From Sumerlaeia bacterium (GTDB lineage Bacteria; Sumerlaeota; Sumerlaeia; SLMS01; JAHLLQ01), in contig JAVJSW010000060.1 in NCBI GenBank assembly GCA_040219255.1, positions 224,001 to 288,000 on the forward strand: a stretch of 64,000 nucleotides of DNA, read 5' to 3'. Position 1 is the first letter of the stretch; every line of letters starts with the position of its first letter. Below are positions 1-64,000 of the stretch, piece after piece. The notes beneath the pieces are model-generated. The model was not told the DNA's origin. It did no database searches and saw nothing but the letters and a program-made list of their open reading frames with translations. The translations under genes were made by a program, and so were the position numbers.

Positions 1-5
1 CGCCT

Positions 6-1082
6 GTGACGCTTACCATCGGGACCGTCAAGGGTCTCTTCCTCGCCACCTCCGACGACTCCCGCAGCCGCTGGAGCATCGAAGGCCCGCTCATGAAGGG
101 CTGGGACATCAAGGACGTCGCGATTGACCGGCGGGGCCCCGAGCCTCGCCTGCTTGCCGCCGTCAACAGCTACGTCTATGGCGCCACGGTGCTGGCGAGT
201 TCGGACCTCGGCCGGACCTGGGAATCGGCCGGCGAACCGCCCCGCTTCGCCCCCGATGCCCAGCGCAAGGTCAACGCGATCTGGAAAGTCACCCCCGCCC
301 ACGCCGTCCATCCCGGCGTCCTCTACGCCGGAGTGGACGAAGGCGGCCTCTTTCGTTCCGGCGACAACGGCGCTTCCTGGCAGGAAGTCACCTCCCTCAA
401 CGACCACCCCACCCGCTCTGGCTGGTGCCCCGGCGCGGGCGGCCTTTGCCTCCACACCATCATCCAGAGCCCCAGCGATCCCGCCCGCCTCTGGATCGGA
501 ATCTCCGCCGTCGGCGTTTTCCGCACCGACGACGCGGGCGAGACCTGGAAGATCTGCAACGAGGGCATCCGCAAGATGATCGACTCGCAAGACCACGCCG
601 GCATCGGCTTCTGTCCCCACGGCCTTTGCCTTCATCCGGAAAACTCCGACATCCTCTACCGCCAGGATCACGCGGGGCTTTACCGCAGCCTCGACGCCGC
701 CGACTCCTGGGAGCACATCGCGGGCGACATTCCCACCGAGTTCGGTTTCCCCATCGTGGCCGACCGAGCCACCGGCGCGGTCTTCATCGTCCCCTTGGAG
801 AAAGACGAGTACCGCTTCACCCTCGACGGCAAACTGCGCGTCTATCGATCCGCCAAAGGCGACGCCCAATGGGAACCTCTCACCAACGGTCTGCCGCAGG
901 AGAACGCTTGGGAAACGATCCTGCGCAACGCCATGGACGGCGACGGTCTCGACCGGGGCGGGATTTACTTCGGCACCACATCGGGCCGCGTCTACGCCAG
1001 CGCCGACGCCGGTGAATCCTGGTCCTGCCTGCCCGCCATCTTCCCCCGCGTGCAGAGCGTCACCGCGTTCGCGCACCTCTGA
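6..1082 (+). CDS. BNR/Asp-box beta-propeller protein (sialidase/Ycf48-like fold)
   Basis: Repeated Asp-boxes (SSDLGRTW, SGDNGASW, TDDAGETW, SLDAADSW, SADAGESW); directly upstream of a MoaD/ThiS gene. GTG start at the window edge. Confidence 0.85.
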   Translation: MTLTIGTVKGLFLATSDDSRSRWSIEGPLMKGWDIKDVAIDRRGPEPRLLAAVNSYVYGATVLASSDLGRTWESAGEPPRFAPDAQRKVNAIWKVTPAHAVHPGVLYAGVDEGGLFRSGDNGASWQEVTSLNDHPTRSGWCPGAGGLCLHTIIQSPSDPARLWIGISAVGVFRTDDAGETWKICNEGIRKMIDSQDHAGIGFCPHGLCLHPENSDILYRQDHAGLYRSLDAADSWEHIAGDIPTEFGFPIVADRATGAVFIVPLEKDEYRFTLDGKLRVYRSAKGDAQWEPLTNGLPQENAWETILRNAMDGDGLDRGGIYFGTTSGRVYASADAGESWSCLPAIFPRVQSVTAFAHL

Positions 1083-1088
1083 ACCGCC

Positions 1089-1367
1089 ATGACTTGCGTG
1101 ACCGTTCGTTTGCCCTCGATGCTGGTTCCAATGGCCGCGCCGGTTTCCGAGCTGGAAATCGAGGGCCGCACCCTCCACCAACTCTTCGACGCCCTTTACG
1201 TCCGGTGCCCACGGCTGCGCCATCATCTGATGGACGAATCCGGGGCGCTCCGCCCCCATGTTCTTTGCTTGCTGGACGAGACGAACGTAACCTGGATCGA
1301 AGACTGGGACCGGACTTTGGAGAACCCTCGAGAACTCGTCATCCTCCAGGCCGTCAGCGGCGGTTGA
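1089..1367 (+). CDS. MoaD/ThiS family ubiquitin-like protein
   Basis: 92 aa, beta-grasp-like pattern, C-terminal AVSGG; 6 nt after the propeller gene. Confidence 0.85.
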   Translation: MTCVTVRLPSMLVPMAAPVSELEIEGRTLHQLFDALYVRCPRLRHHLMDESGALRPHVLCLLDETNVTWIEDWDRTLENPRELVILQAVSGG

Positions 1368-1493
1368 TTCCGCCCGCCGGTGCGCTTTTCCCGAGGCTCT
1401 CCGCTTGCGGTTGGAGCGCCCGAAACCTAACCTGCCAGCGTTTGTCGTTTTGAGACGGCAGCCCTCAGAATCCACCGGACTTCCATCGTTTCC

Positions 1494-3659
1494 ATGCGCC
1501 GTCTTGCCCTTCCCCTTTGCTTCACAACGACCCTGGCCGCCACCGCCTTCGGGCAATCCTTCCTCAACGGGATCGAACTCGAGGCCCAGCCCGCCGTCGT
1601 CTGGACCTCCGCGTTGGCCCAGACTCCCCTCGCAGAGGACGTCGTCCTCGCGGTGATTTCCCAGTCCGGCCGCTCCGCCAAAGCCCGCGCCGCCCTCGAA
1701 CGCCAGGGATTCCGGGTGCTGGCGGCTCTGCCCCGCGACGGATATCTGGTGGCGGTCGACCGGCCGGATGCCGCCAGCGCGGCGCTGGTGGCAGCGGCCG
1801 ACCCGGCCTTTCGCGCGATGACAGTCGCGCCGGAATGGAAGATCGCCCCGGACTTCGCCTCCGTCCTCGCTTCGGCGCCCCCCGGCGAGGACATCGGTGT
1901 GGCTGTGTTCACCTCCCGCCCCGGTCTGGAAGCCGAACTCGCGGCCGTGGCCGCGGGGCACGGCGCGTCGCTGACCTCGCGCTCCGAGTCGGGCAAAGGC
2001 CGCGCCGGAATCCGCGTCCCGGCCCAGAACCTGCCCGCGCTCCTCACCGCTCTCGCGGACCTGCCGGCCGTCTATAACATCCAGCCAGCCGGCGGAGCCC
2101 GCCTGCTCAACGACAGCGCTTCGGAAATCCTCCAGAGCGGAAGCCCCACCGGCGGCCGCTCCATCGCCGCCCAGGGTCTTCAAGGCACGGATCAAGTCAT
2201 CGCGATCCTCGATTCCGGACTCGACTGGGATAGCTGCTTCTTCCGCGAGAGCGACGACTCCGCCCCGCCCACCGTCTCCGGCACCGGCATCGGTTCGCCC
2301 GATTCATCGCGCCGCAAAGTCATCGTCTACGATTTCCTCTTCAGCGGCGATTTCGCCGGCGGCAACGGCGACTTCGACAACAACGGCCATGGCACCTACG
2401 TCGCCGGCAACGCCGCCGGGTCCCAGATCACCAGCCCCACCGGCGACGCCTCCCTCAATGGCATCGCGCCCCTCGCCCAACTCGTCATCCAGGATGGCGG
2501 CTATACCACGGATAACAACTGCTCGGACATGGCGGGGCTCGGCTGTCCCCTGATCGACATCACGCCCATCCTGGATCAGGCCGTGGCCCAGGGCGCCCAC
2601 CTGCACAACGACTCCTGGGGCGATCGGGAAAACTTCCTGCCCAACAACACCTACACCGCCACCTGCGTCGATATGGACGATGCCACATGGCGCAATCCGG
2701 GGTTTCTGATTTTCTGCGCGGCGGGCAACAGCGGCCCCGCCGACAACACCGTCGGCAGCCCCAGCACCGCCAAGAACGTCCTCTCCATCGCCGCCGGCCA
2801 GAACCAAAACTCTGTCTTCAATAACGACCCGGAAAGCATCACCAGTTTCTCCAGCCGGGGATACGCCGCCGACGGGCGCTTCAAACCCGACCTGGTAGCG
2901 CCGGGCCAGACCGTGTCCGCCTTCAGCGATGGCAATGTCACGTCGAATAACTGCAATATCCTCAACCCGCAAGGCACCAGCATGGCCAGCCCGCTGGCCG
3001 CGGGGGCGGGGGCTCTCGTCCGCGAGTACTTCACCGATGGTTTCTATCCCACCGGGGCCGCCCTCCCCGGCGATGCCTTCGTGCCATCGGCGGCGCTGAT
3101 GAAGGCCGTTCTGATCAATGGCGCCGTGGATATGACCGGCGTCACCGGCCCCGTGCCCAACCGGGCCGAAGGCTGGGGCCGCATTCATCTGGACAACAGC
3201 CTCCACTTCACCGGAGACGACCGCACCATGCTCGTGGTGGATGAGGCGGACATCTTCGATTCGTCCTCCAACGCGCCGCGCCAATACACCTTCTCCGCGG
3301 GCGGCAACGCCGCCGCCGGGCAACTCAAGGTGACGCTGGTCTATACCGACGCGCCCGCCGATCCGCTGGCGTCCGTGTCGCTCGTCAACGATTTGAACCT
3401 CACCGTTACCGATGGCACCGACACCTGGCTCGGCAACAACTTCGATTCGGTGTCCGGCGAGAGCGTCACCGGAGGCGCCGCCGACGCCCTCAACAACGTC
3501 GAGCAGGTCACCCTGCCCGCCAGCACCACCGGCACCTTCACCGTCAGCGTCACCCCCGCCGTCATCGATGTCGTCGATCAGGGCTTCGCCCTGGTCATTG
3601 CCGGCGACGTGTCGAACTTGCAGGTGACCTCTGTGGGGGATTGGCGCCGGGCGGAGTAA
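1494..3659 (+). CDS. Secreted S8 subtilase (KP-43-like) with Trp-containing C-terminal tail
   Basis: Signal peptide; triad motifs ILDSG, NGHGT, GTSMASP; AAGNSG; KPDLVAPG; ends SVGDWRRAE. Confidence 0.92.
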   Translation: MRRLALPLCFTTTLAATAFGQSFLNGIELEAQPAVVWTSALAQTPLAEDVVLAVISQSGRSAKARAALERQGFRVLAALPRDGYLVAVDRPDAASAALVAAADPAFRAMTVAPEWKIAPDFASVLASAPPGEDIGVAVFTSRPGLEAELAAVAAGHGASLTSRSESGKGRAGIRVPAQNLPALLTALADLPAVYNIQPAGGARLLNDSASEILQSGSPTGGRSIAAQGLQGTDQVIAILDSGLDWDSCFFRESDDSAPPTVSGTGIGSPDSSRRKVIVYDFLFSGDFAGGNGDFDNNGHGTYVAGNAAGSQITSPTGDASLNGIAPLAQLVIQDGGYTTDNNCSDMAGLGCPLIDITPILDQAVAQGAHLHNDSWGDRENFLPNNTYTATCVDMDDATWRNPGFLIFCAAGNSGPADNTVGSPSTAKNVLSIAAGQNQNSVFNNDPESITSFSSRGYAADGRFKPDLVAPGQTVSAFSDGNVTSNNCNILNPQGTSMASPLAAGAGALVREYFTDGFYPTGAALPGDAFVPSAALMKAVLINGAVDMTGVTGPVPNRAEGWGRIHLDNSLHFTGDDRTMLVVDEADIFDSSSNAPRQYTFSAGGNAAAGQLKVTLVYTDAPADPLASVSLVNDLNLTVTDGTDTWLGNNFDSVSGESVTGGAADALNNVEQVTLPASTTGTFTVSVTPAVIDVVDQGFALVIAGDVSNLQVTSVGDWRRAE

Positions 3660-3674
3660 GCTCGCCGGAACTTC

Positions 3675-5903
3675 TTACGGCTCAGTCATCCACGCGTCGC
3701 GCATGTCGGCCACGGTGGTCTTGAGACAGCCCTGGATTTCGAAGGTCTCTTTCGCCGTCACGCCGATCTGAAGCGCCCGTACGCCCTTCTGCTCGCAAGC
3801 CGCGAGGAGTGACGGAACGCTCTGTTCGCTGCACGTGATCACAACGCGGCTCGGCTCTTCGCTGAGCAGCGACACATGGGCGCTGGGTTCGTCGAAGGGC
3901 AATTGCACCCGGCAACCTATTTCGTGCCCGCGCCCGCGCAGGGCGGCGTCCTTGGTGCAGAGCGCCATTTCCGCCAGCGCCATCAGGAGTCCGCCTTCGC
4001 TGATGTCGAGCGCCGCGTCGGCGAGGCCTTCGCCGATCAGATCGAGCAGCAAGGCCTGCAATTTCAGTTCGAAATCCATGTCGATTTTCAGTCCCGGACC
4101 GGGCAGTTCACCGGTGCGATCCCGCAGAATGCGGCTACCCCCACAATGCGTCGCCGCCGGGCCGAGCAGCAGGATCACATCGCCGGGGCGCGTGAAATGG
4201 CTGAATTTGAGGTGCTTGCCGCCACCCTCCACCACGCCCACCATACCGATCACCGGGGTGGGGAAGACGGCGGTGCGGGGCGATTCGTTGTAGAGCGACA
4301 CGTTGCCGCCGGTCACTGGAGTCCCAAAGGCCCGGCAGGCTTCGCCGAGACCCTTCACCGACTCGGCCAGCTGCCACGCGCCGGCGCCCTTGCGGGGGCT
4401 GCCGAAGTTCAAGTTGTTCGTCACCGCCAGGGGCCGCGCGCCGCAGCACACCAGGTTCCGCGCCGCCTCGGCCACCACGCACTTGGTGCCTTCGTAGGGA
4501 TCGAGGTGGCACCACAGGCCATTGCCATCCACCGTCGCCGCCAGGAGGCCTTCGTCCCAGCCCCGCACCCGCATCACCGCCGCCGTCAGGCCCGGGCCCA
4601 CGATGGTGCTGGTGCCGACGTGGTGGTCGTACTGCTCCCAGATCCAGGACTTGCGCGCGAAGTTCGGGTGGGCCAGGGTGGTCTTCAAAACCTCGTTGTA
4701 GTCGCCGCAGGAGGCCTCCGCCAGCGCCACGCCGTCCTTCGTGGCGGGATAGGCGGGCCTTGGCTCGACCGGTTCTGGCGGCGGAACGTCGGAGCAAATC
4801 GACGCCAGCGGCACATCGCAAACCACGTTGGTTTCGCGCTCCACGACAAAGCGCCCGGTGTCGGTCGTCTGGCCACAGACGATGGCTTCCAGGTCCCACT
4901 TCTTAAGGATGTCCGTGACCTGGGGCAGGTCCTCTTCCTTCACCACCGCCAGCATGCGCTCCTGGCTTTCGGAGAGCAGCATCTCGTAGGCGCTCAGGTT
5001 GGCGGCGCGCTGGGGGATGAAATCCAGGTCCATGCGCAGGCCAAGGCCCGCCTTGTCGGCCATTTCCGTGCTGCTGCACGTCAGCCCCGCGGCGCCCATA
5101 TCCTGCAGCGCCACGATGGCTCCTGAGGCGATCAGTTCGAGAGTCGCCTCCAGAATTTTTTTCTCCATGTAGGGGTCGCCGACCTGCACGCTGCTGCGCT
5201 GCTCGGCGGTTTCCTCGGTCAGTTCCGTGCTGGCGAAGGTGGCGCCGTGGACGCCGTCGCGGCCGGTGGCGTTGCCGTAATAGACCAGCATGTCGCCCGC
5301 GCCCTTGGCTTTGGCGGTCATGATTTCTTCATGCCGCGCCACGCCCACGCACATCACGTTCACCAGGCAATTGTCCGTGTAAGCGGGATCGACGCTGAAT
5401 TCGCCGCCAACGGTCGGCACGCCGACGCAGTTGCCGTAATCGGCGATGCCGTTGACGACGCCTTTGGCCAGGTGCCGGTTGCGGCCTTCGGTCATGGGGC
5501 CGAAGCGCAATGCGTCAAACAGCGCGATGGGACGGGCGCCCATGGCGAAGATGTCGCGCAGGATGCCGCCCACGCCGGTCGCGGCGCCCTGATAGGGTTC
5601 CACGGCGCTCGGGTGGTTGTGGCTTTCGATCTTGAAGATACAGGCCCATCCGCCGCCAATGTCGATGGCACCCGCGTTCTCGCCGGGCCCGTGGAGCACC
5701 CGTTCGCCCCTCGTCGGCAGCGTCATCAGCAGCGGCCGCGAATGCTTGTAGGAGCAGTGCTCGCTCCACATCACGCTGAAGACGCCCAATTCCGTCAGGT
5801 TCGGTTCGCGGCCGAGACGCTGTTTGAGCGTCTCGTACTCGGACGGGGTGAAACCGTGCTGGGCGATCAGCTCGGGAGTCATGGGGGGAGACGGCTCGGA
5901 CAT
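3675..5903 (-). CDS. purL: Phosphoribosylformylglycinamidine synthase subunit PurL
   Basis: [46 protein letters not shown]; start chosen at ATG 5903 (5882 also possible). Confidence 0.97.
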
Positions 5904-6054
5904 GCGAGGAGGCCTTTCCGGGGGCAAACTTTCGCGCGCACCTCAGCATGGACGATGCGGCGGGACAAGCGCGGAAGGCAGGGGCGCCGGAGGGACTTTT
6001 CGTTCACCACGGAGAGGGGGGCGCCGGGAAGGGTGGCTGGCGGATCTCGCCGGG

Positions 6055-6234
6055 TCAGACCCAGTCTTTGCGCCGCTCCGGCTTCTTCTTTAGAAGTGCC
6101 GTCGCCGCGCAATCGCCACAGCCACAGTTGCTCTTGCCCGTGGCCTTGAGCGTCTTCCATGCGCGCCACACCAGGAAGGCGGCGGCGGCGGAAACGATCA
6201 GGATGACGAGAATCGTTTGGATCATGGTGGCCAT
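6055..6234 (-). CDS. FeoB-associated Cys-rich small membrane protein
   Basis: One N-terminal TM helix then CGCGDC; lies downstream of feoB. Confidence 0.75.
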   Translation of the reverse strand: MATMIQTILVILIVSAAAAFLVWRAWKTLKATGKSNCGCGDCAATALLKKKPERRKDWV

Positions 6235-6374
6235 TTCTGTGTAGCAGGGGCGTCCCGCTCGTGTCCGGCGGCGATTCTGGAGGAGAAGCAACTCTTGTAC
6301 TCGGCCGCCCAGGGCCGCCCGATTTCCTCGAGTGTCAGGCGAAGGCGAGGGCTGGCCGGGACGGCCGCGTTACC

Positions 6375-8612
6375 CTACATGAACAGCATGCCCACCTGAT
6401 ACGTCACCAGGGCGGCAAAGTAGGCCAGCACCGTCATATACGTAAACGTGAAGATGGGCCAGCGCCAGGAATTGGTCTCGCGGCGGATGATGGCCAGGGT
6501 CGCCGCGCATTGGGCACAGAGGGCGAAGAAGACCATCAGCGACAACGCCACCGGCAGATTGAAGATCAAGTTGCCCTGAGGATCTTTGGCGGTCCGCAGC
6601 TTCTCGCGCAGATCCGGGTTGTCCTCGGCCGCGTCGCCGCCGACGTCGTAGATGATGCCGAGGGTTGCGACGACGACTTCGCGGGCGGGGAAGCTGGCGA
6701 CGACCGCCATGGCGATGCGCCAGTCCCAGCCGATGGGCTTCACGATGGGTTCGATGGCGTGGCCCATGCGGCCCAGGAACGACTGACGAAGGAGCGCGCC
6801 CTCCACCGCGCTGTCGCGGCGGGCAAGGGTTTCCTCCAGGGTCGCTTGCGCCTCCGCATCGCCGGATTGCGCGGCGGCTTCGGCCTGGGCGATTTCGGTG
6901 GCATAGGCTGCTTCCGTCTCCGTCGCGACGCTCTCGGGCCGAGGGTAATAGGTCAGCGCCCAGACCACCACCGACACCGCGAAGATGACCGTGCCGGCGC
7001 GCCAGAGGAACGCCTGGCCGCGCTCTAAGACGCGGTGGATCACGGTGCGCCATTGAGGCATTTTGTAGGACGGAAGCTCCAGAATGAAGGAGGGCGTCTT
7101 GCCCTTAAGGAGCGTGCGCTTGAGCAGCATCGCCACCGGCACGGCAAAGGCGAATCCGACCAGATACATGCAGAAGAGGACCGTGCCTTGCAGCCCCAGC
7201 ACGCCGGGAACCAGCGTGCGCTCCGGGATGAACGCGCCGATCAGGAGCACGTACACTGGCAGGCGGGCGGAGCAGCTCATCAGCGGCGCCACCAGGATAG
7301 TCGTCAGCCGGTCGCGCCGGTCCTCGATCGTGCGGGTCGCCATGATACCGGGGATGGCGCAGGCGAAGGACGAGAGCATCGGGATGAAGCTGCGTCCCGA
7401 GAGGCCGCAACGGCTCAGGAGACGATCCATCAGGAACGCCGCCCGCGACATGTAACCGCAGTCCTCGAGCAGCGCGATGAACGCGAAGAGGATCAAAATC
7501 TGAGGCAGGAAAATCACCACGCCGCCGACGCCGGCGATTACGCCGTCCACGATCAGACTGCGCAGCGGGCCCTCTCCCATGGCGGCCGTCACCACGTCGC
7601 CGAGCGCTCCGAAGACCGCGTCGATGGCGTCCATCAAGGGCGCCGACCAGGAGTAAATCGCCTGGAACACGATCAGCATCAGGACCGCGAACACCAGCGT
7701 GCCCCAGACCCGGTGGATCAGGATGCGGTCGATTTTATCGGAAAGCGAATCTTTGGACTCCTCTGGCCGGGAAACCACATCGGTCAGCAGGCCGCGGATG
7801 TGGCCGTAGCGCATGCGGGCTTCCACGGTGCGGATGCGGATGCCCTGGTCCGAGAGGCGTTGCCGTGCTTCCTTCAGATGGGTACGGACGGGCTCGCCCG
7901 CGGCGTCGGCGAGGCGTTCCTCGGCGGCACCGTCCTGGTCCAGCAGGGCGCGCTGCAAGAGCACCGGCTCGGCCGCGAGGGCGTTCTGGTCCGCATCGCG
8001 GAGAACCGCCGCCAGAGCATCGATTTCGCGCTCGAATTCCGGAGGAAAGAGATGGTCCGTGGCGGGTGGAGCGGGCGGCGACTGGCCCCGCAGCAGCGTC
8101 GCCACCGCGTCCACGCCTTTGCCCTTCGACGCCGATGTCGGCAGCACCGGTACACCGAGACGCTCGGCGAGCTTCTCCCCGTCCACGGTGATGCCGGCCT
8201 CCGCCGCCGCGTCCACCATGTTCAGCACAATCACCGTCGGCAGGCCGATTTCCATAACCTGGGTGGCGAGGAAGAGGTTCCGTTCGAGATTCGCGGCATC
8301 CACCACCACGGCCAGCAGGTCCGGTTTGGCTTCGACGCTGTGGATGCCGGTGAGGACCTCGACGGCGATGAGTTCGTCCGGCGAGTGGGCGGAAAGGCTG
8401 TAGGTGCCGGGGAGGTCGAGGATTTGGACGGCGCCGTTCGAGCCTTTGAGCGCGCCGGTGCGCGTTTCCACGGTGACGCCGGGGTAGTTGCCGACGCGGG
8501 CGCGAAAGCCGGTGAGGGCGTTGAAGAGTGTCGTCTTGCCGGTGTTCGGGTTGCCGATCAGGGCGACGCGGAAGGTTTTCTTTTCGGAAGGCGTGGGCGT
8601 GAGGGCAGTCAT
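6375..8612 (-). CDS. feoB: Ferrous iron transporter FeoB
   Basis: GNPNTGKT, NYPGVTVE, DLPGTYS, NMVD GTPase motifs; membrane domain with PLMSCSARLP, FILELPSY. Confidence 0.97.
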   Translation of the reverse strand: MTALTPTPSEKKTFRVALIGNPNTGKTTLFNALTGFRARVGNYPGVTVETRTGALKGSNGAVQILDLPGTYSLSAHSPDELIAVEVLTGIHSVEAKPDLLAVVVDAANLERNLFLATQVMEIGLPTVIVLNMVDAAAEAGITVDGEKLAERLGVPVLPTSASKGKGVDAVATLLRGQSPPAPPATDHLFPPEFEREIDALAAVLRDADQNALAAEPVLLQRALLDQDGAAEERLADAAGEPVRTHLKEARQRLSDQGIRIRTVEARMRYGHIRGLLTDVVSRPEESKDSLSDKIDRILIHRVWGTLVFAVLMLIVFQAIYSWSAPLMDAIDAVFGALGDVVTAAMGEGPLRSLIVDGVIAGVGGVVIFLPQILILFAFIALLEDCGYMSRAAFLMDRLLSRCGLSGRSFIPMLSSFACAIPGIMATRTIEDRRDRLTTILVAPLMSCSARLPVYVLLIGAFIPERTLVPGVLGLQGTVLFCMYLVGFAFAVPVAMLLKRTLLKGKTPSFILELPSYKMPQWRTVIHRVLERGQAFLWRAGTVIFAVSVVVWALTYYPRPESVATETEAAYATEIAQAEAAAQSGDAEAQATLEETLARRDSAVEGALLRQSFLGRMGHAIEPIVKPIGWDWRIAMAVVASFPAREVVVATLGIIYDVGGDAAEDNPDLREKLRTAKDPQGNLIFNLPVALSLMVFFALCAQCAATLAIIRRETNSWRWPIFTFTYMTVLAYFAALVTYQVGMLFM

Positions 8613-8684
8613 AGTGGGGCGGAGAGTCCGGAGCAGCCAGCGTCCGAGCCTCGGAGCCCAAGGCCTGGACTGGCGAAAGGGGGT

Positions 8685-8924
8685 TTAGACTTGGGGGGTG
8701 ATGCGGATCAGGCGGGCGTGGGCGCGGCGGACGGAAAGGAAGTAACCGCGCACCTCGACCTCCATCGGGTCGCCAATGGGCGCCAGACGTACGACGCGTA
8801 TCGGTTCGTCTTCCAGCAGACCCATCTCGGCGAGGCGCTGCACCGTCGGGTCGTCTTCATTGGTAAAGCCAGCGATCGTGCCGCTTTGGCCCGGTTGCAA
8901 ATCGGCCAGGGTTGTCTCGGGCAT
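8685..8924 (-). CDS. feoA: FeoA family protein
   Basis: MPETTLADLQPG...RLAEMGL...APIGDP; TGATG overlap with upstream feoA. Confidence 0.9.
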   Translation of the reverse strand: MPETTLADLQPGQSGTIAGFTNEDDPTVQRLAEMGLLEDEPIRVVRLAPIGDPMEVEVRGYFLSVRRAHARLIRITPQV

Positions 8925-9175
8925 CAGGCGGCGCTTCCCGCCAATCGAGAGACGCGGATTCCGGTGGCGTCTTTGGACCGCAGCATCAGGCGGCATTGGC
9001 CGACCTGCACGGCGCAGGTGCGGCCCGGCATCAGCATGCGGATCATCGCCCCGGGCGCCAAGCCCATGGCCGCCAGACGGCAGCCATCCACGCACTCGGA
9101 GCAGATGTCTTCGACGATGGCGGTTTCGCCGCCAGTGAGCCGGTCTAGAGAAGTGATCTCGTCCAAGTGGAACAT
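8924..9175 (-). CDS. feoA: FeoA family protein (second copy)
   Basis: RLAAMGLAPGA motif, 83 aa, first gene of feo operon. Confidence 0.8.
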   Translation of the reverse strand: MFHLDEITSLDRLTGGETAIVEDICSECVDGCRLAAMGLAPGAMIRMLMPGRTCAVQVGQCRLMLRSKDATGIRVSRLAGSAA

Positions 9176-9253
9176 CCTGCCATCAGCGCGAAGAGAATGG
9201 GGATAAATGGGGTATGATTTCCCCGGATTTCATCCTTGGCTTTGGTGTATGGC

Positions 9254-9276
9254 TGACATGTTTGGCATGTCAAACA
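9254..9276. promoter_or_regulatory. Palindromic operator candidate upstream of feo operon
   Basis: TGTTTG-GCATGT-CAAACA (9259-9276) overlapped by TGACATG-N5-CATGTCA (9254-9272); contains a minus-strand TTGACA. Confidence 0.5.
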
Positions 9277-9328
9277 AAAAGACGGGGGCCCCCAGCGCCG
9301 GACAAATCCGCCAATGCGGATAGGCTTT

Positions 9329-10129
9329 TCAATCGCGCACTGGGACGCCGCGCTCGCGCAGGCGGGCCCGGGCCTGGCCAATGGTGTAGGTACCAAAGTG
9401 GAAGATGCTGGCCGCCAACGCCGCGTCCGCTTTGCCTTCCGTCAGGGCGTCGGCCAAGTGATCCAGGTTTCCGGCGCCGCCGCTGGCGATGACGGGTACC
9501 TCGACGGCTTCGCTGATGGCGCGGGTCAGGGCGATGTCATAGCCCGTCTTCGTGCCGTCGGCGTCCATGCTGGTCAGCAGGATTTCCCCCGCCCCCAGAC
9601 TCACCGCCTTCTTCGCCCACTCGATGGCGTCCAGGCCAGTTGGCGTGCGGCCGCCGTGGATGAAAACTTCCCAGCCCGCCGGATCGGGGATGCGCAGGTC
9701 CACCTCGGCGCCTTCCGGGGCCTTGGTCTTGCGGCGCGCGTCGATGGCGCAGACGATGCATTGGGCGCCAAAGCGTTTGGAGGACTCGCGGAGGAACTCG
9801 GGGTTATCGACCGCCGGGGTGTTCAGCGAGACCTTGTCGGCTCCGGCGTTGAGCATGGCGCGGATGTCTTCGATGGTGCGCAGCCCACCGCCGACGGTGA
9901 CGGGCATGAAGCAGTGGGAGGCCGTCTCGCGCACCACATCGCGCATGATGCCGCGGCGCTCGTGGCTGGCGGTGATGTCCAGGAAAACCAGTTCATCAGC
10001 GCCGGCCTGGTCATAGGCCTTGGCGCATTCGACCGGGTCGCCGGCGTCGATCAGGTCGACGAAGTTGACACCTTTGACGACGCGGCCGCCCTTGACATCG
10101 AGGCAGGGAATGATTCGTTTCGCGAGCAT
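9329..10129 (-). CDS. hisF: Imidazole glycerol phosphate synthase cyclase subunit
   Basis: [47 protein letters not shown]. Confidence 0.97.
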
Positions 10130-10388
10130 GGAGCAATGCATCCGGTCGGTGTGGCACGCCGGGGCGCGCGAGGTCTAGTTGCCCCGTGGCGCGGCGCCGG
10201 GCAAGGGGTCTTTCCAGATGCGGCTCACTTTGCTCGTCTTAACTTCGCCGGAAATAGCAATTTCCATTGACGTTCTTCCGACCGGCGTAGCGCCGTAGGG
10301 ATATGCTGCGATATTCCCAAGTTCTCGCTCCCGATACAGCATTTCCCACTCCGAGAGAAAACCCGGCCCCCTGGAAGGATCCCCGCTG

Positions 10389-11363
10389 ATGCTCGACATG
10401 ATCGAACTCGTTGAACGGCTCGAAGACCGAGTCAACCGCCTTGTCGGCGAAATCAATACCCTTCGCGACGCGAAGTCCCACCTGGAATCGGAAAACGACG
10501 GCCTCAAGATCACCCTGGCCGACTACGAACGGCTCAAGTCCGAACTGGCCGCCTCCGAATCCCGCAACACCGATCTGCGCGCCGAAAACGAAGGCCTCCG
10601 CGGCCAGCTCCAGGACGCCAACAACAGCCGCGACCGCCTGCGCCACGATCTCGAAGCGGCCCGCGTGAAAATCGGCGAGATGGAAACCGCCAACCGCAAC
10701 GTCACCGCCCACCGCGATGACCTTCAGGGCAGCCTTGAGCATGCCAACGGCCGCGCCGCCGAACTGGAAAACGCCCTAGCCTCCACCACCCAGGAACGCG
10801 ACACCGCCCGCCACGAGGCCCATCACCTCCACGGCGAACGCAACAGCCTCGCCGCCGAGCGCGACGCTCTCCAGGCCGAGCGCAACCAGCTGGAAAACGA
10901 AAAGAACGATCTCAACGCCCGCGTCGTGGAACTCGATGGCTGGCACCAGGGCGCTTGCCAGCATCGCGACGACCTGCAGGGTCAGCTCGACGGTGCCAAC
11001 CATCGCCTCCAAGAACTGGACCAGCAAATGGCCGCCGCTCTTGGCGAGCGTGACGCCGCCCGCGGCGAGGCCGAACAGCTTCGCAGCGACCGCGAGCATC
11101 TGAGCGCCGAAGTCCAGAAATCCCACCAGCGCATCGGCGAACTGGAGCACGATGTCGCTGAACTCGCCGAAATCAACGAGCGCATCGTCGGCATCGAGCA
11201 GGAGGCCGAGCGCCTCGTGCAGGAAAACGAGGAACTGCGGGCCCAACTGGGCGATTCCGACGACCGTTACAACGCGCTGCGAGAACGCCTCGGTTCCCTG
11301 ATCACCCGCATCGAAGCGGCCGAGTCCACCATCCGCCACGCCGAAATGGCCGCGGTGGAATGA
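10389..11363 (+). CDS. Long coiled-coil protein, ZapB-like termini
   Basis: Continuous heptad pattern; ZapB-like N-term (LEDRVNRLVGEINTLR) and C-term (LRERLGSLITRIE); directly upstream of zapA. Confidence 0.7.
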   Translation: MLDMIELVERLEDRVNRLVGEINTLRDAKSHLESENDGLKITLADYERLKSELAASESRNTDLRAENEGLRGQLQDANNSRDRLRHDLEAARVKIGEMETANRNVTAHRDDLQGSLEHANGRAAELENALASTTQERDTARHEAHHLHGERNSLAAERDALQAERNQLENEKNDLNARVVELDGWHQGACQHRDDLQGQLDGANHRLQELDQQMAAALGERDAARGEAEQLRSDREHLSAEVQKSHQRIGELEHDVAELAEINERIVGIEQEAERLVQENEELRAQLGDSDDRYNALRERLGSLITRIEAAESTIRHAEMAAVE

Positions 11364-11397
11364 CGCCAACCCCCTCGACCCAAAGGACGACGAACCG

Positions 11398-11721
11398 ATG
11401 AGCGAATCTTTGCGCCTGGTTGTGGCGGGCCATGAAATCCGCCTGAATGTGGAAGACGAAGAAGAAAAGCGCCACGTGGAATCGGCGGCCAAAGCGGTGG
11501 GTGATCTGATCAAACGCCTCTCCGCCCGCTCCGGCGTCATGTCCCCGGCCAAAGCCGCGGCCATGGCGGCCCTCCAGTTCGCCGTGGAAGCCTCCGTCGC
11601 CAACGAAATGGCCGACGATGCCCGCCAGTACTGCGAGAGCGTCGAGCGCCATAAGGAACTCACCGCCCGTATGCAGGGCATGCTGCACCGCGTCGAGGAA
11701 GTGCTGGAAGAAACCGGCTGA
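11398..11721 (+). CDS. zapA: Cell division protein ZapA
   Basis: 107 aa; LVVAGHEIRL...AAKAV...AAAMAALQFA followed by coiled coil. Confidence 0.8.
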   Translation: MSESLRLVVAGHEIRLNVEDEEEKRHVESAAKAVGDLIKRLSARSGVMSPAKAAAMAALQFAVEASVANEMADDARQYCESVERHKELTARMQGMLHRVEEVLEETG

Positions 11722-11765
11722 ACGAACAGCCTTTCTTCCTGGCCGCCTCCTCGAAAACCCCAGTG

Positions 11766-11793
11766 CCCCCGGTTCGACGCCGGGGGTTTTCTT
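11766..11793 (+). terminator. Intrinsic terminator after zapA
   Basis: CCCCCGG-TTCGACG-CCGGGGG hairpin followed by TTTTCTT. Confidence 0.7.
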
Positions 11794-11825
11794 GTCGGTG
11801 GCACGGGCTCTTCCGGAGCGGGCGC

Positions 11826-12551
11826 TCAGCTCGCCGCGGCCGTCCCCGCCTCTTCCCGCTCCGGCTCTAGGGCTTTCTTCGATTCCAGTTCGTCGAGCCG
11901 CTCGCACAGCGTGCGTATTTGTTCTTCCAGACTCAGGATGCGGTCGCGCACCGGGTCGGGCAGGTGGATGTGATCGAGAGCATCGCAGGGCCTCAGGCGC
12001 TTGCCCGCCGCCTTGACGATCTTGCCCGGGATGCCGACCACGGTGCAGTCCTCTGGCACGTCGGTCAGAACGACGCTGTTGGCCCCAACATAGACGTAGT
12101 CGCCGAGCGTGATGTTGCCGAGGACCTTGGCGCCGCCGCCGACCACGACGTGGTTGCCCAAGGTGGGGTGGCGCTTGCCACGCTGCTTGCCGGTGCCGCC
12201 GAGGGTAACCTGATGGAAGAGGGTGCAGTACTCGCCCACGATGGCGGTCTCGCCAATGACGACGCCCATGCCGTGGTCGATGAAGAACCCGGCGCCGATG
12301 CGGGCGGCCTGATGGATCTCCACGCCGGTCAGGAATCGATTCAGAATCGACAGCACCCTCGGCAGAAACGGAATCCCAAGACGGTAAAGCGTATGGGTGA
12401 TGCGATGGAAGAAGATGGCGTGGAAGCCGGGGTAGGTGAGGATGACTTCCAGCGGCGCGAGCGGCCCGCGAGCCGCCGGATCGTTCGCCAGCGCCTGCTG
12501 GAAATCCATCCGGATCGTTTCGAGAAGTGAGCGTTTGCGGGTGCCTGACAT
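11826..12551 (-). CDS. cysE: Serine O-acetyltransferase
   Basis: DPAAR, YPGFHA, GVEIH, FFIDHGMGVVIGET, GKRHPT, VVGIPG. Confidence 0.93.
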   Translation of the reverse strand: MSGTRKRSLLETIRMDFQQALANDPAARGPLAPLEVILTYPGFHAIFFHRITHTLYRLGIPFLPRVLSILNRFLTGVEIHQAARIGAGFFIDHGMGVVIGETAIVGEYCTLFHQVTLGGTGKQRGKRHPTLGNHVVVGGGAKVLGNITLGDYVYVGANSVVLTDVPEDCTVVGIPGKIVKAAGKRLRPCDALDHIHLPDPVRDRILSLEEQIRTLCERLDELESKKALEPEREEAGTAAAS

Positions 12552-12652
12552 GGGGCGCGGGGTTCCTCTGGCGTGGGAAAGGGCGCTTTCCCGGCGGTTG
12601 GTGAGCAAATCATGAGCCGCCGCCGCCGCTTCGCGCAACCCCGCTCTGCGCC

Positions 12653-13441
12653 CTAATTCGACGGCGCCGGCAGGACCTTGGCGTCTCCGGGCTTGGCGAA
12701 GAGCGACTCGTCCATCGGCATCGTCTTCACATTCGAGAGTTCGGCCGAGCCGAGTGCTTCGCCAAACACGCCTTTCTCAGCGCTCCAGTCGTGGAAACTC
12801 CACTCCATCGGAACCACAAAGCCGGCGTCCGTTTTCTGGAAGTCATCGTAAACGATGGCGTGCGGCTCGGATTCGGCCGACTCCACGTCGGTCTTGCCGT
12901 AGGTCACGATGTAGGACATGGCTTTGAGAGCGTGCGTTTCGGGGTCGCGATAGAGCACGTACCAGTCATCCGGCGCGTCGCCGACGCCCTCGCCAAAGGT
13001 CAGCTTGGCGGTGGCCATGGACTCGGACTCGGTCAGGGGCATTTCGCCCTTCGGCTCCACGTGGGTGCCGGGGTCGGAGAGCTTGAAGGGGGCGGCGAAG
13101 AAGTACGGCCAGGTGAAAATCGCGAAACGTGCCCGGGGCATGTCGGCGTCGGCGGGCGTCATCCAGACCGTCTCGCCATCGTAGCCGAGGACCGTGCCGT
13201 CGGCGTACTCGACGCGGACGCGGTTCATGCTGGGCGAGACGATCATTGTGCCATCGAGTCGCACCGACCCGCCGAAGGACAGGACGGCGTCCGCCGAAAT
13301 CAGCTCGGCGGCGGACCAGGCCTCCATATCGTGGGCGGCTTCGATCGATTCGACAAATTCGTCGCCGGAGGATTCGGCGGAGGCAAGGCTGGCGGTGGCA
13401 GCCAAAGCCAATACCGTCAGGGATCGGGAAAACACATTCAT
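12653..13441 (-). CDS. Secreted protein, DUF6503/LolA-like fold candidate
   Basis: Signal peptide; WPYFFAAPFKLSDPG, GVGDAPDDWY motifs. Confidence 0.6.
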   Translation of the reverse strand: MNVFSRSLTVLALAATASLASAESSGDEFVESIEAAHDMEAWSAAELISADAVLSFGGSVRLDGTMIVSPSMNRVRVEYADGTVLGYDGETVWMTPADADMPRARFAIFTWPYFFAAPFKLSDPGTHVEPKGEMPLTESESMATAKLTFGEGVGDAPDDWYVLYRDPETHALKAMSYIVTYGKTDVESAESEPHAIVYDDFQKTDAGFVVPMEWSFHDWSAEKGVFGEALGSAELSNVKTMPMDESLFAKPGDAKVLPAPSN

Positions 13442-13543
13442 GGGAATGAGCCTTTAGGGGGTGGAGTTTGCGTTGAAACACCGTGCAAAGGAAAGGCCAA
13501 GCCGGAGCGGGCCCATCCCAATTCCGGAACTGATCGTGACTTA

Positions 13544-14353
13544 TTACCCGAGGGCCACTTCCGCACCGGGCCCGAGGTAGGCCTCGACCACGCGCGGGTC
13601 GTTCTGCACCGATTCGGGGGGGCCGCTGGCGATGATTTCGCCGTGGTCGAGAACGTAGATGGCGTCGCTGATTTCCATAACCAGCTTCATGTCGTGCTCG
13701 ATCAGGAATACCGTCACGCCGGCCTGGCGAATGCGGCGGATCAGTTCGACCAGCTTGGCCGTCTCGGCCGGATTCATGCCCGCCGCCGGTTCGTCGAGCA
13801 GCAGCAGGCGCGGGTTGTTCGCCAGGCCGCGGGCGATTTCCAGGCGCCGCTGGTGGCCGTAGCTCAGGGAGGCGGCCTGCTCCTGGGCCTCGTGCTCCAG
13901 GCCGACGAACATCAGCCGGTTGAGCGCCCAGGTCTTAAGCGCCAGCTCCTCGCGGTTGGTCTTCGGCAACCGCAGCATCGCGCCCATCAAGCCGGCGCGG
14001 CCTTGCAGGTGGGCCCCCAGCATCACATTCTCGATCACCGACAGGCGGGGAAAAAGGCGGATGTTCTGGAATGTGCGCGAGACGCGGCGGGCGGTGATCT
14101 GATCGGGGCGCTTGCCTTGCAGAGGAACCTCGCGGCCGTTGGCTTCGCGCAGGAGGATTTGGCCGTTGGAGGGTGGAATGAGGCCGGTGCAGGTGTTGAA
14201 CAGCGTCGTCTTGCCCGCGCCGTTGGGGCCGATCAGGGCGACAATCTCGCCCTCGCGGACCTCCAGGCTGGCGTCCTTGATGGCCTGCACACCGCCGAAA
14301 TTCTTCGACACGTTGCGGATCGAGAGAATGGGCGGGGCGTCAGTGCGAGTCAT
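13544..14353 (-). CDS. livG: Branched-chain amino acid ABC transporter ATPase (LivG-like)
   Basis: GPNGAGKTT, RTFQNIRLF, LSYGHQRRLEIAR, LLDEPAAG, EHDM, VEAYLG. Confidence 0.9.
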   Translation of the reverse strand: MTRTDAPPILSIRNVSKNFGGVQAIKDASLEVREGEIVALIGPNGAGKTTLFNTCTGLIPPSNGQILLREANGREVPLQGKRPDQITARRVSRTFQNIRLFPRLSVIENVMLGAHLQGRAGLMGAMLRLPKTNREELALKTWALNRLMFVGLEHEAQEQAASLSYGHQRRLEIARGLANNPRLLLLDEPAAGMNPAETAKLVELIRRIRQAGVTVFLIEHDMKLVMEISDAIYVLDHGEIIASGPPESVQNDPRVVEAYLGPGAEVALG

Positions 14354-14487
14354 GGGGGCGGGCTCAGCGGGTGATCTAAGTCCCTATGCAGCCCGAAGCC
14401 AGCAGTGTGTAAAGGCGAAATGGGACCGTGGCTCGGGGGATTGTGAGGAACGAATAAGGACCCTTGGTCACAACCCCCCGCCGCCCC

Positions 14488-15879
14488 TCAGCCCCCGCCC
14501 TCGATCACGCCGAGGGCCTCGTCCACCACGTCGGCAATGAAGTCGGCGTCGGCTTTGGTCAGACACATGGGCGGTTTGATGCGCAGGACGTTGCCCCAGA
14601 GGCCGCCCTTGCCGAGCAGCAGGCCGCGTTCGCGGGCGAGTTCGAGGAGGCGGGCGGTTTCCGCTTTGGCCGGTTCTTTGGTCGTGCGGTCTTTGACCAG
14701 TTCGACGCCGAACATCAGGCCGAGCCCGCGCACGTCGCCGATCAGGGCGCGGCGCTGCTGGATTTCCAGGAAGCGCTCCTTCAGGTGGGCGCCGATGGCC
14801 TTGGCGTTGGCCTGGATGCCTTCTTCGTCGATGACTTCCAGGGTGGCCTTGGCGGCGGCCATGCTGACCGGATTGCCGCCGTAAGTGTTGAAGTGGATGC
14901 GGCGTTTCATTTGCTCGGCGATTTCCATGCGGGTGGTCACGGCGCCGAGAGGGGCGCCGTTGGCGATGCCCTTGGCCATGGAAACGAGATCGGGCTGAAC
15001 ATCCCAGTGCTCGAAGGCCCAGAAGTTCTCGCCGGTGCGGCCGAATCCGCCCTGCACTTCGTCGGCGATGCAGACACCACCGTACTTGCGCACGGTGTCG
15101 TAGACGATGCCGAAGTATTCCTTGGGCGGAATGACGACGCCGCCGACGCCCTGGATGCACTCGCCGATGAAGGCGGCGATTTCGCCGGAGGTCTCGTACT
15201 GGATTTTGTCGTCCAGGTCGCGGGCGCACTTGACGTTGCAACTCGGGTATTCGAGGCCGAAGGGGCACCGGTAGCAGTAGCCTGGGGTGGCGTGGATCGC
15301 GTTCTGGGGCGGCCCGGCGGGGAATTTCCAGGTGCCGTGGGCCGTCAGGCCCATCGTCGTCCCGGTGCCGCCATGATAGCCATTGCGAAGCCCGATCACG
15401 GTTTCACTGCCGGTGAAGAGGCGCGCCATCAGGATCGCCGTTTCGTTGGCCTCGGAGCCGGAGTTCGTGAAGTAGCTCACATCCAGATCACCGGGGAATT
15501 TGTCGGCGAGGGCCTTGGCGTAGAGGCCGACGTTGGGGTGCAGGTAGATCGTCGTCGTGTGCTGGAGCTTTTGGAGCTGCTCGACCTGGGCGCCGATGAC
15601 TTTGGGGTGCGAGTGGCCGACGCTGACGGTGACGATGCCGCCGAAGGCGTCGAGGTACTGGCGCCCATCTTTGTCATACAGGTACTGCCCTTTGCCTTCC
15701 ACGATCATGAGCGGCTGGGAATAGAGATGGAAGATGCCCGGATTGAGGTGCTCGCGGCGCAGGGCGAGCGCTTCGTCGAAGGACGGCCCCTCGTAAGGGA
15801 CGGGGGTGTAGCCGCTGGCGGGCGGGGCGAGCGGTTGCGCTGGGGCGGATTGGCTGGGGGAAGAAGTGGGGGGAGTCAC
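14488..15879 (-). CDS. Class III PLP aminotransferase (AGXT2/PYD4-like)
   Basis: YLDAFGGIVTVSVGH, NSGSEANE, ADEVQGGFGRTG, MAKGIANG, HFNTYGGNP. Confidence 0.9.
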   Translation of the reverse strand: MTPPTSSPSQSAPAQPLAPPASGYTPVPYEGPSFDEALALRREHLNPGIFHLYSQPLMIVEGKGQYLYDKDGRQYLDAFGGIVTVSVGHSHPKVIGAQVEQLQKLQHTTTIYLHPNVGLYAKALADKFPGDLDVSYFTNSGSEANETAILMARLFTGSETVIGLRNGYHGGTGTTMGLTAHGTWKFPAGPPQNAIHATPGYCYRCPFGLEYPSCNVKCARDLDDKIQYETSGEIAAFIGECIQGVGGVVIPPKEYFGIVYDTVRKYGGVCIADEVQGGFGRTGENFWAFEHWDVQPDLVSMAKGIANGAPLGAVTTRMEIAEQMKRRIHFNTYGGNPVSMAAAKATLEVIDEEGIQANAKAIGAHLKERFLEIQQRRALIGDVRGLGLMFGVELVKDRTTKEPAKAETARLLELARERGLLLGKGGLWGNVLRIKPPMCLTKADADFIADVVDEALGVIEGGG

Positions 15880-16180
15880 GACAGAGTCCGTTCCTTACAC
15901 GATGACTAGCGGCACGGTCCAAGAGGCCAGGGCCGGGAAACCATTGATTCGGTCAACAGTGAGGAGTGCCGGAGAGGAAGGGTTTCGTCAAGTGGGATGA
16001 AATTTTTCGTTCTTTCAATGCTGAATAATGAAAGAATGTGGTAAGATCGGGGCACTTCGCTTGTATCTGCAAAAATTTCGGCGCAATTTCCTCTTGATTG
16101 CGTCCTGAGAAAAGCCATTCTCAGGATGGTAATGGCGAAGAGTGCCATGCTCCCCTCAACGAAACTAAGGAGAGAGAGGA

Positions 16181-17794
16181 ATGAAATTTCCCCCAATAAC
16201 TCAATTTGCAATGAAGACGTCGATTTTAGGCGTGGTCTTCGCCGCACTCCCGTTCCTGGCCATCCACACCCCCGCCCAGGACACACTTTTCCTGGATTTC
16301 GACGACTATCTGGGCGGCCGAATCATCGATGATGAATATGTGCTCAGCCACGGCGTCACCTTCAGCGTGATCAACCCGAACAACGGCGGGGATCCAGACC
16401 TCGGTGTCCTTTATCCCTCCAACGTGGAACCGCCCGCTGGTCTCAGCACCGGCCTCTTCGACCCCGATTTGCAGGGACCGCCGACGAGTTATGGCAACTG
16501 GGCCACGGGCAACGCGGCGACGGAGAGCGCCGGCAACGTCCTGATTTCCCAGGAAACGAACCCCGAGGCGGCGGAGATCGCCGCGGGACAGCTCGGCAAC
16601 AAGAGCAATCCCCCGGACATCCCGGGTTTGACCGATGACCAGGAAACATACCCCGACGATCAAGGCAGCGGCTCCACCATCGTCGCCGTCCTCGACACAC
16701 CGGCCCGCGCCGTGCGGTTCAACTGGGTGGACCTGGACAACGGCGCCAGTGCTCCCGCCAAGCTGACGATCCGCTTCGTCGATACGCTGACCGGCGGCAG
16801 CCCTTCCATCGACATCCCGGTGCTGGCCTTTGTGACGAACAACGGAAACCCGTTTTACGATTCGACGGTGGCGTGGGCGGATGGATCGTTCGACCGGCTC
16901 GAGGAGATGGATCTCGACGAGATCAATTTCTACGAGGCCAACTACGGGCCGAACGCCACGACCCTGACCCGCTTCAACCGGGTCGAATGGATTGTCATTA
17001 CCTCCGGTGGCCTCGGCGATTTCATCGAGTTCGAGCCCATCGCCCAGGGTTGCTTCGGCGACATCGTCTTTAATGACACGGACAGCGACGGCGTCTTCGA
17101 GCCCAACAAGCCCAACGGCACCGACGAGACCGGCATCCCCGGCGTCGTCATGAACCTGTACCAGGATAACAACAACGACGGTGTCTTCGACGGAGGCGAT
17201 ACCCTTTATCGCCAGACGGAGACCGACGCGAATGGCTTCTACGAATTCATCGGACTGCCCGCCGGCAATTACGTCGTGGTGGTGGACGAAACCGGCGTCC
17301 TCTCCGGAATGACCAGCACGGGCCCCAACATTGACGAGGATGGCGAAACGCTCTCGACGGACGAGTGCTACGCCGCCGGCGACTTCGGTTACACGTCCAG
17401 CATCCTGGCGGTCGACCTCGTGTCCTTCGAGGCCCACCCCGGCGGCGCGGGCGAACCGATCGTCATCGCTTGGGAGACGGAGGCGGAAATCGACAACCTG
17501 GGCTTCAACCTCTACCGGGCGATTCCGTCGCCGATGCGCCGCGGGCCCGGAAGCGGCGGTGGCTGGAGCGTTGGGCCGAAGCTCAACGACGACCTGATTC
17601 CGGCCGATCCGACGGCTCTGCTTGGCGGCGCCGAGTATGCCTTCACGGACTTGGCCGGCTACGATCCCGCGGCGGCGCGCGGCTATTTCCTGGAAGACGT
17701 GGACGCTTCGGGCCGGACGACCCTCCATGGCCCGGCGATGATTCTGCCGTCGAAGCGCGATTCCGGGGTGGAGAGCTGGCGCATGGCCGAGTAA
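16181..17794 (+). CDS. Secreted protein with SdrD B-like domain, FN3-like C-terminal domain and Trp tail
   Basis: RBS-like AGGAG; signal peptide; GDIVFNDTDSDG...GIPGV...TDANGFYEF; LAVDLVSFEA...WETEAEIDNLGFNLYR; ends SGVESWRMAE. Confidence 0.85.
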   Translation: MKFPPITQFAMKTSILGVVFAALPFLAIHTPAQDTLFLDFDDYLGGRIIDDEYVLSHGVTFSVINPNNGGDPDLGVLYPSNVEPPAGLSTGLFDPDLQGPPTSYGNWATGNAATESAGNVLISQETNPEAAEIAAGQLGNKSNPPDIPGLTDDQETYPDDQGSGSTIVAVLDTPARAVRFNWVDLDNGASAPAKLTIRFVDTLTGGSPSIDIPVLAFVTNNGNPFYDSTVAWADGSFDRLEEMDLDEINFYEANYGPNATTLTRFNRVEWIVITSGGLGDFIEFEPIAQGCFGDIVFNDTDSDGVFEPNKPNGTDETGIPGVVMNLYQDNNNDGVFDGGDTLYRQTETDANGFYEFIGLPAGNYVVVVDETGVLSGMTSTGPNIDEDGETLSTDECYAAGDFGYTSSILAVDLVSFEAHPGGAGEPIVIAWETEAEIDNLGFNLYRAIPSPMRRGPGSGGGWSVGPKLNDDLIPADPTALLGGAEYAFTDLAGYDPAAARGYFLEDVDASGRTTLHGPAMILPSKRDSGVESWRMAE

Positions 17795-17840
17795 GGTCTG
17801 ACCGTTTCGCCAAATACGACTCGGCTTCCCTCCCGAATGG

Positions 17841-17878
17841 AAAGAAGCCCCCGCCGGTTCGCGGGGGCTTCTTTCTTT
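17841..17878. terminator. Bidirectional intrinsic terminator
   Basis: AAAGAAGCCCCCGC-CGGTTC-GCGGGGGCTTCTTT perfect 14-bp stem between convergent genes. Confidence 0.85.
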
Positions 17879-17921
17879 GGGGCAGGGGCCACTGGCGGAG
17901 GGTTCAGCGGCGGGGATTGGA

Positions 17922-19124
17922 TCAGGCGAGAAAGCGAATCCGGGTAAACAGATAGTCGAGGTTTTCCTGGCGGATGATCACGCGGCGGTAACCGCTCGAG
18001 GTGCGAACCGTGTTCCAGCCTTCTTCCTCGCACATGAACGGCGCCTCGCCGTTCTTGTCGTCGTACCAGTAGGCCAGCGAAATCTTGCCGTCACGGATTT
18101 CCAGCGACGTGATGTAGTTCTTCGAAATGACCGAGCCGCTATTGAACAGGCAGGGTACGCCGGTTTCCCGGTCGTAGAGGCTGCCGCGGACGCTGGAGCG
18201 ATGGCCCTTTTGGCGGATGCGGCGCAGTTCCGCATTGCACCGGGCGATTTCGCGCGTCAGGTCCTCGAGCCGTCCCGCGTCGCTGCATTGGCTGTGCTCT
18301 CGGCACAGGGCTTCGATGCGGTAGCGGAGCGAGTCGACTTTCGACAGGGCCTCGAACAACGGCCGGTGCGTGTGGCCGATCATGGTCATGACGCCGTGGC
18401 GGCGGGCGAAGTCGTAGCAGCGCTTCTCGAGCCGGTAGATGCTGTTGCTCTCGTAGGACTTCGAATAGTTCCGAAAGCCCAGGGGCGAGAGCAGGTACTT
18501 CATGAAGAGACCGAGTTGCTGGCCCGCGAAGGTCTGGTAGTGGGAGGCCTGGTGGCCGTGGAGGAGGAAGATTTCCCCGCCGCCGGCGCGAACGCGCAGG
18601 CCTTCGATATGCTCCACGTCGATGGGCAGATTCTTGCCGTGATCCTGGAGGAGACTCAGGTCATGGTTGCCGACGATTTTGTAGAGGTTCGTTTCGTTCT
18701 GGAACGCGCGGAACAGTTCGTAGAGATCGCCCCACTTCGATGTGATGGCGCTCAGGGGGAAGTTTTGCAGCTCTTCGACGTCGCCGTTGAGGGCGAGCTG
18801 GTAGCCGCTGTCGAGGTAGTGCTGGGCGCACACCTCCATGAAGAGCTTCGAGTTGGGCAGAAAGTCGTCGCGCCAGCCGCGATGGCCGACGTGCAGGTCG
18901 CTGAAGATCACGAGGCGGCCTTCGCGGCCGAGTTCGACGACGGGGGCGGATTGATAAACTCCGGCGATGCGGTCGTATGCGAGCCGGTCGACGGGGGAAT
19001 AGAGCCGCTGGCGCAGAGATTTCGGTTCGAGGGCTGAGGTGTCGGGGAGCGGGAAGGTGAGGTCCGCCGTGGCGGCTTGATAGACGGAGGACGTCTTGGG
19101 ATTGGAGAGAAGTTCGGTCGACAT
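17922..19124 (-). CDS. Calcineurin-like metallophosphoesterase
   Basis: SDLH, NGD, GNHD, HGH, GHTH motifs. Confidence 0.85.
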   Translation of the reverse strand: MSTELLSNPKTSSVYQAATADLTFPLPDTSALEPKSLRQRLYSPVDRLAYDRIAGVYQSAPVVELGREGRLVIFSDLHVGHRGWRDDFLPNSKLFMEVCAQHYLDSGYQLALNGDVEELQNFPLSAITSKWGDLYELFRAFQNETNLYKIVGNHDLSLLQDHGKNLPIDVEHIEGLRVRAGGGEIFLLHGHQASHYQTFAGQQLGLFMKYLLSPLGFRNYSKSYESNSIYRLEKRCYDFARRHGVMTMIGHTHRPLFEALSKVDSLRYRIEALCREHSQCSDAGRLEDLTREIARCNAELRRIRQKGHRSSVRGSLYDRETGVPCLFNSGSVISKNYITSLEIRDGKISLAYWYDDKNGEAPFMCEEEGWNTVRTSSGYRRVIIRQENLDYLFTRIRFLA

Positions 19125-19283
19125 CGCGGGGGATTGGACCTCGTCTCGGGAGTTTCTTCGTCGCCTGAAGTTTTCGGTGACGATTCACCCGAGCGCGGTT
19201 TTCCACAGCCCCGCAAACCGAAAGACGGGTGCGAGCGAACTTCTCTTCCTTTCGAAACGGTTTCTTAGCACAAAGCTTTGAAA

Positions 19284-20753
19284 TTATGACGCTTCCGGTG
19301 CCCGCCCGTGCATCGCTTTCATCGCCACGACGTAAAGTCCGGCCGCCAGGAAGAAACCGATGAACCAGGCGAAGAGATAAATTGTGTCGAAGAAACCGGG
19401 AAAGATGGCCTTGCCCGTGGCCGCGTTGATGAACCCCGGCACATTGGGAAGCGCTGCCAGGAAGAAGACCGCCAGAGCCAGGAGATTGAACCCGCCTCGG
19501 TAGGAGTAGATGCCCGCGGGGTCGTAGAGCGCCTGGACATCCAGGACTTGCCGCCGGCGAACGAAAAAGTCGGCGATCATGATTCCCGCGATGGGGCCGA
19601 GGAGCGCGCTGTAGCCGATCATCCAGGTGAAGATGTAGCCCTGGGTGCTTTCGATCAGCTTCCAGGGCAGAATGAAGGCCCCGATGACCGCGGCGATCAC
19701 ACCTCCCATTTTGAAACTGATCTTGCGAGGCAGCAGGTTGGCGATGTCGTTGGCCGGGCTGACCACGTTGGCCGCGATGTTGGTGGAGAGCGTAGCGATG
19801 GTCAGGCCCACCAGCGCGATGACCACGGCGACGCCCCGGTCGAATCGGGCGAACAGCGCCACCGGGTCCCAGATGGCCTCGCCATAGAGTGTCACCGTCG
19901 CCGCCGTCACCAGGATTCCGATGAGCGCGAACAGCGTCATGGTGGAGGGAAGACCGATGGTCTGGCCCAGAATCTGGGACTTCTGGCTTTTCGCATAACG
20001 CGAGAAGTCCGGAATGTTCAGCGATAGCGTGGCCCAGTATCCCACCACGGCGGTCAGGTTGGGGATGAAGACCTTCCAGAACTGCCAGCCTTGGAGCGTG
20101 CCCTTGTTGGCGAAGATGGCTTGCGTGCCGGCCTTCGACCACGCCCACCAGAGCAGCACCAGTCCGCCGACGATCAGGAACGGCGCGGAGAGTTTTTCGA
20201 GCCATTTGATCCAGCCCATGCCCTTGACGATGATCGCCACGTTCATGACCCAGAAGAGGAAAAAGCAGAAGAGTTGGCCAAAGCTGATCCCGATCACCGG
20301 TAGAGCGACCGGTTCGGGCGTCTTCCCGATCAGGGAGAAAAACAGTGTGTAGATCGCCGAACCGCCCACCCAGGTCTGAATGCCGAACCAACCGCAGGCG
20401 ACGATCCCGCGCATGATGGCCGGAATGTTGGCGCCCTTGGTCCCGAAGGACGACCGCAGCAGCACCGGAAAGGGGATGCCGTATTTGGTGCCCGGCACCG
20501 CGTTCAGGACCATCGGAACCAGCACGATCACGTTGCCGAGCAGCACCGTAATCCCCGCCTGCCACCAGGACATCCCCTGCTCGATCATGCCGGACGCGAG
20601 GAAATAGGTCGTGATGCAGACCGACATGCCGACCCAGAGCGCCGCGATATCCCAAGTCCCCCACGTGCGCTGGCTTTCCGCCGTGGGCGCGAGGTCCTCG
20701 TTGTAGAGGGAGCTGGTGGTGTCGATGGGGGTGGAGGACTCGTTCGCAGACAT
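19284..20753 (-). CDS. NCS1 family nucleobase:cation symporter
   Basis: YNEDLAPT, KYGIPFPV, CGWFGIQTW, WATLSLNIPDFSRY, TNIAANVVSP; about 12 TM segments. Confidence 0.95.
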   Translation of the reverse strand: MSANESSTPIDTTSSLYNEDLAPTAESQRTWGTWDIAALWVGMSVCITTYFLASGMIEQGMSWWQAGITVLLGNVIVLVPMVLNAVPGTKYGIPFPVLLRSSFGTKGANIPAIMRGIVACGWFGIQTWVGGSAIYTLFFSLIGKTPEPVALPVIGISFGQLFCFFLFWVMNVAIIVKGMGWIKWLEKLSAPFLIVGGLVLLWWAWSKAGTQAIFANKGTLQGWQFWKVFIPNLTAVVGYWATLSLNIPDFSRYAKSQKSQILGQTIGLPSTMTLFALIGILVTAATVTLYGEAIWDPVALFARFDRGVAVVIALVGLTIATLSTNIAANVVSPANDIANLLPRKISFKMGGVIAAVIGAFILPWKLIESTQGYIFTWMIGYSALLGPIAGIMIADFFVRRRQVLDVQALYDPAGIYSYRGGFNLLALAVFFLAALPNVPGFINAATGKAIFPGFFDTIYLFAWFIGFFLAAGLYVVAMKAMHGRAPEAS

Positions 20754-20875
20754 CTCGAGGAGAACCGTTCTAATAGCTGGGTCTGAGTGTTTATCCAGAG
20801 GATGAACGGGGAGTTAGGCCGCCCCAACTGTTTTTCGTCAAGACAAGAGAGCGCCCGAGTCTGAATTGCCCCGTG

Positions 20876-21727
20876 TCATGCTTTGCGCGCACATAGGCAA
20901 ATCGAGTCCATGCAGAGCGCTCCGAAGAGAAAGCCGCTGTGGCTGAGGCGGGAATTCTCCAGCCAGGCGCTGATCCCGATGGAGCGCTGAAGCGCCGGAT
21001 AGAGCGGCAAGATTCCCCACCGAGCCATCCGGTCCGGTTTGATCCAAGGTTGGCTGCACCGGCTGAAGCCGCATCCCTTCATCAACGCCACGGCCTCAAG
21101 AAGGTCGTACTCCTTCAGGTGGAGGCCTTCGGGCAGGTGGCCCTTCGGCAGGAAGAACTTGCTGATATCGTGCGGACCGGTCCGCCGGGGTGGAGTGATG
21201 CAGACGAATCGCCCGCCGGGGCTCAGCACACGGAAAACCTCACGTGTCTGTGCCTCCGCGTCGTCCGGGTGCAGATGCTCCAGCACGTTGTTTGAATAGG
21301 CCAAATCGATGGACGCATCGGGCAGGGGAATGGTGGTTCCGTCGAAGGCTAGAGCACGGGCGTTCGGCCGGCCGGCCTTATCAAACCGGGCCTGGCAGCG
21401 GGCCACGACGTTCTGGTCCACTTCAAGGCCGATGGCCTCGCAGGCGTACTGGGCGAATTGCAGGGTGGCGGTGCCCAGGCCGCAGCCGATGTCGAGAACG
21501 GCGCGCCCCTCGCCCCAACCCCGCAGCATCCGCACGAAGTAATCCATCGTGCCGAATTCGGTGACGCCCGAAGACTCGCTGAAGAACTGCGCGTACAGTT
21601 GCCCGTAAGCCTCGTTGTAGAGCGCCTTGCGCTTCTCGGGATCGTCCTCTTCCAGGAGCAGAAAGTGGTACTTGCGCTCGTGCTCGAATTGAGCCCGTCG
21701 CTTGTCGTCCGGGGGAAGTGAGGTCAT
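20876..21727 (-). CDS. Class I SAM-dependent methyltransferase
   Basis: VLDIGCGLG, IDLAYSNNVLEH, RVLSPGG; ATGA overlap with upstream gene. Confidence 0.85.
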   Translation of the reverse strand: MTSLPPDDKRRAQFEHERKYHFLLLEEDDPEKRKALYNEAYGQLYAQFFSESSGVTEFGTMDYFVRMLRGWGEGRAVLDIGCGLGTATLQFAQYACEAIGLEVDQNVVARCQARFDKAGRPNARALAFDGTTIPLPDASIDLAYSNNVLEHLHPDDAEAQTREVFRVLSPGGRFVCITPPRRTGPHDISKFFLPKGHLPEGLHLKEYDLLEAVALMKGCGFSRCSQPWIKPDRMARWGILPLYPALQRSIGISAWLENSRLSHSGFLFGALCMDSICLCARKA

Positions 21728-22071
21728 TGGGTAAGCCTCTGCGCGATCGCCGCCACCCGCCCGCGAGCCACGGCTTTGTTTTCTTCGGTTTGCTTCGGAT
21801 CGGCATTGGCGGCCTTCAGGTACCGCCGCCATGCCTTCAGCGAGGCCCGGCCTTCGCCCTCCATCTTCTCCACCGTTACCGCATAGTTGAAGTGATTCCC
21901 CGCCAACGTCCGGTCCAGCAGCGATCCGAACAGAAACATCGACCGGGCGTCCGCAAGGTTCCCCGCTTCATACTCGGCGGAGCCTTCCAGGAACAGGCCT
22001 TCCGCCGCCGCGCGGTCGCGGCGGCGCAGAAGGATGGTCAGGAGGTGGGCGGGTTTGGGGGCGAAGGGCAT
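21724..22071 (-). CDS. Small TPR-like protein
   Basis: Helical repeat pattern (GSAEYEAGNLADARSMF...HFNYAV...AWRRYL). Confidence 0.55.
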   Translation of the reverse strand: MPFAPKPAHLLTILLRRRDRAAAEGLFLEGSAEYEAGNLADARSMFLFGSLLDRTLAGNHFNYAVTVEKMEGEGRASLKAWRRYLKAANADPKQTEENKAVARGRVAAIAQRLTQ

Positions 22072-22075
22072 TGGA

Positions 22076-22387
22076 TCAGGAAATCACCGCGTCGATATCC
22101 AAATTGCGCCGGACGTGACAAATGCGCAACACGCGGAGGTGGTCTTCGAAGACGCAATAGAAGATGAGATAGTGCGGCAGAGTGTCCACGCGCCAAATGC
22201 GGATCGGAGGCTCGGCGTCGCCGCTTTCTTCCCAGACGCGGCCCGCTCGCGGAGATTGCGCGAGATCCTCAAACGTTCTCTCGGCGGCCGCGAGGAACGC
22301 GAATCCATGGCCAGACGTGCGGCGTTCCAGTTCGAGAGAAATCTCCGCCAGGTCGAACTCGGCGGCGGCCGACGTGATCGATTTCAT
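22076..22387 (-). CDS. parE: ParE/RelE family toxin
   Basis: AAEFDLAEI...LAQSPRAG...YLIFY...VLRICH.RR; coupled to antitoxin. Confidence 0.8.
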   Translation of the reverse strand: MKSITSAAAEFDLAEISLELERRTSGHGFAFLAAAERTFEDLAQSPRAGRVWEESGDAEPPIRIWRVDTLPHYLIFYCVFEDHLRVLRICHVRRNLDIDAVIS

Positions 22388-22662
22388 CAGGCCAACTTCC
22401 GCTCCTCATCCGCGCCAACCTCGCGGGCGAGATTCTCGCGCAGCTTCTCCCAGAATTCCGGCGTCACCTCGCGCGGTGGCTCCTCGCTCTCCAACGCCTC
22501 CTTCAGCAGCCGGTTGATGCGATCACGCTCGCGGCTGATGCGGTCGCGGCGGATCAGGTCGCGCACGTATTCGCTGTGGCTGCCGTAGTTGCCGCTGGCG
22601 ACTTGCGCGTCCACATACTCGCGCAGTTCTTTCGTGAGGGAAACGTTGAGGGTGTTCGCCAT
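22387..22662 (-). CDS. parD: ParD family (ribbon-helix-helix) antitoxin
   Basis: TLNVSL...VASGNYGSHSEYVRDLIR; stop overlaps toxin start. Confidence 0.88.
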   Translation of the reverse strand: MANTLNVSLTKELREYVDAQVASGNYGSHSEYVRDLIRRDRISRERDRINRLLKEALESEEPPREVTPEFWEKLRENLAREVGADEERKLA

Positions 22663-22725
22663 GGGATGGGCCGCCTTTCGCGCCGAAAAATCACGGCCGA
22701 CATTGGCAAAGATTGCCAAAGTTTG

Positions 22726-23013
22726 TCAAGACCCGCCGGCTCGGCTCCCCTCGTCCAGGCCCTCCGTCAAGTCCTCCAGGTACAAATCCTTCTCGATCCA
22801 GTAGCGGATCTGGCGCTTTTCGCAGCCCGCGTATTTCAGATCGTCCATGGCCTGATCGACGCGTTGCATTGAGCCGGTGGCCAGGAACAGGTCGCGCATC
22901 GGCTCGTATTTGTCCTCGGGCACATAGCAGCGGTTGGTGCTGTACCAGGAGCAGCCGCCGAGCAGAGTGGCCGCCGCCACGGTGACAATCAGGGTGGGAA
23001 GGGCTCGCCGCAT
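22726..23013 (-). CDS. Small lipoprotein, unknown function
   Basis: MRRALPTLIVTVAAATLLGGC lipobox-like signal. Confidence 0.7.
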   Translation of the reverse strand: MRRALPTLIVTVAAATLLGGCSWYSTNRCYVPEDKYEPMRDLFLATGSMQRVDQAMDDLKYAGCEKRQIRYWIEKDLYLEDLTEGLDEGSRAGGS

Positions 23014-23157
23014 GAGTCGCTGACCTCGGAGAGAAAAGGTTGAGACCGTGAGGAAAGGACTCCCGCCGCGCGGGGGCAAGGGACTTCCCGCTTGTCATCG
23101 GGGCGCCACCGCGCGGAACGTCTTTGGCTCAAGCGCAGGAAGAGGTCCCCCCCGTTC

Positions 23158-24015
23158 ATGTCCCCCACGCCCCCACCCACCCACGTCGTCCGCGCGGACA
23201 ATCTGATCAAGGAATACGGCAAGAACCGCGTCGTGAAAGGCGTGTCGCTGCAAGTCGGCACCGGCGAAGTCGTCGGCCTGCTCGGTCCCAACGGCGCCGG
23301 CAAGACCACCACCTTCAAGATGCTGGTGGGCTTCGAGCCCCCCACCGGCGGCAGTGTGACTTTCGACGGCGAGGACATCACGCGCCTGCCGATTCACATG
23401 CGGGCCCGTCGAGGCATCAGCTATCTGGCCCAGGAAACCAGCGTCTTCCGCAAGATGTCGGTGCGCGACAATCTGAAGGCCATCCTGGAAGCGCGCGGCG
23501 TGCCCCGAAACGAGATCCGCACCCGCATCGATCAACTCGAGGAAGAGTTGGGCATCGGGCACCTGCGCCGCCGCATCGCCGAGCGCCTCTCCGGCGGCGA
23601 AAAGCGCCGCGTCGAAATCGCCCGCGCCCTCACCACCAACCCCCGCTTCATCTTCCTCGACGAACCCTTCGCCGGCATCGACCCGCCCACCGTCGAAGAC
23701 CTCCAGCTTATCATCGGCCAGCTCCGCGAACGGGGCCTTGGCGTCCTCATCACCGACCACAACGTCCGCGAAACCCTCGCCATCACCGACCGCTCCTACA
23801 TCATTTTCGAAGGCCAGGTGCGCGTCAGCGGCACCGTCGACGAAGTCGCCAACCATCCCGACGTCAGCGGCTACATCACCGACCGCATTCGCCGGGACAT
23901 CGAGATGGAGCAGCGGGAGAAGGAAGCGCGGCTCGCCGTGGCGAAAGCGGCCACTGGCCCAAAAGCCGACGCGGGAGCGGGCTCGGCGGGCGAGAAGCGC
24001 GACGCCCCGAAATAA
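23158..24015 (+). CDS. lptB: LPS export ABC ATPase
   Basis: VGLLGPNGAGKTT, YLAQETSVFRK, LSGGEKRRVEIAR, DEPFAGIDP, ITDHNVRETL. Confidence 0.93.
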   Translation: MSPTPPPTHVVRADNLIKEYGKNRVVKGVSLQVGTGEVVGLLGPNGAGKTTTFKMLVGFEPPTGGSVTFDGEDITRLPIHMRARRGISYLAQETSVFRKMSVRDNLKAILEARGVPRNEIRTRIDQLEEELGIGHLRRRIAERLSGGEKRRVEIARALTTNPRFIFLDEPFAGIDPPTVEDLQLIIGQLRERGLGVLITDHNVRETLAITDRSYIIFEGQVRVSGTVDEVANHPDVSGYITDRIRRDIEMEQREKEARLAVAKAATGPKADAGAGSAGEKRDAPK

Positions 24016-24099
24016 TTCTCTAGCTTCAAAACTGGCTTGACGAAGAAGGCTCTTTAATTCACTGGTGTACTATCCTGCTGGATTCGGAGGCTCCTTCCC

Positions 24100-26226
24100 A
24101 TGGCCGCAACCCGGTTCGTTCTCCCCCCATTCTCCCGGCTCCTACTGCCCGGCCTTCTGCTCTTGCCTGCCGGCCTTGAGGCCAGTGCCCCGCCGTCCAC
24201 CTGCGCCGACCCGCTCGAACGCATCGAACTGCTCAGCCTGATGCCGGACATGACCCAGATGTTCCCGGTCATCCTCGCCGAGGTCACCGTCAAGACCTTC
24301 CACGGCGCCACCTGCCAACTGGGCCTCAATGATTTCGCCCTCGTCGAAGACGGGGTCGAACAACAGGTCGACTCCGTGATCTGCCATTCCGAAGGCAGCC
24401 CCTTCGCCGACGTGGTGTTCCTGTTCGACGACAGCGCCAGCATGCTGGACGAACTGGCTCAGTTGCAGGCCGCAATGATGTCCATCACCGCGACGATCTC
24501 AGGCTTCTATCCTCAGACTCGGTACGGCCTGATGACCTATGCCGACGGATTTCTCGTCGTGTCCGAAATGACCGACGATCAGCAGGCTTTCACTGACGCG
24601 GTCAGCACCATCGTGCCCGAGGGCGCTGACGAACCGGCGTTCGACGGCCTGATTTCCGCCCGCAACTCGTTCCGCTTTCGCGAGGCTTCGGCGCGCCTCT
24701 TCGTTCTCATCACGGACGAATTATCCAACGGCGACGAGGCCGGCCGCGACGTGGCGGCGGAAACGATCCGCGCCTTCGGGGGCAAGGTCATCGCCGTCTC
24801 GCCCGCCTTCGACGGCCTTTTTCCCAGTCAGGCTGCGCGAGATGTGCGGCCCCTGGCAACAGCTACCGGAGGCGTTTGGACCAATATCGAGCAGACGGAC
24901 CTGAGGGCTTTGGCGGACGTTATTCTTTCCGAGATCAACGCGCGCTACGAAATCCGCTACACCACCACCAACCGGATGGCGATGGGCGAACTGCGCCATG
25001 TCTGCATCACGGCCTTGGACCCGCAGGCGGGGCCCCTGCCGGTCTTCGGGAACTATCACGCTCCCGGCATGGGCGGCACGGACTTCTCCATAGCCGAGCC
25101 CGCCCTCACATGGGAAGCAAAGCAAACCACACCAGCGCTGAAGGTCGACGGAAGCCCGGCCCGCTTCGACTTCACCAACCACGCCGAGGGCTGGACCTTC
25201 GCCGCGCCGGAGGCCTTTACCGCACCAGAACCCCAAAGCCGCCCCGGAGCCATCGGCATGAAGGCCAGGGACAACACCAAGACCTTCGGATTCTGGGAAT
25301 CCCCCATGCTCCACGTTCTCACCTATTTGGGCGACCTGCGCCGCGGCGAAGTTCCTCTGAGCGGTTCTCTCGCCAAAGAGAACCTCTACCGGGCGCGGTT
25401 CAAGGTCATGAACCCGGGCGGGAATTTCTCGACCGCGCCCACGATTCGCCTGCGGACTTCGACTGCCGATTTCCAGCGCAGCGATATGCTGATTTCCACC
25501 TCGGTGCATAACGCCGGATTCTCTCCCACCCGCAGCGGAATGCTCTACGATCACTTCTTCACCCAGCCCGAAGGCAGCCCGCGTATCCGTCTCGATTTCG
25601 ACATGTTGAACGCCGATCCCTCGGACGATCCCAACGCCACGCTGGAACTCGACTCCGTCGAGGTCGTGGGCGTGCCGCTGGAGTCGCTGAGCGGTGCGCG
25701 GCTCGAAGGCGAATGGGACTTCACCGAGGGTCAACTCCATCGATGGAGCCTCGCCGGAACTCAGGCCTTTGCCCAACCAGCCGGCACACGAGGAATCGAG
25801 GGCCTGACGCTTCGGGGCCGAGATGTTTCCGGCGAAGGCGGCGTGCTCTTCGGCTGGTGGGGATCGACCCTCGGCGGCGACGCCGTGACGCTCGAAGCGA
25901 ACCGCCTCTACCGCGTGCGCTTCACCGTCGGCAGCACCGCCCGCCCCGGCGAAGTCTGGACCGTTCCCACCTTCCGCCTGCGACTCAACGACAGCTCCTA
26001 CATGTCGTCGCTCTGCGTGAATATCGAGAGCGTGGACTTCGACTCGAATATCCCGACCGCCGGAAATCCCGTCATTTACGATGCCTGGTTCCACGCGCCA
26101 TGGGAACTGACGGGTCAGAAGCTGATCTTCTCGCTGGATGTGCTGCACGCCACGGGCGATGGCAACGACCCCAACCATGTGCTGGCCCTGCGCGGGCTCC
26201 AGGTCGTTTCCTACGACAAGCCGTGA
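24100..26226 (+). CDS. Secreted vWA-domain protein with duplicated C-terminal beta module
   Basis: Signal peptide; MIDAS-like DDSASM, LITDE; two repeats FG(F/W)W.S...LYR.RF...PT(I/F)RLR. Confidence 0.8.
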   Translation: MAATRFVLPPFSRLLLPGLLLLPAGLEASAPPSTCADPLERIELLSLMPDMTQMFPVILAEVTVKTFHGATCQLGLNDFALVEDGVEQQVDSVICHSEGSPFADVVFLFDDSASMLDELAQLQAAMMSITATISGFYPQTRYGLMTYADGFLVVSEMTDDQQAFTDAVSTIVPEGADEPAFDGLISARNSFRFREASARLFVLITDELSNGDEAGRDVAAETIRAFGGKVIAVSPAFDGLFPSQAARDVRPLATATGGVWTNIEQTDLRALADVILSEINARYEIRYTTTNRMAMGELRHVCITALDPQAGPLPVFGNYHAPGMGGTDFSIAEPALTWEAKQTTPALKVDGSPARFDFTNHAEGWTFAAPEAFTAPEPQSRPGAIGMKARDNTKTFGFWESPMLHVLTYLGDLRRGEVPLSGSLAKENLYRARFKVMNPGGNFSTAPTIRLRTSTADFQRSDMLISTSVHNAGFSPTRSGMLYDHFFTQPEGSPRIRLDFDMLNADPSDDPNATLELDSVEVVGVPLESLSGARLEGEWDFTEGQLHRWSLAGTQAFAQPAGTRGIEGLTLRGRDVSGEGGVLFGWWGSTLGGDAVTLEANRLYRVRFTVGSTARPGEVWTVPTFRLRLNDSSYMSSLCVNIESVDFDSNIPTAGNPVIYDAWFHAPWELTGQKLIFSLDVLHATGDGNDPNHVLALRGLQVVSYDKP

Positions 26227-26237
26227 CGCCGGCCTGC

Positions 26238-26669
26238 TCAGCCGTTCGACAGGCTCGCCTTCAACTCGATGTCCACCGCCGACAGCGCCTTCGACACCGG
26301 ACAACCGGTCTTGGTGCCGTCGGCGATTTCCTGGAACTTTTCGGCCGAAATTTCCGGCACCACAGCGCGGCATTCGAGGACGATCTTCGTGATGGCGAAG
26401 CCGCCCTCGACCTGCTCCAGATGAACGTTGGCGCTGGTCTCGACGCTTTTGGGGGTGAAGCCGTTCTTGCCGAGCCCGGCCGACAGGGCCATCGAGAAAC
26501 AACCCGCGTGGGCGGCGGCGATCAATTCCTCGGGGTTAGTGCCCTCGCCGTTTTCAAAGCGGGACTTGAAGGTGAACGGGCCTTCGTAGGCGCCGCTCTC
26601 CATCTTCATCGTGCCGTTGCCTTCTTTCAGGGTGCCGTTCCATAGGGCGTTGGCGGTGCGAATAGCCAT
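26238..26669 (-). CDS. osmC: OsmC peroxiredoxin
   Basis: WNGTLKEGNG, GTNPEELIAAAHAGCFSMALS, CPVSKAL. Confidence 0.95.
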   Translation of the reverse strand: MAIRTANALWNGTLKEGNGTMKMESGAYEGPFTFKSRFENGEGTNPEELIAAAHAGCFSMALSAGLGKNGFTPKSVETSANVHLEQVEGGFAITKIVLECRAVVPEISAEKFQEIADGTKTGCPVSKALSAVDIELKASLSNG

Positions 26670-26747
26670 GATTTCTTGCCTTTCCAAGAGTTGGAAAAGC
26701 GGAAAGCCAAAGCCAAGCCAACCGCGCTGCCTCGTGTCGCCCGGCTG

Positions 26748-27983
26748 CTACAAAATCACCAGCGCGAAGGCCGCGAAGAGCAGCAGCAGCATAACCGCCG
26801 AAATCGCGATAATCAGAGCCGGGGTGTAGGAAATGTCCGAACCATCACCGGGGCCGAGACCGAGCGCCACCGGCGTGGGGGTGGCCTGGGGATGAGGAGC
26901 CAGCGGCGCCATCGTGTCGGGGCGCGTCGCGTTCGTCTCGCGCGACTCCCGGCTTCTGGCTTTCGGGGGTTGGAGGAATGCGGGGCTGAGGGAAGCGGCC
27001 CGGATGATTTCCTCCGGCGTGATGCCCACCGATTCCTTGCGAGCTTCGCGCTTGAGCGCCCGCGCGAAGGCCCGGATGCTGGTGTAGCGGTCCTCCGGCC
27101 GCCACGCGAGCGCCCGCGCCAGAATCGCCTGCACGTCCTCTGTCATGCCCGGATGGCGCATCCGGCCGCCCAGCCCGGAACCGCCGCGCGGCAGCGATCC
27201 CGTCAGCATTTCGTACACGATCACCCCCAGGCTGTATTGATCCGCTGCCGTGGTCACGCAACTGCCGTCGCGATGCTGTTCCGGCGCCACATAATCCGGC
27301 GTGCCGATCAGCGCGCCGAAATCCGTCATGTCGCCAAGTTGCGTCACCAGGTTCGCCACGCCAAAATCGGTGACCATGACGCGGCCGTCGGGGCTCAGGA
27401 GGATGTTCGCCGGCTTCAGGTCGCGATGCACCAGGCCGATGTCATGGCAAGTCTGGACCGCCTCGGCCACCGGCCGGACCACCGCGGCGGCCTCGCCCAG
27501 CGTCACCATCCGCGCCGTCGACAGGCGATCTTTCAAGGTGCAGCCCGGGATGTACTCCGTCACCAGATACTCCAGACCCCCGGAGCGCCCCCGATCCAGC
27601 ACCGGCACAATCCCCGGGTGCGAGAGCGACGCCATCAGGTTCGCTTCGTGATCGAAGCGCTCGACCAGTTCCGGGTGCTCGGCGCACTCGGGAGGCAGGA
27701 CCTTGATGGCCACGACCCGCCCGTCGAAGGAGCGCACCGCGCTGTACACGATCCCCATACCGCCTTTGCCAAGGACGCCCAGGAGTTCGTAATTCGCCGG
27801 CCGGAACGTCTGCGCCAGCTTCATCGCCGAATCGTTGGCGGTCAGAATCTCATCCTTGCGATGAAGCAGAAAGGGCGTCTTGCAGTGCTCGCAGGTCATG
27901 ACCGGGAGGGGGGTCTTGGACTCGCGCAAGGTCGAAGCGGTAAGTGGCTCGGAGCAAAGGGGGCACTTGAGCGGTTGAGGCAT
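26748..27983 (-). CDS. Hanks-type Ser/Thr kinase with N-terminal Zn ribbon and C-terminal TM anchor
   Basis: CPLC..CEHC; LGKGGMG, VAIK, HRDLKPAN, DFG, GTPDYVAPE; hydrophobic C-terminus. Confidence 0.92.
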   Translation of the reverse strand: MPQPLKCPLCSEPLTASTLRESKTPLPVMTCEHCKTPFLLHRKDEILTANDSAMKLAQTFRPANYELLGVLGKGGMGIVYSAVRSFDGRVVAIKVLPPECAEHPELVERFDHEANLMASLSHPGIVPVLDRGRSGGLEYLVTEYIPGCTLKDRLSTARMVTLGEAAAVVRPVAEAVQTCHDIGLVHRDLKPANILLSPDGRVMVTDFGVANLVTQLGDMTDFGALIGTPDYVAPEQHRDGSCVTTAADQYSLGVIVYEMLTGSLPRGGSGLGGRMRHPGMTEDVQAILARALAWRPEDRYTSIRAFARALKREARKESVGITPEEIIRAASLSPAFLQPPKARSRESRETNATRPDTMAPLAPHPQATPTPVALGLGPGDGSDISYTPALIIAISAVMLLLLFAAFALVIL

Positions 27984-28295
27984 GGCGGCGCGGAATCGAA
28001 CCCGGCGAGATGAGCGGGGGAAAGAGTCAGGAGGCCATTTGGATCATCTCGTGTAAAGGGAGAATCACTGAGCGGAGAGGGCTTGATGGCATTCGATCCT
28101 TCGATGAGTCCCGGCAACTCAGCCGGCCGCACAGAAAAGTTTGATGCTATTGAAGTTAACCAGCCGCCTCGGGAGAGCCGATCCCTGACCGGCGAGGCGG
28201 AACCGGCAGACCATTCTCGCTCCCGAAGTCCGGTCCCTGATCCTTCAGGAAAATCCGCCTGGGAGGGAAGGTGGTAGGCGCGGAGAGTTTTCGGA

Positions 28296-28444
28296 CACAG
28301 ATGACGCGGATCGGCACAGATGAAATGGACCGAGGGAGCAGACCCATCTGATAAGCCATGCTCGAGAGACTCCTGCTCAAGACGACCATCGTCCCGCGAA
28401 ACCGCCCGCACCTCATCATCAGCGCTATCCGCGTTGATCCGTGG
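28296..28444. repeat. Paired inverted intergenic repeat (type A)
   Basis: CACAGATGACGCGGATCGGCACAGAT (28296) facing CATCAGCGCTATCCGCGTTGATCCGTGG (28417-28444). Confidence 0.6.
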
Positions 28445-28505
28445 AAAAAAATTTGAGAATGACCAAGAATGACCCCGCTCTTCCTTTCTGCGAAATTTCA
28501 GTTCT

Positions 28506-28809
28506 TCACCACAGGGGGCACAGAGGAGTGAGGTTTCACGGAGAGGAATCAAAGCGGGTAGTGGGAATGGATGGCCCGTGGAACCAAGTCCATAGAAACA
28601 AACGATCTGTCAATCCGCTCTCAAAATCTTTTTCCTGCAATCGCTAAAAAGTAGCGGCGATTTTGGAGTCATGTCTCATTGTTCAACTCTGTTTCAAGAG
28701 AACAGGCTGCAATATACCAGTCATCCGGCCAGGACTCGGGGCATGCTGATCGTTCCGGCCAACTACAAAGGCACCAATCATCTCTGCGTTCTCCGCGCCT
28801 CTTCGGTGA
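28506..28809. repeat. Paired inverted intergenic repeat (type B)
   Basis: TCACCACAGGGGGCACAGAGG (28506) facing TCTCTGCGTTCTCCGCGCCTCTTCGGTGA (28781-28809), AT-richer interior. Confidence 0.5.
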
Positions 28810-28926
28810 TTTCATGAAGAATCAGGGCGCCGCCGCCTTCGTGATCGATGGCAGCCAGCCCGAAATCCAGAGTCAGGAAGCTCCGGATTTCATCGTGCGA
28901 TTCATGTCGTCCTGGCGGGAGGCGCC

Positions 28927-29601
28927 TTATCCTGGCTGGCCCATGCGGCTGATGAAGTCGTTGGCTTCCGCGATGCTCTGATTCATCTCTTCGATCAGAG
29001 TCGCGATGTCTTGCTCGAGGATGTTGACCTCGCCCTGGAGCGACGCGATGGCCTGGGCGTTGAGGTTGTGCTTGAGGTAGAGCACCTGATCGCGGAAGGC
29101 GTCGAGGATCGGGTACATCTTCTGCTCCGCTTGGCGCATGGTGCGGATCAGTTGGTCGGCCTGGACGCGGGTTTCGCGAAGCTTGCGCTCGCTGTCGGCG
29201 CGCAGCCGGGGGCTCGTGTACTGCTCCAACTCCTGCTCCCACTCGCGGAAAAGGTCTTCCGAGACTTCTTCGATGGAATCGATGCGCTCGCGCACTTCCT
29301 GGGCGCGGGCTTCGCTCCGCTCGAAGTCGGTGTTCAGCTTCTCATACTTGCCGGCGAGGTTCGAGTCCTCCATGGCGACGATGCTGCGGAATCGATCCAG
29401 GGCGCTTTGGAACTGCTCCTTGGCGTCTTCCTGGCTGTCGCGGGCCTTTTCGACCCGGTTGACCAGGATATCGCGTTTCTCCTGACCCCAGGTTTCCATC
29501 CAGTTGTAATACATTCGTGAGCAGCCGCCGAGCGCCACCGGCGCCCCCGCCAGAGCGAGCACCACGGCCGCCATCTTGATCCAGCGCATGAAATCGTTCA
29601 T
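28927..29601 (-). CDS. DUF2959 family coiled-coil lipoprotein
   Basis: LGGC lipobox; EKRDILVNRVEKARDSQ...EQFQSAL...LYLKHNLNAQAIASL. Confidence 0.85.
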   Translation of the reverse strand: MNDFMRWIKMAAVVLALAGAPVALGGCSRMYYNWMETWGQEKRDILVNRVEKARDSQEDAKEQFQSALDRFRSIVAMEDSNLAGKYEKLNTDFERSEARAQEVRERIDSIEEVSEDLFREWEQELEQYTSPRLRADSERKLRETRVQADQLIRTMRQAEQKMYPILDAFRDQVLYLKHNLNAQAIASLQGEVNILEQDIATLIEEMNQSIAEANDFISRMGQPG

Positions 29602-29862
29602 CGGGTCGTAAGCCTTCCTCAGGTCATTCGGTATGGCGCGCTTCCCATGGCAAGAGCCGCGCCTGTTGTCTCTTGCGACAGATAAGGGCCCGGAGAAGTT
29701 CCCACCGGCGGTCTGGCGTTGTGCCTTTTTTCCCGCCCCGGCCAATCTCGCTGGCTTTCTGGACTTGTGCCAAGGGCGGCGCAAGGCCTACCCCAAGGAA
29801 GATCGTTCGCACAACGCGAAAGCCCTCCCGCTCCATCTCTCTCCCGCGAGGACCTCTGGCCC

Positions 29863-30435
29863 ATGCGCATCGGCATTTTTGGCGGCACCTTCGATCCGCC
29901 GCACAATTCGCACCTGATGGCGTGCCTGTGGGCGCTGAACACCGGCGAGGTGGACCGCGTCCTGATGATTCCGACGGCGCGCCACGCCTTCGGCAAGGAG
30001 CCCGCCGCTCCCTTTGCCCACCGGTTGGCGATGTGCGCCGCCGCGGCCCAGGTCTTCGCCCCCGGCCGCATCGAAATCAGCGACATCGAAGGGCGCCGCG
30101 AAGGCACCTCCTACATGGTCGATACGGTCGAGCAGCTTCTCGGCGAGCGCCCGGGCGAACAGTTCCGCCTGATCGTGGGCAGCGACATCATCGATTCGCT
30201 GCCGAAATGGCGGGCCGCGGACCGGCTGACGGATATGGCCCCGGTGTTGGAAGTGCCCCGCATCTCTGCCACCGATCCGAACCAGAGCAAATACAAGGAG
30301 TTTCTCGGCGCGGTGCCCATGCTGTCCTCCACGGAAGTGCGCCAGCGCCTCGCCCAGGGCGGCGACGTGCGCGGCCTGATCCCGGCGCCGGTGGTCGAGT
30401 ATATCCGGGCCCACGGATTGTACTCGGCTGCGTGA
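29863..30435 (+). CDS. nadD: Nicotinate-nucleotide adenylyltransferase
   Basis: MRIGIFGGTFDPPHNSH, LIVGSD, LSSTEVR, YIRAHGLY. Confidence 0.92.
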   Translation: MRIGIFGGTFDPPHNSHLMACLWALNTGEVDRVLMIPTARHAFGKEPAAPFAHRLAMCAAAAQVFAPGRIEISDIEGRREGTSYMVDTVEQLLGERPGEQFRLIVGSDIIDSLPKWRAADRLTDMAPVLEVPRISATDPNQSKYKEFLGAVPMLSSTEVRQRLAQGGDVRGLIPAPVVEYIRAHGLYSAA

Positions 30436-30456
30436 CAGAGGCGTGCCCCCGCCCCC

Positions 30457-31560
30457 TTATGCCACCGTCACGTCCTTGCAGAGGTACACGTCCTGGATGG
30501 CGTGCAGGAGTTTGACGCCTTCGCCGAAGGGGCGCTGGAAGGCTTTTCGCCCGCTGATGAGGCCCATGCCGCCGGCGCGCTTGTTGATGACGGCGGTGCG
30601 GACGGCCTGGGCGAAGTCGTTGTCGCCGCTGGCGCCGCCGCTGTTGATCAGGCCCGCCTTGCCCATGTAACAGTTCGCCACCTGATACCGGCACAGGTCG
30701 ATGGGGTGGTCGCTGGCCAGTTCGCTGTAGATGCGCTTGTCGAACTTGCCATAGCTACTGTCGCCCATGTTGAGCGCCTGATAGCCGCCGTTGTTCTCCG
30801 GCAGCTTCTGCTTGATGATATCCGCCTGGATGGTCACGCCCAGGTGGTTGGCCTGGCCCGTCAGGTCGGCGGACACATGGTAGTCGGTGCCGTTCTGCTT
30901 GAAGGCGCCGTTGCGCAAATAACACCACAGGATAGTCGCCAGGCCCAGCTCGTGGGCGCGGTGAAAGGCCTCGCTGACTTCGATGATCTGGCGGCTGGCG
31001 GTTTCGCTGCCGAAGTAGATCGTCGCGCCCACCGCCACGGCGCCCATGTCGAAGGCTTGCTCGACATTGCCGAACATGATCTGATCGTATTGGTTCGGAT
31101 AGGTCAGCAGTTCGTTGTGGTTGAGCTTCACGATGAACGGAATGCGGTGGGCGTACTTGCGCGCCACCGAGCCGAGAACACCGAGCGTGGAGGCCACGCC
31201 GTTGCAGCCGCCCTCGATGGCGAGCTTCACGATGTTCTCGCCGTCGAAATACATCGGATTTTTGGCGAAGCTGGCGCCGGCGCTGTGCTCGATGCCCTGG
31301 TCCACTGGCAGGATCGACACGAAGCCGGTGTTGGCCAGCCGGCCGTGGCCGAGGAGTTGCTGCAGGCTGCGAAGCACCGGCGTCGGGCGGTCGCTCAGGG
31401 CGTAGGATTGATCCACGTAGTCGGGCCCGGGGAGGGTCAGGTGCTCTTTGGAAATCGTCTCGCACTTGTGGTTGAGCAGCGAGTCGGCCTCGCGGCCGAG
31501 CACGTCGGAAATGCGCCCGATATCGAGCACGTCCATCGGTTGGTCTGCCAAAGCGGTCAT
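30457..31560 (-). CDS. fbaB: Class I fructose-bisphosphate aldolase
   Basis: [38 protein letters not shown]. Confidence 0.96.
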
Positions 31561-31698
31561 GGGGGGACTCCTTCGCGGGAATGGATGCGGGGCGAACCCG
31601 CGTTCCGGAACGCGGCGCAAGGGCCGCGCCACATCACGGAAGGAAGAGTAGCAAAGGGGACGGAGAAAGGCAACCCGAGGTGGAACATCCAGGAAATT

Positions 31699-31886
31699 GG
31701 CCACAGATGAACACGGATAGGCTCAGATAATTCTCGAGGAAGTGTGGCTCGGGAGAGACTGATTTCGCATGAAAGAAGAGATTTGGGGCAGGGTCCTCAA
31801 AGCCAACCATGCACCAAAGGAGGGGATCGAGAGATTACTCCCACGCCCACTCCCCCATCATCTGCGCCATCGGCGTCATCTGTGGC
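31699..31886. repeat. Paired inverted intergenic repeat (type A), MITE/REP-like
   Basis: GCCACAGATGA... at left and ...TCATCTGTGGC at right (11-bp perfect inverted ends). Confidence 0.7.
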
Positions 31887-31901
31887 TAAAACCAAACAGC
31901 A

Positions 31902-32789
31902 TCAGTCCCGGTAGCGCTTCAGCAAATCGCCATACAGATCGATGCGGCGGTCGCGGAAGAAGGGCCAGGCGCGGCGGACGCGGTCCACGTTGGCGGTGTC
32001 GTAGGTCACGACGAGCACTTGCTCCTGATCGCGCTCGGCCTTGGCGAGAAACTCTCCCTGGCAACCGGTCATGAAGCTTTGGCCCCAGAAGGTCATGCCC
32101 TTGCGTTCGGCGCCGGGGCTGGGCTCCCAGCCGGTGCGGTTGATGCTGATGACGGGGACGCAGTTTGCCACCGAATGGCCGCGCTGCACCGTGGTCCAGG
32201 CTTCGATCTGGCGCGCGTGCTCGTCCTCCGGGTCTTCCGGTTTGAAGCCGATCGCCGTGGGGTAAATCAGGAACTCGGCGCCCGCCAGGGCCATCAGGCG
32301 CGCGGCCTCGGGATACCACTGATCCCAGCACACCAGCACGCCGAGCTTTCCAACGCTGGTCTGTATCGGCGACATGCCGGTATCGCCGGGGGTGAAGTAG
32401 AACTTCTCGTAATAGCCCGGGTCGTCGGGGATGTGGCTCTTGCGGTAAATGCCGGCGATCGAGCCGTCTTTCTCCAGCACCACGGCGGTGTTGTGATAGA
32501 GTCCGGGGCCGCGCTTCTCGAAGAGCGAAATGACGATCACGACGCCCAGCTCCTTGGCCAGCGCGCCGAACTCTTCGGTGGAGGGGCCGGGGATCGTTTC
32601 GCCCCAATCCTCGAACACCGCGTCCGCTTGCACTTGGCAGAAGTAGGGGCCGTTGTGGAGTTCCTGGAGACAGATAAGCTGAGCGCTCTGGGCGGCGGCG
32701 TCGCGGATTCCGGCTTTCAGCTTCGCCACATTGACGTCGCGGTCCGGGCCGCAGGTTTGCTGGACGAGTCCGACGGTGACATTCGGCAT
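31902..32789 (-). CDS. Carbon-nitrogen hydrolase (N-carbamoylputrescine amidase/beta-ureidopropionase-like)
   Basis: LQELH, YRKSHIPDDPGYYEKFYF, VCWDQW (E-K-C triad). Confidence 0.9.
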   Translation of the reverse strand: MPNVTVGLVQQTCGPDRDVNVAKLKAGIRDAAAQSAQLICLQELHNGPYFCQVQADAVFEDWGETIPGPSTEEFGALAKELGVVIVISLFEKRGPGLYHNTAVVLEKDGSIAGIYRKSHIPDDPGYYEKFYFTPGDTGMSPIQTSVGKLGVLVCWDQWYPEAARLMALAGAEFLIYPTAIGFKPEDPEDEHARQIEAWTTVQRGHSVANCVPVISINRTGWEPSPGAERKGMTFWGQSFMTGCQGEFLAKAERDQEQVLVVTYDTANVDRVRRAWPFFRDRRIDLYGDLLKRYRD

Positions 32790-32940
32790 GGTGGGGACGA
32801 TTCCTCGGGTGCAATGAGTTGCAATGGGAGCTAACGGCGGCGCGTCCGGGGTGCAAGCGGGGAAGTTGTCGCGAAGGATTCTGGAACCTCCGAGGGACGC
32901 GGAGGAACGCGGACTGGGGCGCCTGATCCTTCAAGATATC

Positions 32941-33060
32941 TCACCACGGAGACGCGGAGTCACGGAGATGATTGGTATAAGCCATGTTACGTTGGACTAC
33001 AGTGGGAAGCAAGCCCCTGAACAACTGAAGCATCTGTGCTCGACTGCGTCATCTGTGGCC
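32941..33060. repeat. Intergenic repeat pair (type B left end, type A right end)
   Basis: TCACCACGGAGACGCGGAGTCACGGAG and CATCTGTGCTCGACTGCGTCATCTGTGGCC. Confidence 0.6.
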
Positions 33061-33069
33061 AAAAATCAG

Positions 33070-33894
33070 TCATCCAGCCGCTCCAAAGACGATCCGGTTC
33101 CAGTTCTCCTCCAGGGCCCGCCGCGCCGCGTCCGGGACGGCGACGGTCATGTCGAGGTTCAGAAGGCTGAGCGACGCCGCACCCGCGTCGAGAATGATGT
33201 CGTCGCTGTCGGCCGGTTCGGTGCTTTTCTCCAGGTGCTTTCCGACATTCTTGTAATAAAGCAGATCGCCTTCTTCTCGTTCGAGCACGAAATCGTCCAC
33301 GAAAAACGAGGTGCCCTGATGGGTGAAGCGCAGGCCCTTGATTTCATCCAACGCCCGATTGGGCACGTTCAGGTTCCAGAAGTGACGCGGCGGCCAGTCC
33401 TGCTCGAGGAGCCAGGGAATGAGGCGGACGACCATCCGGGCGGCGGCGTCGAAGTGCTTCTCGCTTTTCTCGGCCGACACGGAGAGCGACGATGCCAGGG
33501 CCCGAAGGCCGAAGAAGGTGGCTTCCGTGGCGCCGGCCACGGTGCCCGAGTAGAACACCGAATTGCCGACGTTGCGGCCCCGGTTGATGCCGCTCAGCAC
33601 CAGGTCCGGGCGGTAATCGCCCAGCGCCGTCATGGCGAACTTCACGCAATCGGCCGGCGTGCCATCCACCGACCAGCCCCAGATCGAACCGTCGGGCCGG
33701 TAACGTTTCTGCACCGGCATGGCCAGGTTCAGCGACAGCGAGCATCCGGCGCCGGAGCGCTCGGACATCGGCGCCACCACCAGCAAATCGCAGCACCCCT
33801 CCAGCGCCTGGCGCAGCGCCTGGAGCCCGGGAGCGTCGATCCCGTCGTCGTTCACCAGCAATATTTTCGCACCTGAGAAATTGGCCTCGGTCAT
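33070..33894 (-). CDS. surE: 5'/3'-nucleotidase SurE
   Basis: ILLVNDDGIDAPG, GTPADCV, SGINRG.N, YSGTVAGA. Confidence 0.95.
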   Translation of the reverse strand: MTEANFSGAKILLVNDDGIDAPGLQALRQALEGCCDLLVVAPMSERSGAGCSLSLNLAMPVQKRYRPDGSIWGWSVDGTPADCVKFAMTALGDYRPDLVLSGINRGRNVGNSVFYSGTVAGATEATFFGLRALASSLSVSAEKSEKHFDAAARMVVRLIPWLLEQDWPPRHFWNLNVPNRALDEIKGLRFTHQGTSFFVDDFVLEREEGDLLYYKNVGKHLEKSTEPADSDDIILDAGAASLSLLNLDMTVAVPDAARRALEENWNRIVFGAAG

Positions 33895-34000
33895 TTTTCG
33901 TCCTTACTGTCGGTCATCTTTCCTTGTGACACCCTGACGAGACTCCGGTAGGCGTAACAAGCGAGAGTTTCTCGTCAGAACGATCCGCAAGAGCCGACCC

Positions 34001-37000
34001 ATGAAAACACCCGTCTTCCGTCCTTTCCAGCAAACCGGCCGCCTGGTGGCGCACCTGCTGACCATCGCTTTCACGGCGTCCTGCGCGATGGCCCAGCCCC
34101 CGGGCGAGTCGCCCTGGTGGGTGCAGCACGACTTGGGCCCGATGCTCGAATCGCGCCCGGCGGGGGAGAAGAACCCTCAAAGCGAGAAGGGCGAGCGGCC
34201 CCTGGTGGTCCTGCCGGAAATCGAGAATCCGGCCCTGGAACTGCTCAACGGCGAAGGCTTTCCCCTCGGATGGTCCGCCATTGGCGCGCCCGAAATCCTG
34301 AAGCACCCGGACGGCCGGGTGACGCTTCGGGCCAACAATCTCAATGGGCTGCGCCAGCAACTCGACCGGCCCGTGCCCTGGCAGCACCTGGGTTTCGCCT
34401 TTCGGGCCAAGGGCGAGTTGGGCGGCGAAGTCGCTACCGTGGCCTCGTTCTTTCCAGGGCGCGAGGAAGACATCCTGTTCCGCAATAGCTCGGGGGTTGT
34501 AGAGCAGGAATTCAAGACCCTCTACGGCACGATCCCGATCCTGCCCGGCGGCGATACGATGGAGATTCAGTTGCTCGGGATTCTGCCGCGCTACTGGGTC
34601 GAAATCGACGAGGTGGCGCTATTCGGCGAGAACTTCCTCGGTGGCGATTTCGAGGACGAATTCACGACCGGTGGTCTGGTGCCGTGGGTTCTGGAAGGCG
34701 GCGCGCGTCTGACCACGGACACGGTGCGCGGCGGCGAGCGGGCGCTGTACCTGCCGCCGGGGGCGAGTGCCACGGCGACGGTTGCGGCGATGGAAGGCTG
34801 GGAACAGTACGTCGAAGAATTCCACGTCCTCTTCGATCCGCGAAAATCCCTCCCGATCGGGATTGATCGGGTCTTCCTGGACTCCGGCGGCGCGGAGATT
34901 TCCATCGACCAAGAGATCTTTGCGATTACTTACGAACCAATCTGGAAGCGGGTCTTCCGCACGCCACCGAAGGCTCCGCCCGCTGGTGCTAGGGCCGCGC
35001 GTATCACCTTCAAGAACCTCTCTGATGTGAGGGTGCATATCGACGACATGGTGCGCGGCTTCATGACGGTGACCCCGGACCCGTTCGTTCTGGATCATCC
35101 CGAGCCGGACGCAGCGGTGCGCTTCATCGCGAGCTGGCCCGGATTCTTGAAGGACGACTTCCGCATCCGCCTATCCGATTCGATGGGTACGACGGTGGCC
35201 AGTTTTACCTCTCCGGTCCTGAGCCAGCGGGCGTCCGTCGCGGAATGGATCCCGCCTGCGGACCTGGAGCCCGGCTCCTACCAGGTCAACATCGCAACCC
35301 TCGATTCGGCCACCACGAGTATCTCGAGTTACATCACGGATACGGAGTTGATCGCCCGCCCGCCCTATGGCGACCCGGTAACGCTCGATCCGCCCGGCGG
35401 TTTCCCCATCGGAGCCTGGACCTATCTGGTCCGCACGGAAAACACCGAAGACGCCATCCGGCCCATCCTGGAAGCCTCGCAAGCGGACGGTTACACCTAC
35501 GCCCTCGTCTTCGCCAACACCGAGCAATGGCCGCTCGTGGCCTCCATCTGCGAGGACATCGGCCATCCCTTCGTGGCGGGGGATTTCGCTCTGCTGCGGC
35601 GCATCCGGGCCCAGCAAACCCTGGCGCCCTTCTCCTTCGCCGAATGGGAGGCGCTGATCGCCGAGACCATCGCCCCCGCCCTCGCCAGCCCCGCCTGCAT
35701 TGGTCACTACGTCGTGGACGAGCCCTTCACGCGGGAGTCCTGGCGCCGAGCCCACGCCGCCATTCAAATGGCCACGGTGATCCCGAACGGGAAAGGCACC
35801 CTGATGGCCATGGCGGGCGGCACGGTGGACGATGGCATCTATGATGTCATCGAGCCCCCGATCCATTTCTCGCCCGTCTATCGCCACCAGATCGGCCAGA
35901 TGGACGACGCCGAGCAACTCCGCGCGGTCTCGAACCTGGTCGAGGCGGAAGTGGCCCGCGCCACCGCCCGTGGCGTGCCCTACTGGTTTCTGCCCCAGGC
36001 CTTCGGCGACCCGGAACTGTTCCGCTTGCCGACCCCCGAGGCCAGCCGCGCCTACGTTGGAGTCGCCCTTGCCCATGGCGCGAAAGGCCTCGTGCCGTTT
36101 CTGTGGCAAGCCATCGGTGGCCTGGAAGGCACCCGCACCCTCAACCTTGATCCGACGCCGATTCACGCCGCCTGGAACCAGGAAATCGCCCGCGTGACCG
36201 CGCTCTCGGACCTGCTCCTGGGCGTCGCCGGCCACGCCCGCGTTCCCACGGCCAGCGGCAACTTCCTTGCCACCACGGCCACCGACGCCGCCGGCAGTAC
36301 GGTGCTCTTTCTCGTGAACTATGAAACTCGCGCCGCTCAGGAAATCGTTCTCGTTCCCCAGGATAACGCCCTTCGGCTGATCGACGCGGAAACAGGTGTC
36401 GAACTTCCAAGTACCTCAGGCAACACAGTCGTCGTCCTGGACCCTGGCCATTGGCGGGCGTTCCTCTTGAGGGGGGGCGGATCGCACGAATTTCAGGAAA
36501 TCAGCAGCCGGATCATCGTTCCGGCGGACGATTCGCTGGCGCTGCCGGTGCTGCTCGATCGCACGTTCCCGGGACTGACGATCTGGGACGCGGATTTCAC
36601 TGCCGATGGCGTGCTCTGGGCCGCTGCGGCGGAGACGGCCATCGTCTCCGGCAGCCGCGAGGGCCAATCCGCCAGTCAGATCCCATCCGCCGGGCAGGCT
36701 CGCCGAATCGCCCACATCGACAACGGCGCCGCCTACGTGGCCGATTGGCTGCGCGGCGTTTATCGCTTCGAACACGCCGAACAAGAACTCCTGCCCTCCT
36801 TCCTGAACCAAACCGGCCTCGCCTACGACATCGCGGCGGGCGGCGACTTCATCGCCATCAGCATGGCGGAATGGGGCGTGCGGCGCCTCGCCGAGGTCGA
36901 GGGCGAGACCTTCCTGGCGTCCGACGGCGTCATCTTTCCCGACAACTTGGCTTTCAGCCTGCACGGCCCGCTCGATGGCGGCGAAATTCTATTCTCCGAT

Positions 37001-37459
37001 TACGACGCCGGTCTGACGCTCTGGCCCGGCCCAGAGGGCGGCGACGTCGCCGAACAGGCCGATGGGCTCCGGTGGTGGCGTGGGGCGGTCTCGGTCGACG
37101 AGTCGCTCCTCGCGGTCGCCCGCAACGCGCTCGGCTTTTCGCTGCACCGATTGGACGAGGACGGCCAGGTGACCCAATCGCGCCGCCATTCGGGTTTGAC
37201 CCACTGGGCCGAGAACATGGCCTGGATCGGCCCGCGTCAGCTGGCGGTCGCCGACACCGAAGGCCACGTTCTGTTCTTCGACGTCGGCGAGGACCTGGCG
37301 GTCGAGCCGGCGGGGCGGTGGAATCGGGGCACTTTCGACGCCGCCCTGCTCGCCCTAGCGAGCGACGGCGCCACGCGTCTTCTCCTGGGCTACGACGATG
37401 GCCGGGTGATCCTGCTCAACGTGCAGGACTTGGCGCCGGCGGGCTGGATGCTCTATTGA
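34001..37459 (+). CDS. Large secreted multidomain protein (CBM-like, GH-like barrel, beta-propeller) with Trp tail
   Basis: Signal peptide; GGDFE CBM-like start; YVVDEP, WFLPQAF, ALAHGAKG barrel-like motifs; propeller-like repeats; ends PAGWMLY. Confidence 0.7.
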   Translation: MKTPVFRPFQQTGRLVAHLLTIAFTASCAMAQPPGESPWWVQHDLGPMLESRPAGEKNPQSEKGERPLVVLPEIENPALELLNGEGFPLGWSAIGAPEILKHPDGRVTLRANNLNGLRQQLDRPVPWQHLGFAFRAKGELGGEVATVASFFPGREEDILFRNSSGVVEQEFKTLYGTIPILPGGDTMEIQLLGILPRYWVEIDEVALFGENFLGGDFEDEFTTGGLVPWVLEGGARLTTDTVRGGERALYLPPGASATATVAAMEGWEQYVEEFHVLFDPRKSLPIGIDRVFLDSGGAEISIDQEIFAITYEPIWKRVFRTPPKAPPAGARAARITFKNLSDVRVHIDDMVRGFMTVTPDPFVLDHPEPDAAVRFIASWPGFLKDDFRIRLSDSMGTTVASFTSPVLSQRASVAEWIPPADLEPGSYQVNIATLDSATTSISSYITDTELIARPPYGDPVTLDPPGGFPIGAWTYLVRTENTEDAIRPILEASQADGYTYALVFANTEQWPLVASICEDIGHPFVAGDFALLRRIRAQQTLAPFSFAEWEALIAETIAPALASPACIGHYVVDEPFTRESWRRAHAAIQMATVIPNGKGTLMAMAGGTVDDGIYDVIEPPIHFSPVYRHQIGQMDDAEQLRAVSNLVEAEVARATARGVPYWFLPQAFGDPELFRLPTPEASRAYVGVALAHGAKGLVPFLWQAIGGLEGTRTLNLDPTPIHAAWNQEIARVTALSDLLLGVAGHARVPTASGNFLATTATDAAGSTVLFLVNYETRAAQEIVLVPQDNALRLIDAETGVELPSTSGNTVVVLDPGHWRAFLLRGGGSHEFQEISSRIIVPADDSLALPVLLDRTFPGLTIWDADFTADGVLWAAAAETAIVSGSREGQSASQIPSAGQARRIAHIDNGAAYVADWLRGVYRFEHAEQELLPSFLNQTGLAYDIAAGGDFIAISMAEWGVRRLAEVEGETFLASDGVIFPDNLAFSLHGPLDGGEILFSDYDAGLTLWPGPEGGDVAEQADGLRWWRGAVSVDESLLAVARNALGFSLHRLDEDGQVTQSRRHSGLTHWAENMAWIGPRQLAVADTEGHVLFFDVGEDLAVEPAGRWNRGTFDAALLALASDGATRLLLGYDDGRVILLNVQDLAPAGWMLY

Positions 37460-37537
37460 CCTGGATGCTTTTGGGACCCTGAGAGCCGGTTTCCGGGGGC
37501 ACTCCACGCCGTCGTCCGGCGCGCCGCCGGGAACGGG

Positions 37538-37957
37538 CTAAACGCCGTACCAGCTCCGGCAGTCCTCGCGCAGCCAGTAGTAGATGATCGGACCGGTGAC
37601 GACCGCGGGACAAACGGCGAGGCTGGAAATGCTCATCAGGACGAGGCCGTAATACCACATCCAGCTCCGACGAGGGGGGAACACGCCGGCCAGATAGAGG
37701 GGTCCGAGAGCCAGCGACACGAGCACCAGCAGCAAGGCGCCGAGCCATCCTTCGGCGAAACCCACATTGTTGATGATCGCCGCGGCGCCGAGGAGTCCGA
37801 TGCCGCAAAGGAGCGCCATCAGCCCGCAAACGATCCGGAAGAGGATAATGACGTCCGGTTCGTCCATCTCGAACTCATCGTCCGAGGTCAAGAAGCGGCC
37901 GGAAGCGGCCGCGCCGGATGAGGGACCGTACGGCCCGGGTGCGGGTGGCGGGGTCAT
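37538..37957 (-). CDS. Small membrane protein
   Basis: Pro-rich N-terminus, 3-4 hydrophobic segments. Confidence 0.65.
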   Translation of the reverse strand: MTPPPAPGPYGPSSGAAASGRFLTSDDEFEMDEPDVIILFRIVCGLMALLCGIGLLGAAAIINNVGFAEGWLGALLLVLVSLALGPLYLAGVFPPRRSWMWYYGLVLMSISSLAVCPAVVTGPIIYYWLREDCRSWYGV

Positions 37958-38187
37958 GGGCGGTGTCTCCTTGCGTCGTGATGGAGCCGGTGCCGTGCCT
38001 GTCGATTGCTCTGCGAGTCAAGCCCCGGGAGAAGGCCGGGAGCAACGCGAAAGAAGAGCCGGCTCTTCTGGAATTACGCCCGGTGAATCCCGTTATTCCT
38101 TGCTCCGGACCAGACTTCGGGATTTCACTGGAGGGCAACTGATTGCACTCCGTTCCGACGAATCCCGATTCCGATCCAAAAGACCCG

Positions 38188-39909
38188 ATGAATTCAGACG
38201 CCACCATAGTTCTCAATGCCCACCGGCTCTACGTCGGGGGAAAAGCTCACACCCCTGTATTGCGTGCCCTGCTGGTAACGCCGGACGGCCAGGCCGCCCT
38301 CGGTACCCATGGGGACGGTCTGCTGTTGGGCCGGCTGGACAAGGACCGAAGCTGGCACCGGCTGACGAAAGAGCAGGGCTTGTCGTGGCGCAACGTGTCC
38401 GCGTTGGCGGCCAAGGATGACAACCTGTGGGTGGGGACGTCCGGCGGGGGAGCGGCGCTGATCCGGCGCTGGCGCTCGAGCGAGCCCGAGGTGTACGCGC
38501 TGCGGCCCTTCGCCCGGCGCCATCGCTACATCACCGGCGTCGGGCCGTGGGGCAGCGGGGCCTTCGTGGCCACGGCGGATGGTCTGCTGAGGCTCAACCA
38601 CAACGGCGAAATCGAAGAGGAATGGGCCCGCGAGACCTTCGGCCATGAATACCTGACGGCCCTCTGGGTGAACGAGGAAACTCACACCGTGGTGGCCGGC
38701 AATATCCGCGCCGGGATGATCTCGCGCGATGGCGGCGATAGCTGGACCGCACTTTGGCCGGAAGAGACCCAGGACGCCCGCCGCAACCGCGTCCGCCACA
38801 TCCTGCCGCTGCCGGGGGGCGATGGCTTTGCCGTCGCCACGGATGGGGGACTGGCGATTTCCCACGACATGGGGACCAGCTGGAACTGGCCGGAAACGGC
38901 GCTGGGCCCGGAGCCGCTGCGCCGGATCGCTTTCGCCGAGGACGGCACCGTCCTGGCCGCCAGTTACCAAGGGCTGCTGAACTGCCCCCTCGACGGCGGC
39001 GGCGTGGTCCTTCAGCCCCGCGAAGAGCACGGCCCCTCCAACGATATTTACGATGTGGCCGTTTGGCAGGGCGCCATTTACTTGGCGACCGGTGCGGGCT
39101 TGATCTCGACGGCGGCGAAGGCCCCGGCCACGCCCCCGCGAAAACCCGAGATCTTCGACCTGGAGCCGTTGCCCCTCAAGGACGGATGGCCCTTCCTCGC
39201 GATCGAGCGTCCCGTGGCGCCAGAGGATCAACCCTATCCCGATCAGACCTATCTCTTCGCCACGACCTGTGGCGGCGAGTTCCGCCCCCACGAAGGCATC
39301 GACGTGAACGTGATCCCGGACGCGCCGATGCGGGCCTGCGCCGCCGGCCGCATCCGCCGCGTCCGCGAACGCGACGGCAACGCGGTCTATCTGGACCACG
39401 ATCAGCGCTACAACGGCTGGATCATGACGACCGTGTACGTCCACAACAACAAGATCGTGGTGCGCGAGCACGAGCGTGTCGAACCGGGACAGATCATCGC
39501 GCTGGCGGGCGACAAGGGGCGCGCCACAAATTCACACCTGCACTACGAAGTGCGCTGGCGGCCCGAAGATGTGTCGCTCGACAAGAGCTTCGTCACCAAT
39601 CCGGGGCTCTGGCTCAAACCGGCGGAACCGAACCTGGGGGCGGTGGCGTTTCGCTACATCAAGGGCCAGGAACCGGTGCGAATCACCGGCATCGCCAAGC
39701 CCTATCCGGCCGAGACGCCCTTCGCCTACGCCGAATCGCCCCACCCGAGCCTGATCTTCGACGCCCCCGGCAGTGGCTGGATCGTGATCAGCGACGTCCC
39801 CGCGGGGCGCCACGCCCTGGAATTCCGGCAAGGAAATCGCATCTCCCGCGCCGCGGTCACGGTCGAGGCGGGCGCTCTGCGCCTCTTCGACTTGCCACCG
39901 ATGGGTTGA
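38188..39909 (+). CDS. M23 family metallopeptidase fused to N-terminal beta-propeller
   Basis: LWVGTSGGG, VATADGL, SRDGGDSW repeats; HEGID and HLHYE Zn motifs. Confidence 0.8.
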   Translation: MNSDATIVLNAHRLYVGGKAHTPVLRALLVTPDGQAALGTHGDGLLLGRLDKDRSWHRLTKEQGLSWRNVSALAAKDDNLWVGTSGGGAALIRRWRSSEPEVYALRPFARRHRYITGVGPWGSGAFVATADGLLRLNHNGEIEEEWARETFGHEYLTALWVNEETHTVVAGNIRAGMISRDGGDSWTALWPEETQDARRNRVRHILPLPGGDGFAVATDGGLAISHDMGTSWNWPETALGPEPLRRIAFAEDGTVLAASYQGLLNCPLDGGGVVLQPREEHGPSNDIYDVAVWQGAIYLATGAGLISTAAKAPATPPRKPEIFDLEPLPLKDGWPFLAIERPVAPEDQPYPDQTYLFATTCGGEFRPHEGIDVNVIPDAPMRACAAGRIRRVRERDGNAVYLDHDQRYNGWIMTTVYVHNNKIVVREHERVEPGQIIALAGDKGRATNSHLHYEVRWRPEDVSLDKSFVTNPGLWLKPAEPNLGAVAFRYIKGQEPVRITGIAKPYPAETPFAYAESPHPSLIFDAPGSGWIVISDVPAGRHALEFRQGNRISRAAVTVEAGALRLFDLPPMG

Positions 39910-40020
39910 TTCGTTTAGCACCCAAGTAAGAGGGCCTTCCCCCGGGGATCGTCCACCATCCCCGACCCGCACCCACCGAGCCCGCGACACCGCGTGCATG
40001 GCGCGGCGAACGATTGACTT

Positions 40021-41262
40021 ATGCTCCTTGGCGAAAGCGTCCGTATCGGCATCACGGAGATCCGGATGCACAAACTCCGCAGCCTGCTGACCATGCTCGG
40101 CGTGATCTTCGGTATCGCCGCCGTCATCGGCGTGTCCAGCATCGGCGCCGGCGCCGCCGCCGGGCTGAACAAGCAGCTCGCTCTCCTGGGCACCAACACC
40201 ATCCGCGTCCGCAAGGTGGAGCTGAAGGGTCCGGACGCCGTTTCGGCCCGCCGCAATTCTCCTTACGGCATGACGCTCGACGATGCCGCCGCCATCCGCG
40301 AAGTTCTGCCCAGCATCGAGTCCCTGTCCCCGATCAAGTACCGCAAGGACCTGAACGCTTTTTCCGGCGATGAAACCCTGCAAGCCGACATCGTGGGCGC
40401 CGGACCGGAGCTGCCCCAGGTGGTCGGCTATCGGATGAAGACCGGCCGGTTTATCTCGGACATCGACGAGAAGGAGGCCAAGCAGGTCGTCGTGATCGGC
40501 GCCGATGTGCGCCGCGCCGCCTTCCCCCTCGAGGACCCGGTCGGCAAGCAGCTCGTCATCGCCGGCCAACTCTACACCGTCATCGGTGTCGTCGCCGCCC
40601 GGGGTTCCGGCGGCGGGGAAACGGTGATCGACGTGGGCAACGTGGACCGGCAGATTTTCCTGCCGGTGAATACGGTGCTGCGGCGCCTTTCGCCGAATAC
40701 CGATCCGCGCGCCCACAACCTGGACGAAATCGTGATCAAGGTGGGCGACGAAGCCCTGCACGCCAGCACCGCCCAGGTGGTGGAGAATCTGCTGTCGCGG
40801 CGCCATCGCGAGGCCAAGGACTTCGAGTTGCTGATTCCGGAGGAACTGATCCGCCAGCAGCAGGAGGCGGAAGCGATCTTTCAGAACGTTCTGATTTTCG
40901 TCGCCGGGCTGAGCCTCCTGGTCGGTGGCATCGGCATCATGAACATCATGCTGGCCACCGTGACCCAGCGTACCCGCGAAATCGGCATCCGGCGCGCGCT
41001 CGGCGCGACGCGAAACGACATCCTGGGCCAGTTCCTCATCGAATCCCTCATCATCAGCCTTCTCGGCGGCGGCATCGGCATCGGCATCGGCTACGCGATG
41101 GCCGAAGGCATGGAACAGTACGTCGGCTTCGAGACGCTCATTCCCATGCAGGCGGTGGTCCTGGCGACAGGGGTTGCGGCGGGCGTGGGTTTTGTCTTCG
41201 GATTCTACCCGAGCATGAAGGCGGCGCAGCTCGATCCCATCGAAGCCCTTCGCAGCGAATAA
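40021..41262 (+). CDS. MacB/FtsX-like ABC permease
   Basis: RSLLTMLGVIFG, VGGIGIMNIML, REIGIRRALGA, LDPIEALRSE. Confidence 0.93.
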   Translation: MLLGESVRIGITEIRMHKLRSLLTMLGVIFGIAAVIGVSSIGAGAAAGLNKQLALLGTNTIRVRKVELKGPDAVSARRNSPYGMTLDDAAAIREVLPSIESLSPIKYRKDLNAFSGDETLQADIVGAGPELPQVVGYRMKTGRFISDIDEKEAKQVVVIGADVRRAAFPLEDPVGKQLVIAGQLYTVIGVVAARGSGGGETVIDVGNVDRQIFLPVNTVLRRLSPNTDPRAHNLDEIVIKVGDEALHASTAQVVENLLSRRHREAKDFELLIPEELIRQQQEAEAIFQNVLIFVAGLSLLVGGIGIMNIMLATVTQRTREIGIRRALGATRNDILGQFLIESLIISLLGGGIGIGIGYAMAEGMEQYVGFETLIPMQAVVLATGVAAGVGFVFGFYPSMKAAQLDPIEALRSE

Positions 41263-41354
41263 GTCGGACTCGCGCAATACGCTTTCGTTGTTAGACTTGC
41301 TCCGGGGATTTCCATGCTCCAAACTATCCGTCAACTGGAGCGAAGGATAGACCC

Positions 41355-42506
41355 GTGAACTGGAAAGTTCCCCTCACCACGATCCGCCTCGGCGACGAAG
41401 AAAAAGAAGCGGTTTGCCGTGTTCTCGACAGTGGCTGGCTCGCCATGGGCCCCGAAGTCGAGGCCTTCGAGCACGAGTTCGCCGCCGCCCACGCCGCCCA
41501 ATTCGCCGTCGCCTGCTCCAATGGGACCGACGCGCTCGCCATGGCCTACGACGCCATGGGCGCGGACCGCGGCGATGAAGTCGCCATGCCGGCGCTGACG
41601 TTTGTGGCATCCCTCAATGTGGCGCTGCGCCGCGGCGAGCAACCCATCCTGGTCGATATCGCCGCCGAGGACGATCTCACTCTGTCGCCCGCCGACCTGG
41701 CCACCAAGATCACCCCGCGCACCCGCCTCATCGTTTCCATGCCCTACGGCGGCTATCCGCCTGACATGGAGAGCCTGCGCCGCATCGCCGACCATCACAG
41801 CATTCCCCTCATCGAGGACGCCTGCCACGCCCCCCTGGTCAAATACCAGGACCGCTACATCGGCACCTTTGGCGACGCCGGTTGCTTCAGCTTCTTCACG
41901 AACAAGAACATCACCACCGGCGAAGGCGGCATGATCCTGACCAACGACCGCGCCATCGCCGAGCGCGTCCGCCTCATGCGCAACCACGGCATGACCCGCA
42001 CCACCCGCGATCATTACGAGGGTGCCTTCAATCAGTACGACGTCCTCGTCGCCGGCCACAACTTCCGGATGGACGAAATGCGCGCCGCCATCGGGCGGGT
42101 CCAGCTCCGTAAGCTGCCCGAATTCAATCGCAAGCGCCGCGAAATCAGCGCCCGCATCCGCACCCTGATCCAGGAAAAATGCCCCGACCTCATCTTCCCC
42201 AACGTCGGACTGCGCGACACCGGCGCCAGCCACCACCTCCTCGCCGCCATCCTGCCCAAGAGCGGCCCCTCACGCGAAACCTTCATGCGCCGCATGACCC
42301 AGCACGGCATCCAGACCAGCGTCCACTATCGCCCCCTGCACCAGTTCAACCACACCCTCGGCATCTGGAGCGATCCCCCGCGCCTGCCCAACCTGGAAGC
42401 TATCGCCGACCGTCTCGTCACCCTCCCCCTCGGCCCCGATTTCACCGATGAGCAGGTGGAACTAGTGGCCAAGGCGGCGGTGATGTCGTTGGGCGGGGGG
42501 AGCTAG
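41355..42506 (+). CDS. DegT/DnrJ/EryC1/StrS sugar aminotransferase
   Basis: SNGTDAL, IEDACHA, FSFFTNKNITTGEGG, NFRMDE. Confidence 0.93.
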   Translation: MNWKVPLTTIRLGDEEKEAVCRVLDSGWLAMGPEVEAFEHEFAAAHAAQFAVACSNGTDALAMAYDAMGADRGDEVAMPALTFVASLNVALRRGEQPILVDIAAEDDLTLSPADLATKITPRTRLIVSMPYGGYPPDMESLRRIADHHSIPLIEDACHAPLVKYQDRYIGTFGDAGCFSFFTNKNITTGEGGMILTNDRAIAERVRLMRNHGMTRTTRDHYEGAFNQYDVLVAGHNFRMDEMRAAIGRVQLRKLPEFNRKRREISARIRTLIQEKCPDLIFPNVGLRDTGASHHLLAAILPKSGPSRETFMRRMTQHGIQTSVHYRPLHQFNHTLGIWSDPPRLPNLEAIADRLVTLPLGPDFTDEQVELVAKAAVMSLGGGS

Positions 42507-42925
42507 AGCCAGAGTTGGCTGAGCCGGATGGTCACGCCGGGGATGCTGGAAAGCTCTTCCACGGAGGTATCATCCAGTGTCTTGATCTCGCCATACTTGC
42601 CGTCTGATCCGAGACGATGCACGAAGGTGGTGCGAGAGACCGGATTGATGACCCAGTACTCCGTGACCCCGTGCCGTTCATAGAGATCGCGTTTCTCGAC
42701 TCGGTCGTTCAAAATGGAAAGCGGACAAAGGACCTCCGCGATGAAGTCGGGAGCGCCCACCATGCCGTCATCCCGCAGTTTCGCATCATCGGAAACGACC
42801 AAGACATCGGGCTGGAGGACGGTGCTGGCTCGGTCTTCATGCTCCCCCTCCTCCCTCAATCTTGCCAGAATCCTGCCTCCCGCTCCGATTTCCCGCAAGA
42901 GGTCTTGTGTTCTCCTTTCGACCAT
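42503..42925 (-). pseudogene. Uma2 family endonuclease, apparently N-terminally truncated
   Basis: LQPDVLVV, GAPDFIAEV, EKRDLYERHGVTEYWVINP; the usual N-terminal E(L/I)IDG/His segment is absent. Confidence 0.65.
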
Positions 42926-42971
42926 TGGTAAAGGAAACCGCCTCATTTCGGGAGAAGCGCCCCAGCCCCCC

Positions 42972-43895
42972 ATGCCACCAGCACCCATGCCACCAGCCCC
43001 CGTCCAAGCCCATCTGACCGAACTGCTCGAACCGCAGCTCATCGCCAAGCTCGACCAGCTCGAGGTGCTGTCGCGCAAGATTTTCCGCTCGCGCCAGAAG
43101 GGCGAGCGCCGCAGCCGCCGCAAGGGCACCAGCATCGAGTTCGCCGATTACCGCGAGTACGTCCCGGGAGACGACACGCGCTATCTCGACTGGAACATCT
43201 TCGGGCGCCTGGAACGCCTCTACATCAAGCTCTTCTTCGAGGAAGAGGACCTCTCCTTCTACGTCCTGGTCGATACCAGCGCCTCGATGAATTTCGGCGA
43301 GCCCATGACGAAGTTCGAGTACGCGCGCAAGCTGGCCGCCGCGCTCGGGTACGTGGCCCTCAAGAACCAGGACAAATTCGGCGTCACCCAGGTCGGCAAC
43401 CGCGCCGAGAGCCGCTTCCGCCCCGTGCGCGGCAAGGGCCAGCTCGGCAAACTGCTCAACTACCTCTCGGCCCTCGAACCGAAATCCGGCACGAACCTCG
43501 TCGAGGGCTGCCGCGACTTCGTTTACCAGAACACTCAGCCCGGCATCGTCGTCCTCATCAGCGACTTCCTGGACGACCGCGGCTACGAGGACGCCCTCAA
43601 ACATTTCTTCATGCGCAACTACGATGTGTACTGCATCCAGGTCCTTTCGCCCGAGGAACGCGACCCCACCACCGTCGGCCACCTGACGCTGGAGGACGCG
43701 GAAACGGGCGAGCGCCAGGACGTGACCCTGACCGAGGGCATGCTGAAGCAGTACAAGGCGACGGTGGAAGCCTTCTGCGGCGGCCTGCGAGATTGGTGCA
43801 CGGGGCGCGGCATGACCTATCTGGCCACCACGACGGATGTGCCGCTGGAAACGGCTTTGATGAATTATCTGCGCCAGAGGGGGCTGCTCCGCTAA
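42972..43895 (+). CDS. DUF58 domain protein
   Basis: GTSIEFADYREYVPGDDTRYLDWN, DTSASM, ISDF. Confidence 0.93.
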   Translation: MPPAPMPPAPVQAHLTELLEPQLIAKLDQLEVLSRKIFRSRQKGERRSRRKGTSIEFADYREYVPGDDTRYLDWNIFGRLERLYIKLFFEEEDLSFYVLVDTSASMNFGEPMTKFEYARKLAAALGYVALKNQDKFGVTQVGNRAESRFRPVRGKGQLGKLLNYLSALEPKSGTNLVEGCRDFVYQNTQPGIVVLISDFLDDRGYEDALKHFFMRNYDVYCIQVLSPEERDPTTVGHLTLEDAETGERQDVTLTEGMLKQYKATVEAFCGGLRDWCTGRGMTYLATTTDVPLETALMNYLRQRGLLR

Positions 43896-43898
43896 CTC

Positions 43899-45779
43899 AT
43901 GTCCTTCCTAGCGAACCCCTGGCTCTGGGGGCTTTTCGGGCTCCTGCCGGTCATCGTCATCATGTACTTGCTCAAGCTCAAGCGCCGCCGCGTGCTGGTG
44001 CCGAGCACGCTGCTGTGGCGGCGCTCCGTGCAGGACATGATCGCCAATTCGCCGTTTCAGAAAATGCGCAACAACCTGCTCATGTGGTTGCAGTTACTTC
44101 TGCTCGCCCTGCTGATTCTGGCGTTCCTGCGGCCCGTGATGAAGCTCGAGAACCTGCGCGGCACCCGGCTCATTCTGCTGATCGACATTTCCGCCTCCAT
44201 GCAGACCGAGGAAGAGGACGGGCGCACGCGTCTGGAAATCGCCCAGGACGCCGCCCTCGACGCCATCGCGAGCCTGAAATCCGAAGACGAAGTCGCCATC
44301 TACACCTTCTCGAACCGCGTCCAGCCGATCCAGACGCTGACCAGCGATCTCGACATCGCCCGCACCGCCGTGCGCGGCATCGCGGCCCAGGACACGCACA
44401 CAACCCTCGCCGAGGCGGGCCTGCTCCTCCAGGGACTGACCGCCACCCGCGGCCCCGATGGCGTCTTCCAGCCCCTGGAAAACGCCAAGACCGTCATCCT
44501 CAGCGACGGCGCCATCGCGGGTACCGACTCGCTCGCCGACGTGCCCAACGTGGAATTCGTGCGCATCGGCACCACCACCGACAACATGGGCATCACGGCG
44601 GTGGATGTGCGCGAGTCCTTCGCCGGCGACTTCGAATACCAGATCTTCGTATCCGTCACCAATTCTTCGGCTGAAGAAAAGGAAGCCTACATCGAACTCC
44701 AGGCCGACGGCGAAGTCCTCGATCTGAAAGCCGCTGCCGTGCCACCGGGGGGAACCTCCGGCGTGGTGTTCTCGACCGGCGAAATCCTCGACGGTATCGC
44801 GACGATCCGTCTCGATGGAGAGGACGCCCTGTCCCTCGACAACACCGCCCGCGTCCGCATCCAGCCCCCCACCGACATCAGCATCCTGGTGGTTTCCAAC
44901 GGCAACTTCTTTATTGAGCAAGCCCTCAGCGTGGACCCCCGCGTCAAAGTCAGCCGCATTTCCCCCGCTGGCTACACCCCCAGCGAAGAATACGACATCG
45001 TCATCTTCGACAACGCCACATCGGGCGAGCTGCCCCCCGGCAACTTCGTCTTTATCAACAGTCTGCCCCCGCTCGAAACGTTCGCCGAGGGCGCCGAAAA
45101 TGTCAGCAATCCCCGCATTATCGACTGGAACCGGGTCCATCCGCTGACCCGCTACGTGAATTTCGAGGACGTCCTGATCGGCCAGGCCATGGACATCGCC
45201 GCCCCGCGCGCCGCGTTGCCGATCCTGCAGGCGGTCGAGACGGACCTGATCACCCTGACCGAGACGGAAACACAGAAGTTCCTCGTGATCGGCTTTGATG
45301 TCTTCAAGAGCTATTGGCCCGTCGATGTTTCGTTCCCTATTTTCATCGCTAACATGATCGACTATTTTTCGCGGTCCGGGTCGGGGATTCTTCGGCCCAG
45401 CTACTCCACCGGCGAGACCATCGCCCTGATTCCCGGGCGCGAGGACACGAAAGTCACCGTCACCACACCCGCCGGCGAGACGCTCGATTTTCCCCTCGAA
45501 GGCATCAGCACGGCCTACCTGACCGAGACTTCGCGGGCCGGCATTTACAGTGCCAGCTACGACTCCCGGGCGGTGGTGGACTTGCTGCCGGTGAACATGC
45601 TCTCCTTCGATGAAACGATCATCGCGCCGCGCGAGTCCCTGGTCGTGGGCGGCAGCGAAATTATCGGCAGCGACGAAAAGGTCCGCACCGATCAGGAAGT
45701 CTGGCACTGGTTCGTTCTGGCGGCCTTGGGAATCCTGATGGTGGAATGGGCGATTTATTGTCGCAGGACTTTTATGTAA
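43899..45779 (+). CDS. BatA-like N-terminal double-TM vWA protein
   Basis: MSFLANP.LWGL..LPVIVIMYLLK...PSTLLW; DISASM MIDAS; LSDG; C-terminal TM with EW. Confidence 0.9.
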   Translation: MSFLANPWLWGLFGLLPVIVIMYLLKLKRRRVLVPSTLLWRRSVQDMIANSPFQKMRNNLLMWLQLLLLALLILAFLRPVMKLENLRGTRLILLIDISASMQTEEEDGRTRLEIAQDAALDAIASLKSEDEVAIYTFSNRVQPIQTLTSDLDIARTAVRGIAAQDTHTTLAEAGLLLQGLTATRGPDGVFQPLENAKTVILSDGAIAGTDSLADVPNVEFVRIGTTTDNMGITAVDVRESFAGDFEYQIFVSVTNSSAEEKEAYIELQADGEVLDLKAAAVPPGGTSGVVFSTGEILDGIATIRLDGEDALSLDNTARVRIQPPTDISILVVSNGNFFIEQALSVDPRVKVSRISPAGYTPSEEYDIVIFDNATSGELPPGNFVFINSLPPLETFAEGAENVSNPRIIDWNRVHPLTRYVNFEDVLIGQAMDIAAPRAALPILQAVETDLITLTETETQKFLVIGFDVFKSYWPVDVSFPIFIANMIDYFSRSGSGILRPSYSTGETIALIPGREDTKVTVTTPAGETLDFPLEGISTAYLTETSRAGIYSASYDSRAVVDLLPVNMLSFDETIIAPRESLVVGGSEIIGSDEKVRTDQEVWHWFVLAALGILMVEWAIYCRRTFM

Positions 45780-45881
45780 TTCTGAATAGTCTTTGGCCGA
45801 AGTTCGATTCAGATTGAAACGCCCTGCCCGCCTCGCTAGCCCTGCTTAGCTCTTATCCCCCCTTCTTTAAAGGACCAAGAG

Positions 45882-46556
45882 ATGCCAAGCTCTCGAAGGC
45901 TGGCCGGGCTCCTCTGTGTGACCCTGGCCGCCATCTCTTCCTCCGCCCAATCCCCATCGCTGCCCGGCGACGCCAACGGCGATGGGGTCCTGGACGTGGC
46001 CGATCTCGAACGGCTCGAACTCCACTTCTCCGGCGCCAATCCGCTTCCCGCAGGCACCCTTGCCTGCCTGGACGCGGACAATGACGGACAGGTGACCCGC
46101 TCCGACTTCGACGCCCTCCGCACCGCTCTTCTTGAGCACCAACCCTTTCCCGCCACCTGCCCCACGCCCACCCCGACCATGACCCCCACGGTCACGGCGT
46201 CGCCGACGCCCACGCCGACGTTGACCCCGACGCCGACGCCCGAGCCCGGGGATCTGGTGGTCCTCTCGCTTGCGGCCGTCAGCTACTATCGGCAAGCCGA
46301 CCCTCGGGACCTCAACGACCGGGAGCAAGCGGTCGAAGCCCACCCCGCCTCCTTCTGGCGTCCCACCACGCTCGATACGCCACGCGAGTCCCAAACCGTC
46401 TTCAATCCAACGTCTTACCTTCGTCCCACCACGCTCGAAGCGCCACGCGAGACCCAGACCGTCTTTGGCCCAACGTCCTACGTTCGCTTCGCCCCCTTCG
46501 TTCCGTCTGGCACAAACACTCTTCAAACCAACGCCCCCAGCTTCGATCGCCCCTAA
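45882..46556 (+). CDS. Secreted dockerin-type protein with Pro/Thr linker and C-terminal repeats
   Basis: GDANGDGVLDVAD...DADNDGQVTRSD paired Ca loops; PT-rich linker; 21-aa repeats. Confidence 0.75.
   Translation: MPSSRRLAGLLCVTLAAISSSAQSPSLPGDANGDGVLDVADLERLELHFSGANPLPAGTLACLDADNDGQVTRSDFDALRTALLEHQPFPATCPTPTPTMTPTVTASPTPTPTLTPTPTPEPGDLVVLSLAAVSYYRQADPRDLNDREQAVEAHPASFWRPTTLDTPRESQTVFNPTSYLRPTTLEAPRETQTVFGPTSYVRFAPFVPSGTNTLQTNAPSFDRP
46359..46484 (+). repeat. 63-bp tandem repeat (2 copies) in coding sequence
   Basis: CGTCCCACCACGCTCGA... at 46359 and 46422. Confidence 0.85.
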
Positions 46557-46578
46557 CTTCCCAAAGGTCCCAACACCA

Positions 46579-47889
46579 ATGATTCGCAAGTCTTTCTCTC
46601 ACACCAAAACCCTCGTCGCCGGACTCGCGGCGGCGCTCCTGGCCGGTTCGGCCTTCGCCCAATTCGTCAGCGGAAGCAACGGCGAGGACGGCGAATTGCT
46701 CGTCGCCTCGAACATGACCCTGCCACTGCAAGACGACGGCGTGCATGAATACACCACCATCACCATCGAAGCCGGCGCGACACTGACCATCTCGCCGAAC
46801 GCGAACAACACCCCGGTCTTTTTCCTGGCCAGCGGCCCCATCGTGGTCAACGGCACGATCAACGTGGCCGGGGCCAACGGGTTGCAACCAAGCAACACCG
46901 CCCCCTCCGTACCTGGAAACGAGGCGGACGGCGGCGCCGGGGGCTATGCGGGAGGTCTCGGCGCTCTGCCTGTTCCACTTGGCGGCGACGGGATTGCAAC
47001 GTCCGGTCAGGGACCAGGCGGTGGACTTGCGTCCCTGAGTATCGGGGCGACGATAGGCAGAGCAGGTAACGGTGGCAGCCATCGCGCGGCAGGCGGCATC
47101 GGTTCCGGGAGCGAACAGCCCGCGGCGCCAACTTATGGCGATCCACTCTTGCAAACGCTGCGCGGCGGCTCCGGCGGCGCGGGCAGCAATTATCAAGCCA
47201 CTCAAGAGGGGACGCGTTCTAGCGGCGGCGGCGGCGGCGGCGGCGGCGCCATCCTGCTCGCCAGTTCCGACTCCATCACGATCGACGGGATCGTGGACGC
47301 CCGCGGTGGAAACGGGGGAGGCGGTGTCTTTTCCGATGGAGGTGGATCCAGTGGAGCCGGAGGTGGCGCCGGCGGAGCCATCCGCGTCGTCGCGGATACC
47401 GTTTCCGGCACGGGGCAGTTGCTGGCCAGCGGTGGAGCAGCCGGCGCTGGAACAAGCATCGGGGGTGCCGGTGGCAATGGATGGATCCGCATCGAAACCT
47501 TCGCCGTGTCCGGGACGCTCCCGGCGAATTCGCGGCCCGGTCCGCTCTCCGGCGCGCCTAACCCCGTCGTCCGGCCCGGCGATGCAAACCTGCCTTCCTT
47601 CCGTATCGTCTCCATCGGCGGCATCGACGTGCCCGAGCCCGCCAGCGGAAGCCTCGCCGCCCCCGACGTAATCTTCACGCCCCAGACCCCGAGCACCGTG
47701 ACCATCGTCATCGAAACCGAAAACATCCCCGACGGCGCGATCATCAACCTGCGTATTCCCCTCGAAACGGGTGAAGTCCTCACCGTTTCCACCCCTCCCG
47801 TGGTGAACGATGGAACCAGTGTGGATGTGATGATCCCGAACGGCTTTGGCGTGATTTACGGCTCGGCGGAGTTCAATCCCACTCGCTAA
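46579..47889 (+). CDS. Secreted glycine-rich protein
   Basis: Signal peptide ending AFA; GGSGG, GGGGGGA, GGAGGAIR repeats alternating with beta strands. Confidence 0.75.
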   Translation: MIRKSFSHTKTLVAGLAAALLAGSAFAQFVSGSNGEDGELLVASNMTLPLQDDGVHEYTTITIEAGATLTISPNANNTPVFFLASGPIVVNGTINVAGANGLQPSNTAPSVPGNEADGGAGGYAGGLGALPVPLGGDGIATSGQGPGGGLASLSIGATIGRAGNGGSHRAAGGIGSGSEQPAAPTYGDPLLQTLRGGSGGAGSNYQATQEGTRSSGGGGGGGGAILLASSDSITIDGIVDARGGNGGGGVFSDGGGSSGAGGGAGGAIRVVADTVSGTGQLLASGGAAGAGTSIGGAGGNGWIRIETFAVSGTLPANSRPGPLSGAPNPVVRPGDANLPSFRIVSIGGIDVPEPASGSLAAPDVIFTPQTPSTVTIVIETENIPDGAIINLRIPLETGEVLTVSTPPVVNDGTSVDVMIPNGFGVIYGSAEFNPTR

Positions 47890-47943
47890 TCGCCAGCCCG
47901 CGCGCGAAACTTGCGGTGGAATTCTCTGGAAAGGAGAACTCCT

Positions 47944-48636
47944 ATGAGCCGCCAACCCTCGCGCACTTCCACAGAACCCGCCTTCGTCGACCGGGTCGAC
48001 GCGGGACGCCGCCTGAGCGAGGAATGCCACGCCTATGGAGGGCCGGAGACCTTGGTCCTGGCCCTGCCGCGCGGGGGCGTTCCCGTCGGGGCCGAGGTGG
48101 CCGCCGAACTCGGTGGGACCCTCGATGTCCTGATTGTCCGGAAGGTCGGCCTCCCCGGCCAGCGTGAACTCGCCATGGGCGCCGTCGCCAGCGGCGGCGT
48201 CCAGATCACCAACCGTGCCATCGTCCGCCAGAGCGGCATTCGCCCGGAGGATTTCGACGCCGCGGCCCGCCGCGAGCTGGTCGAACTCGAACGGCGTGAA
48301 GCCCGCTATCGGGGCAAGCGCCCCTTCCCCACCTTGCGCAATCGCACTGTGATCCTGGTGGACGATGGCCTCGCCACCGGCGCCACGATGTACGCCGCCA
48401 CGGAAGCGGTTCGTCAACTCGGCGCCGAGCAATTGGTGGTGGCCACGCCAGTGACATCGCGCCAGGCGCGTCAGGCGATCCAACCCCATGTCGATGATTT
48501 CATCAGCCTGATCGAACCCGAGGAGTTTCTTGCCGTCGGCTACTGGTACGCCGATTTCCCGCAGGTCAGCGACCAGGAAGTGATGGCGATTCTGGAGGAC
48601 TGGCAGCGTCCTCAGGGGCGAGCCACGCGCGGATGA
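47944..48636 (+). CDS. Phosphoribosyltransferase family protein
   Basis: FVDRVDAG, LALPRGGVPV, VILVDDGLATG, VGYWY.DF.QV. Confidence 0.9.
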   Translation: MSRQPSRTSTEPAFVDRVDAGRRLSEECHAYGGPETLVLALPRGGVPVGAEVAAELGGTLDVLIVRKVGLPGQRELAMGAVASGGVQITNRAIVRQSGIRPEDFDAAARRELVELERREARYRGKRPFPTLRNRTVILVDDGLATGATMYAATEAVRQLGAEQLVVATPVTSRQARQAIQPHVDDFISLIEPEEFLAVGYWYADFPQVSDQEVMAILEDWQRPQGRATRG

Positions 48637-49624
48637 CGAATTCGGCGGGCTTTCCGCGCGGAGAATAGCCGCGCTCGGGCTGGGTCTCAAAGCCGAGCCA
48701 CTTGTAGAAAAACACCCCGCCCAACTCCGGCCGGCCATCCCAGGCCGAGATAAACGCCTGATACGCCCGGGCTTGCTCGCGCAGGTCGGGCGGATTCTTC
48801 AGCGTGTAATCCCACGGATACACCGCGCCACCATCGAGCGACGGGTAGCCCACCTCCGTCAGCAGCAGCGGCAGGTGGTCGAGGGCCTGCTCGCGCCGCC
48901 ACTCCAGGATGTCGCTCCGGAAGATGCGCCAAGCGCTGTCCAGCGCCGCCTGATCGGCATTCTGGTCCTTCGTCAATTCGTAATAGGACGATAGTCCGAT
49001 GGCGTCCAACCGATCCCACCATAATTCTGGCCCGAAGAGGTGATCCCAGTTACAGGAGTAAGTCAGCGAGGTGGCGGCGCATTCCGCGCGCACGGCGGAA
49101 ATCGTTTCTTCCCATTGCTCAGCGTAGATTTCCAGGGAGGAGAACTCGCTGCCGATGCTAACCCAATCACAGTTTTCCTCATTCGCGATCCGAGCATAGT
49201 GAAGTATCCACGATCGATAATCTTCGAACCAGGCATCCAGGTCCGCCGGCGCCATATTGCCCCGCCATTCGTCGGGCCCGGGCGATTCGAGGAGCACGAT
49301 GGGGAACAGCAGCGTCGCCATGCCGCGCGCGTGGCATTGGCGGATCGTGCGGCGCAGGGCGTTGTCCGGTATGGTGCGCCCGGCCTTGCGGTAGATTTCG
49401 GTCGAGGTGCCGTTCTCCTGAAGCAGCACCACTGTCAGGTTCACCGCGTTGACGCCCAGGGCCCCCAACTCGTCGATGGCGAACCCGTAATCGAAATCCG
49501 GGTCCGCGGCGTAGAGGGGCAGCACCGCGCCGCGCAGCTCGGGCGGCTGGGCGGGGAGCGGCGCGCTCTGAGTGAAAACCCACATAAGGGCCAGAAAGGC
49601 CATTATTCCCCGGCGCGCTCTCAT
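48566..49624 (-). CDS. Glycoside hydrolase family 113-like secreted protein
   Basis: WRG, WFEDY, IGSE, TYSCNWD, LDAIGLSSYY, LTEVGY; ATGA overlap with HAD gene. Confidence 0.75.
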   Translation of the reverse strand: MRARRGIMAFLALMWVFTQSAPLPAQPPELRGAVLPLYAADPDFDYGFAIDELGALGVNAVNLTVVLLQENGTSTEIYRKAGRTIPDNALRRTIRQCHARGMATLLFPIVLLESPGPDEWRGNMAPADLDAWFEDYRSWILHYARIANEENCDWVSIGSEFSSLEIYAEQWEETISAVRAECAATSLTYSCNWDHLFGPELWWDRLDAIGLSSYYELTKDQNADQAALDSAWRIFRSDILEWRREQALDHLPLLLTEVGYPSLDGGAVYPWDYTLKNPPDLREQARAYQAFISAWDGRPELGGVFFYKWLGFETQPERGYSPRGKPAEFVIRAWLAPEDAASPPESPSLPGR

Positions 49625-50289
49625 CCCCGGGCGCCCGCCGAGAGTTCCTCGATCAGCGAGTCGAGGGTTCGCTCGGCCATGGACTCGAGAACGAAATCGG
49701 CCATGGAAAAATCCAGCCGCCGCGTGATGCCGTTGGGGATGATGGCCACGTGCATGCCCGCCGCCTTGGCCGCCACGAGGCCGTTGCGCGAGTCCTCGAA
49801 GACCAGGCAATTCCGCGGCGCGACGTTCAGGCGTTCCGCCGCCAGGAAAAACAGCGCTGGGTCCGGCTTGGTCTTTTCCACCTCGTCGCCGGTGGCGAAT
49901 TGCTCGAAATGCGCGATCAGGCCAAGGCGCTCCAGGTGCCCCGTGACCCATTCGCGGCCGCTGCTGCTGGCGACGCCCCGGCGCAGGCCCCGGGCCACCA
50001 CGGAGGCGATCATCTCAGGTACGCCGGGCCGGGGCGGCGAGGCCTCGATGCGTGGCAGGTAGCGGGCCTTCACCTCAGCCACGATGGCGTCGCGGTCGAT
50101 GGGGGCGCCGGTTTTTTCTTCCATGTAGCGATAGACGTCGAAGTGGTCCGACGACCCGACGATGTTGGCCCAGACATCGATGGGCAGTTCGGCGCCGCGA
50201 TCGCGGAAAAGTTCGGCGAAAATCTCGTAGGTCGGCGTCTCCGTGTCCAGAATCAGCCCATCGAAATCGAAAATCACAGCTTCAATCAT
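49621..50289 (-). CDS. HAD family phosphatase
   Basis: FDFDGLILDTE, ASSS, KPDP, FEDS.NG. Confidence 0.93.
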   Translation of the reverse strand: MIEAVIFDFDGLILDTETPTYEIFAELFRDRGAELPIDVWANIVGSSDHFDVYRYMEEKTGAPIDRDAIVAEVKARYLPRIEASPPRPGVPEMIASVVARGLRRGVASSSGREWVTGHLERLGLIAHFEQFATGDEVEKTKPDPALFFLAAERLNVAPRNCLVFEDSRNGLVAAKAAGMHVAIIPNGITRRLDFSMADFVLESMAERTLDSLIEELSAGARG

Positions 50290-50331
50290 CAGGTCCCAGT
50301 CCTCGGCGAAGTCGCATCAGGCCAGAGCAAA

Positions 50332-52419
<2,088 letters not shown>

Positions 52420-52446
52420 TCAAGACGTATTGGCGGGGGAAATTAT

Positions 52447-52511
52447 GGCCACAGATGACGCGGATGGACACCGATCAAAAAAACATCTGCGCTCTCTGCG
52501 TCATCTGAGGC
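52447..52511. repeat. Compact paired inverted repeat (type A)
   Basis: GGCCACAGATGACGCGGATGGACACCGAT-AAAA-rich spacer-CATCTGCGCTCTCTGCGTCATCTGAGGC. Confidence 0.7.
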
Positions 52512-52517
52512 AGGAAA

Positions 52518-53339
52518 TCAAATCCCATCGCTCATGTAGGTGTGGATGCCGCACTCGGTTTTCTGGCTGCCGCTCCATCGGCCGGCGCGTTCGTCCTGGC
52601 CATCGGCGACGGGTTTGGTGCAGGGCGCGCAGCCGATGCTCTTGTAGCCTTCGAGGAACAGCGGGTGGACGGGGACATCGTGTTCGTCGATGTACTTCCA
52701 CAGGTCGCGCTTCGACCAGTTGGCGAAGGGATTGATCTTCACCAGGGGCTCGCGGCCGGGGCGTTCGCTGACTTCCAGGATTTTGGTGCGTTGGCGGATT
52801 TCGCTATGGTCGCTGCGGCGGATGCTGGTCACATAGGCCGACCGGCCGGACAGCGCGCGGCGCAGCGGCTCGACCTTGTTCAGGAAGCAGCACAAATCCG
52901 TGCCGACATGGGCGTGGCGGCGGGCTTCCTGGGGCACGTCGATCCCGTCCAGGTTCTCGCGCTTGTTCAGGTCGTCCGGGAACTTGGCCAGGAAGGCCTC
53001 GCGGCCGCCCTGATAGCCCCAGGCTTCCACCTTCAGATTGTAGAGATCGCGGATATGATCGCGGAATCGGATGGTGTCTTCAAAGTGATAACCGGTTTCC
53101 AGAAAGATCACCGGGACGCGGTTGTCCACCTCGGACAGCATCCGCAGCAGCGCCCCCGACGACGCGCCGAAGGACGACGTGGCGGCGAAGCGCTCGGGGC
53201 CGTAAGTCCTCGCGGCCCAGGCAATAATGTCCCGAGCGGTCCAGGACTCCATCTCCTCGGACAACGCGCGCAGCTCCTCCACCGTGGGCAGGGAAGAGAC
53301 GGGGGGCTCGAGTTGAGCGAAAGCGGCCGTGGCGGTCAT
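52518..53339 (-). CDS. cysH: (Phospho)adenylyl-sulfate reductase, Fe-S (APS reductase) type
   Basis: TSSFG, ETGYHF, CC..NKVEPL, GYKSIGCAPCT, ERAGRW, ECGIH. Confidence 0.92.
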   Translation of the reverse strand: MTATAAFAQLEPPVSSLPTVEELRALSEEMESWTARDIIAWAARTYGPERFAATSSFGASSGALLRMLSEVDNRVPVIFLETGYHFEDTIRFRDHIRDLYNLKVEAWGYQGGREAFLAKFPDDLNKRENLDGIDVPQEARRHAHVGTDLCCFLNKVEPLRRALSGRSAYVTSIRRSDHSEIRQRTKILEVSERPGREPLVKINPFANWSKRDLWKYIDEHDVPVHPLFLEGYKSIGCAPCTKPVADGQDERAGRWSGSQKTECGIHTYMSDGI

Positions 53340-53360
53340 GGGGTGAACCTTTCCGAGGAA

Positions 53361-53440
53361 ATACTCCTACTTGCGGGTAGGAATTAGAGGCTAATCCCAT
53401 GCCAACGCAAGGCGATTTCCTACTTGAAGGGTAGGAAATC
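53361..53440. promoter_or_regulatory. Tandem palindromic operator candidates upstream of cysH
   Basis: TCCTAC-N6-GTAGGA (53365-53382) and GATTTCCTAC-N7-GTAGGAAATC (53414-53440). Confidence 0.65.
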
Positions 53441-53457
53441 CCGTAAGCGGAGGATTC

Positions 53458-55485
53458 TCAGCGCACAGACCAACCGGTCGGCGTGTCCACGGCTAGAGCG
53501 AATTCGCCCAGTTCGGTCAGGTCCGCAGCCGTGACGCGGTTACGGGCGTGGTCCCATGTGACGCCGGCAAGCAATTCGTCCCATGGGGCGTCGGGGCTGG
53601 GCCGGTGCATCAGGCGCAGGCCGCTCTCGCCGAGGCTCTGCACGTCGTCACCGATGTAGTCGAACTGCACCGTGGCGGTGTCCCATGGGGTTCCTTGGGC
53701 CGAAAGGGTCCACCGCGTGCGGGCGGTCTGGCTTGGGTTCAAACCAGTGAGGCCGCCGGTGCCGGTGGTCATCTCCACGATGACAAGGCGCGAGGAAGCG
53801 GGTTCGCCCTTGGCGGCGGACTGGAATCCGGCGGAGACGCGGGCCTGTGGCGGCAAGTGCCCGTCTGGCCCGACGGAGCCAATGGGGTAGAGGTGGCTTC
53901 GATCGGCCGGCAAAATCCGCCGGTAAGTCACCGTGGCCGGGCGGTCTTCGATCAGGCGGCCGGGATAAAGGACCCAGCCGGCGCTGTAGAGTTCCTGAAC
54001 ACTCATGCTGAGCGGGCTGACGGCGAGATCGTAGTAACCGTCGCCATCCAGGTCGCCCGCCAGGTCCACCGTCTCGCCAAACTTGGCGCGGGCCACGGCG
54101 CCTTCGATTTGCCAGCCCGTGGCAGGTGTGAACTCCGACAGGCGCAGGGTTTCGGTGCCGCTCTGGCCATAAACGATGTAAACGCTGCCGGTGTCGATCA
54201 GGGCCCCGAGGCCGGTGTTGTGCGCGCCCAGGGCCAAGTCCATGTGGCCATCGCGGTTCAGGTCGCCAAGGCCACAGCCATCGATCCCCAGGTTATGGTG
54301 AGCGGCGGCGGCATGGATTCGATAGCCCGGCTGAGCGACACCGATGTCTTCCAGTCGGAAGCTTTGCCACTGTGAAGTCCCAAAGACGACGTAAGCTATC
54401 CCGGATGCCGGATTTCCGTCGGAGGGATCGATTCCGGCGCCCAGTAAGATGTCGTGAAATCCATCACCGTTCACGTCGCCGAGCCCACTGGCCTCTGTGA
54501 TGCCGACGAATCCCCCGGTCTTGCGGATCGTGACTCGGCCCGGGCCGGGTTCGGTCAGCGAGAAAGGGGCGAAGTCCTCGCGGCCAAAGATCAGAACCAA
54601 CGAGTCCTCGGCGGTTCCGGTTCCATCATCCGGGCGGACGCAGAAGTCCCCCAGCCCGTCGCCATTGAGATCGCCCAGGCCAGTGAAGCCCGAAGTCACG
54701 GCGTCGGAGCTAACCTTGACCGCTGTCATCTCGATCGCCCGGCCGTTCGCCACCATGGCGGGCAAGGGCTCCGGAGAGCGGCCACGTTGGCCAAAGATCA
54801 GATAGGCGGAGTCATCCACCGTGGTGGAGCCGGTTCCGGACGCGGCGATGAAATCCGGAATCCCGTCGCCGTTCACATCGCCCAGGCCTGCCAACTGCCT
54901 GCTGAAGAAATCGCCCTCGGCCAGGCCGTCGATGTCGTAGCCGCGGGGCGGAAAGATTTCAAGGTCCGTCAGGTCGCTTAACTCGGCGCCACCAAACAGG
55001 ACGAAAGCCCGGCCCTTGCGGTTTTCATAGCGCTCGGAACTCAGACCGAAATCCGCGAACCCATCACCGTCCAGATCGCCCAGCGCCGTGATCGAGCGCC
55101 CCGTGTCCCGAGGGACGAGGTTCTCGTGAATCCGAAAGCCCAGGCCATTCTGGGACAACGTCTCCAGGTTCAGGAGAGGAGACGTTTCGCGCGCGCCGAA
55201 GACGACAAAGTTCTCGGTCCATTCCCGCGATGCCCCGCCTACCGACCCGATCAGCAAGTCCCCCAGTCCATCGCCGTTCACATCCCCGATGCCGGCGTTG
55301 TTGGGGCCGGTCAAGGCATAGCCTTTTGGTTCCTTGTGGAACACAAAACCGAAATCGCGGGCCTCGAGTTCCGTGATGGAAACTCGGTTGGACTGCGCGG
55401 CCAGCGGCATCGCGCCCAGGCAGCCGAGCAGCAAACTGGCGAGTTGGAGGGTGCGGCGGCTGGCGGGGGAGGGCGAATCGGACAT
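53458..55485 (-). CDS. Secreted FG-GAP/integrin-alpha-like propeller protein with Trp tail
   Basis: Seven GD(V/L)(N/D)xDGxxD repeats; signal peptide; ends TPTGWSVR. Confidence 0.88.
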   Translation of the reverse strand: MSDSPSPASRRTLQLASLLLGCLGAMPLAAQSNRVSITELEARDFGFVFHKEPKGYALTGPNNAGIGDVNGDGLGDLLIGSVGGASREWTENFVVFGARETSPLLNLETLSQNGLGFRIHENLVPRDTGRSITALGDLDGDGFADFGLSSERYENRKGRAFVLFGGAELSDLTDLEIFPPRGYDIDGLAEGDFFSRQLAGLGDVNGDGIPDFIAASGTGSTTVDDSAYLIFGQRGRSPEPLPAMVANGRAIEMTAVKVSSDAVTSGFTGLGDLNGDGLGDFCVRPDDGTGTAEDSLVLIFGREDFAPFSLTEPGPGRVTIRKTGGFVGITEASGLGDVNGDGFHDILLGAGIDPSDGNPASGIAYVVFGTSQWQSFRLEDIGVAQPGYRIHAAAAHHNLGIDGCGLGDLNRDGHMDLALGAHNTGLGALIDTGSVYIVYGQSGTETLRLSEFTPATGWQIEGAVARAKFGETVDLAGDLDGDGYYDLAVSPLSMSVQELYSAGWVLYPGRLIEDRPATVTYRRILPADRSHLYPIGSVGPDGHLPPQARVSAGFQSAAKGEPASSRLVIVEMTTGTGGLTGLNPSQTARTRWTLSAQGTPWDTATVQFDYIGDDVQSLGESGLRLMHRPSPDAPWDELLAGVTWDHARNRVTAADLTELGEFALAVDTPTGWSVR

Positions 55486-55569
55486 TGCAGAGGGCTTTTC
55501 TATGATTTGTCGTCTGCCCGATTTCCTAGCCCTCAGTTTAACGCTGGGCAATCGAAATGGCGGCGGGCC

Positions 55570-55833
55570 TTAGCCCCCGCTCACCGGTGGCATCAGGGCC
55601 AGGCAGTCGCCGCTTTGCAGGAGGGCATCCGCTTCGGCCCATTCTTCGTTGATGGCGATCAGGATGCTGGCGCGCCAGCGATCCAGCTTGGGATGGGCTT
55701 CGATCAGTTGGCCGATCAGGGAGTCGGCGGTGGTGCCGGCGGCAACTTCCACCACTTCCCGCTCGCGCCCGGTGGCGTCGCGCAGGGCCTGGAAATAGAG
55801 GACTTCGATGATCAGGGGGTCGGGCATTGTCAT
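55570..55833 (-). CDS. moaD: MoaD family sulfur carrier
   Basis: VLYFQALRDATG...AINEE...MPPVSGG; ATGA overlap with UDG. Confidence 0.8.
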   Translation of the reverse strand: MTMPDPLIIEVLYFQALRDATGREREVVEVAAGTTADSLIGQLIEAHPKLDRWRASILIAINEEWAEADALLQSGDCLALMPPVSGG

Positions 55834-56600
55834 CTCTTTCCGAAAACGTCCATGACCTTTTGCATGTCCTCCCAGACGACGCGCTTCTTGCGGGGGTCGC
55901 GCAGGAGGTAGGCGGGGTGGTAGGTGGGCATGACGGGGATGCCGCGCCATTCCATCCAGGTGCCGCGCGCGCGCGTCATGCTGAGCCGGGCGTGTTCGGG
56001 CATGAGGCCGACGAGGGCGGTCTTGCCGAGGGTGACGATGACCCGGGGCCGAACGATGGCGAGCTGCTCCTCAAGGTAGGGCAGGCACATGGCCATTTCG
56101 TCGGGTTCGGGCTGGCGGTTGCTGGGCGGGCGGCATTTGACGACGTTGCCGATGAAGACGTCTTCGCGCTGGAATTTCATGGCGGCGATGATTTTGTCGA
56201 GCAGTTCGCCGGCGCGGCCGACGAAGGGGCGGCCGGTGGCGTCTTCGTTGGCGCCGGGGCCTTCGCCCACAATGGCGAGTTCGGCGGCGGGGTTGCCTTC
56301 GCCGGGCACGGTCTGGGTGCGGCTGTGGCAGAGGCGGCACATGGTGCAGGCGGCGATGCGCTCGGCGGCGAGGCGGTCGAGCGCATCGCGGCGCTCGGCC
56401 AGGGGCATGCCCTCTCCGTGGACGAGAGCGGGACCGTGATCCGCGGACGGTGCGGCCTCGTGGTCGAAAAGATCCACGCCTGGCTCGTCCGCGGGCGATT
56501 CGGCGGCCTCGGCGGTTTCGATGCCTTCGAGAAACCCGAATCCGAGCGATCGGTACAAGGCCAGTTGGTGCTTGAGAGGGTCGGGCGTGGGGCGTTGCAT
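55830..56600 (-). CDS. udg: Family 4 uracil-DNA glycosylase
   Basis: CTMCRLC, GEGPGANED, FVGRAG, NVVKCRPP.NR, TYHPAYLLR. Confidence 0.93.
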   Translation of the reverse strand: MQRPTPDPLKHQLALYRSLGFGFLEGIETAEAAESPADEPGVDLFDHEAAPSADHGPALVHGEGMPLAERRDALDRLAAERIAACTMCRLCHSRTQTVPGEGNPAAELAIVGEGPGANEDATGRPFVGRAGELLDKIIAAMKFQREDVFIGNVVKCRPPSNRQPEPDEMAMCLPYLEEQLAIVRPRVIVTLGKTALVGLMPEHARLSMTRARGTWMEWRGIPVMPTYHPAYLLRDPRKKRVVWEDMQKVMDVFGKR

Positions 56601-56819
56601 GGGCGGAGGAGACCTCGAGGGATCGGTCGGGGGGGGCGCTCGGGCGCGATGACGGGATGACGGTAGGGGGGAAGGCCGGGGGATGCAACGGCTACGCCAG
56701 TCTGGCGGAAGAGAATGTTGACATCCGCGCCGGTCGAACCCACCGTTGATTCAGGTCGTCCCTCCGCCTGTCCCTCTGGGGTGCGCGGGTGGCGGGCCGC
56801 GATGGAGGGATCGTTGGCA

Positions 56820-56848
56820 TTGACAGCCTGGTCCATCGACCGCAAAAT
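56820..56848 (+). promoter_or_regulatory. sigma70-type promoter candidate for pilin cluster
   Basis: TTGACA-N17-CAAAAT; a second TTGACA-N17-CACCGT at 56718-56746. Confidence 0.45.
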
Positions 56849-56860
56849 GAAACTTCATCG

Positions 56861-57430
56861 GTGAAGTACCGGCTATTTTCAGGAAGTGCCCAGCTCTTGC
56901 CCAGGTTCTCTCGACTCAACCATCGACGCGTTCGCGCCTTCTCCCTGGCGGAGATCATGGTGGTGGTGGCGATTCTGGCGGTTGGGTCGACGATCGCGCT
57001 TTACAGCTATTCCAGCTATCGGCGCACCCTGTCGGTCAATTCCACCGGGCGCAAGGCGCAGGCGATGATGGTCACGGCGAAAAACCTGGCGATCAACTCC
57101 GGGCGGCCCGTCCAGATGGTGGTCAATCTGGACAAGGAAACCTTCTGGATCGACGGTCTCGACCGGAACGGCAACCTGGACAAGCCGAAGATTTATCCGG
57201 AAGAGCAGGCCGCGGAGTTCGTTCTGATCGAGCGGCTGAGGGTCGGACCCGACGTTTTCGATTCGGGCATTCACAGCATTCTGTTCGAGCCCGACGGCCG
57301 CAATCGCTTCGTGGTGGTGACGTTCCGCCGCGAATTCGACGATGCGACGGTGGCGGAGAACTACACTTCCATTCGCCTTTTCCCTTCGTCCCGCGAGCCC
57401 CAATTCCTGGAACGCACTCGCCTGGAGTAA
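56861..57430 (+). CDS. Prepilin-type protein (GspH/FimT-like)
   Basis: RA|FSLAEIMVVVAIL; AKNLAI; ILFEPDG. Start codon uncertain. Confidence 0.8.
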   Translation: MKYRLFSGSAQLLPRFSRLNHRRVRAFSLAEIMVVVAILAVGSTIALYSYSSYRRTLSVNSTGRKAQAMMVTAKNLAINSGRPVQMVVNLDKETFWIDGLDRNGNLDKPKIYPEEQAAEFVLIERLRVGPDVFDSGIHSILFEPDGRNRFVVVTFRREFDDATVAENYTSIRLFPSSREPQFLERTRLE

Positions 57431-57437
57431 CCCCGCC

Positions 57438-57893
57438 ATGCGCCAGTCCGCCGTTCGCCGCGGCTTCACCCTTGTCGAGGTCCTGGTGGCCCTAGCGATC
57501 CTGCTGACGGGCATCGTGGCCATCGTTCAGCTCTTTCCCGTCAGCCTGCGAGCCAACACGGACGCGGCGCTGAAGGGCTCGGCGGTGATTCTCGCCTACC
57601 AGAAAGTCGAAGAAATGCGCCGCGACGAGTACCCGCTGCGCAGCGACAGCTTCACCGCCACGGTCCGGAATCTGGAAGGGGAAACGGACCCGGTGGCCTG
57701 GCCGGAAGATCCGCGGCTGACCTATTCCTACTCCGGGTTGAGCGCCGTCCTTGGCGACTTGCCGGAGGACCCCGGCGACCCGCGCACGGGGCGCGGCGTG
57801 GCCCGCGTGATCGTGCGCCTCAGCGAGAGCTTCGACCCGCAAACGCCGGTGATCTACGAACTGCGGTTCTACGGCGATCCGCTGGCCCCCTAG
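57438..57893 (+). CDS. Prepilin-type protein (GspI/PilV-like)
   Basis: RRG|FTLVEVLVALAIL; AVILAYQKVEEMR. Confidence 0.85.
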   Translation: MRQSAVRRGFTLVEVLVALAILLTGIVAIVQLFPVSLRANTDAALKGSAVILAYQKVEEMRRDEYPLRSDSFTATVRNLEGETDPVAWPEDPRLTYSYSGLSAVLGDLPEDPGDPRTGRGVARVIVRLSESFDPQTPVIYELRFYGDPLAP

Positions 57894-58036
57894 CCGGCTT
57901 TGGCCTTCCTCTCTTTCTTTAGGACAAAATCGCAGGTGCCAATTTCTTCCGGTTGCCCCACACTTCCGGCAGTGTGGAATGTCCCTTGCACATTTCGCCA
58001 CGGAACCTCGATTTCTCCGGTACGGACCCCGCGCCG

Positions 58037-59128
58037 ATGACGCAACGCTCCCCGAAAATCCGCCCCCGCACGCCGCTCGAGAGCCGGCGGCGGCGCTCTC
58101 GCGCCTTGAGCCTGACGGAGTTGATGGTGGCGATGACGGTGACCCTGGTCTTCACAGGGAGCGTCGTGACCGCTTTCCTGCAGATTTCCCGCGCCGCCGA
58201 TGCCTCCGAGGCGCAAATCCGCGCCCATACGCGGGCCCGGGCGGCCCTCGATATCATCGCCCGCGACTTGCAGCGCGTCGCCTTCGACGTCAACCTCGAC
58301 AACTCCATGCCCTCTCCCCAGCCCCAGGTCTTCAAAGTTCAGAGTCAAACCCTGGGCCACGGGGATTTGCGCGACAACGATGGCGACGGACAGGTGGACG
58401 AGGAAGTGGTCAACGGTCTGGACGAAGACTGCGACTGGGTGGATACGCACGCCGAAGCGGATCCGGGAGGCGGATCGCCGCCCCTGATCGAGCGCGCCGC
58501 CTACACCGTCATCCCCGACTTGGGCGACGTCGCAGTGGACGAGGACAATCGTTTCTCGCGCGACATCCTCACGCTTCGCCTCCCCTCGGTGCGCACCAAT
58601 GAGTTGGGCGAACCCTTGACGGAGCAAATCACTTACCGCCTCGACGACAGCGCGAGCTTTGGCAGCGAATGGGTGCTGCTCCGCCAGAACGTCATCATCA
58701 ACGAAGTGACCATGGAGTCGGAAGTCGAAATCGAACCGGTCGTGTTCGACGTGGTGAGCCTGGACATTCTGCCGTGGAACGCGAACGACGATGTTACGAG
58801 CAACATCCTGACGGCGTGCGCGGCGCCTTCCCAGTACGGACCTTACTACGTGTCCGATTTCGATTCCGGCGATTATTTCAACAACCCGGCGCGCCGACCG
58901 TTCTATGCGCCGGCCGGCATTCCTCCGTTTCCGTTTCCCGCGGCCGTTTACGTGCGCGTCACGGTGAACGCGGAGCCCATCCCGCTGGAGGAGTTTTCCG
59001 GCTGGCGCCCCGGCGATACCGCTTTGGATCGCACGCCGCTGAAGACGCTGAGCCTGGGGATGGTGGTGACGCTGGACGAGACGGTGAGCCAAACGAATTA
59101 CCGCGATTACGGAATGCCAAGGATGTGA
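58037..59128 (+). CDS. Prepilin-type protein (GspJ/PilW-like) with acidic Ca-binding-like insert
   Basis: RA|LSLTELMVAM; ALDIIARDL; DNDGDGQVDEE. Confidence 0.8.
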   Translation: MTQRSPKIRPRTPLESRRRRSRALSLTELMVAMTVTLVFTGSVVTAFLQISRAADASEAQIRAHTRARAALDIIARDLQRVAFDVNLDNSMPSPQPQVFKVQSQTLGHGDLRDNDGDGQVDEEVVNGLDEDCDWVDTHAEADPGGGSPPLIERAAYTVIPDLGDVAVDEDNRFSRDILTLRLPSVRTNELGEPLTEQITYRLDDSASFGSEWVLLRQNVIINEVTMESEVEIEPVVFDVVSLDILPWNANDDVTSNILTACAAPSQYGPYYVSDFDSGDYFNNPARRPFYAPAGIPPFPFPAAVYVRVTVNAEPIPLEEFSGWRPGDTALDRTPLKTLSLGMVVTLDETVSQTNYRDYGMPRM

Positions 59129-59220
59129 CGCCTCGTCTTTCCTGACCTAAAGTTGACTTTTCGGTGGCCACGGTGCCCGAACCCGCGAATTTTCCCCCCA
59201 GGACGGACTCCTGAATTGCT

Positions 59221-61776
59221 ATGGCGAACATGATGCGCCCCACCAGACAAGGCAGGATCGGCGGCCCCGCGAACCGGGGATCGGCGATTCTTTTGGTGAT
59301 CGCCATCCTTTCTATCCTGGTGCTTCTGGCCATCACGCTGTCGTTCACGAGCCGGCTGGAAGTGGCCTCGGCGGAGAACTTCGCCAATGGCGTCCAGAAC
59401 CGCGTGGCCACGGAAACCGGCGTGGAGGAAGTGGCCTTCGCCCTGGCGTATCAACTTCCCAGCGGCCCGACGGGAAAGCTCGATCTGGCTCTGAGTTCCG
59501 AGCACCGCGGGCAACGCGAGCGCGCCATCGCGAGCGAATCGCTGGCATGGCGGGGCTTCCGCCTGACGCCCGCCACTCTCTCGCAACCGGCGGTCACCGC
59601 CGCCGCAACGCAGCAGACTTCAAACCGCAGCCTGCGAACCAACGCCTCCGGCGCCCTGATCCCCTATCACGAAACGGAAAACTCCGAGGTGGTGGTGCTC
59701 GACGCCTCCGCCCGGGTTAACGTCAACGCCGCGCCTTACGAAGTGCTGGCCGGATTTTTCGACGCCCACGGGGCCGAATCGGGCCACGCGGTGGACGCCG
59801 ACGCGCTGGCCCGGGCCATCGTGGCGGTGCGCCTGGGGCCCGACGGGGCGCCGGGCAAGAAGGACTTCGACGACGATTACGACACGCGCGAGGGCCTGGC
59901 CGAATTGCTGCGCGAGGAAAACCCGGAACTGGCCGGCCGCCTGGACCTGCTTCTGCCAGAACTTCTGCAGTCCATCCGCGAACCTTACGGGGACCTGCCG
60001 GAGGGCGAGGAGGAATGGCGCGCCGCGGCCCGCAAGGCCTTGATGACCAACACGGACGAGAGCGACGAGTACGTGGCGGACCTTCGGCTGCCGCCCCTGG
60101 GCGACGACATCCGCTTCGGCAAGCTGTCGGACCTGCTGCGCTACGAGCTTATTCGCGACGCCGGCCTGACGCCGGAACTGCTGGAAAGCGCCCGGCCCTA
60201 CCTGACGGTCTTCAGCGCGAGCGAGGACGATCTGCTGCGCGCTGACGCCATCGCCCGGGTGGACGCGAATCGCGCCACGGCGGAGGAAATCCGCGACGGC
60301 CTGCGGACGCTCTACGGCGACTCGGGCAAGAACGGCGTCCTCCTGACCCAATTCGCCGCCAATGTGGCCGACGCCCGGGACTTCGACAGCGTGCCGACGA
60401 TCTTCCACGGCTCGACGCGCGAGGACACCGTTCTCGGCTTCGAACGCACGCCCTATATCACGGAAGTTTATCCCGATTCCCTGACCGACGACGGGGAAGG
60501 CGACGACGGCCAGTTCGTGGAACTGTACAATCCCTGGACGGAACCTTTCGACCTGACTGGTTGGTCGCTGCGCGGCGCCGGGACGGCGTTCGCCATCACC
60601 GGTTCGATCGCGCCGAAGGGCTACCTGATCCTGACCGATGACCTGGACAGCACGTCCGACGACTCCGAGGACCTGATCGAGGGCACCGGCAGCCTGTACC
60701 ACGTTTTCGGCGTGGTGGCCAACGGCCGCCAGCGGCGCGCTCTGGAAAGCGCCGGTTTCGCCCTGCCGCACACAACCTCCGGGCCGGTGACGGTGGAGCT
60801 GGTGAACGCGGACGGGGACCTGGTGGATCAGTTCACCTACCGCCCCGGCGCGCGTCCGACGGAAGGCATCTACTCGTTCCAACGGACAAACCCGCTGGTG
60901 CGCTCGGTGGAACGCCTGCGCGCGACGCCTTTCGGTCTGCCGGCGGCGGAATTGCCCGATGATCCGGACACCTTCGACCGGTTGGCGCTGGCGCCGATGA
61001 ATGGGCCCTTTGCCGATGTGACGGATGTCCTGATGGTTTTCGCCGGGTTCCACGACGCGGACTCGGGCGAGGAAAACCTGTGGGGCTATCCGGTGCTGGC
61101 CACGCCCAAGAGCCCGCGGCCGGACGACGCGCTGGCGGCGGCGGACCCGCTGGCGATCGATGCCCGCGTGGTGGATCTGCTGACCGTGGGCACGACCCCG
61201 CCGGCGATCAAGGCGAAGCGCACCTCGCGCAACGAGCAGGTGGCGTCGCTCTTCGCGGCGGACACGCGCCAGGACATCGCGGCGAGTTACAGCCGCGGCG
61301 ATGTGGACGATCTGGCGGTGCAGCGCCTGACGGGTGTGGCTCTGGGCCGGGCGGTGACGGCAAACGTGCGGCACGGTCTGATCAATGTGAACACGGCGCC
61401 GGAGACGGTGCTGGCCGCGGTGCCGGGCTTCGGCGCGCGGACGGCGGCGGTTCTGGCGGAGCGGCGCGGCCGCGAGGAATCGCAGGCCCGGGCCGGCGGC
61501 CTGGGCGATGGCCTGCTGTACCATCGGCTGAGCGATCTCCTGGTGGACGACGCGCTCTACGGCGGGGGCCAAGGGGTCTCGCGCGAGGAGCGGCTGGCCC
61601 GCTTCCGGTCGATCGCGCCCTACGTAGCCTTCAATTCGCGATCCTTTGTGCTTGTCGGACAGCCCAAGCTGGCGACAGAGTCGGGGCAGGACTTGCAGGA
61701 AGCTTTGCGGACGGAGTGGCTGGTTGCGACGGACCGGGGAACGCCCGAGACGATCGCCCGCCGGCCGGCCCGCTGA
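59221..61776 (+). CDS. Large GspK/PilX-like minor pseudopilin with lamin-tail-like and helix-hairpin-helix segments
   Basis: RG|SAILLVIAIL (no Glu5); DASARVNVNAA; ITEV...FVELYNP...LTGWSL; LINVNTAPETVLAAVPG. Confidence 0.8.
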   Translation: MANMMRPTRQGRIGGPANRGSAILLVIAILSILVLLAITLSFTSRLEVASAENFANGVQNRVATETGVEEVAFALAYQLPSGPTGKLDLALSSEHRGQRERAIASESLAWRGFRLTPATLSQPAVTAAATQQTSNRSLRTNASGALIPYHETENSEVVVLDASARVNVNAAPYEVLAGFFDAHGAESGHAVDADALARAIVAVRLGPDGAPGKKDFDDDYDTREGLAELLREENPELAGRLDLLLPELLQSIREPYGDLPEGEEEWRAAARKALMTNTDESDEYVADLRLPPLGDDIRFGKLSDLLRYELIRDAGLTPELLESARPYLTVFSASEDDLLRADAIARVDANRATAEEIRDGLRTLYGDSGKNGVLLTQFAANVADARDFDSVPTIFHGSTREDTVLGFERTPYITEVYPDSLTDDGEGDDGQFVELYNPWTEPFDLTGWSLRGAGTAFAITGSIAPKGYLILTDDLDSTSDDSEDLIEGTGSLYHVFGVVANGRQRRALESAGFALPHTTSGPVTVELVNADGDLVDQFTYRPGARPTEGIYSFQRTNPLVRSVERLRATPFGLPAAELPDDPDTFDRLALAPMNGPFADVTDVLMVFAGFHDADSGEENLWGYPVLATPKSPRPDDALAAADPLAIDARVVDLLTVGTTPPAIKAKRTSRNEQVASLFAADTRQDIAASYSRGDVDDLAVQRLTGVALGRAVTANVRHGLINVNTAPETVLAAVPGFGARTAAVLAERRGREESQARAGGLGDGLLYHRLSDLLVDDALYGGGQGVSREERLARFRSIAPYVAFNSRSFVLVGQPKLATESGQDLQEALRTEWLVATDRGTPETIARRPAR

Positions 61777-61904
61777 ACCGGGTTGCGAGAATGGCGGCGG
61801 CGCGCACGGAGTTGACACCGGGCCGCCTCCGCCCCACCTTTTGTAAGACTGGAGGGTTTGAGCCCCCAAGCCCAAACCCGAATCCGAAGAGGAGCACGAC
61901 CTCC

Positions 61905-62825
61905 ATGGCAATCCCAGGAATGACGAGACGAACACGGCAGCGCGCTTTCACCCTGGTGGAACTCGTGATCGTGGGCGCCCTCATCGCCCTGTTCTCCGGG
62001 CTGGCCATCTTCGGCGTTCAGCAGCAGTTCCGCTCGAACACGCGCAAGGCCATGATCGGCGAAACCCGCCAATTGGCCCAGGCGCTCGATTTCGCCTTTC
62101 AGGATGTGGGCTTCTTTCCAGTACCTTGCTTCCTGGACGACAGCCGGACAACCTTCGAACTCAGCAGCCAGCAGGTCTTCGCTGGCGATCCCAACCGCCT
62201 GTACTTGAACATGGGTGTGTATGACATCCTGCCGCTCAACCAGATCGCCAACGTTCGCGAGAACTGGCGGGGGGCGTATTTCTCCGCGTCGCAATCCCGC
62301 AGCGCGGTGGCTCAGGGCCGGGGCGGTTCGAAGAAGATGGTTCTGCCGCTGGTGTCTCCCGATTTCGCCTTCGATTGGCCGGCGGACACCTACAACAATC
62401 CGTACATGATCTACATGCTGGACATCGATCCGGCGAGTACCGCCACGAACCCGACACTGCGGTTCACGGAGAACAGCACGCAGAACACGGGCAATTACGT
62501 CAATGCCGTCGTGAGCTACGGTCTGAACCAGGTGCCCGGTGGCGGCGATCTGTTCCAGGCGACAGGCAATTTCGACGACATCGCCGATGGTGGCCCCTAT
62601 GGCCTGCGGCTCTACACCGGCAATCCGAACAACACGGAACTGCCGCTGACTTATCTTTCGCCGGCGACGCTGACGCAATCGGCGGCGGATGCCCGGGCGA
62701 ACGCCTGGACAACGGAATTCGCCCAGAACGCGGGGATCATCAATCGCCTCGCTCTGAACAACGATCTCAATGACCAAGTCGCCATCACCGATTCCGGTTC
62801 GGACGATGTGGTTTTCAGCTTCTAA
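61905..62825 (+). CDS. Prepilin-type protein (GspG-like, extended)
   Basis: RA|FTLVELVIV; WRGAY; DTYNNPY; SYGLNQ; C-terminal DDVVFSF. Confidence 0.82.
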   Translation: MAIPGMTRRTRQRAFTLVELVIVGALIALFSGLAIFGVQQQFRSNTRKAMIGETRQLAQALDFAFQDVGFFPVPCFLDDSRTTFELSSQQVFAGDPNRLYLNMGVYDILPLNQIANVRENWRGAYFSASQSRSAVAQGRGGSKKMVLPLVSPDFAFDWPADTYNNPYMIYMLDIDPASTATNPTLRFTENSTQNTGNYVNAVVSYGLNQVPGGGDLFQATGNFDDIADGGPYGLRLYTGNPNNTELPLTYLSPATLTQSAADARANAWTTEFAQNAGIINRLALNNDLNDQVAITDSGSDDVVFSF

Positions 62826-62890
62826 CGTTTTTTCTCCGCTTGATGACGAGTTTTTCGAATAAGGGACCCCGATCCGTGATACGCGTACCG

Positions 62891-63625
62891 ATGACAACGA
62901 CCCGATCCCGCCGCCGCGCGTTCACCGCCGTGGAAATCGCCATGGTGGCGTCCGTGATCGCGATTATCGCGCTCCTCATTCTGCCGCTTTACCGCTCGCG
63001 TACGACGGAAGCGCGCCTTGTGGGGGCGCAGGATGAAATGGCCTCCCTGGCCAAGGCGATGCTGCTGGTGGAGGCGGACATCGCCCGCGCGGTGCCGCTG
63101 CAGGCGCTCGACAACCGTTCGAGCCAGACGACCGGCGAGCCGCTGGCGGACATCCCCTACAGCGAACGCGCCCCGGAGTATACCTGGAACGGTCTGGAAC
63201 TCGAAGAGAGCGCCATCGACCGTCAGTGGAAGGGCCCCTACATCTCCTACAACAAGTCCACGACGATGGGGGAAATCCGGTCGCTCCAGCCCTGGCTGGT
63301 CGTGGAAAACGGCGGGCCCCTGTATTACGAGGACCCGATCAGCCCGCCGGCCGGTTCGACCAACAACGCGGCGGACGCGCTGGCGGACCGCTTCCCGCTC
63401 GATCCCTTCGGCAACCCCTACATTTTCTTCAGCACCGGAATCTATCCGCACCCAAGCGCCTTCGCCAGCTCGATCTACAACTCGCCGTACAATCAGGTCT
63501 GGTCCCTGGGGCCCGATGGCTTGCCGGGCGACGCGCCGACCTTTGGCAGCGCCGGCGACTATTACCCGACGCCGATCGGCCGCCTGAGCGAGACGGTGGG
63601 CGACGACATCCGCTACCGGTTCTAA
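62891..63625 (+). CDS. Prepilin-type protein (GspG-like)
   Basis: RA|FTAVEIAMV; WKGPY; DPFGNPY; SLGPDG; DDIRYRF. Confidence 0.85.
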   Translation: MTTTRSRRRAFTAVEIAMVASVIAIIALLILPLYRSRTTEARLVGAQDEMASLAKAMLLVEADIARAVPLQALDNRSSQTTGEPLADIPYSERAPEYTWNGLELEESAIDRQWKGPYISYNKSTTMGEIRSLQPWLVVENGGPLYYEDPISPPAGSTNNAADALADRFPLDPFGNPYIFFSTGIYPHPSAFASSIYNSPYNQVWSLGPDGLPGDAPTFGSAGDYYPTPIGRLSETVGDDIRYRF

Positions 63626-63721
63626 GGCGGCAACGTTGCGCCCGCACCCGACGGATTCACCCTGAACACGCACGACGCCGAGGAAAGGCTTCTTCCCCCA
63701 CTCATTCACGGGACGACCACG

Positions 63722-64000
63722 ATGAAACGAACCGCTTCTCATAAAGGCTTCTCGATCCTCGAGCTGCTGATCGCTCTGATTATCATCGGCATCCTGGCCG
63801 TGATCCTCATCCCGTTGGTTTCGAACCGGACGGAGGAGGCGCGCCGCACCGCCGCCCTCGCCGATCTGGAACGGCTGGCCAACGCGCAGGACCGGCTGGC
63901 GGTGGATATCGGGTACTACGGACGCCTGTTTTTTCTCAACGATGTTGGCAACCGCGCGAACGCCCAGCAGTTCCAGCGCGATTTCGATCCGGCCGATGGC
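63722..64000 (+). CDS. Prepilin-type protein (GspG-like), partial at window edge
   Basis: Manual translation MKRTASHKG|FSILELLIALIIIGILAVILIP...; open to end of window; absent from ORF track. Confidence 0.85.
   Translation, partial: MKRTASHKGFSILELLIALIIIGILAVILIPLVSNRTEEARRTAALADLERLANAQDRLAVDIGYYGRLFFLNDVGNRANAQQFQRDFDPADG

Follow-up and report, generated by a model that had tools for sequence, protein, structure and literature searches.

A short tryptophan-containing C-terminal tail on unrelated secreted proteins of Sumerlaeota looks like an undescribed sorting tag

Among the C-terminal sorting signals of bacteria, the closest described counterparts of the sequence reported here are the T9SS C-terminal domain (Por_Secre_tail, PF18962/TIGR04183), a folded domain of 70 to 100 aa, and the tripartite signals LPXTG, PEP-CTERM, GlyGly-CTERM, and MYXO-CTERM, which go with sortase, exosortase, rhombosortase, and myxosortase, respectively (background taken in part from 10.1101/2023.06.07.544157 and PMC11980579). 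In the window, a stretch of 64,000 nucleotides from a Sumerlaeia bacterium, a preliminary description had picked out four nonhomologous secreted proteins that end in a short tail with a Trp 4 to 5 residues from the stop, and had proposed this tail as a novel sorting signal. Here, we compare these proteins and their tails (Table 1) with the rest of the genome, with the phylum, and with the known systems.

Translation of the window gave exactly the endings that had been quoted for the four proteins, and all four N termini were signal-peptide-like as judged by a crude home-made heuristic. The domain identities proposed for three of the proteins (S8, SdrD_B, and FG-GAP) were supported by Pfam, while the 1152-aa protein P0003, previously called GH-like, drew nothing from it. 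Named homologues of P0001 were headed by one labeled 'candidate division BRC1'. The last 353 aa of P0003 found no homologue in a search of 5.8 billion proteins, and the tail of P0004 was covered by none of the homologues of that protein, whose database copy takes a later Met as its start and has 675 aa. Judged by their sequences, P0001, P0002, and P0003 are classed as clear tail members (PSSM scores of 5.1 to 5.3) and P0004 as a weak one, possibly of type B, as its ending PTGWSVR does not pass the type-A PSSM and is matched only by the loosened pattern [GKTS]W[LIMVATS][LIMVA][KRNH]$. The ending of P0003 recurs in the same genome as GEWMLY, after an FnIII-like module in g0013. The AWMTEP ending of PurL, given earlier as an example of a chance match, did not match the PSSM and is indeed due to chance.

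Table 1. Coordinates of the four proteins, their tails, and the FnIII-like module in the window
Feature	Position	Strand	Support
Secreted S8 subtilase P0001, 721 aa, type-A tail	1494..3659	+	Pfam PF00082, E=4e-39
Type-A Trp tail SVGDWRRAE + stop (P0001)	3630..3659	+	PSSM 5.1
Secreted SdrD_B-domain protein P0002, 537 aa	16181..17794	+	Pfam PF17210; signal-peptide-like N terminus
FnIII-like C-terminal module, no family name, about residues 405-525 of P0002	17393..17755	+	Seven-strand beta-sandwich
Type-A Trp tail SGVESWRMAE + stop (P0002)	17762..17794	+	PSSM 5.3
Secreted protein P0003, 1152 aa	34001..37459	+	No Pfam match
Trp tail PAGWMLY + stop (P0003), main motif W-x-hydrophobic-Y	37436..37459	+	PSSM 5.2
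Secreted FG-GAP repeat protein P0004	53458..55551	-	Pfam PF01839 and PF13517
Possible type-B tail PTGWSVR + stop (P0004), weak member	53458..53481	-	Loosened pattern only

The four endings had been divided into two sub-motifs, and this part of the proposal needed revision: they are better described by one main motif, V-x-[DN]-W-x-hydrophobic-[FY], in which PAGWMLY is included, and by a rarer form, G-W-hydrophobic-hydrophobic-[KR]-stop. The tail consensus reads [ST]-[SA]-V-x-[DN]-W-x-[LM]-[YF], followed by 0 to 2 residues, often Glu, and the stop codon. In 63 type-A tails the W was found at -4 in 26, at -5 in 30, at -6 in 6, and at -7 in 1; between the aromatic residue and the stop stood a variable number of residues (0 to 3), which were often acidic, and the conserved part extended 6 to 8 residues upstream ([ST]-[SA]-V). 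The heuristic detected a signal peptide in 49 of the 63 type-A bearers, and more were seen by eye. When the 250 aa before the tail were compared, 77 bearers fell into 63 BLAST clusters, in agreement with the view that the tailed proteins are unrelated, and their Pfam content was very diverse (amylase, GH18, GH31, subtilase, FG-GAP, and cadherin-like proteins). Their median length was 642 aa, versus 373 aa in other proteins with a signal peptide. In three bearers, the tail comes immediately after an NCBIfam 'choice-of-anchor' D or Z domain, a name that denotes families in which the C-terminal anchor differs among the members. Of the 63 matches, at least two (a 2-hydroxyacid dehydrogenase and a TolB homologue) are probably due to chance.

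As a whole, the pattern was confirmed to exceed chance. The whole genome was represented by 3645 genes from a home-made caller, and signal peptides were assigned by the crude heuristic. The predicted enrichment was found, since a W at -4 occurred in 50 of 839 proteins with a signal peptide (SP+) versus 33 of 2023 without one (SP-) (OR 3.8, p=4e-9), and a W at -5 in 42/839 versus 30/2023 (OR 3.5, p=2.5e-7), while W was flat at the remaining 13 of the positions -1 to -15 (smallest p = 0.04, at -6). The pattern W.[LIMVA][FY] ended 16 SP+ proteins at the exact C terminus versus 0.30 predicted from its internal rate, and GW[LIMV][LIMVA][KR] ended 6 versus 0.025 expected, with 12 occurrences anywhere in SP+ proteins. 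A PSSM trained on 19 tails from other genomes only, and applied to proteins without the FnIII-like module, matched 40/833 SP+ and 7/2021 SP- proteins (OR 14.5, p=1e-15; 1.27 expected from the internal rate). At least 3 of 14 'SP-' matches have a visible signal peptide that the heuristic missed, and the contrast is therefore, if anything, understated. A 400-kb sample of G060, a genome from another family, gave 11/74 SP+ versus 1/153 SP- (OR 26.5, p=2e-5), and in a 400-kb sample of G001, 5 of 286 genes matched, 4 of them SP+.

Across the phylum, it is the protein sequence of the tail that is conserved. Two DNA patterns, V-x-[DN]-W-x-x-[FY]-stop and a version longer by one codon, were counted against a backward-pattern control, and the hand sums over 75 Sumerlaeota genomes were 596 versus 102 for the first and 320 versus 94 for the second. 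The tail pattern was clearly enriched in 10 of 18 families (343 versus 27 in family f7, for example) and weak in family f15 (23 versus 14), and in family f11 the dominant ending was V-R-[DN]-W-E-x-[YF]-E-stop (21 versus 0 in G042; 15 versus 0 in G031). It was not enriched in five genomes of other phyla (3 versus 7 in the control), and among named public contigs it was present at 7/10 Sumerlaeota loci and 0/68 other loci. The lineage specificity suggested at the outset held in this sample, the tail being found in Sumerlaeota, in most families, and not in the five genomes from other phyla; a description of such a tail was not found in the literature searched.

The tail is also independent of the domain that precedes it. 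As had been supposed, no existing model describes it: neither Pfam nor NCBIfam covered a tail in the four window proteins or in 59 and 56 further bearers, of which up to 450 C-terminal aa were scanned. In the AlphaFold model of P0001 (mean pLDDT 88), residues 712 to 721 had a pLDDT below 50 and no secondary structure, and the P0002 tail, with a pLDDT of about 50, formed a short low-confidence amphipathic helix outside the sandwich. Of 45 close homologues of the subtilase, 25 keep a W 3 to 7 residues from the end, after a variable stretch of 19 to 21 aa, and 6 are tail-less and end 5 to 8 aa past the last domain or strand. The homologues and the two confident models place the Trp outside each fold, so it is not a part of the domains themselves.

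Could the tail be without function, a by-product of composition, an error in gene calling, or a DNA element that sits where genes end? Both the gene and the signal-peptide calls were home-made, and a few matches are probably chance; nevertheless, C termini are set by stop codons independently of start calls, the backward-pattern and shifted-stop controls were 5 to 10 times lower, and the effect recurs in independent genomes and in database proteins predicted by others. Codons vary as well (V as GTC in 21 tails and GTG in 16; Y/F as TAC in 21, TTC in 14, TAT in 9, and TTT in 2), as do the stops (TAA 28, TGA 22, TAG 13), and in the subtilase homologues the linkers before the tail vary while W and the aromatic residue stay. 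This variation in codons, stops, and linkers around a kept W and aromatic residue indicated that selection acts on the protein. A functionless tail is highly improbable and is already contradicted by the controls.

What the tail may stand in for was suggested by the widespread FnIII-like module that precedes it in P0002, which the preliminary description had overlooked and which a profile search did not detect in the other three window proteins. This module of about 115 aa is recognized by W..T..E...GF..R and R.Y.LED.D..G....HGP, both present in P0002, and it ends many unrelated proteins. It was modeled with a pLDDT above 90, with FnIII as the nearest solved fold (E=1e-3), and it matched 37110 cluster representatives at E<=1e-3 and no Pfam or NCBIfam family. 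In relatives, a tail of this kind comes after 19 of 23 terminal modules, and 84 of the best 150 module representatives end in it. Eight module proteins chosen for T9SS-like endings all had a terminal Por_Secre_tail (seven above the Pfam cutoff), and the copies from Anaerolineae terminate in a membrane helix and basic residues. On this comparison of sequences, the tail occupies the slot of known sorting signals, namely T9SS domains and membrane anchors in other phyla.

We favor, with a probability of roughly 60%, the reading that the tail is a Sumerlaeota-specific short linear C-terminal tag by which some of the Sec-exported proteins are selected for a step after Sec, most probably to cross the outer membrane or to be retained there; it has the look of an address label, so far undescribed, for secretion or for attachment to the surface. 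The tagged proteins, mostly large enzymes and adhesin-like proteins, would be brought to the periplasm by the N-terminal signal peptide. Once folded, they would display V-x-[DN]-W-x-hydrophobic-[FY] on a flexible linker rich in Ser, Thr, Ala, and Pro, with no more than two or three residues between the motif and the free carboxyl end. The tail would be read in trans by a receptor, either as an extra beta-strand or as an amphipathic helix of one and a half turns, and this reading might replace the recognition given elsewhere by folded T9SS C-terminal domains or PEP-CTERM-type anchors. We infer that the tail directs sorting, and likewise the final location of the proteins, any cleavage, and the presence of a reader. 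The classical systems are missing (no exosortase in this genome; T9SS domains in 3/75 genomes), which counted for the sorting tag, while against it no receptor, protease, or channel was identified. The number of secretin genes runs opposite to tail density (2 to 4 in tail-rich f7, 7 to 13 in tail-free f13), and a pseudopilin-like family is present in 75/75 genomes, tail-free families included. Since no tail, T9SS domains, or exosortase were found in f13, secretion in the phylum does not require a tail, and the variable distance of 0 to 3 residues from the aromatic residue to the stop argues against a strictly carboxylate-dependent recognition.

Donor-strand docking is not an alternative to the sorting or tethering reading but one particular mechanism for it. 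As an orphan beta-strand, the tail would extend or complete the sheet of a partner, which would be either a pseudopilin-like protein or an Ig/FnIII-like module that is incomplete; in this way, many different enzymes would be plugged noncovalently onto one surface scaffold or pseudopilus. We regard this mechanism as tentative and rather unlikely. The tail, as [DE/N]-W-x-x-[FY]-E, is spaced like D-L-x-S-F-E in strand A of the FnIII-like module (residues 14 to 23), and 5/45 subtilase homologues have another short tail, P-V-E-L-x-x-F-x-V-[EQ]-stop, in which strand A seems to be repeated, although these resemblances comprise 3 to 4 positions, the AlphaFold model gives a low-confidence helix and not a strand, and no module without strand A was found in the genome, where the profile gave only two internal matches, both partial and weak. 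Both GspG-type pseudopilins that the genome encodes in full length (PF08334, E=7e-32 and 9e-30) end in [VI]-x-[SN]-W plus four residues, in the register of the tail. Pseudopilin-like genes adjoin tail genes in 4/41 cases in G000 versus 1.66 expected (p=0.08), in 2/7 in the G001 sample versus 0.25 expected (p=0.024; one pair overlaps by 4 bp), and in 1/2 in the G060 sample versus 0.11 expected (p=0.11). Each of these tests is weak alone, a regex-based count of 4/27 (p=0.02) weakened once the whole family was counted, and the family is equally present in tail-free families; this adjacency is a weak lead to the machinery.

The free C-terminal position bears on a further possibility, that the tail is bound by a PDZ protease of the periplasm or by a C-terminal processing system (DegS/DegP- or Prc/CtpA-like) and serves maturation, activation, or turnover instead of placement. 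PDZ domains of such proteases read free C termini with aromatic or hydrophobic ends, and the motif is confined to a few residues from the free C terminus and has an aromatic and hydrophobic end. However, the residues after the aromatic one are variable and often acidic, the conserved part, which reaches 6 to 8 residues upstream, is longer than a typical PDZ ligand, the tail replaces sorting domains in homologous architectures, and the proteins that bear it are large enzymes and adhesins of a surface type (median 642 versus 373 aa), and we consider this role unlikely. The composition of the tail could, in turn, suit a self-sufficient anchor that enters the outer-membrane interface, or binds a surface glycan or S-layer, without dedicated machinery. 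Trp and Tyr favor membrane interfaces, the P0002 model has its short amphipathic helix, and no machinery was found; yet three or four hydrophobic residues with acidic flanks are too little for stable anchoring, the crossing of the outer membrane is left unexplained, and the exact V, [DN], W, and [FY] with their spacing, kept phylum-wide, suggest a protein receptor. We hold self-anchoring to be quite improbable.

Set beside the known systems, the tail as a candidate sorting tag differs from LPxTG, PEP-CTERM, GlyGly-CTERM, and T9SS signals, as had been asserted, in having no helix, no basic tail, and a length of about 10 aa. Among C-terminal signals outside these groups, the beta-signal read by BAM is also a short C-terminal motif of diderm proteins exposed to the periplasm, with aromatic residues in or close to the final position; the tail bearers, in contrast, are soluble enzymes and repeat proteins, not beta-barrels, and often have 1 to 2 acidic residues after the aromatic one. 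None of 59 scanned bearers had a barrel domain, which rejected this identity, and the Omp85 proteins of the genome end otherwise (..RLRGGF and ..GFQFGL). Type I secretion substrates have no N-terminal Sec signal peptide, and a type I signal was rejected, as 49/63 type-A bearers have one by the heuristic.

The tripartite signals resemble the tail more closely, being short lineage-specific C-terminal motifs on many signal-peptide proteins and interchangeable, as the tail is, with other anchors on homologous proteins. They differ in that the tail has no membrane helix or basic cluster and the stop follows 0 to 3 residues past the aromatic one, and therefore an intramembrane or membrane-bound transpeptidase of these kinds cannot be its reader. 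An LPXTG signal was rejected, as none of the 77 tails has an LPXTG-like motif or a helix plus basic residues, and so was PEP-CTERM, on the lack of both helix and basic cluster and of an exosortase (PF09721) in this genome (92% complete); in the phylum, exosortase was found only in f15 (7/7 genomes), a family with a weak tail pattern, and, weakly, in 2/13 f7 genomes. A T9SS type A domain was likewise rejected, with no PF18962/TIGR04183 match in the four window proteins or in 59 and 56 further bearers; PF18962 occurs once each in 3/75 Sumerlaeota genomes, and SprA_N (PF14349) had no match in this genome, although the control genomes were equally silent. In its distribution, the tail is nonetheless like the T9SS C-terminal domain: both stand at the extreme C terminus of unrelated Sec-exported enzymes and adhesins of diderms, are restricted to a lineage, have dozens of bearers per genome, and follow the FnIII-like module, the T9SS domain doing so in other phyla, and where that signal is a folded domain, the Sumerlaeota tail consists of about 10 residues outside any fold.

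The preliminary description had quoted short tails with a Trp near the C terminus for four proteins of the window, and translation returned the same proteins with the same ends. Pfam searches identified an S8 subtilase (P0001), an SdrD_B-domain protein (P0002) and an FG-GAP protein (P0004) among them, the fourth, of 1152 aa (P0003), gave no Pfam match, and NCBIfam held no sorting-signal model for any of the four. The contig belongs to an assembly of 5.35 Mb in 83 contigs, estimated to be 92% complete, and the closest named relatives of the window proteins come from 'candidate division BRC1' and 'Candidatus Sumerlaeota' MAGs. Homologue searches with P0004 and P0003 gave no sequence covering either tail. 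Among the tails listed in this analysis, the dominant consensus was [ST]-[SA]-V-x-[DN]-W-x-[LM]-[YF], followed by 0 to 2 residues (often E/D/Q) and the stop codon, and a rarer form read G-W-hydrophobic-hydrophobic-[KR]-stop.

The tail was then counted in the whole genome, using 3645 genes called with a home-made codon-bias caller and signal peptides assigned by a crude rule. In the comparison that the preliminary description had suggested, Trp was commoner at −4 in proteins with a signal peptide (50/839) than in those without (33/2023; p = 4 × 10−9), and likewise at −5 (42/839 versus 30/2023; p = 2.5 × 10−7). None of the remaining 13 positions between −1 and −15 showed Trp enrichment, the lowest p value being 0.04, at −6. 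At the exact C terminus, W.[LIMVA][FY] and similar short patterns exceeded the number predicted from their internal frequency by a factor of 50 to 100, and the G-W-h-h-[KR] form occurred 12 times anywhere in signal-peptide proteins, 6 of these C-terminally versus 0.025 expected. A position matrix was trained on 19 tails of other genomes and applied to proteins lacking the FnIII-like module that precedes the tail of P0002, because only nine proteins of this genome match that module over its full length. The matrix matched 40/833 proteins with a signal peptide versus 7/2021 without (odds ratio, 14.5; p = 1 × 10−15), with 1.27 matches expected from the internal rate. One tail-like end lies on a called 924-aa open reading frame of contig C14 without a signal peptide, and a pseudopilin-like profile match lies against it on the opposite strand, in a 756-aa open frame. 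One of these two conflicting calls is probably wrong, and the tail match counted there as lacking a signal peptide is therefore doubtful.

Iteration of the matrix yielded 63 bearers of the main tail, 49 of them with a signal peptide by the rule; of the remaining 14, at least 3 have a signal peptide that the rule overlooked. Chance is the probable origin of at least two of the 63 matches, on a 2-hydroxyacid dehydrogenase and on a TolB homologue. The second form added 14 further proteins, and the resulting 77 bearers, roughly 2% of the proteins of this genome, fell into 63 BLAST clusters when the 250 residues before the tail were compared. Pfam searches with up to 450 aa from the C-terminal end of 59 bearers found GH13 amylase, GH18, GH31, LTD, FG-GAP, DUF11, cadherin-like, He_PIG, Golvesin_C and DUF4832 domains, among others, several of which stop about 15 residues or less before the stop codon. 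A scan of 56 bearers against NCBIfam gave no sorting model, and the domains found directly before the tail were choice-of-anchor D (twice) and Z. Pfam and NCBIfam held no model of the tail; such a model would have counted against the reading of the preliminary description. Lipoboxes were no more or less frequent in bearers (5/61) than in the other signal-peptide proteins (74/778). Adjacent pairs of tail genes numbered 3, versus about 1.6 expected.

The last 130 residues of P0002 were found again in terminal position in many unrelated proteins in a search of 40 relatives, raising the possibility that a shared domain accounts for the tail. This unnamed module lies at 17393-17755 of the window. 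In an AlphaFold model of it, residues 14 to 124 had pLDDT values above 90, and the nearest solved fold was FnIII, Foldseek against the PDB giving generic FnIII/Ig matches (best E = 1.2 × 10−3). In 19 of 23 terminal modules of the relatives, a variable linker of 5 to 12 residues was followed by V-x-[DE..]-W-x-x-[FY], and eight of the nine full-length module proteins of this genome, which has two further weak partial matches, bear the tail. Nine such proteins cannot account for 77 bearers, and a shared domain as the cause of the tail was therefore rejected.

The module itself is widespread: its profile matched 37110 cluster representatives at E ≤ 1 × 10−3, and 84 of the best 150 carried the tail at their end. 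Eight representatives chosen for T9SS-like endings all had a terminal Por_Secre_tail, seven of them above the Pfam cut-off. The tail thus occupies the place that a sorting signal takes in such proteins. On named public contigs, the tail followed the module at 7/10 Sumerlaeota loci and at 0/68 other loci. Copies from other lineages on public contigs ended in ..[FY]LP[LI][IV].[RK]-stop (Chloroflexota), in ..TPR[LF][IL][YF]G[IM].K-stop (Thermodesulfobacteriota), in the basic ..ASRRSKKARR-stop (Brocadiales) or, for some Anaerolineae, in a membrane helix with RRK. Each lineage has its own short ending after the module, which suggests that lineage-specific mini-tags form a wider class; short terminal tags may therefore be a general, overlooked one.

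That the Trp might instead belong to the fold of each preceding domain had been raised in the preliminary description, but structural models and homologues place it outside. The tail of the P0002 module was modeled at a pLDDT of about 50, and a model of the whole subtilase, built on a 46-row alignment, had a mean pLDDT of 88, with residues 712 to 721 below 50 and without secondary structure. When 45 close subtilase homologues were anchored on their conserved last strand, ..QGFALVI.GDV, 25 had a W 3 to 7 residues from the end, after 19 to 21 poorly conserved residues, 6 ended 5 to 8 residues past the anchor, and 5 had a different short tail, P-V-E-L-x-x-F-x-V-[EQ]. More distant homologues have PPC, PKD or Fn3 domains added. 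The P-V-E-L-x-x-F-x-V-[EQ] ending, whose sequence looks like that of strand one of the FnIII-like module standing by itself, was seen, followed by the stop codon or as close variants, in subtilase homologues of other lineages (P0158, P0160, P0163, P0181, P0187, P0190, P0223 and P0237). Codons and stop codons vary among the tails, and conservation is therefore at the protein level.

To describe the range of the tail, 400-kb samples of other Sumerlaeota genomes were passed through the same pipeline. The sample from another genus of the same family (G001) gave 5 matches in 286 genes, 4 of them with a signal peptide. In family f7, 12 matches in 296 genes (4%) were found in G060, distributed as 11/74 proteins with versus 1/153 without a signal peptide (p = 2 × 10−5), and 1 match in 308 genes in G036. 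A sample from f13 (G033) gave 0 matches in 250 genes. At the DNA level, V-x-[DN]-W-x-x-[FY]-stop occurred 596 times in 75 genomes of the phylum versus 102 for a backward-pattern control, and the pattern with one extra codon 320 versus 94 times (sums by hand), with the distribution over families summarized in the table below. The excess was clear in f1 to f5, f7, f11, f14, f16 and f17 and doubtful in f9, f12 and f15. Families also differ in the ending, which is [YF]-stop in f7 and [YF]-E-stop in f11. Five genomes of other phyla that have the FnIII-like module gave 3 versus 7 in the control. For the rarer form, G-W-h-h-[KR]-stop gave 131 versus 78 over the phylum (hand sums), an excess too weak for its range to be mapped.

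Occurrences of the main-tail DNA patterns (both together) and of the backward control in the families of the phylum
Family	Pattern	Control	Remark
f1	113	27	
f2	139	32	
f3	20	2	
f4	13	0	
f5	50	12	
f6	4	5	no excess
f7	343	27	
f8	2	2	no excess
f9	8	4	
f10	2	2	no excess
f11	42	11	all with extra Glu codon
f12	11	5	
f13	23	24	no excess
f14	38	9	
f15	23	14	
f16	53	10	
f17	28	7	another class
f18	4	3	no excess

These data strongly support the tail as a genuine C-terminal tag that exported proteins carry across the phylum and whose architecture is new. We consider it most likely a sorting or tethering signal, with a probability of roughly 0.6.

Secretins, Omp85 proteins and a pseudopilin-like family were examined as machinery reading the tail, and none was identified as such. 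This diderm-like genome has eight secretin-domain genes (on contigs C16, C11, C35, C49, C44, C1, C31 and C75) and encodes two Omp85 proteins. Genomes of the phylum have 2 to 14 secretin genes, the fewest being in tail-rich f7. Secretin expansion was rejected as a correlate, the counts across the phylum running opposite to tail density. The prepilin-type, pseudopilin-like family comprises proteins of about 200 to 260 aa with a near-identical N-terminal helix and a conserved YDPTNGTVSxGD[IV]xR near the C terminus. It has 41 members among the called genes of this genome, and its copy number in the 75 phylum genomes ranges from 14 to at least 42; because it is present in 75/75, it was rejected as a discriminating marker. 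Examples are given in the following table, together with two more prepilin-type genes at the right end of the window. Some members lie directly upstream of tail-bearing genes.

Coordinates of pseudopilin-like genes, of two further prepilin-type genes and of the conflicting open reading frames
Feature	Location	Strand	Remark
Pseudopilin-like gene	C37:238255-238854		example from L234-L253
Pseudopilin-like gene	C27:67305-68033		example from L234-L253
Pseudopilin-like gene	C43:36745-37338		example from L234-L253
Prepilin-type gene	window 62840-63625	+	N-terminal methylation-motif-like helix
Prepilin-type gene	window 63722-64000	+	N-terminal methylation-motif-like helix; runs off window
924-aa ORF with tail-like end	C14:20299-23073	−	
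Pseudopilin-like profile match	C14:21586-22236	+	

Tail genes adjoined pseudopilin-like genes in 4/41 cases in this genome versus 1.66 expected (p = 0.08), in 2/7 versus 0.25 in the G001 sample (p = 0.024; one pair, L181:1500-2237 and L181:2234-4798, overlaps by 4 bp) and in 1/2 versus 0.11 in the G060 sample (p = 0.11). This adjacency above expectation is a lead to candidate machinery. Besides the pseudopilin-like cluster, the biggest clusters among the neighbours of tail genes resemble ordinary large gene families, whose names we presume from their N-terminal sequences.

One explanation of how the tail might be read is strand donation or attachment to a pseudopilus. The two full-length GspG-type pseudopilins of this genome have C termini of the form [VI]-x-[SN]-W with four residues after the Trp; these are in register with the tail but fail the matrix. 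From its acidic residue on, the tail has the same spacing as strand A of the FnIII-like module, both resemblances involving few positions. A complex prediction with residues 55 to 245 of a G001 pseudopilin-like protein (21-row alignment) and the last 44 residues of its tail-bearing downstream neighbour scored 0.01 in a run without controls, and we count it neither for nor against this explanation. We regard the explanation as unlikely. Still more speculative, and quite improbable in our estimate, is its extension to a full pathway, in which the tail would be the address label of an undescribed Sumerlaeota display or secretion route. Cargo would dock by its tail, donated as a strand in imitation of the one at the C terminus of the major pseudopilin. 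The dock would be formed by members of the expanded pseudopilin-like family, and the docked cargo would be driven outward through a type-II-secretion-like pseudopilus or presented on it. If true, this would give secretin or pseudopilus machines their first targeting signal that is linear and can be transplanted.

As a candidate sorting or tethering signal, the tail is spread over most of a globally distributed phylum of uncultured, polymer-degrading bacteria in which T9SS domains are almost absent and exosortase is mostly lacking. It provides a simple sequence rule for predicting exported surface or extracellular enzymes of Sumerlaeota from metagenomes, is a small candidate tag for reporters, and raises the concrete question of the identity of its reader. 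The literature searched gave no description of it, and the terms 'C-terminal', 'sorting' and 'outer membrane' are absent from the main text of the main Sumerlaeota genomics paper (PMC8092238).

Membership of the tail among T9SS C-terminal domains, exosortase-type signals and OMP beta-signals was tested and rejected. T9SS domains occurred in 3/75 phylum genomes, one in each. Exosortase was not found in the 92% complete genome studied here; EpsH was present in 7/7 genomes of f15 (G044 to G050; E about 1 × 10−61 in six and 2 × 10−23 in the seventh), and outside f15 there were two weaker matches only, in 2/13 f7 genomes, which points to a lineage-restricted PEP-CTERM-type sorting inside Sumerlaeota. 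The Omp85 C termini of this genome, compared for the BAM/OMP beta-signal, are unlike the tail. C-terminal sorting signals such as LPXTG, PEP-CTERM and T9SS domains have reportedly each led to dedicated machinery and to surface-display tools. In contrast to these three, the Sumerlaeota tail is about ten residues long and has neither a membrane helix nor a folded domain.
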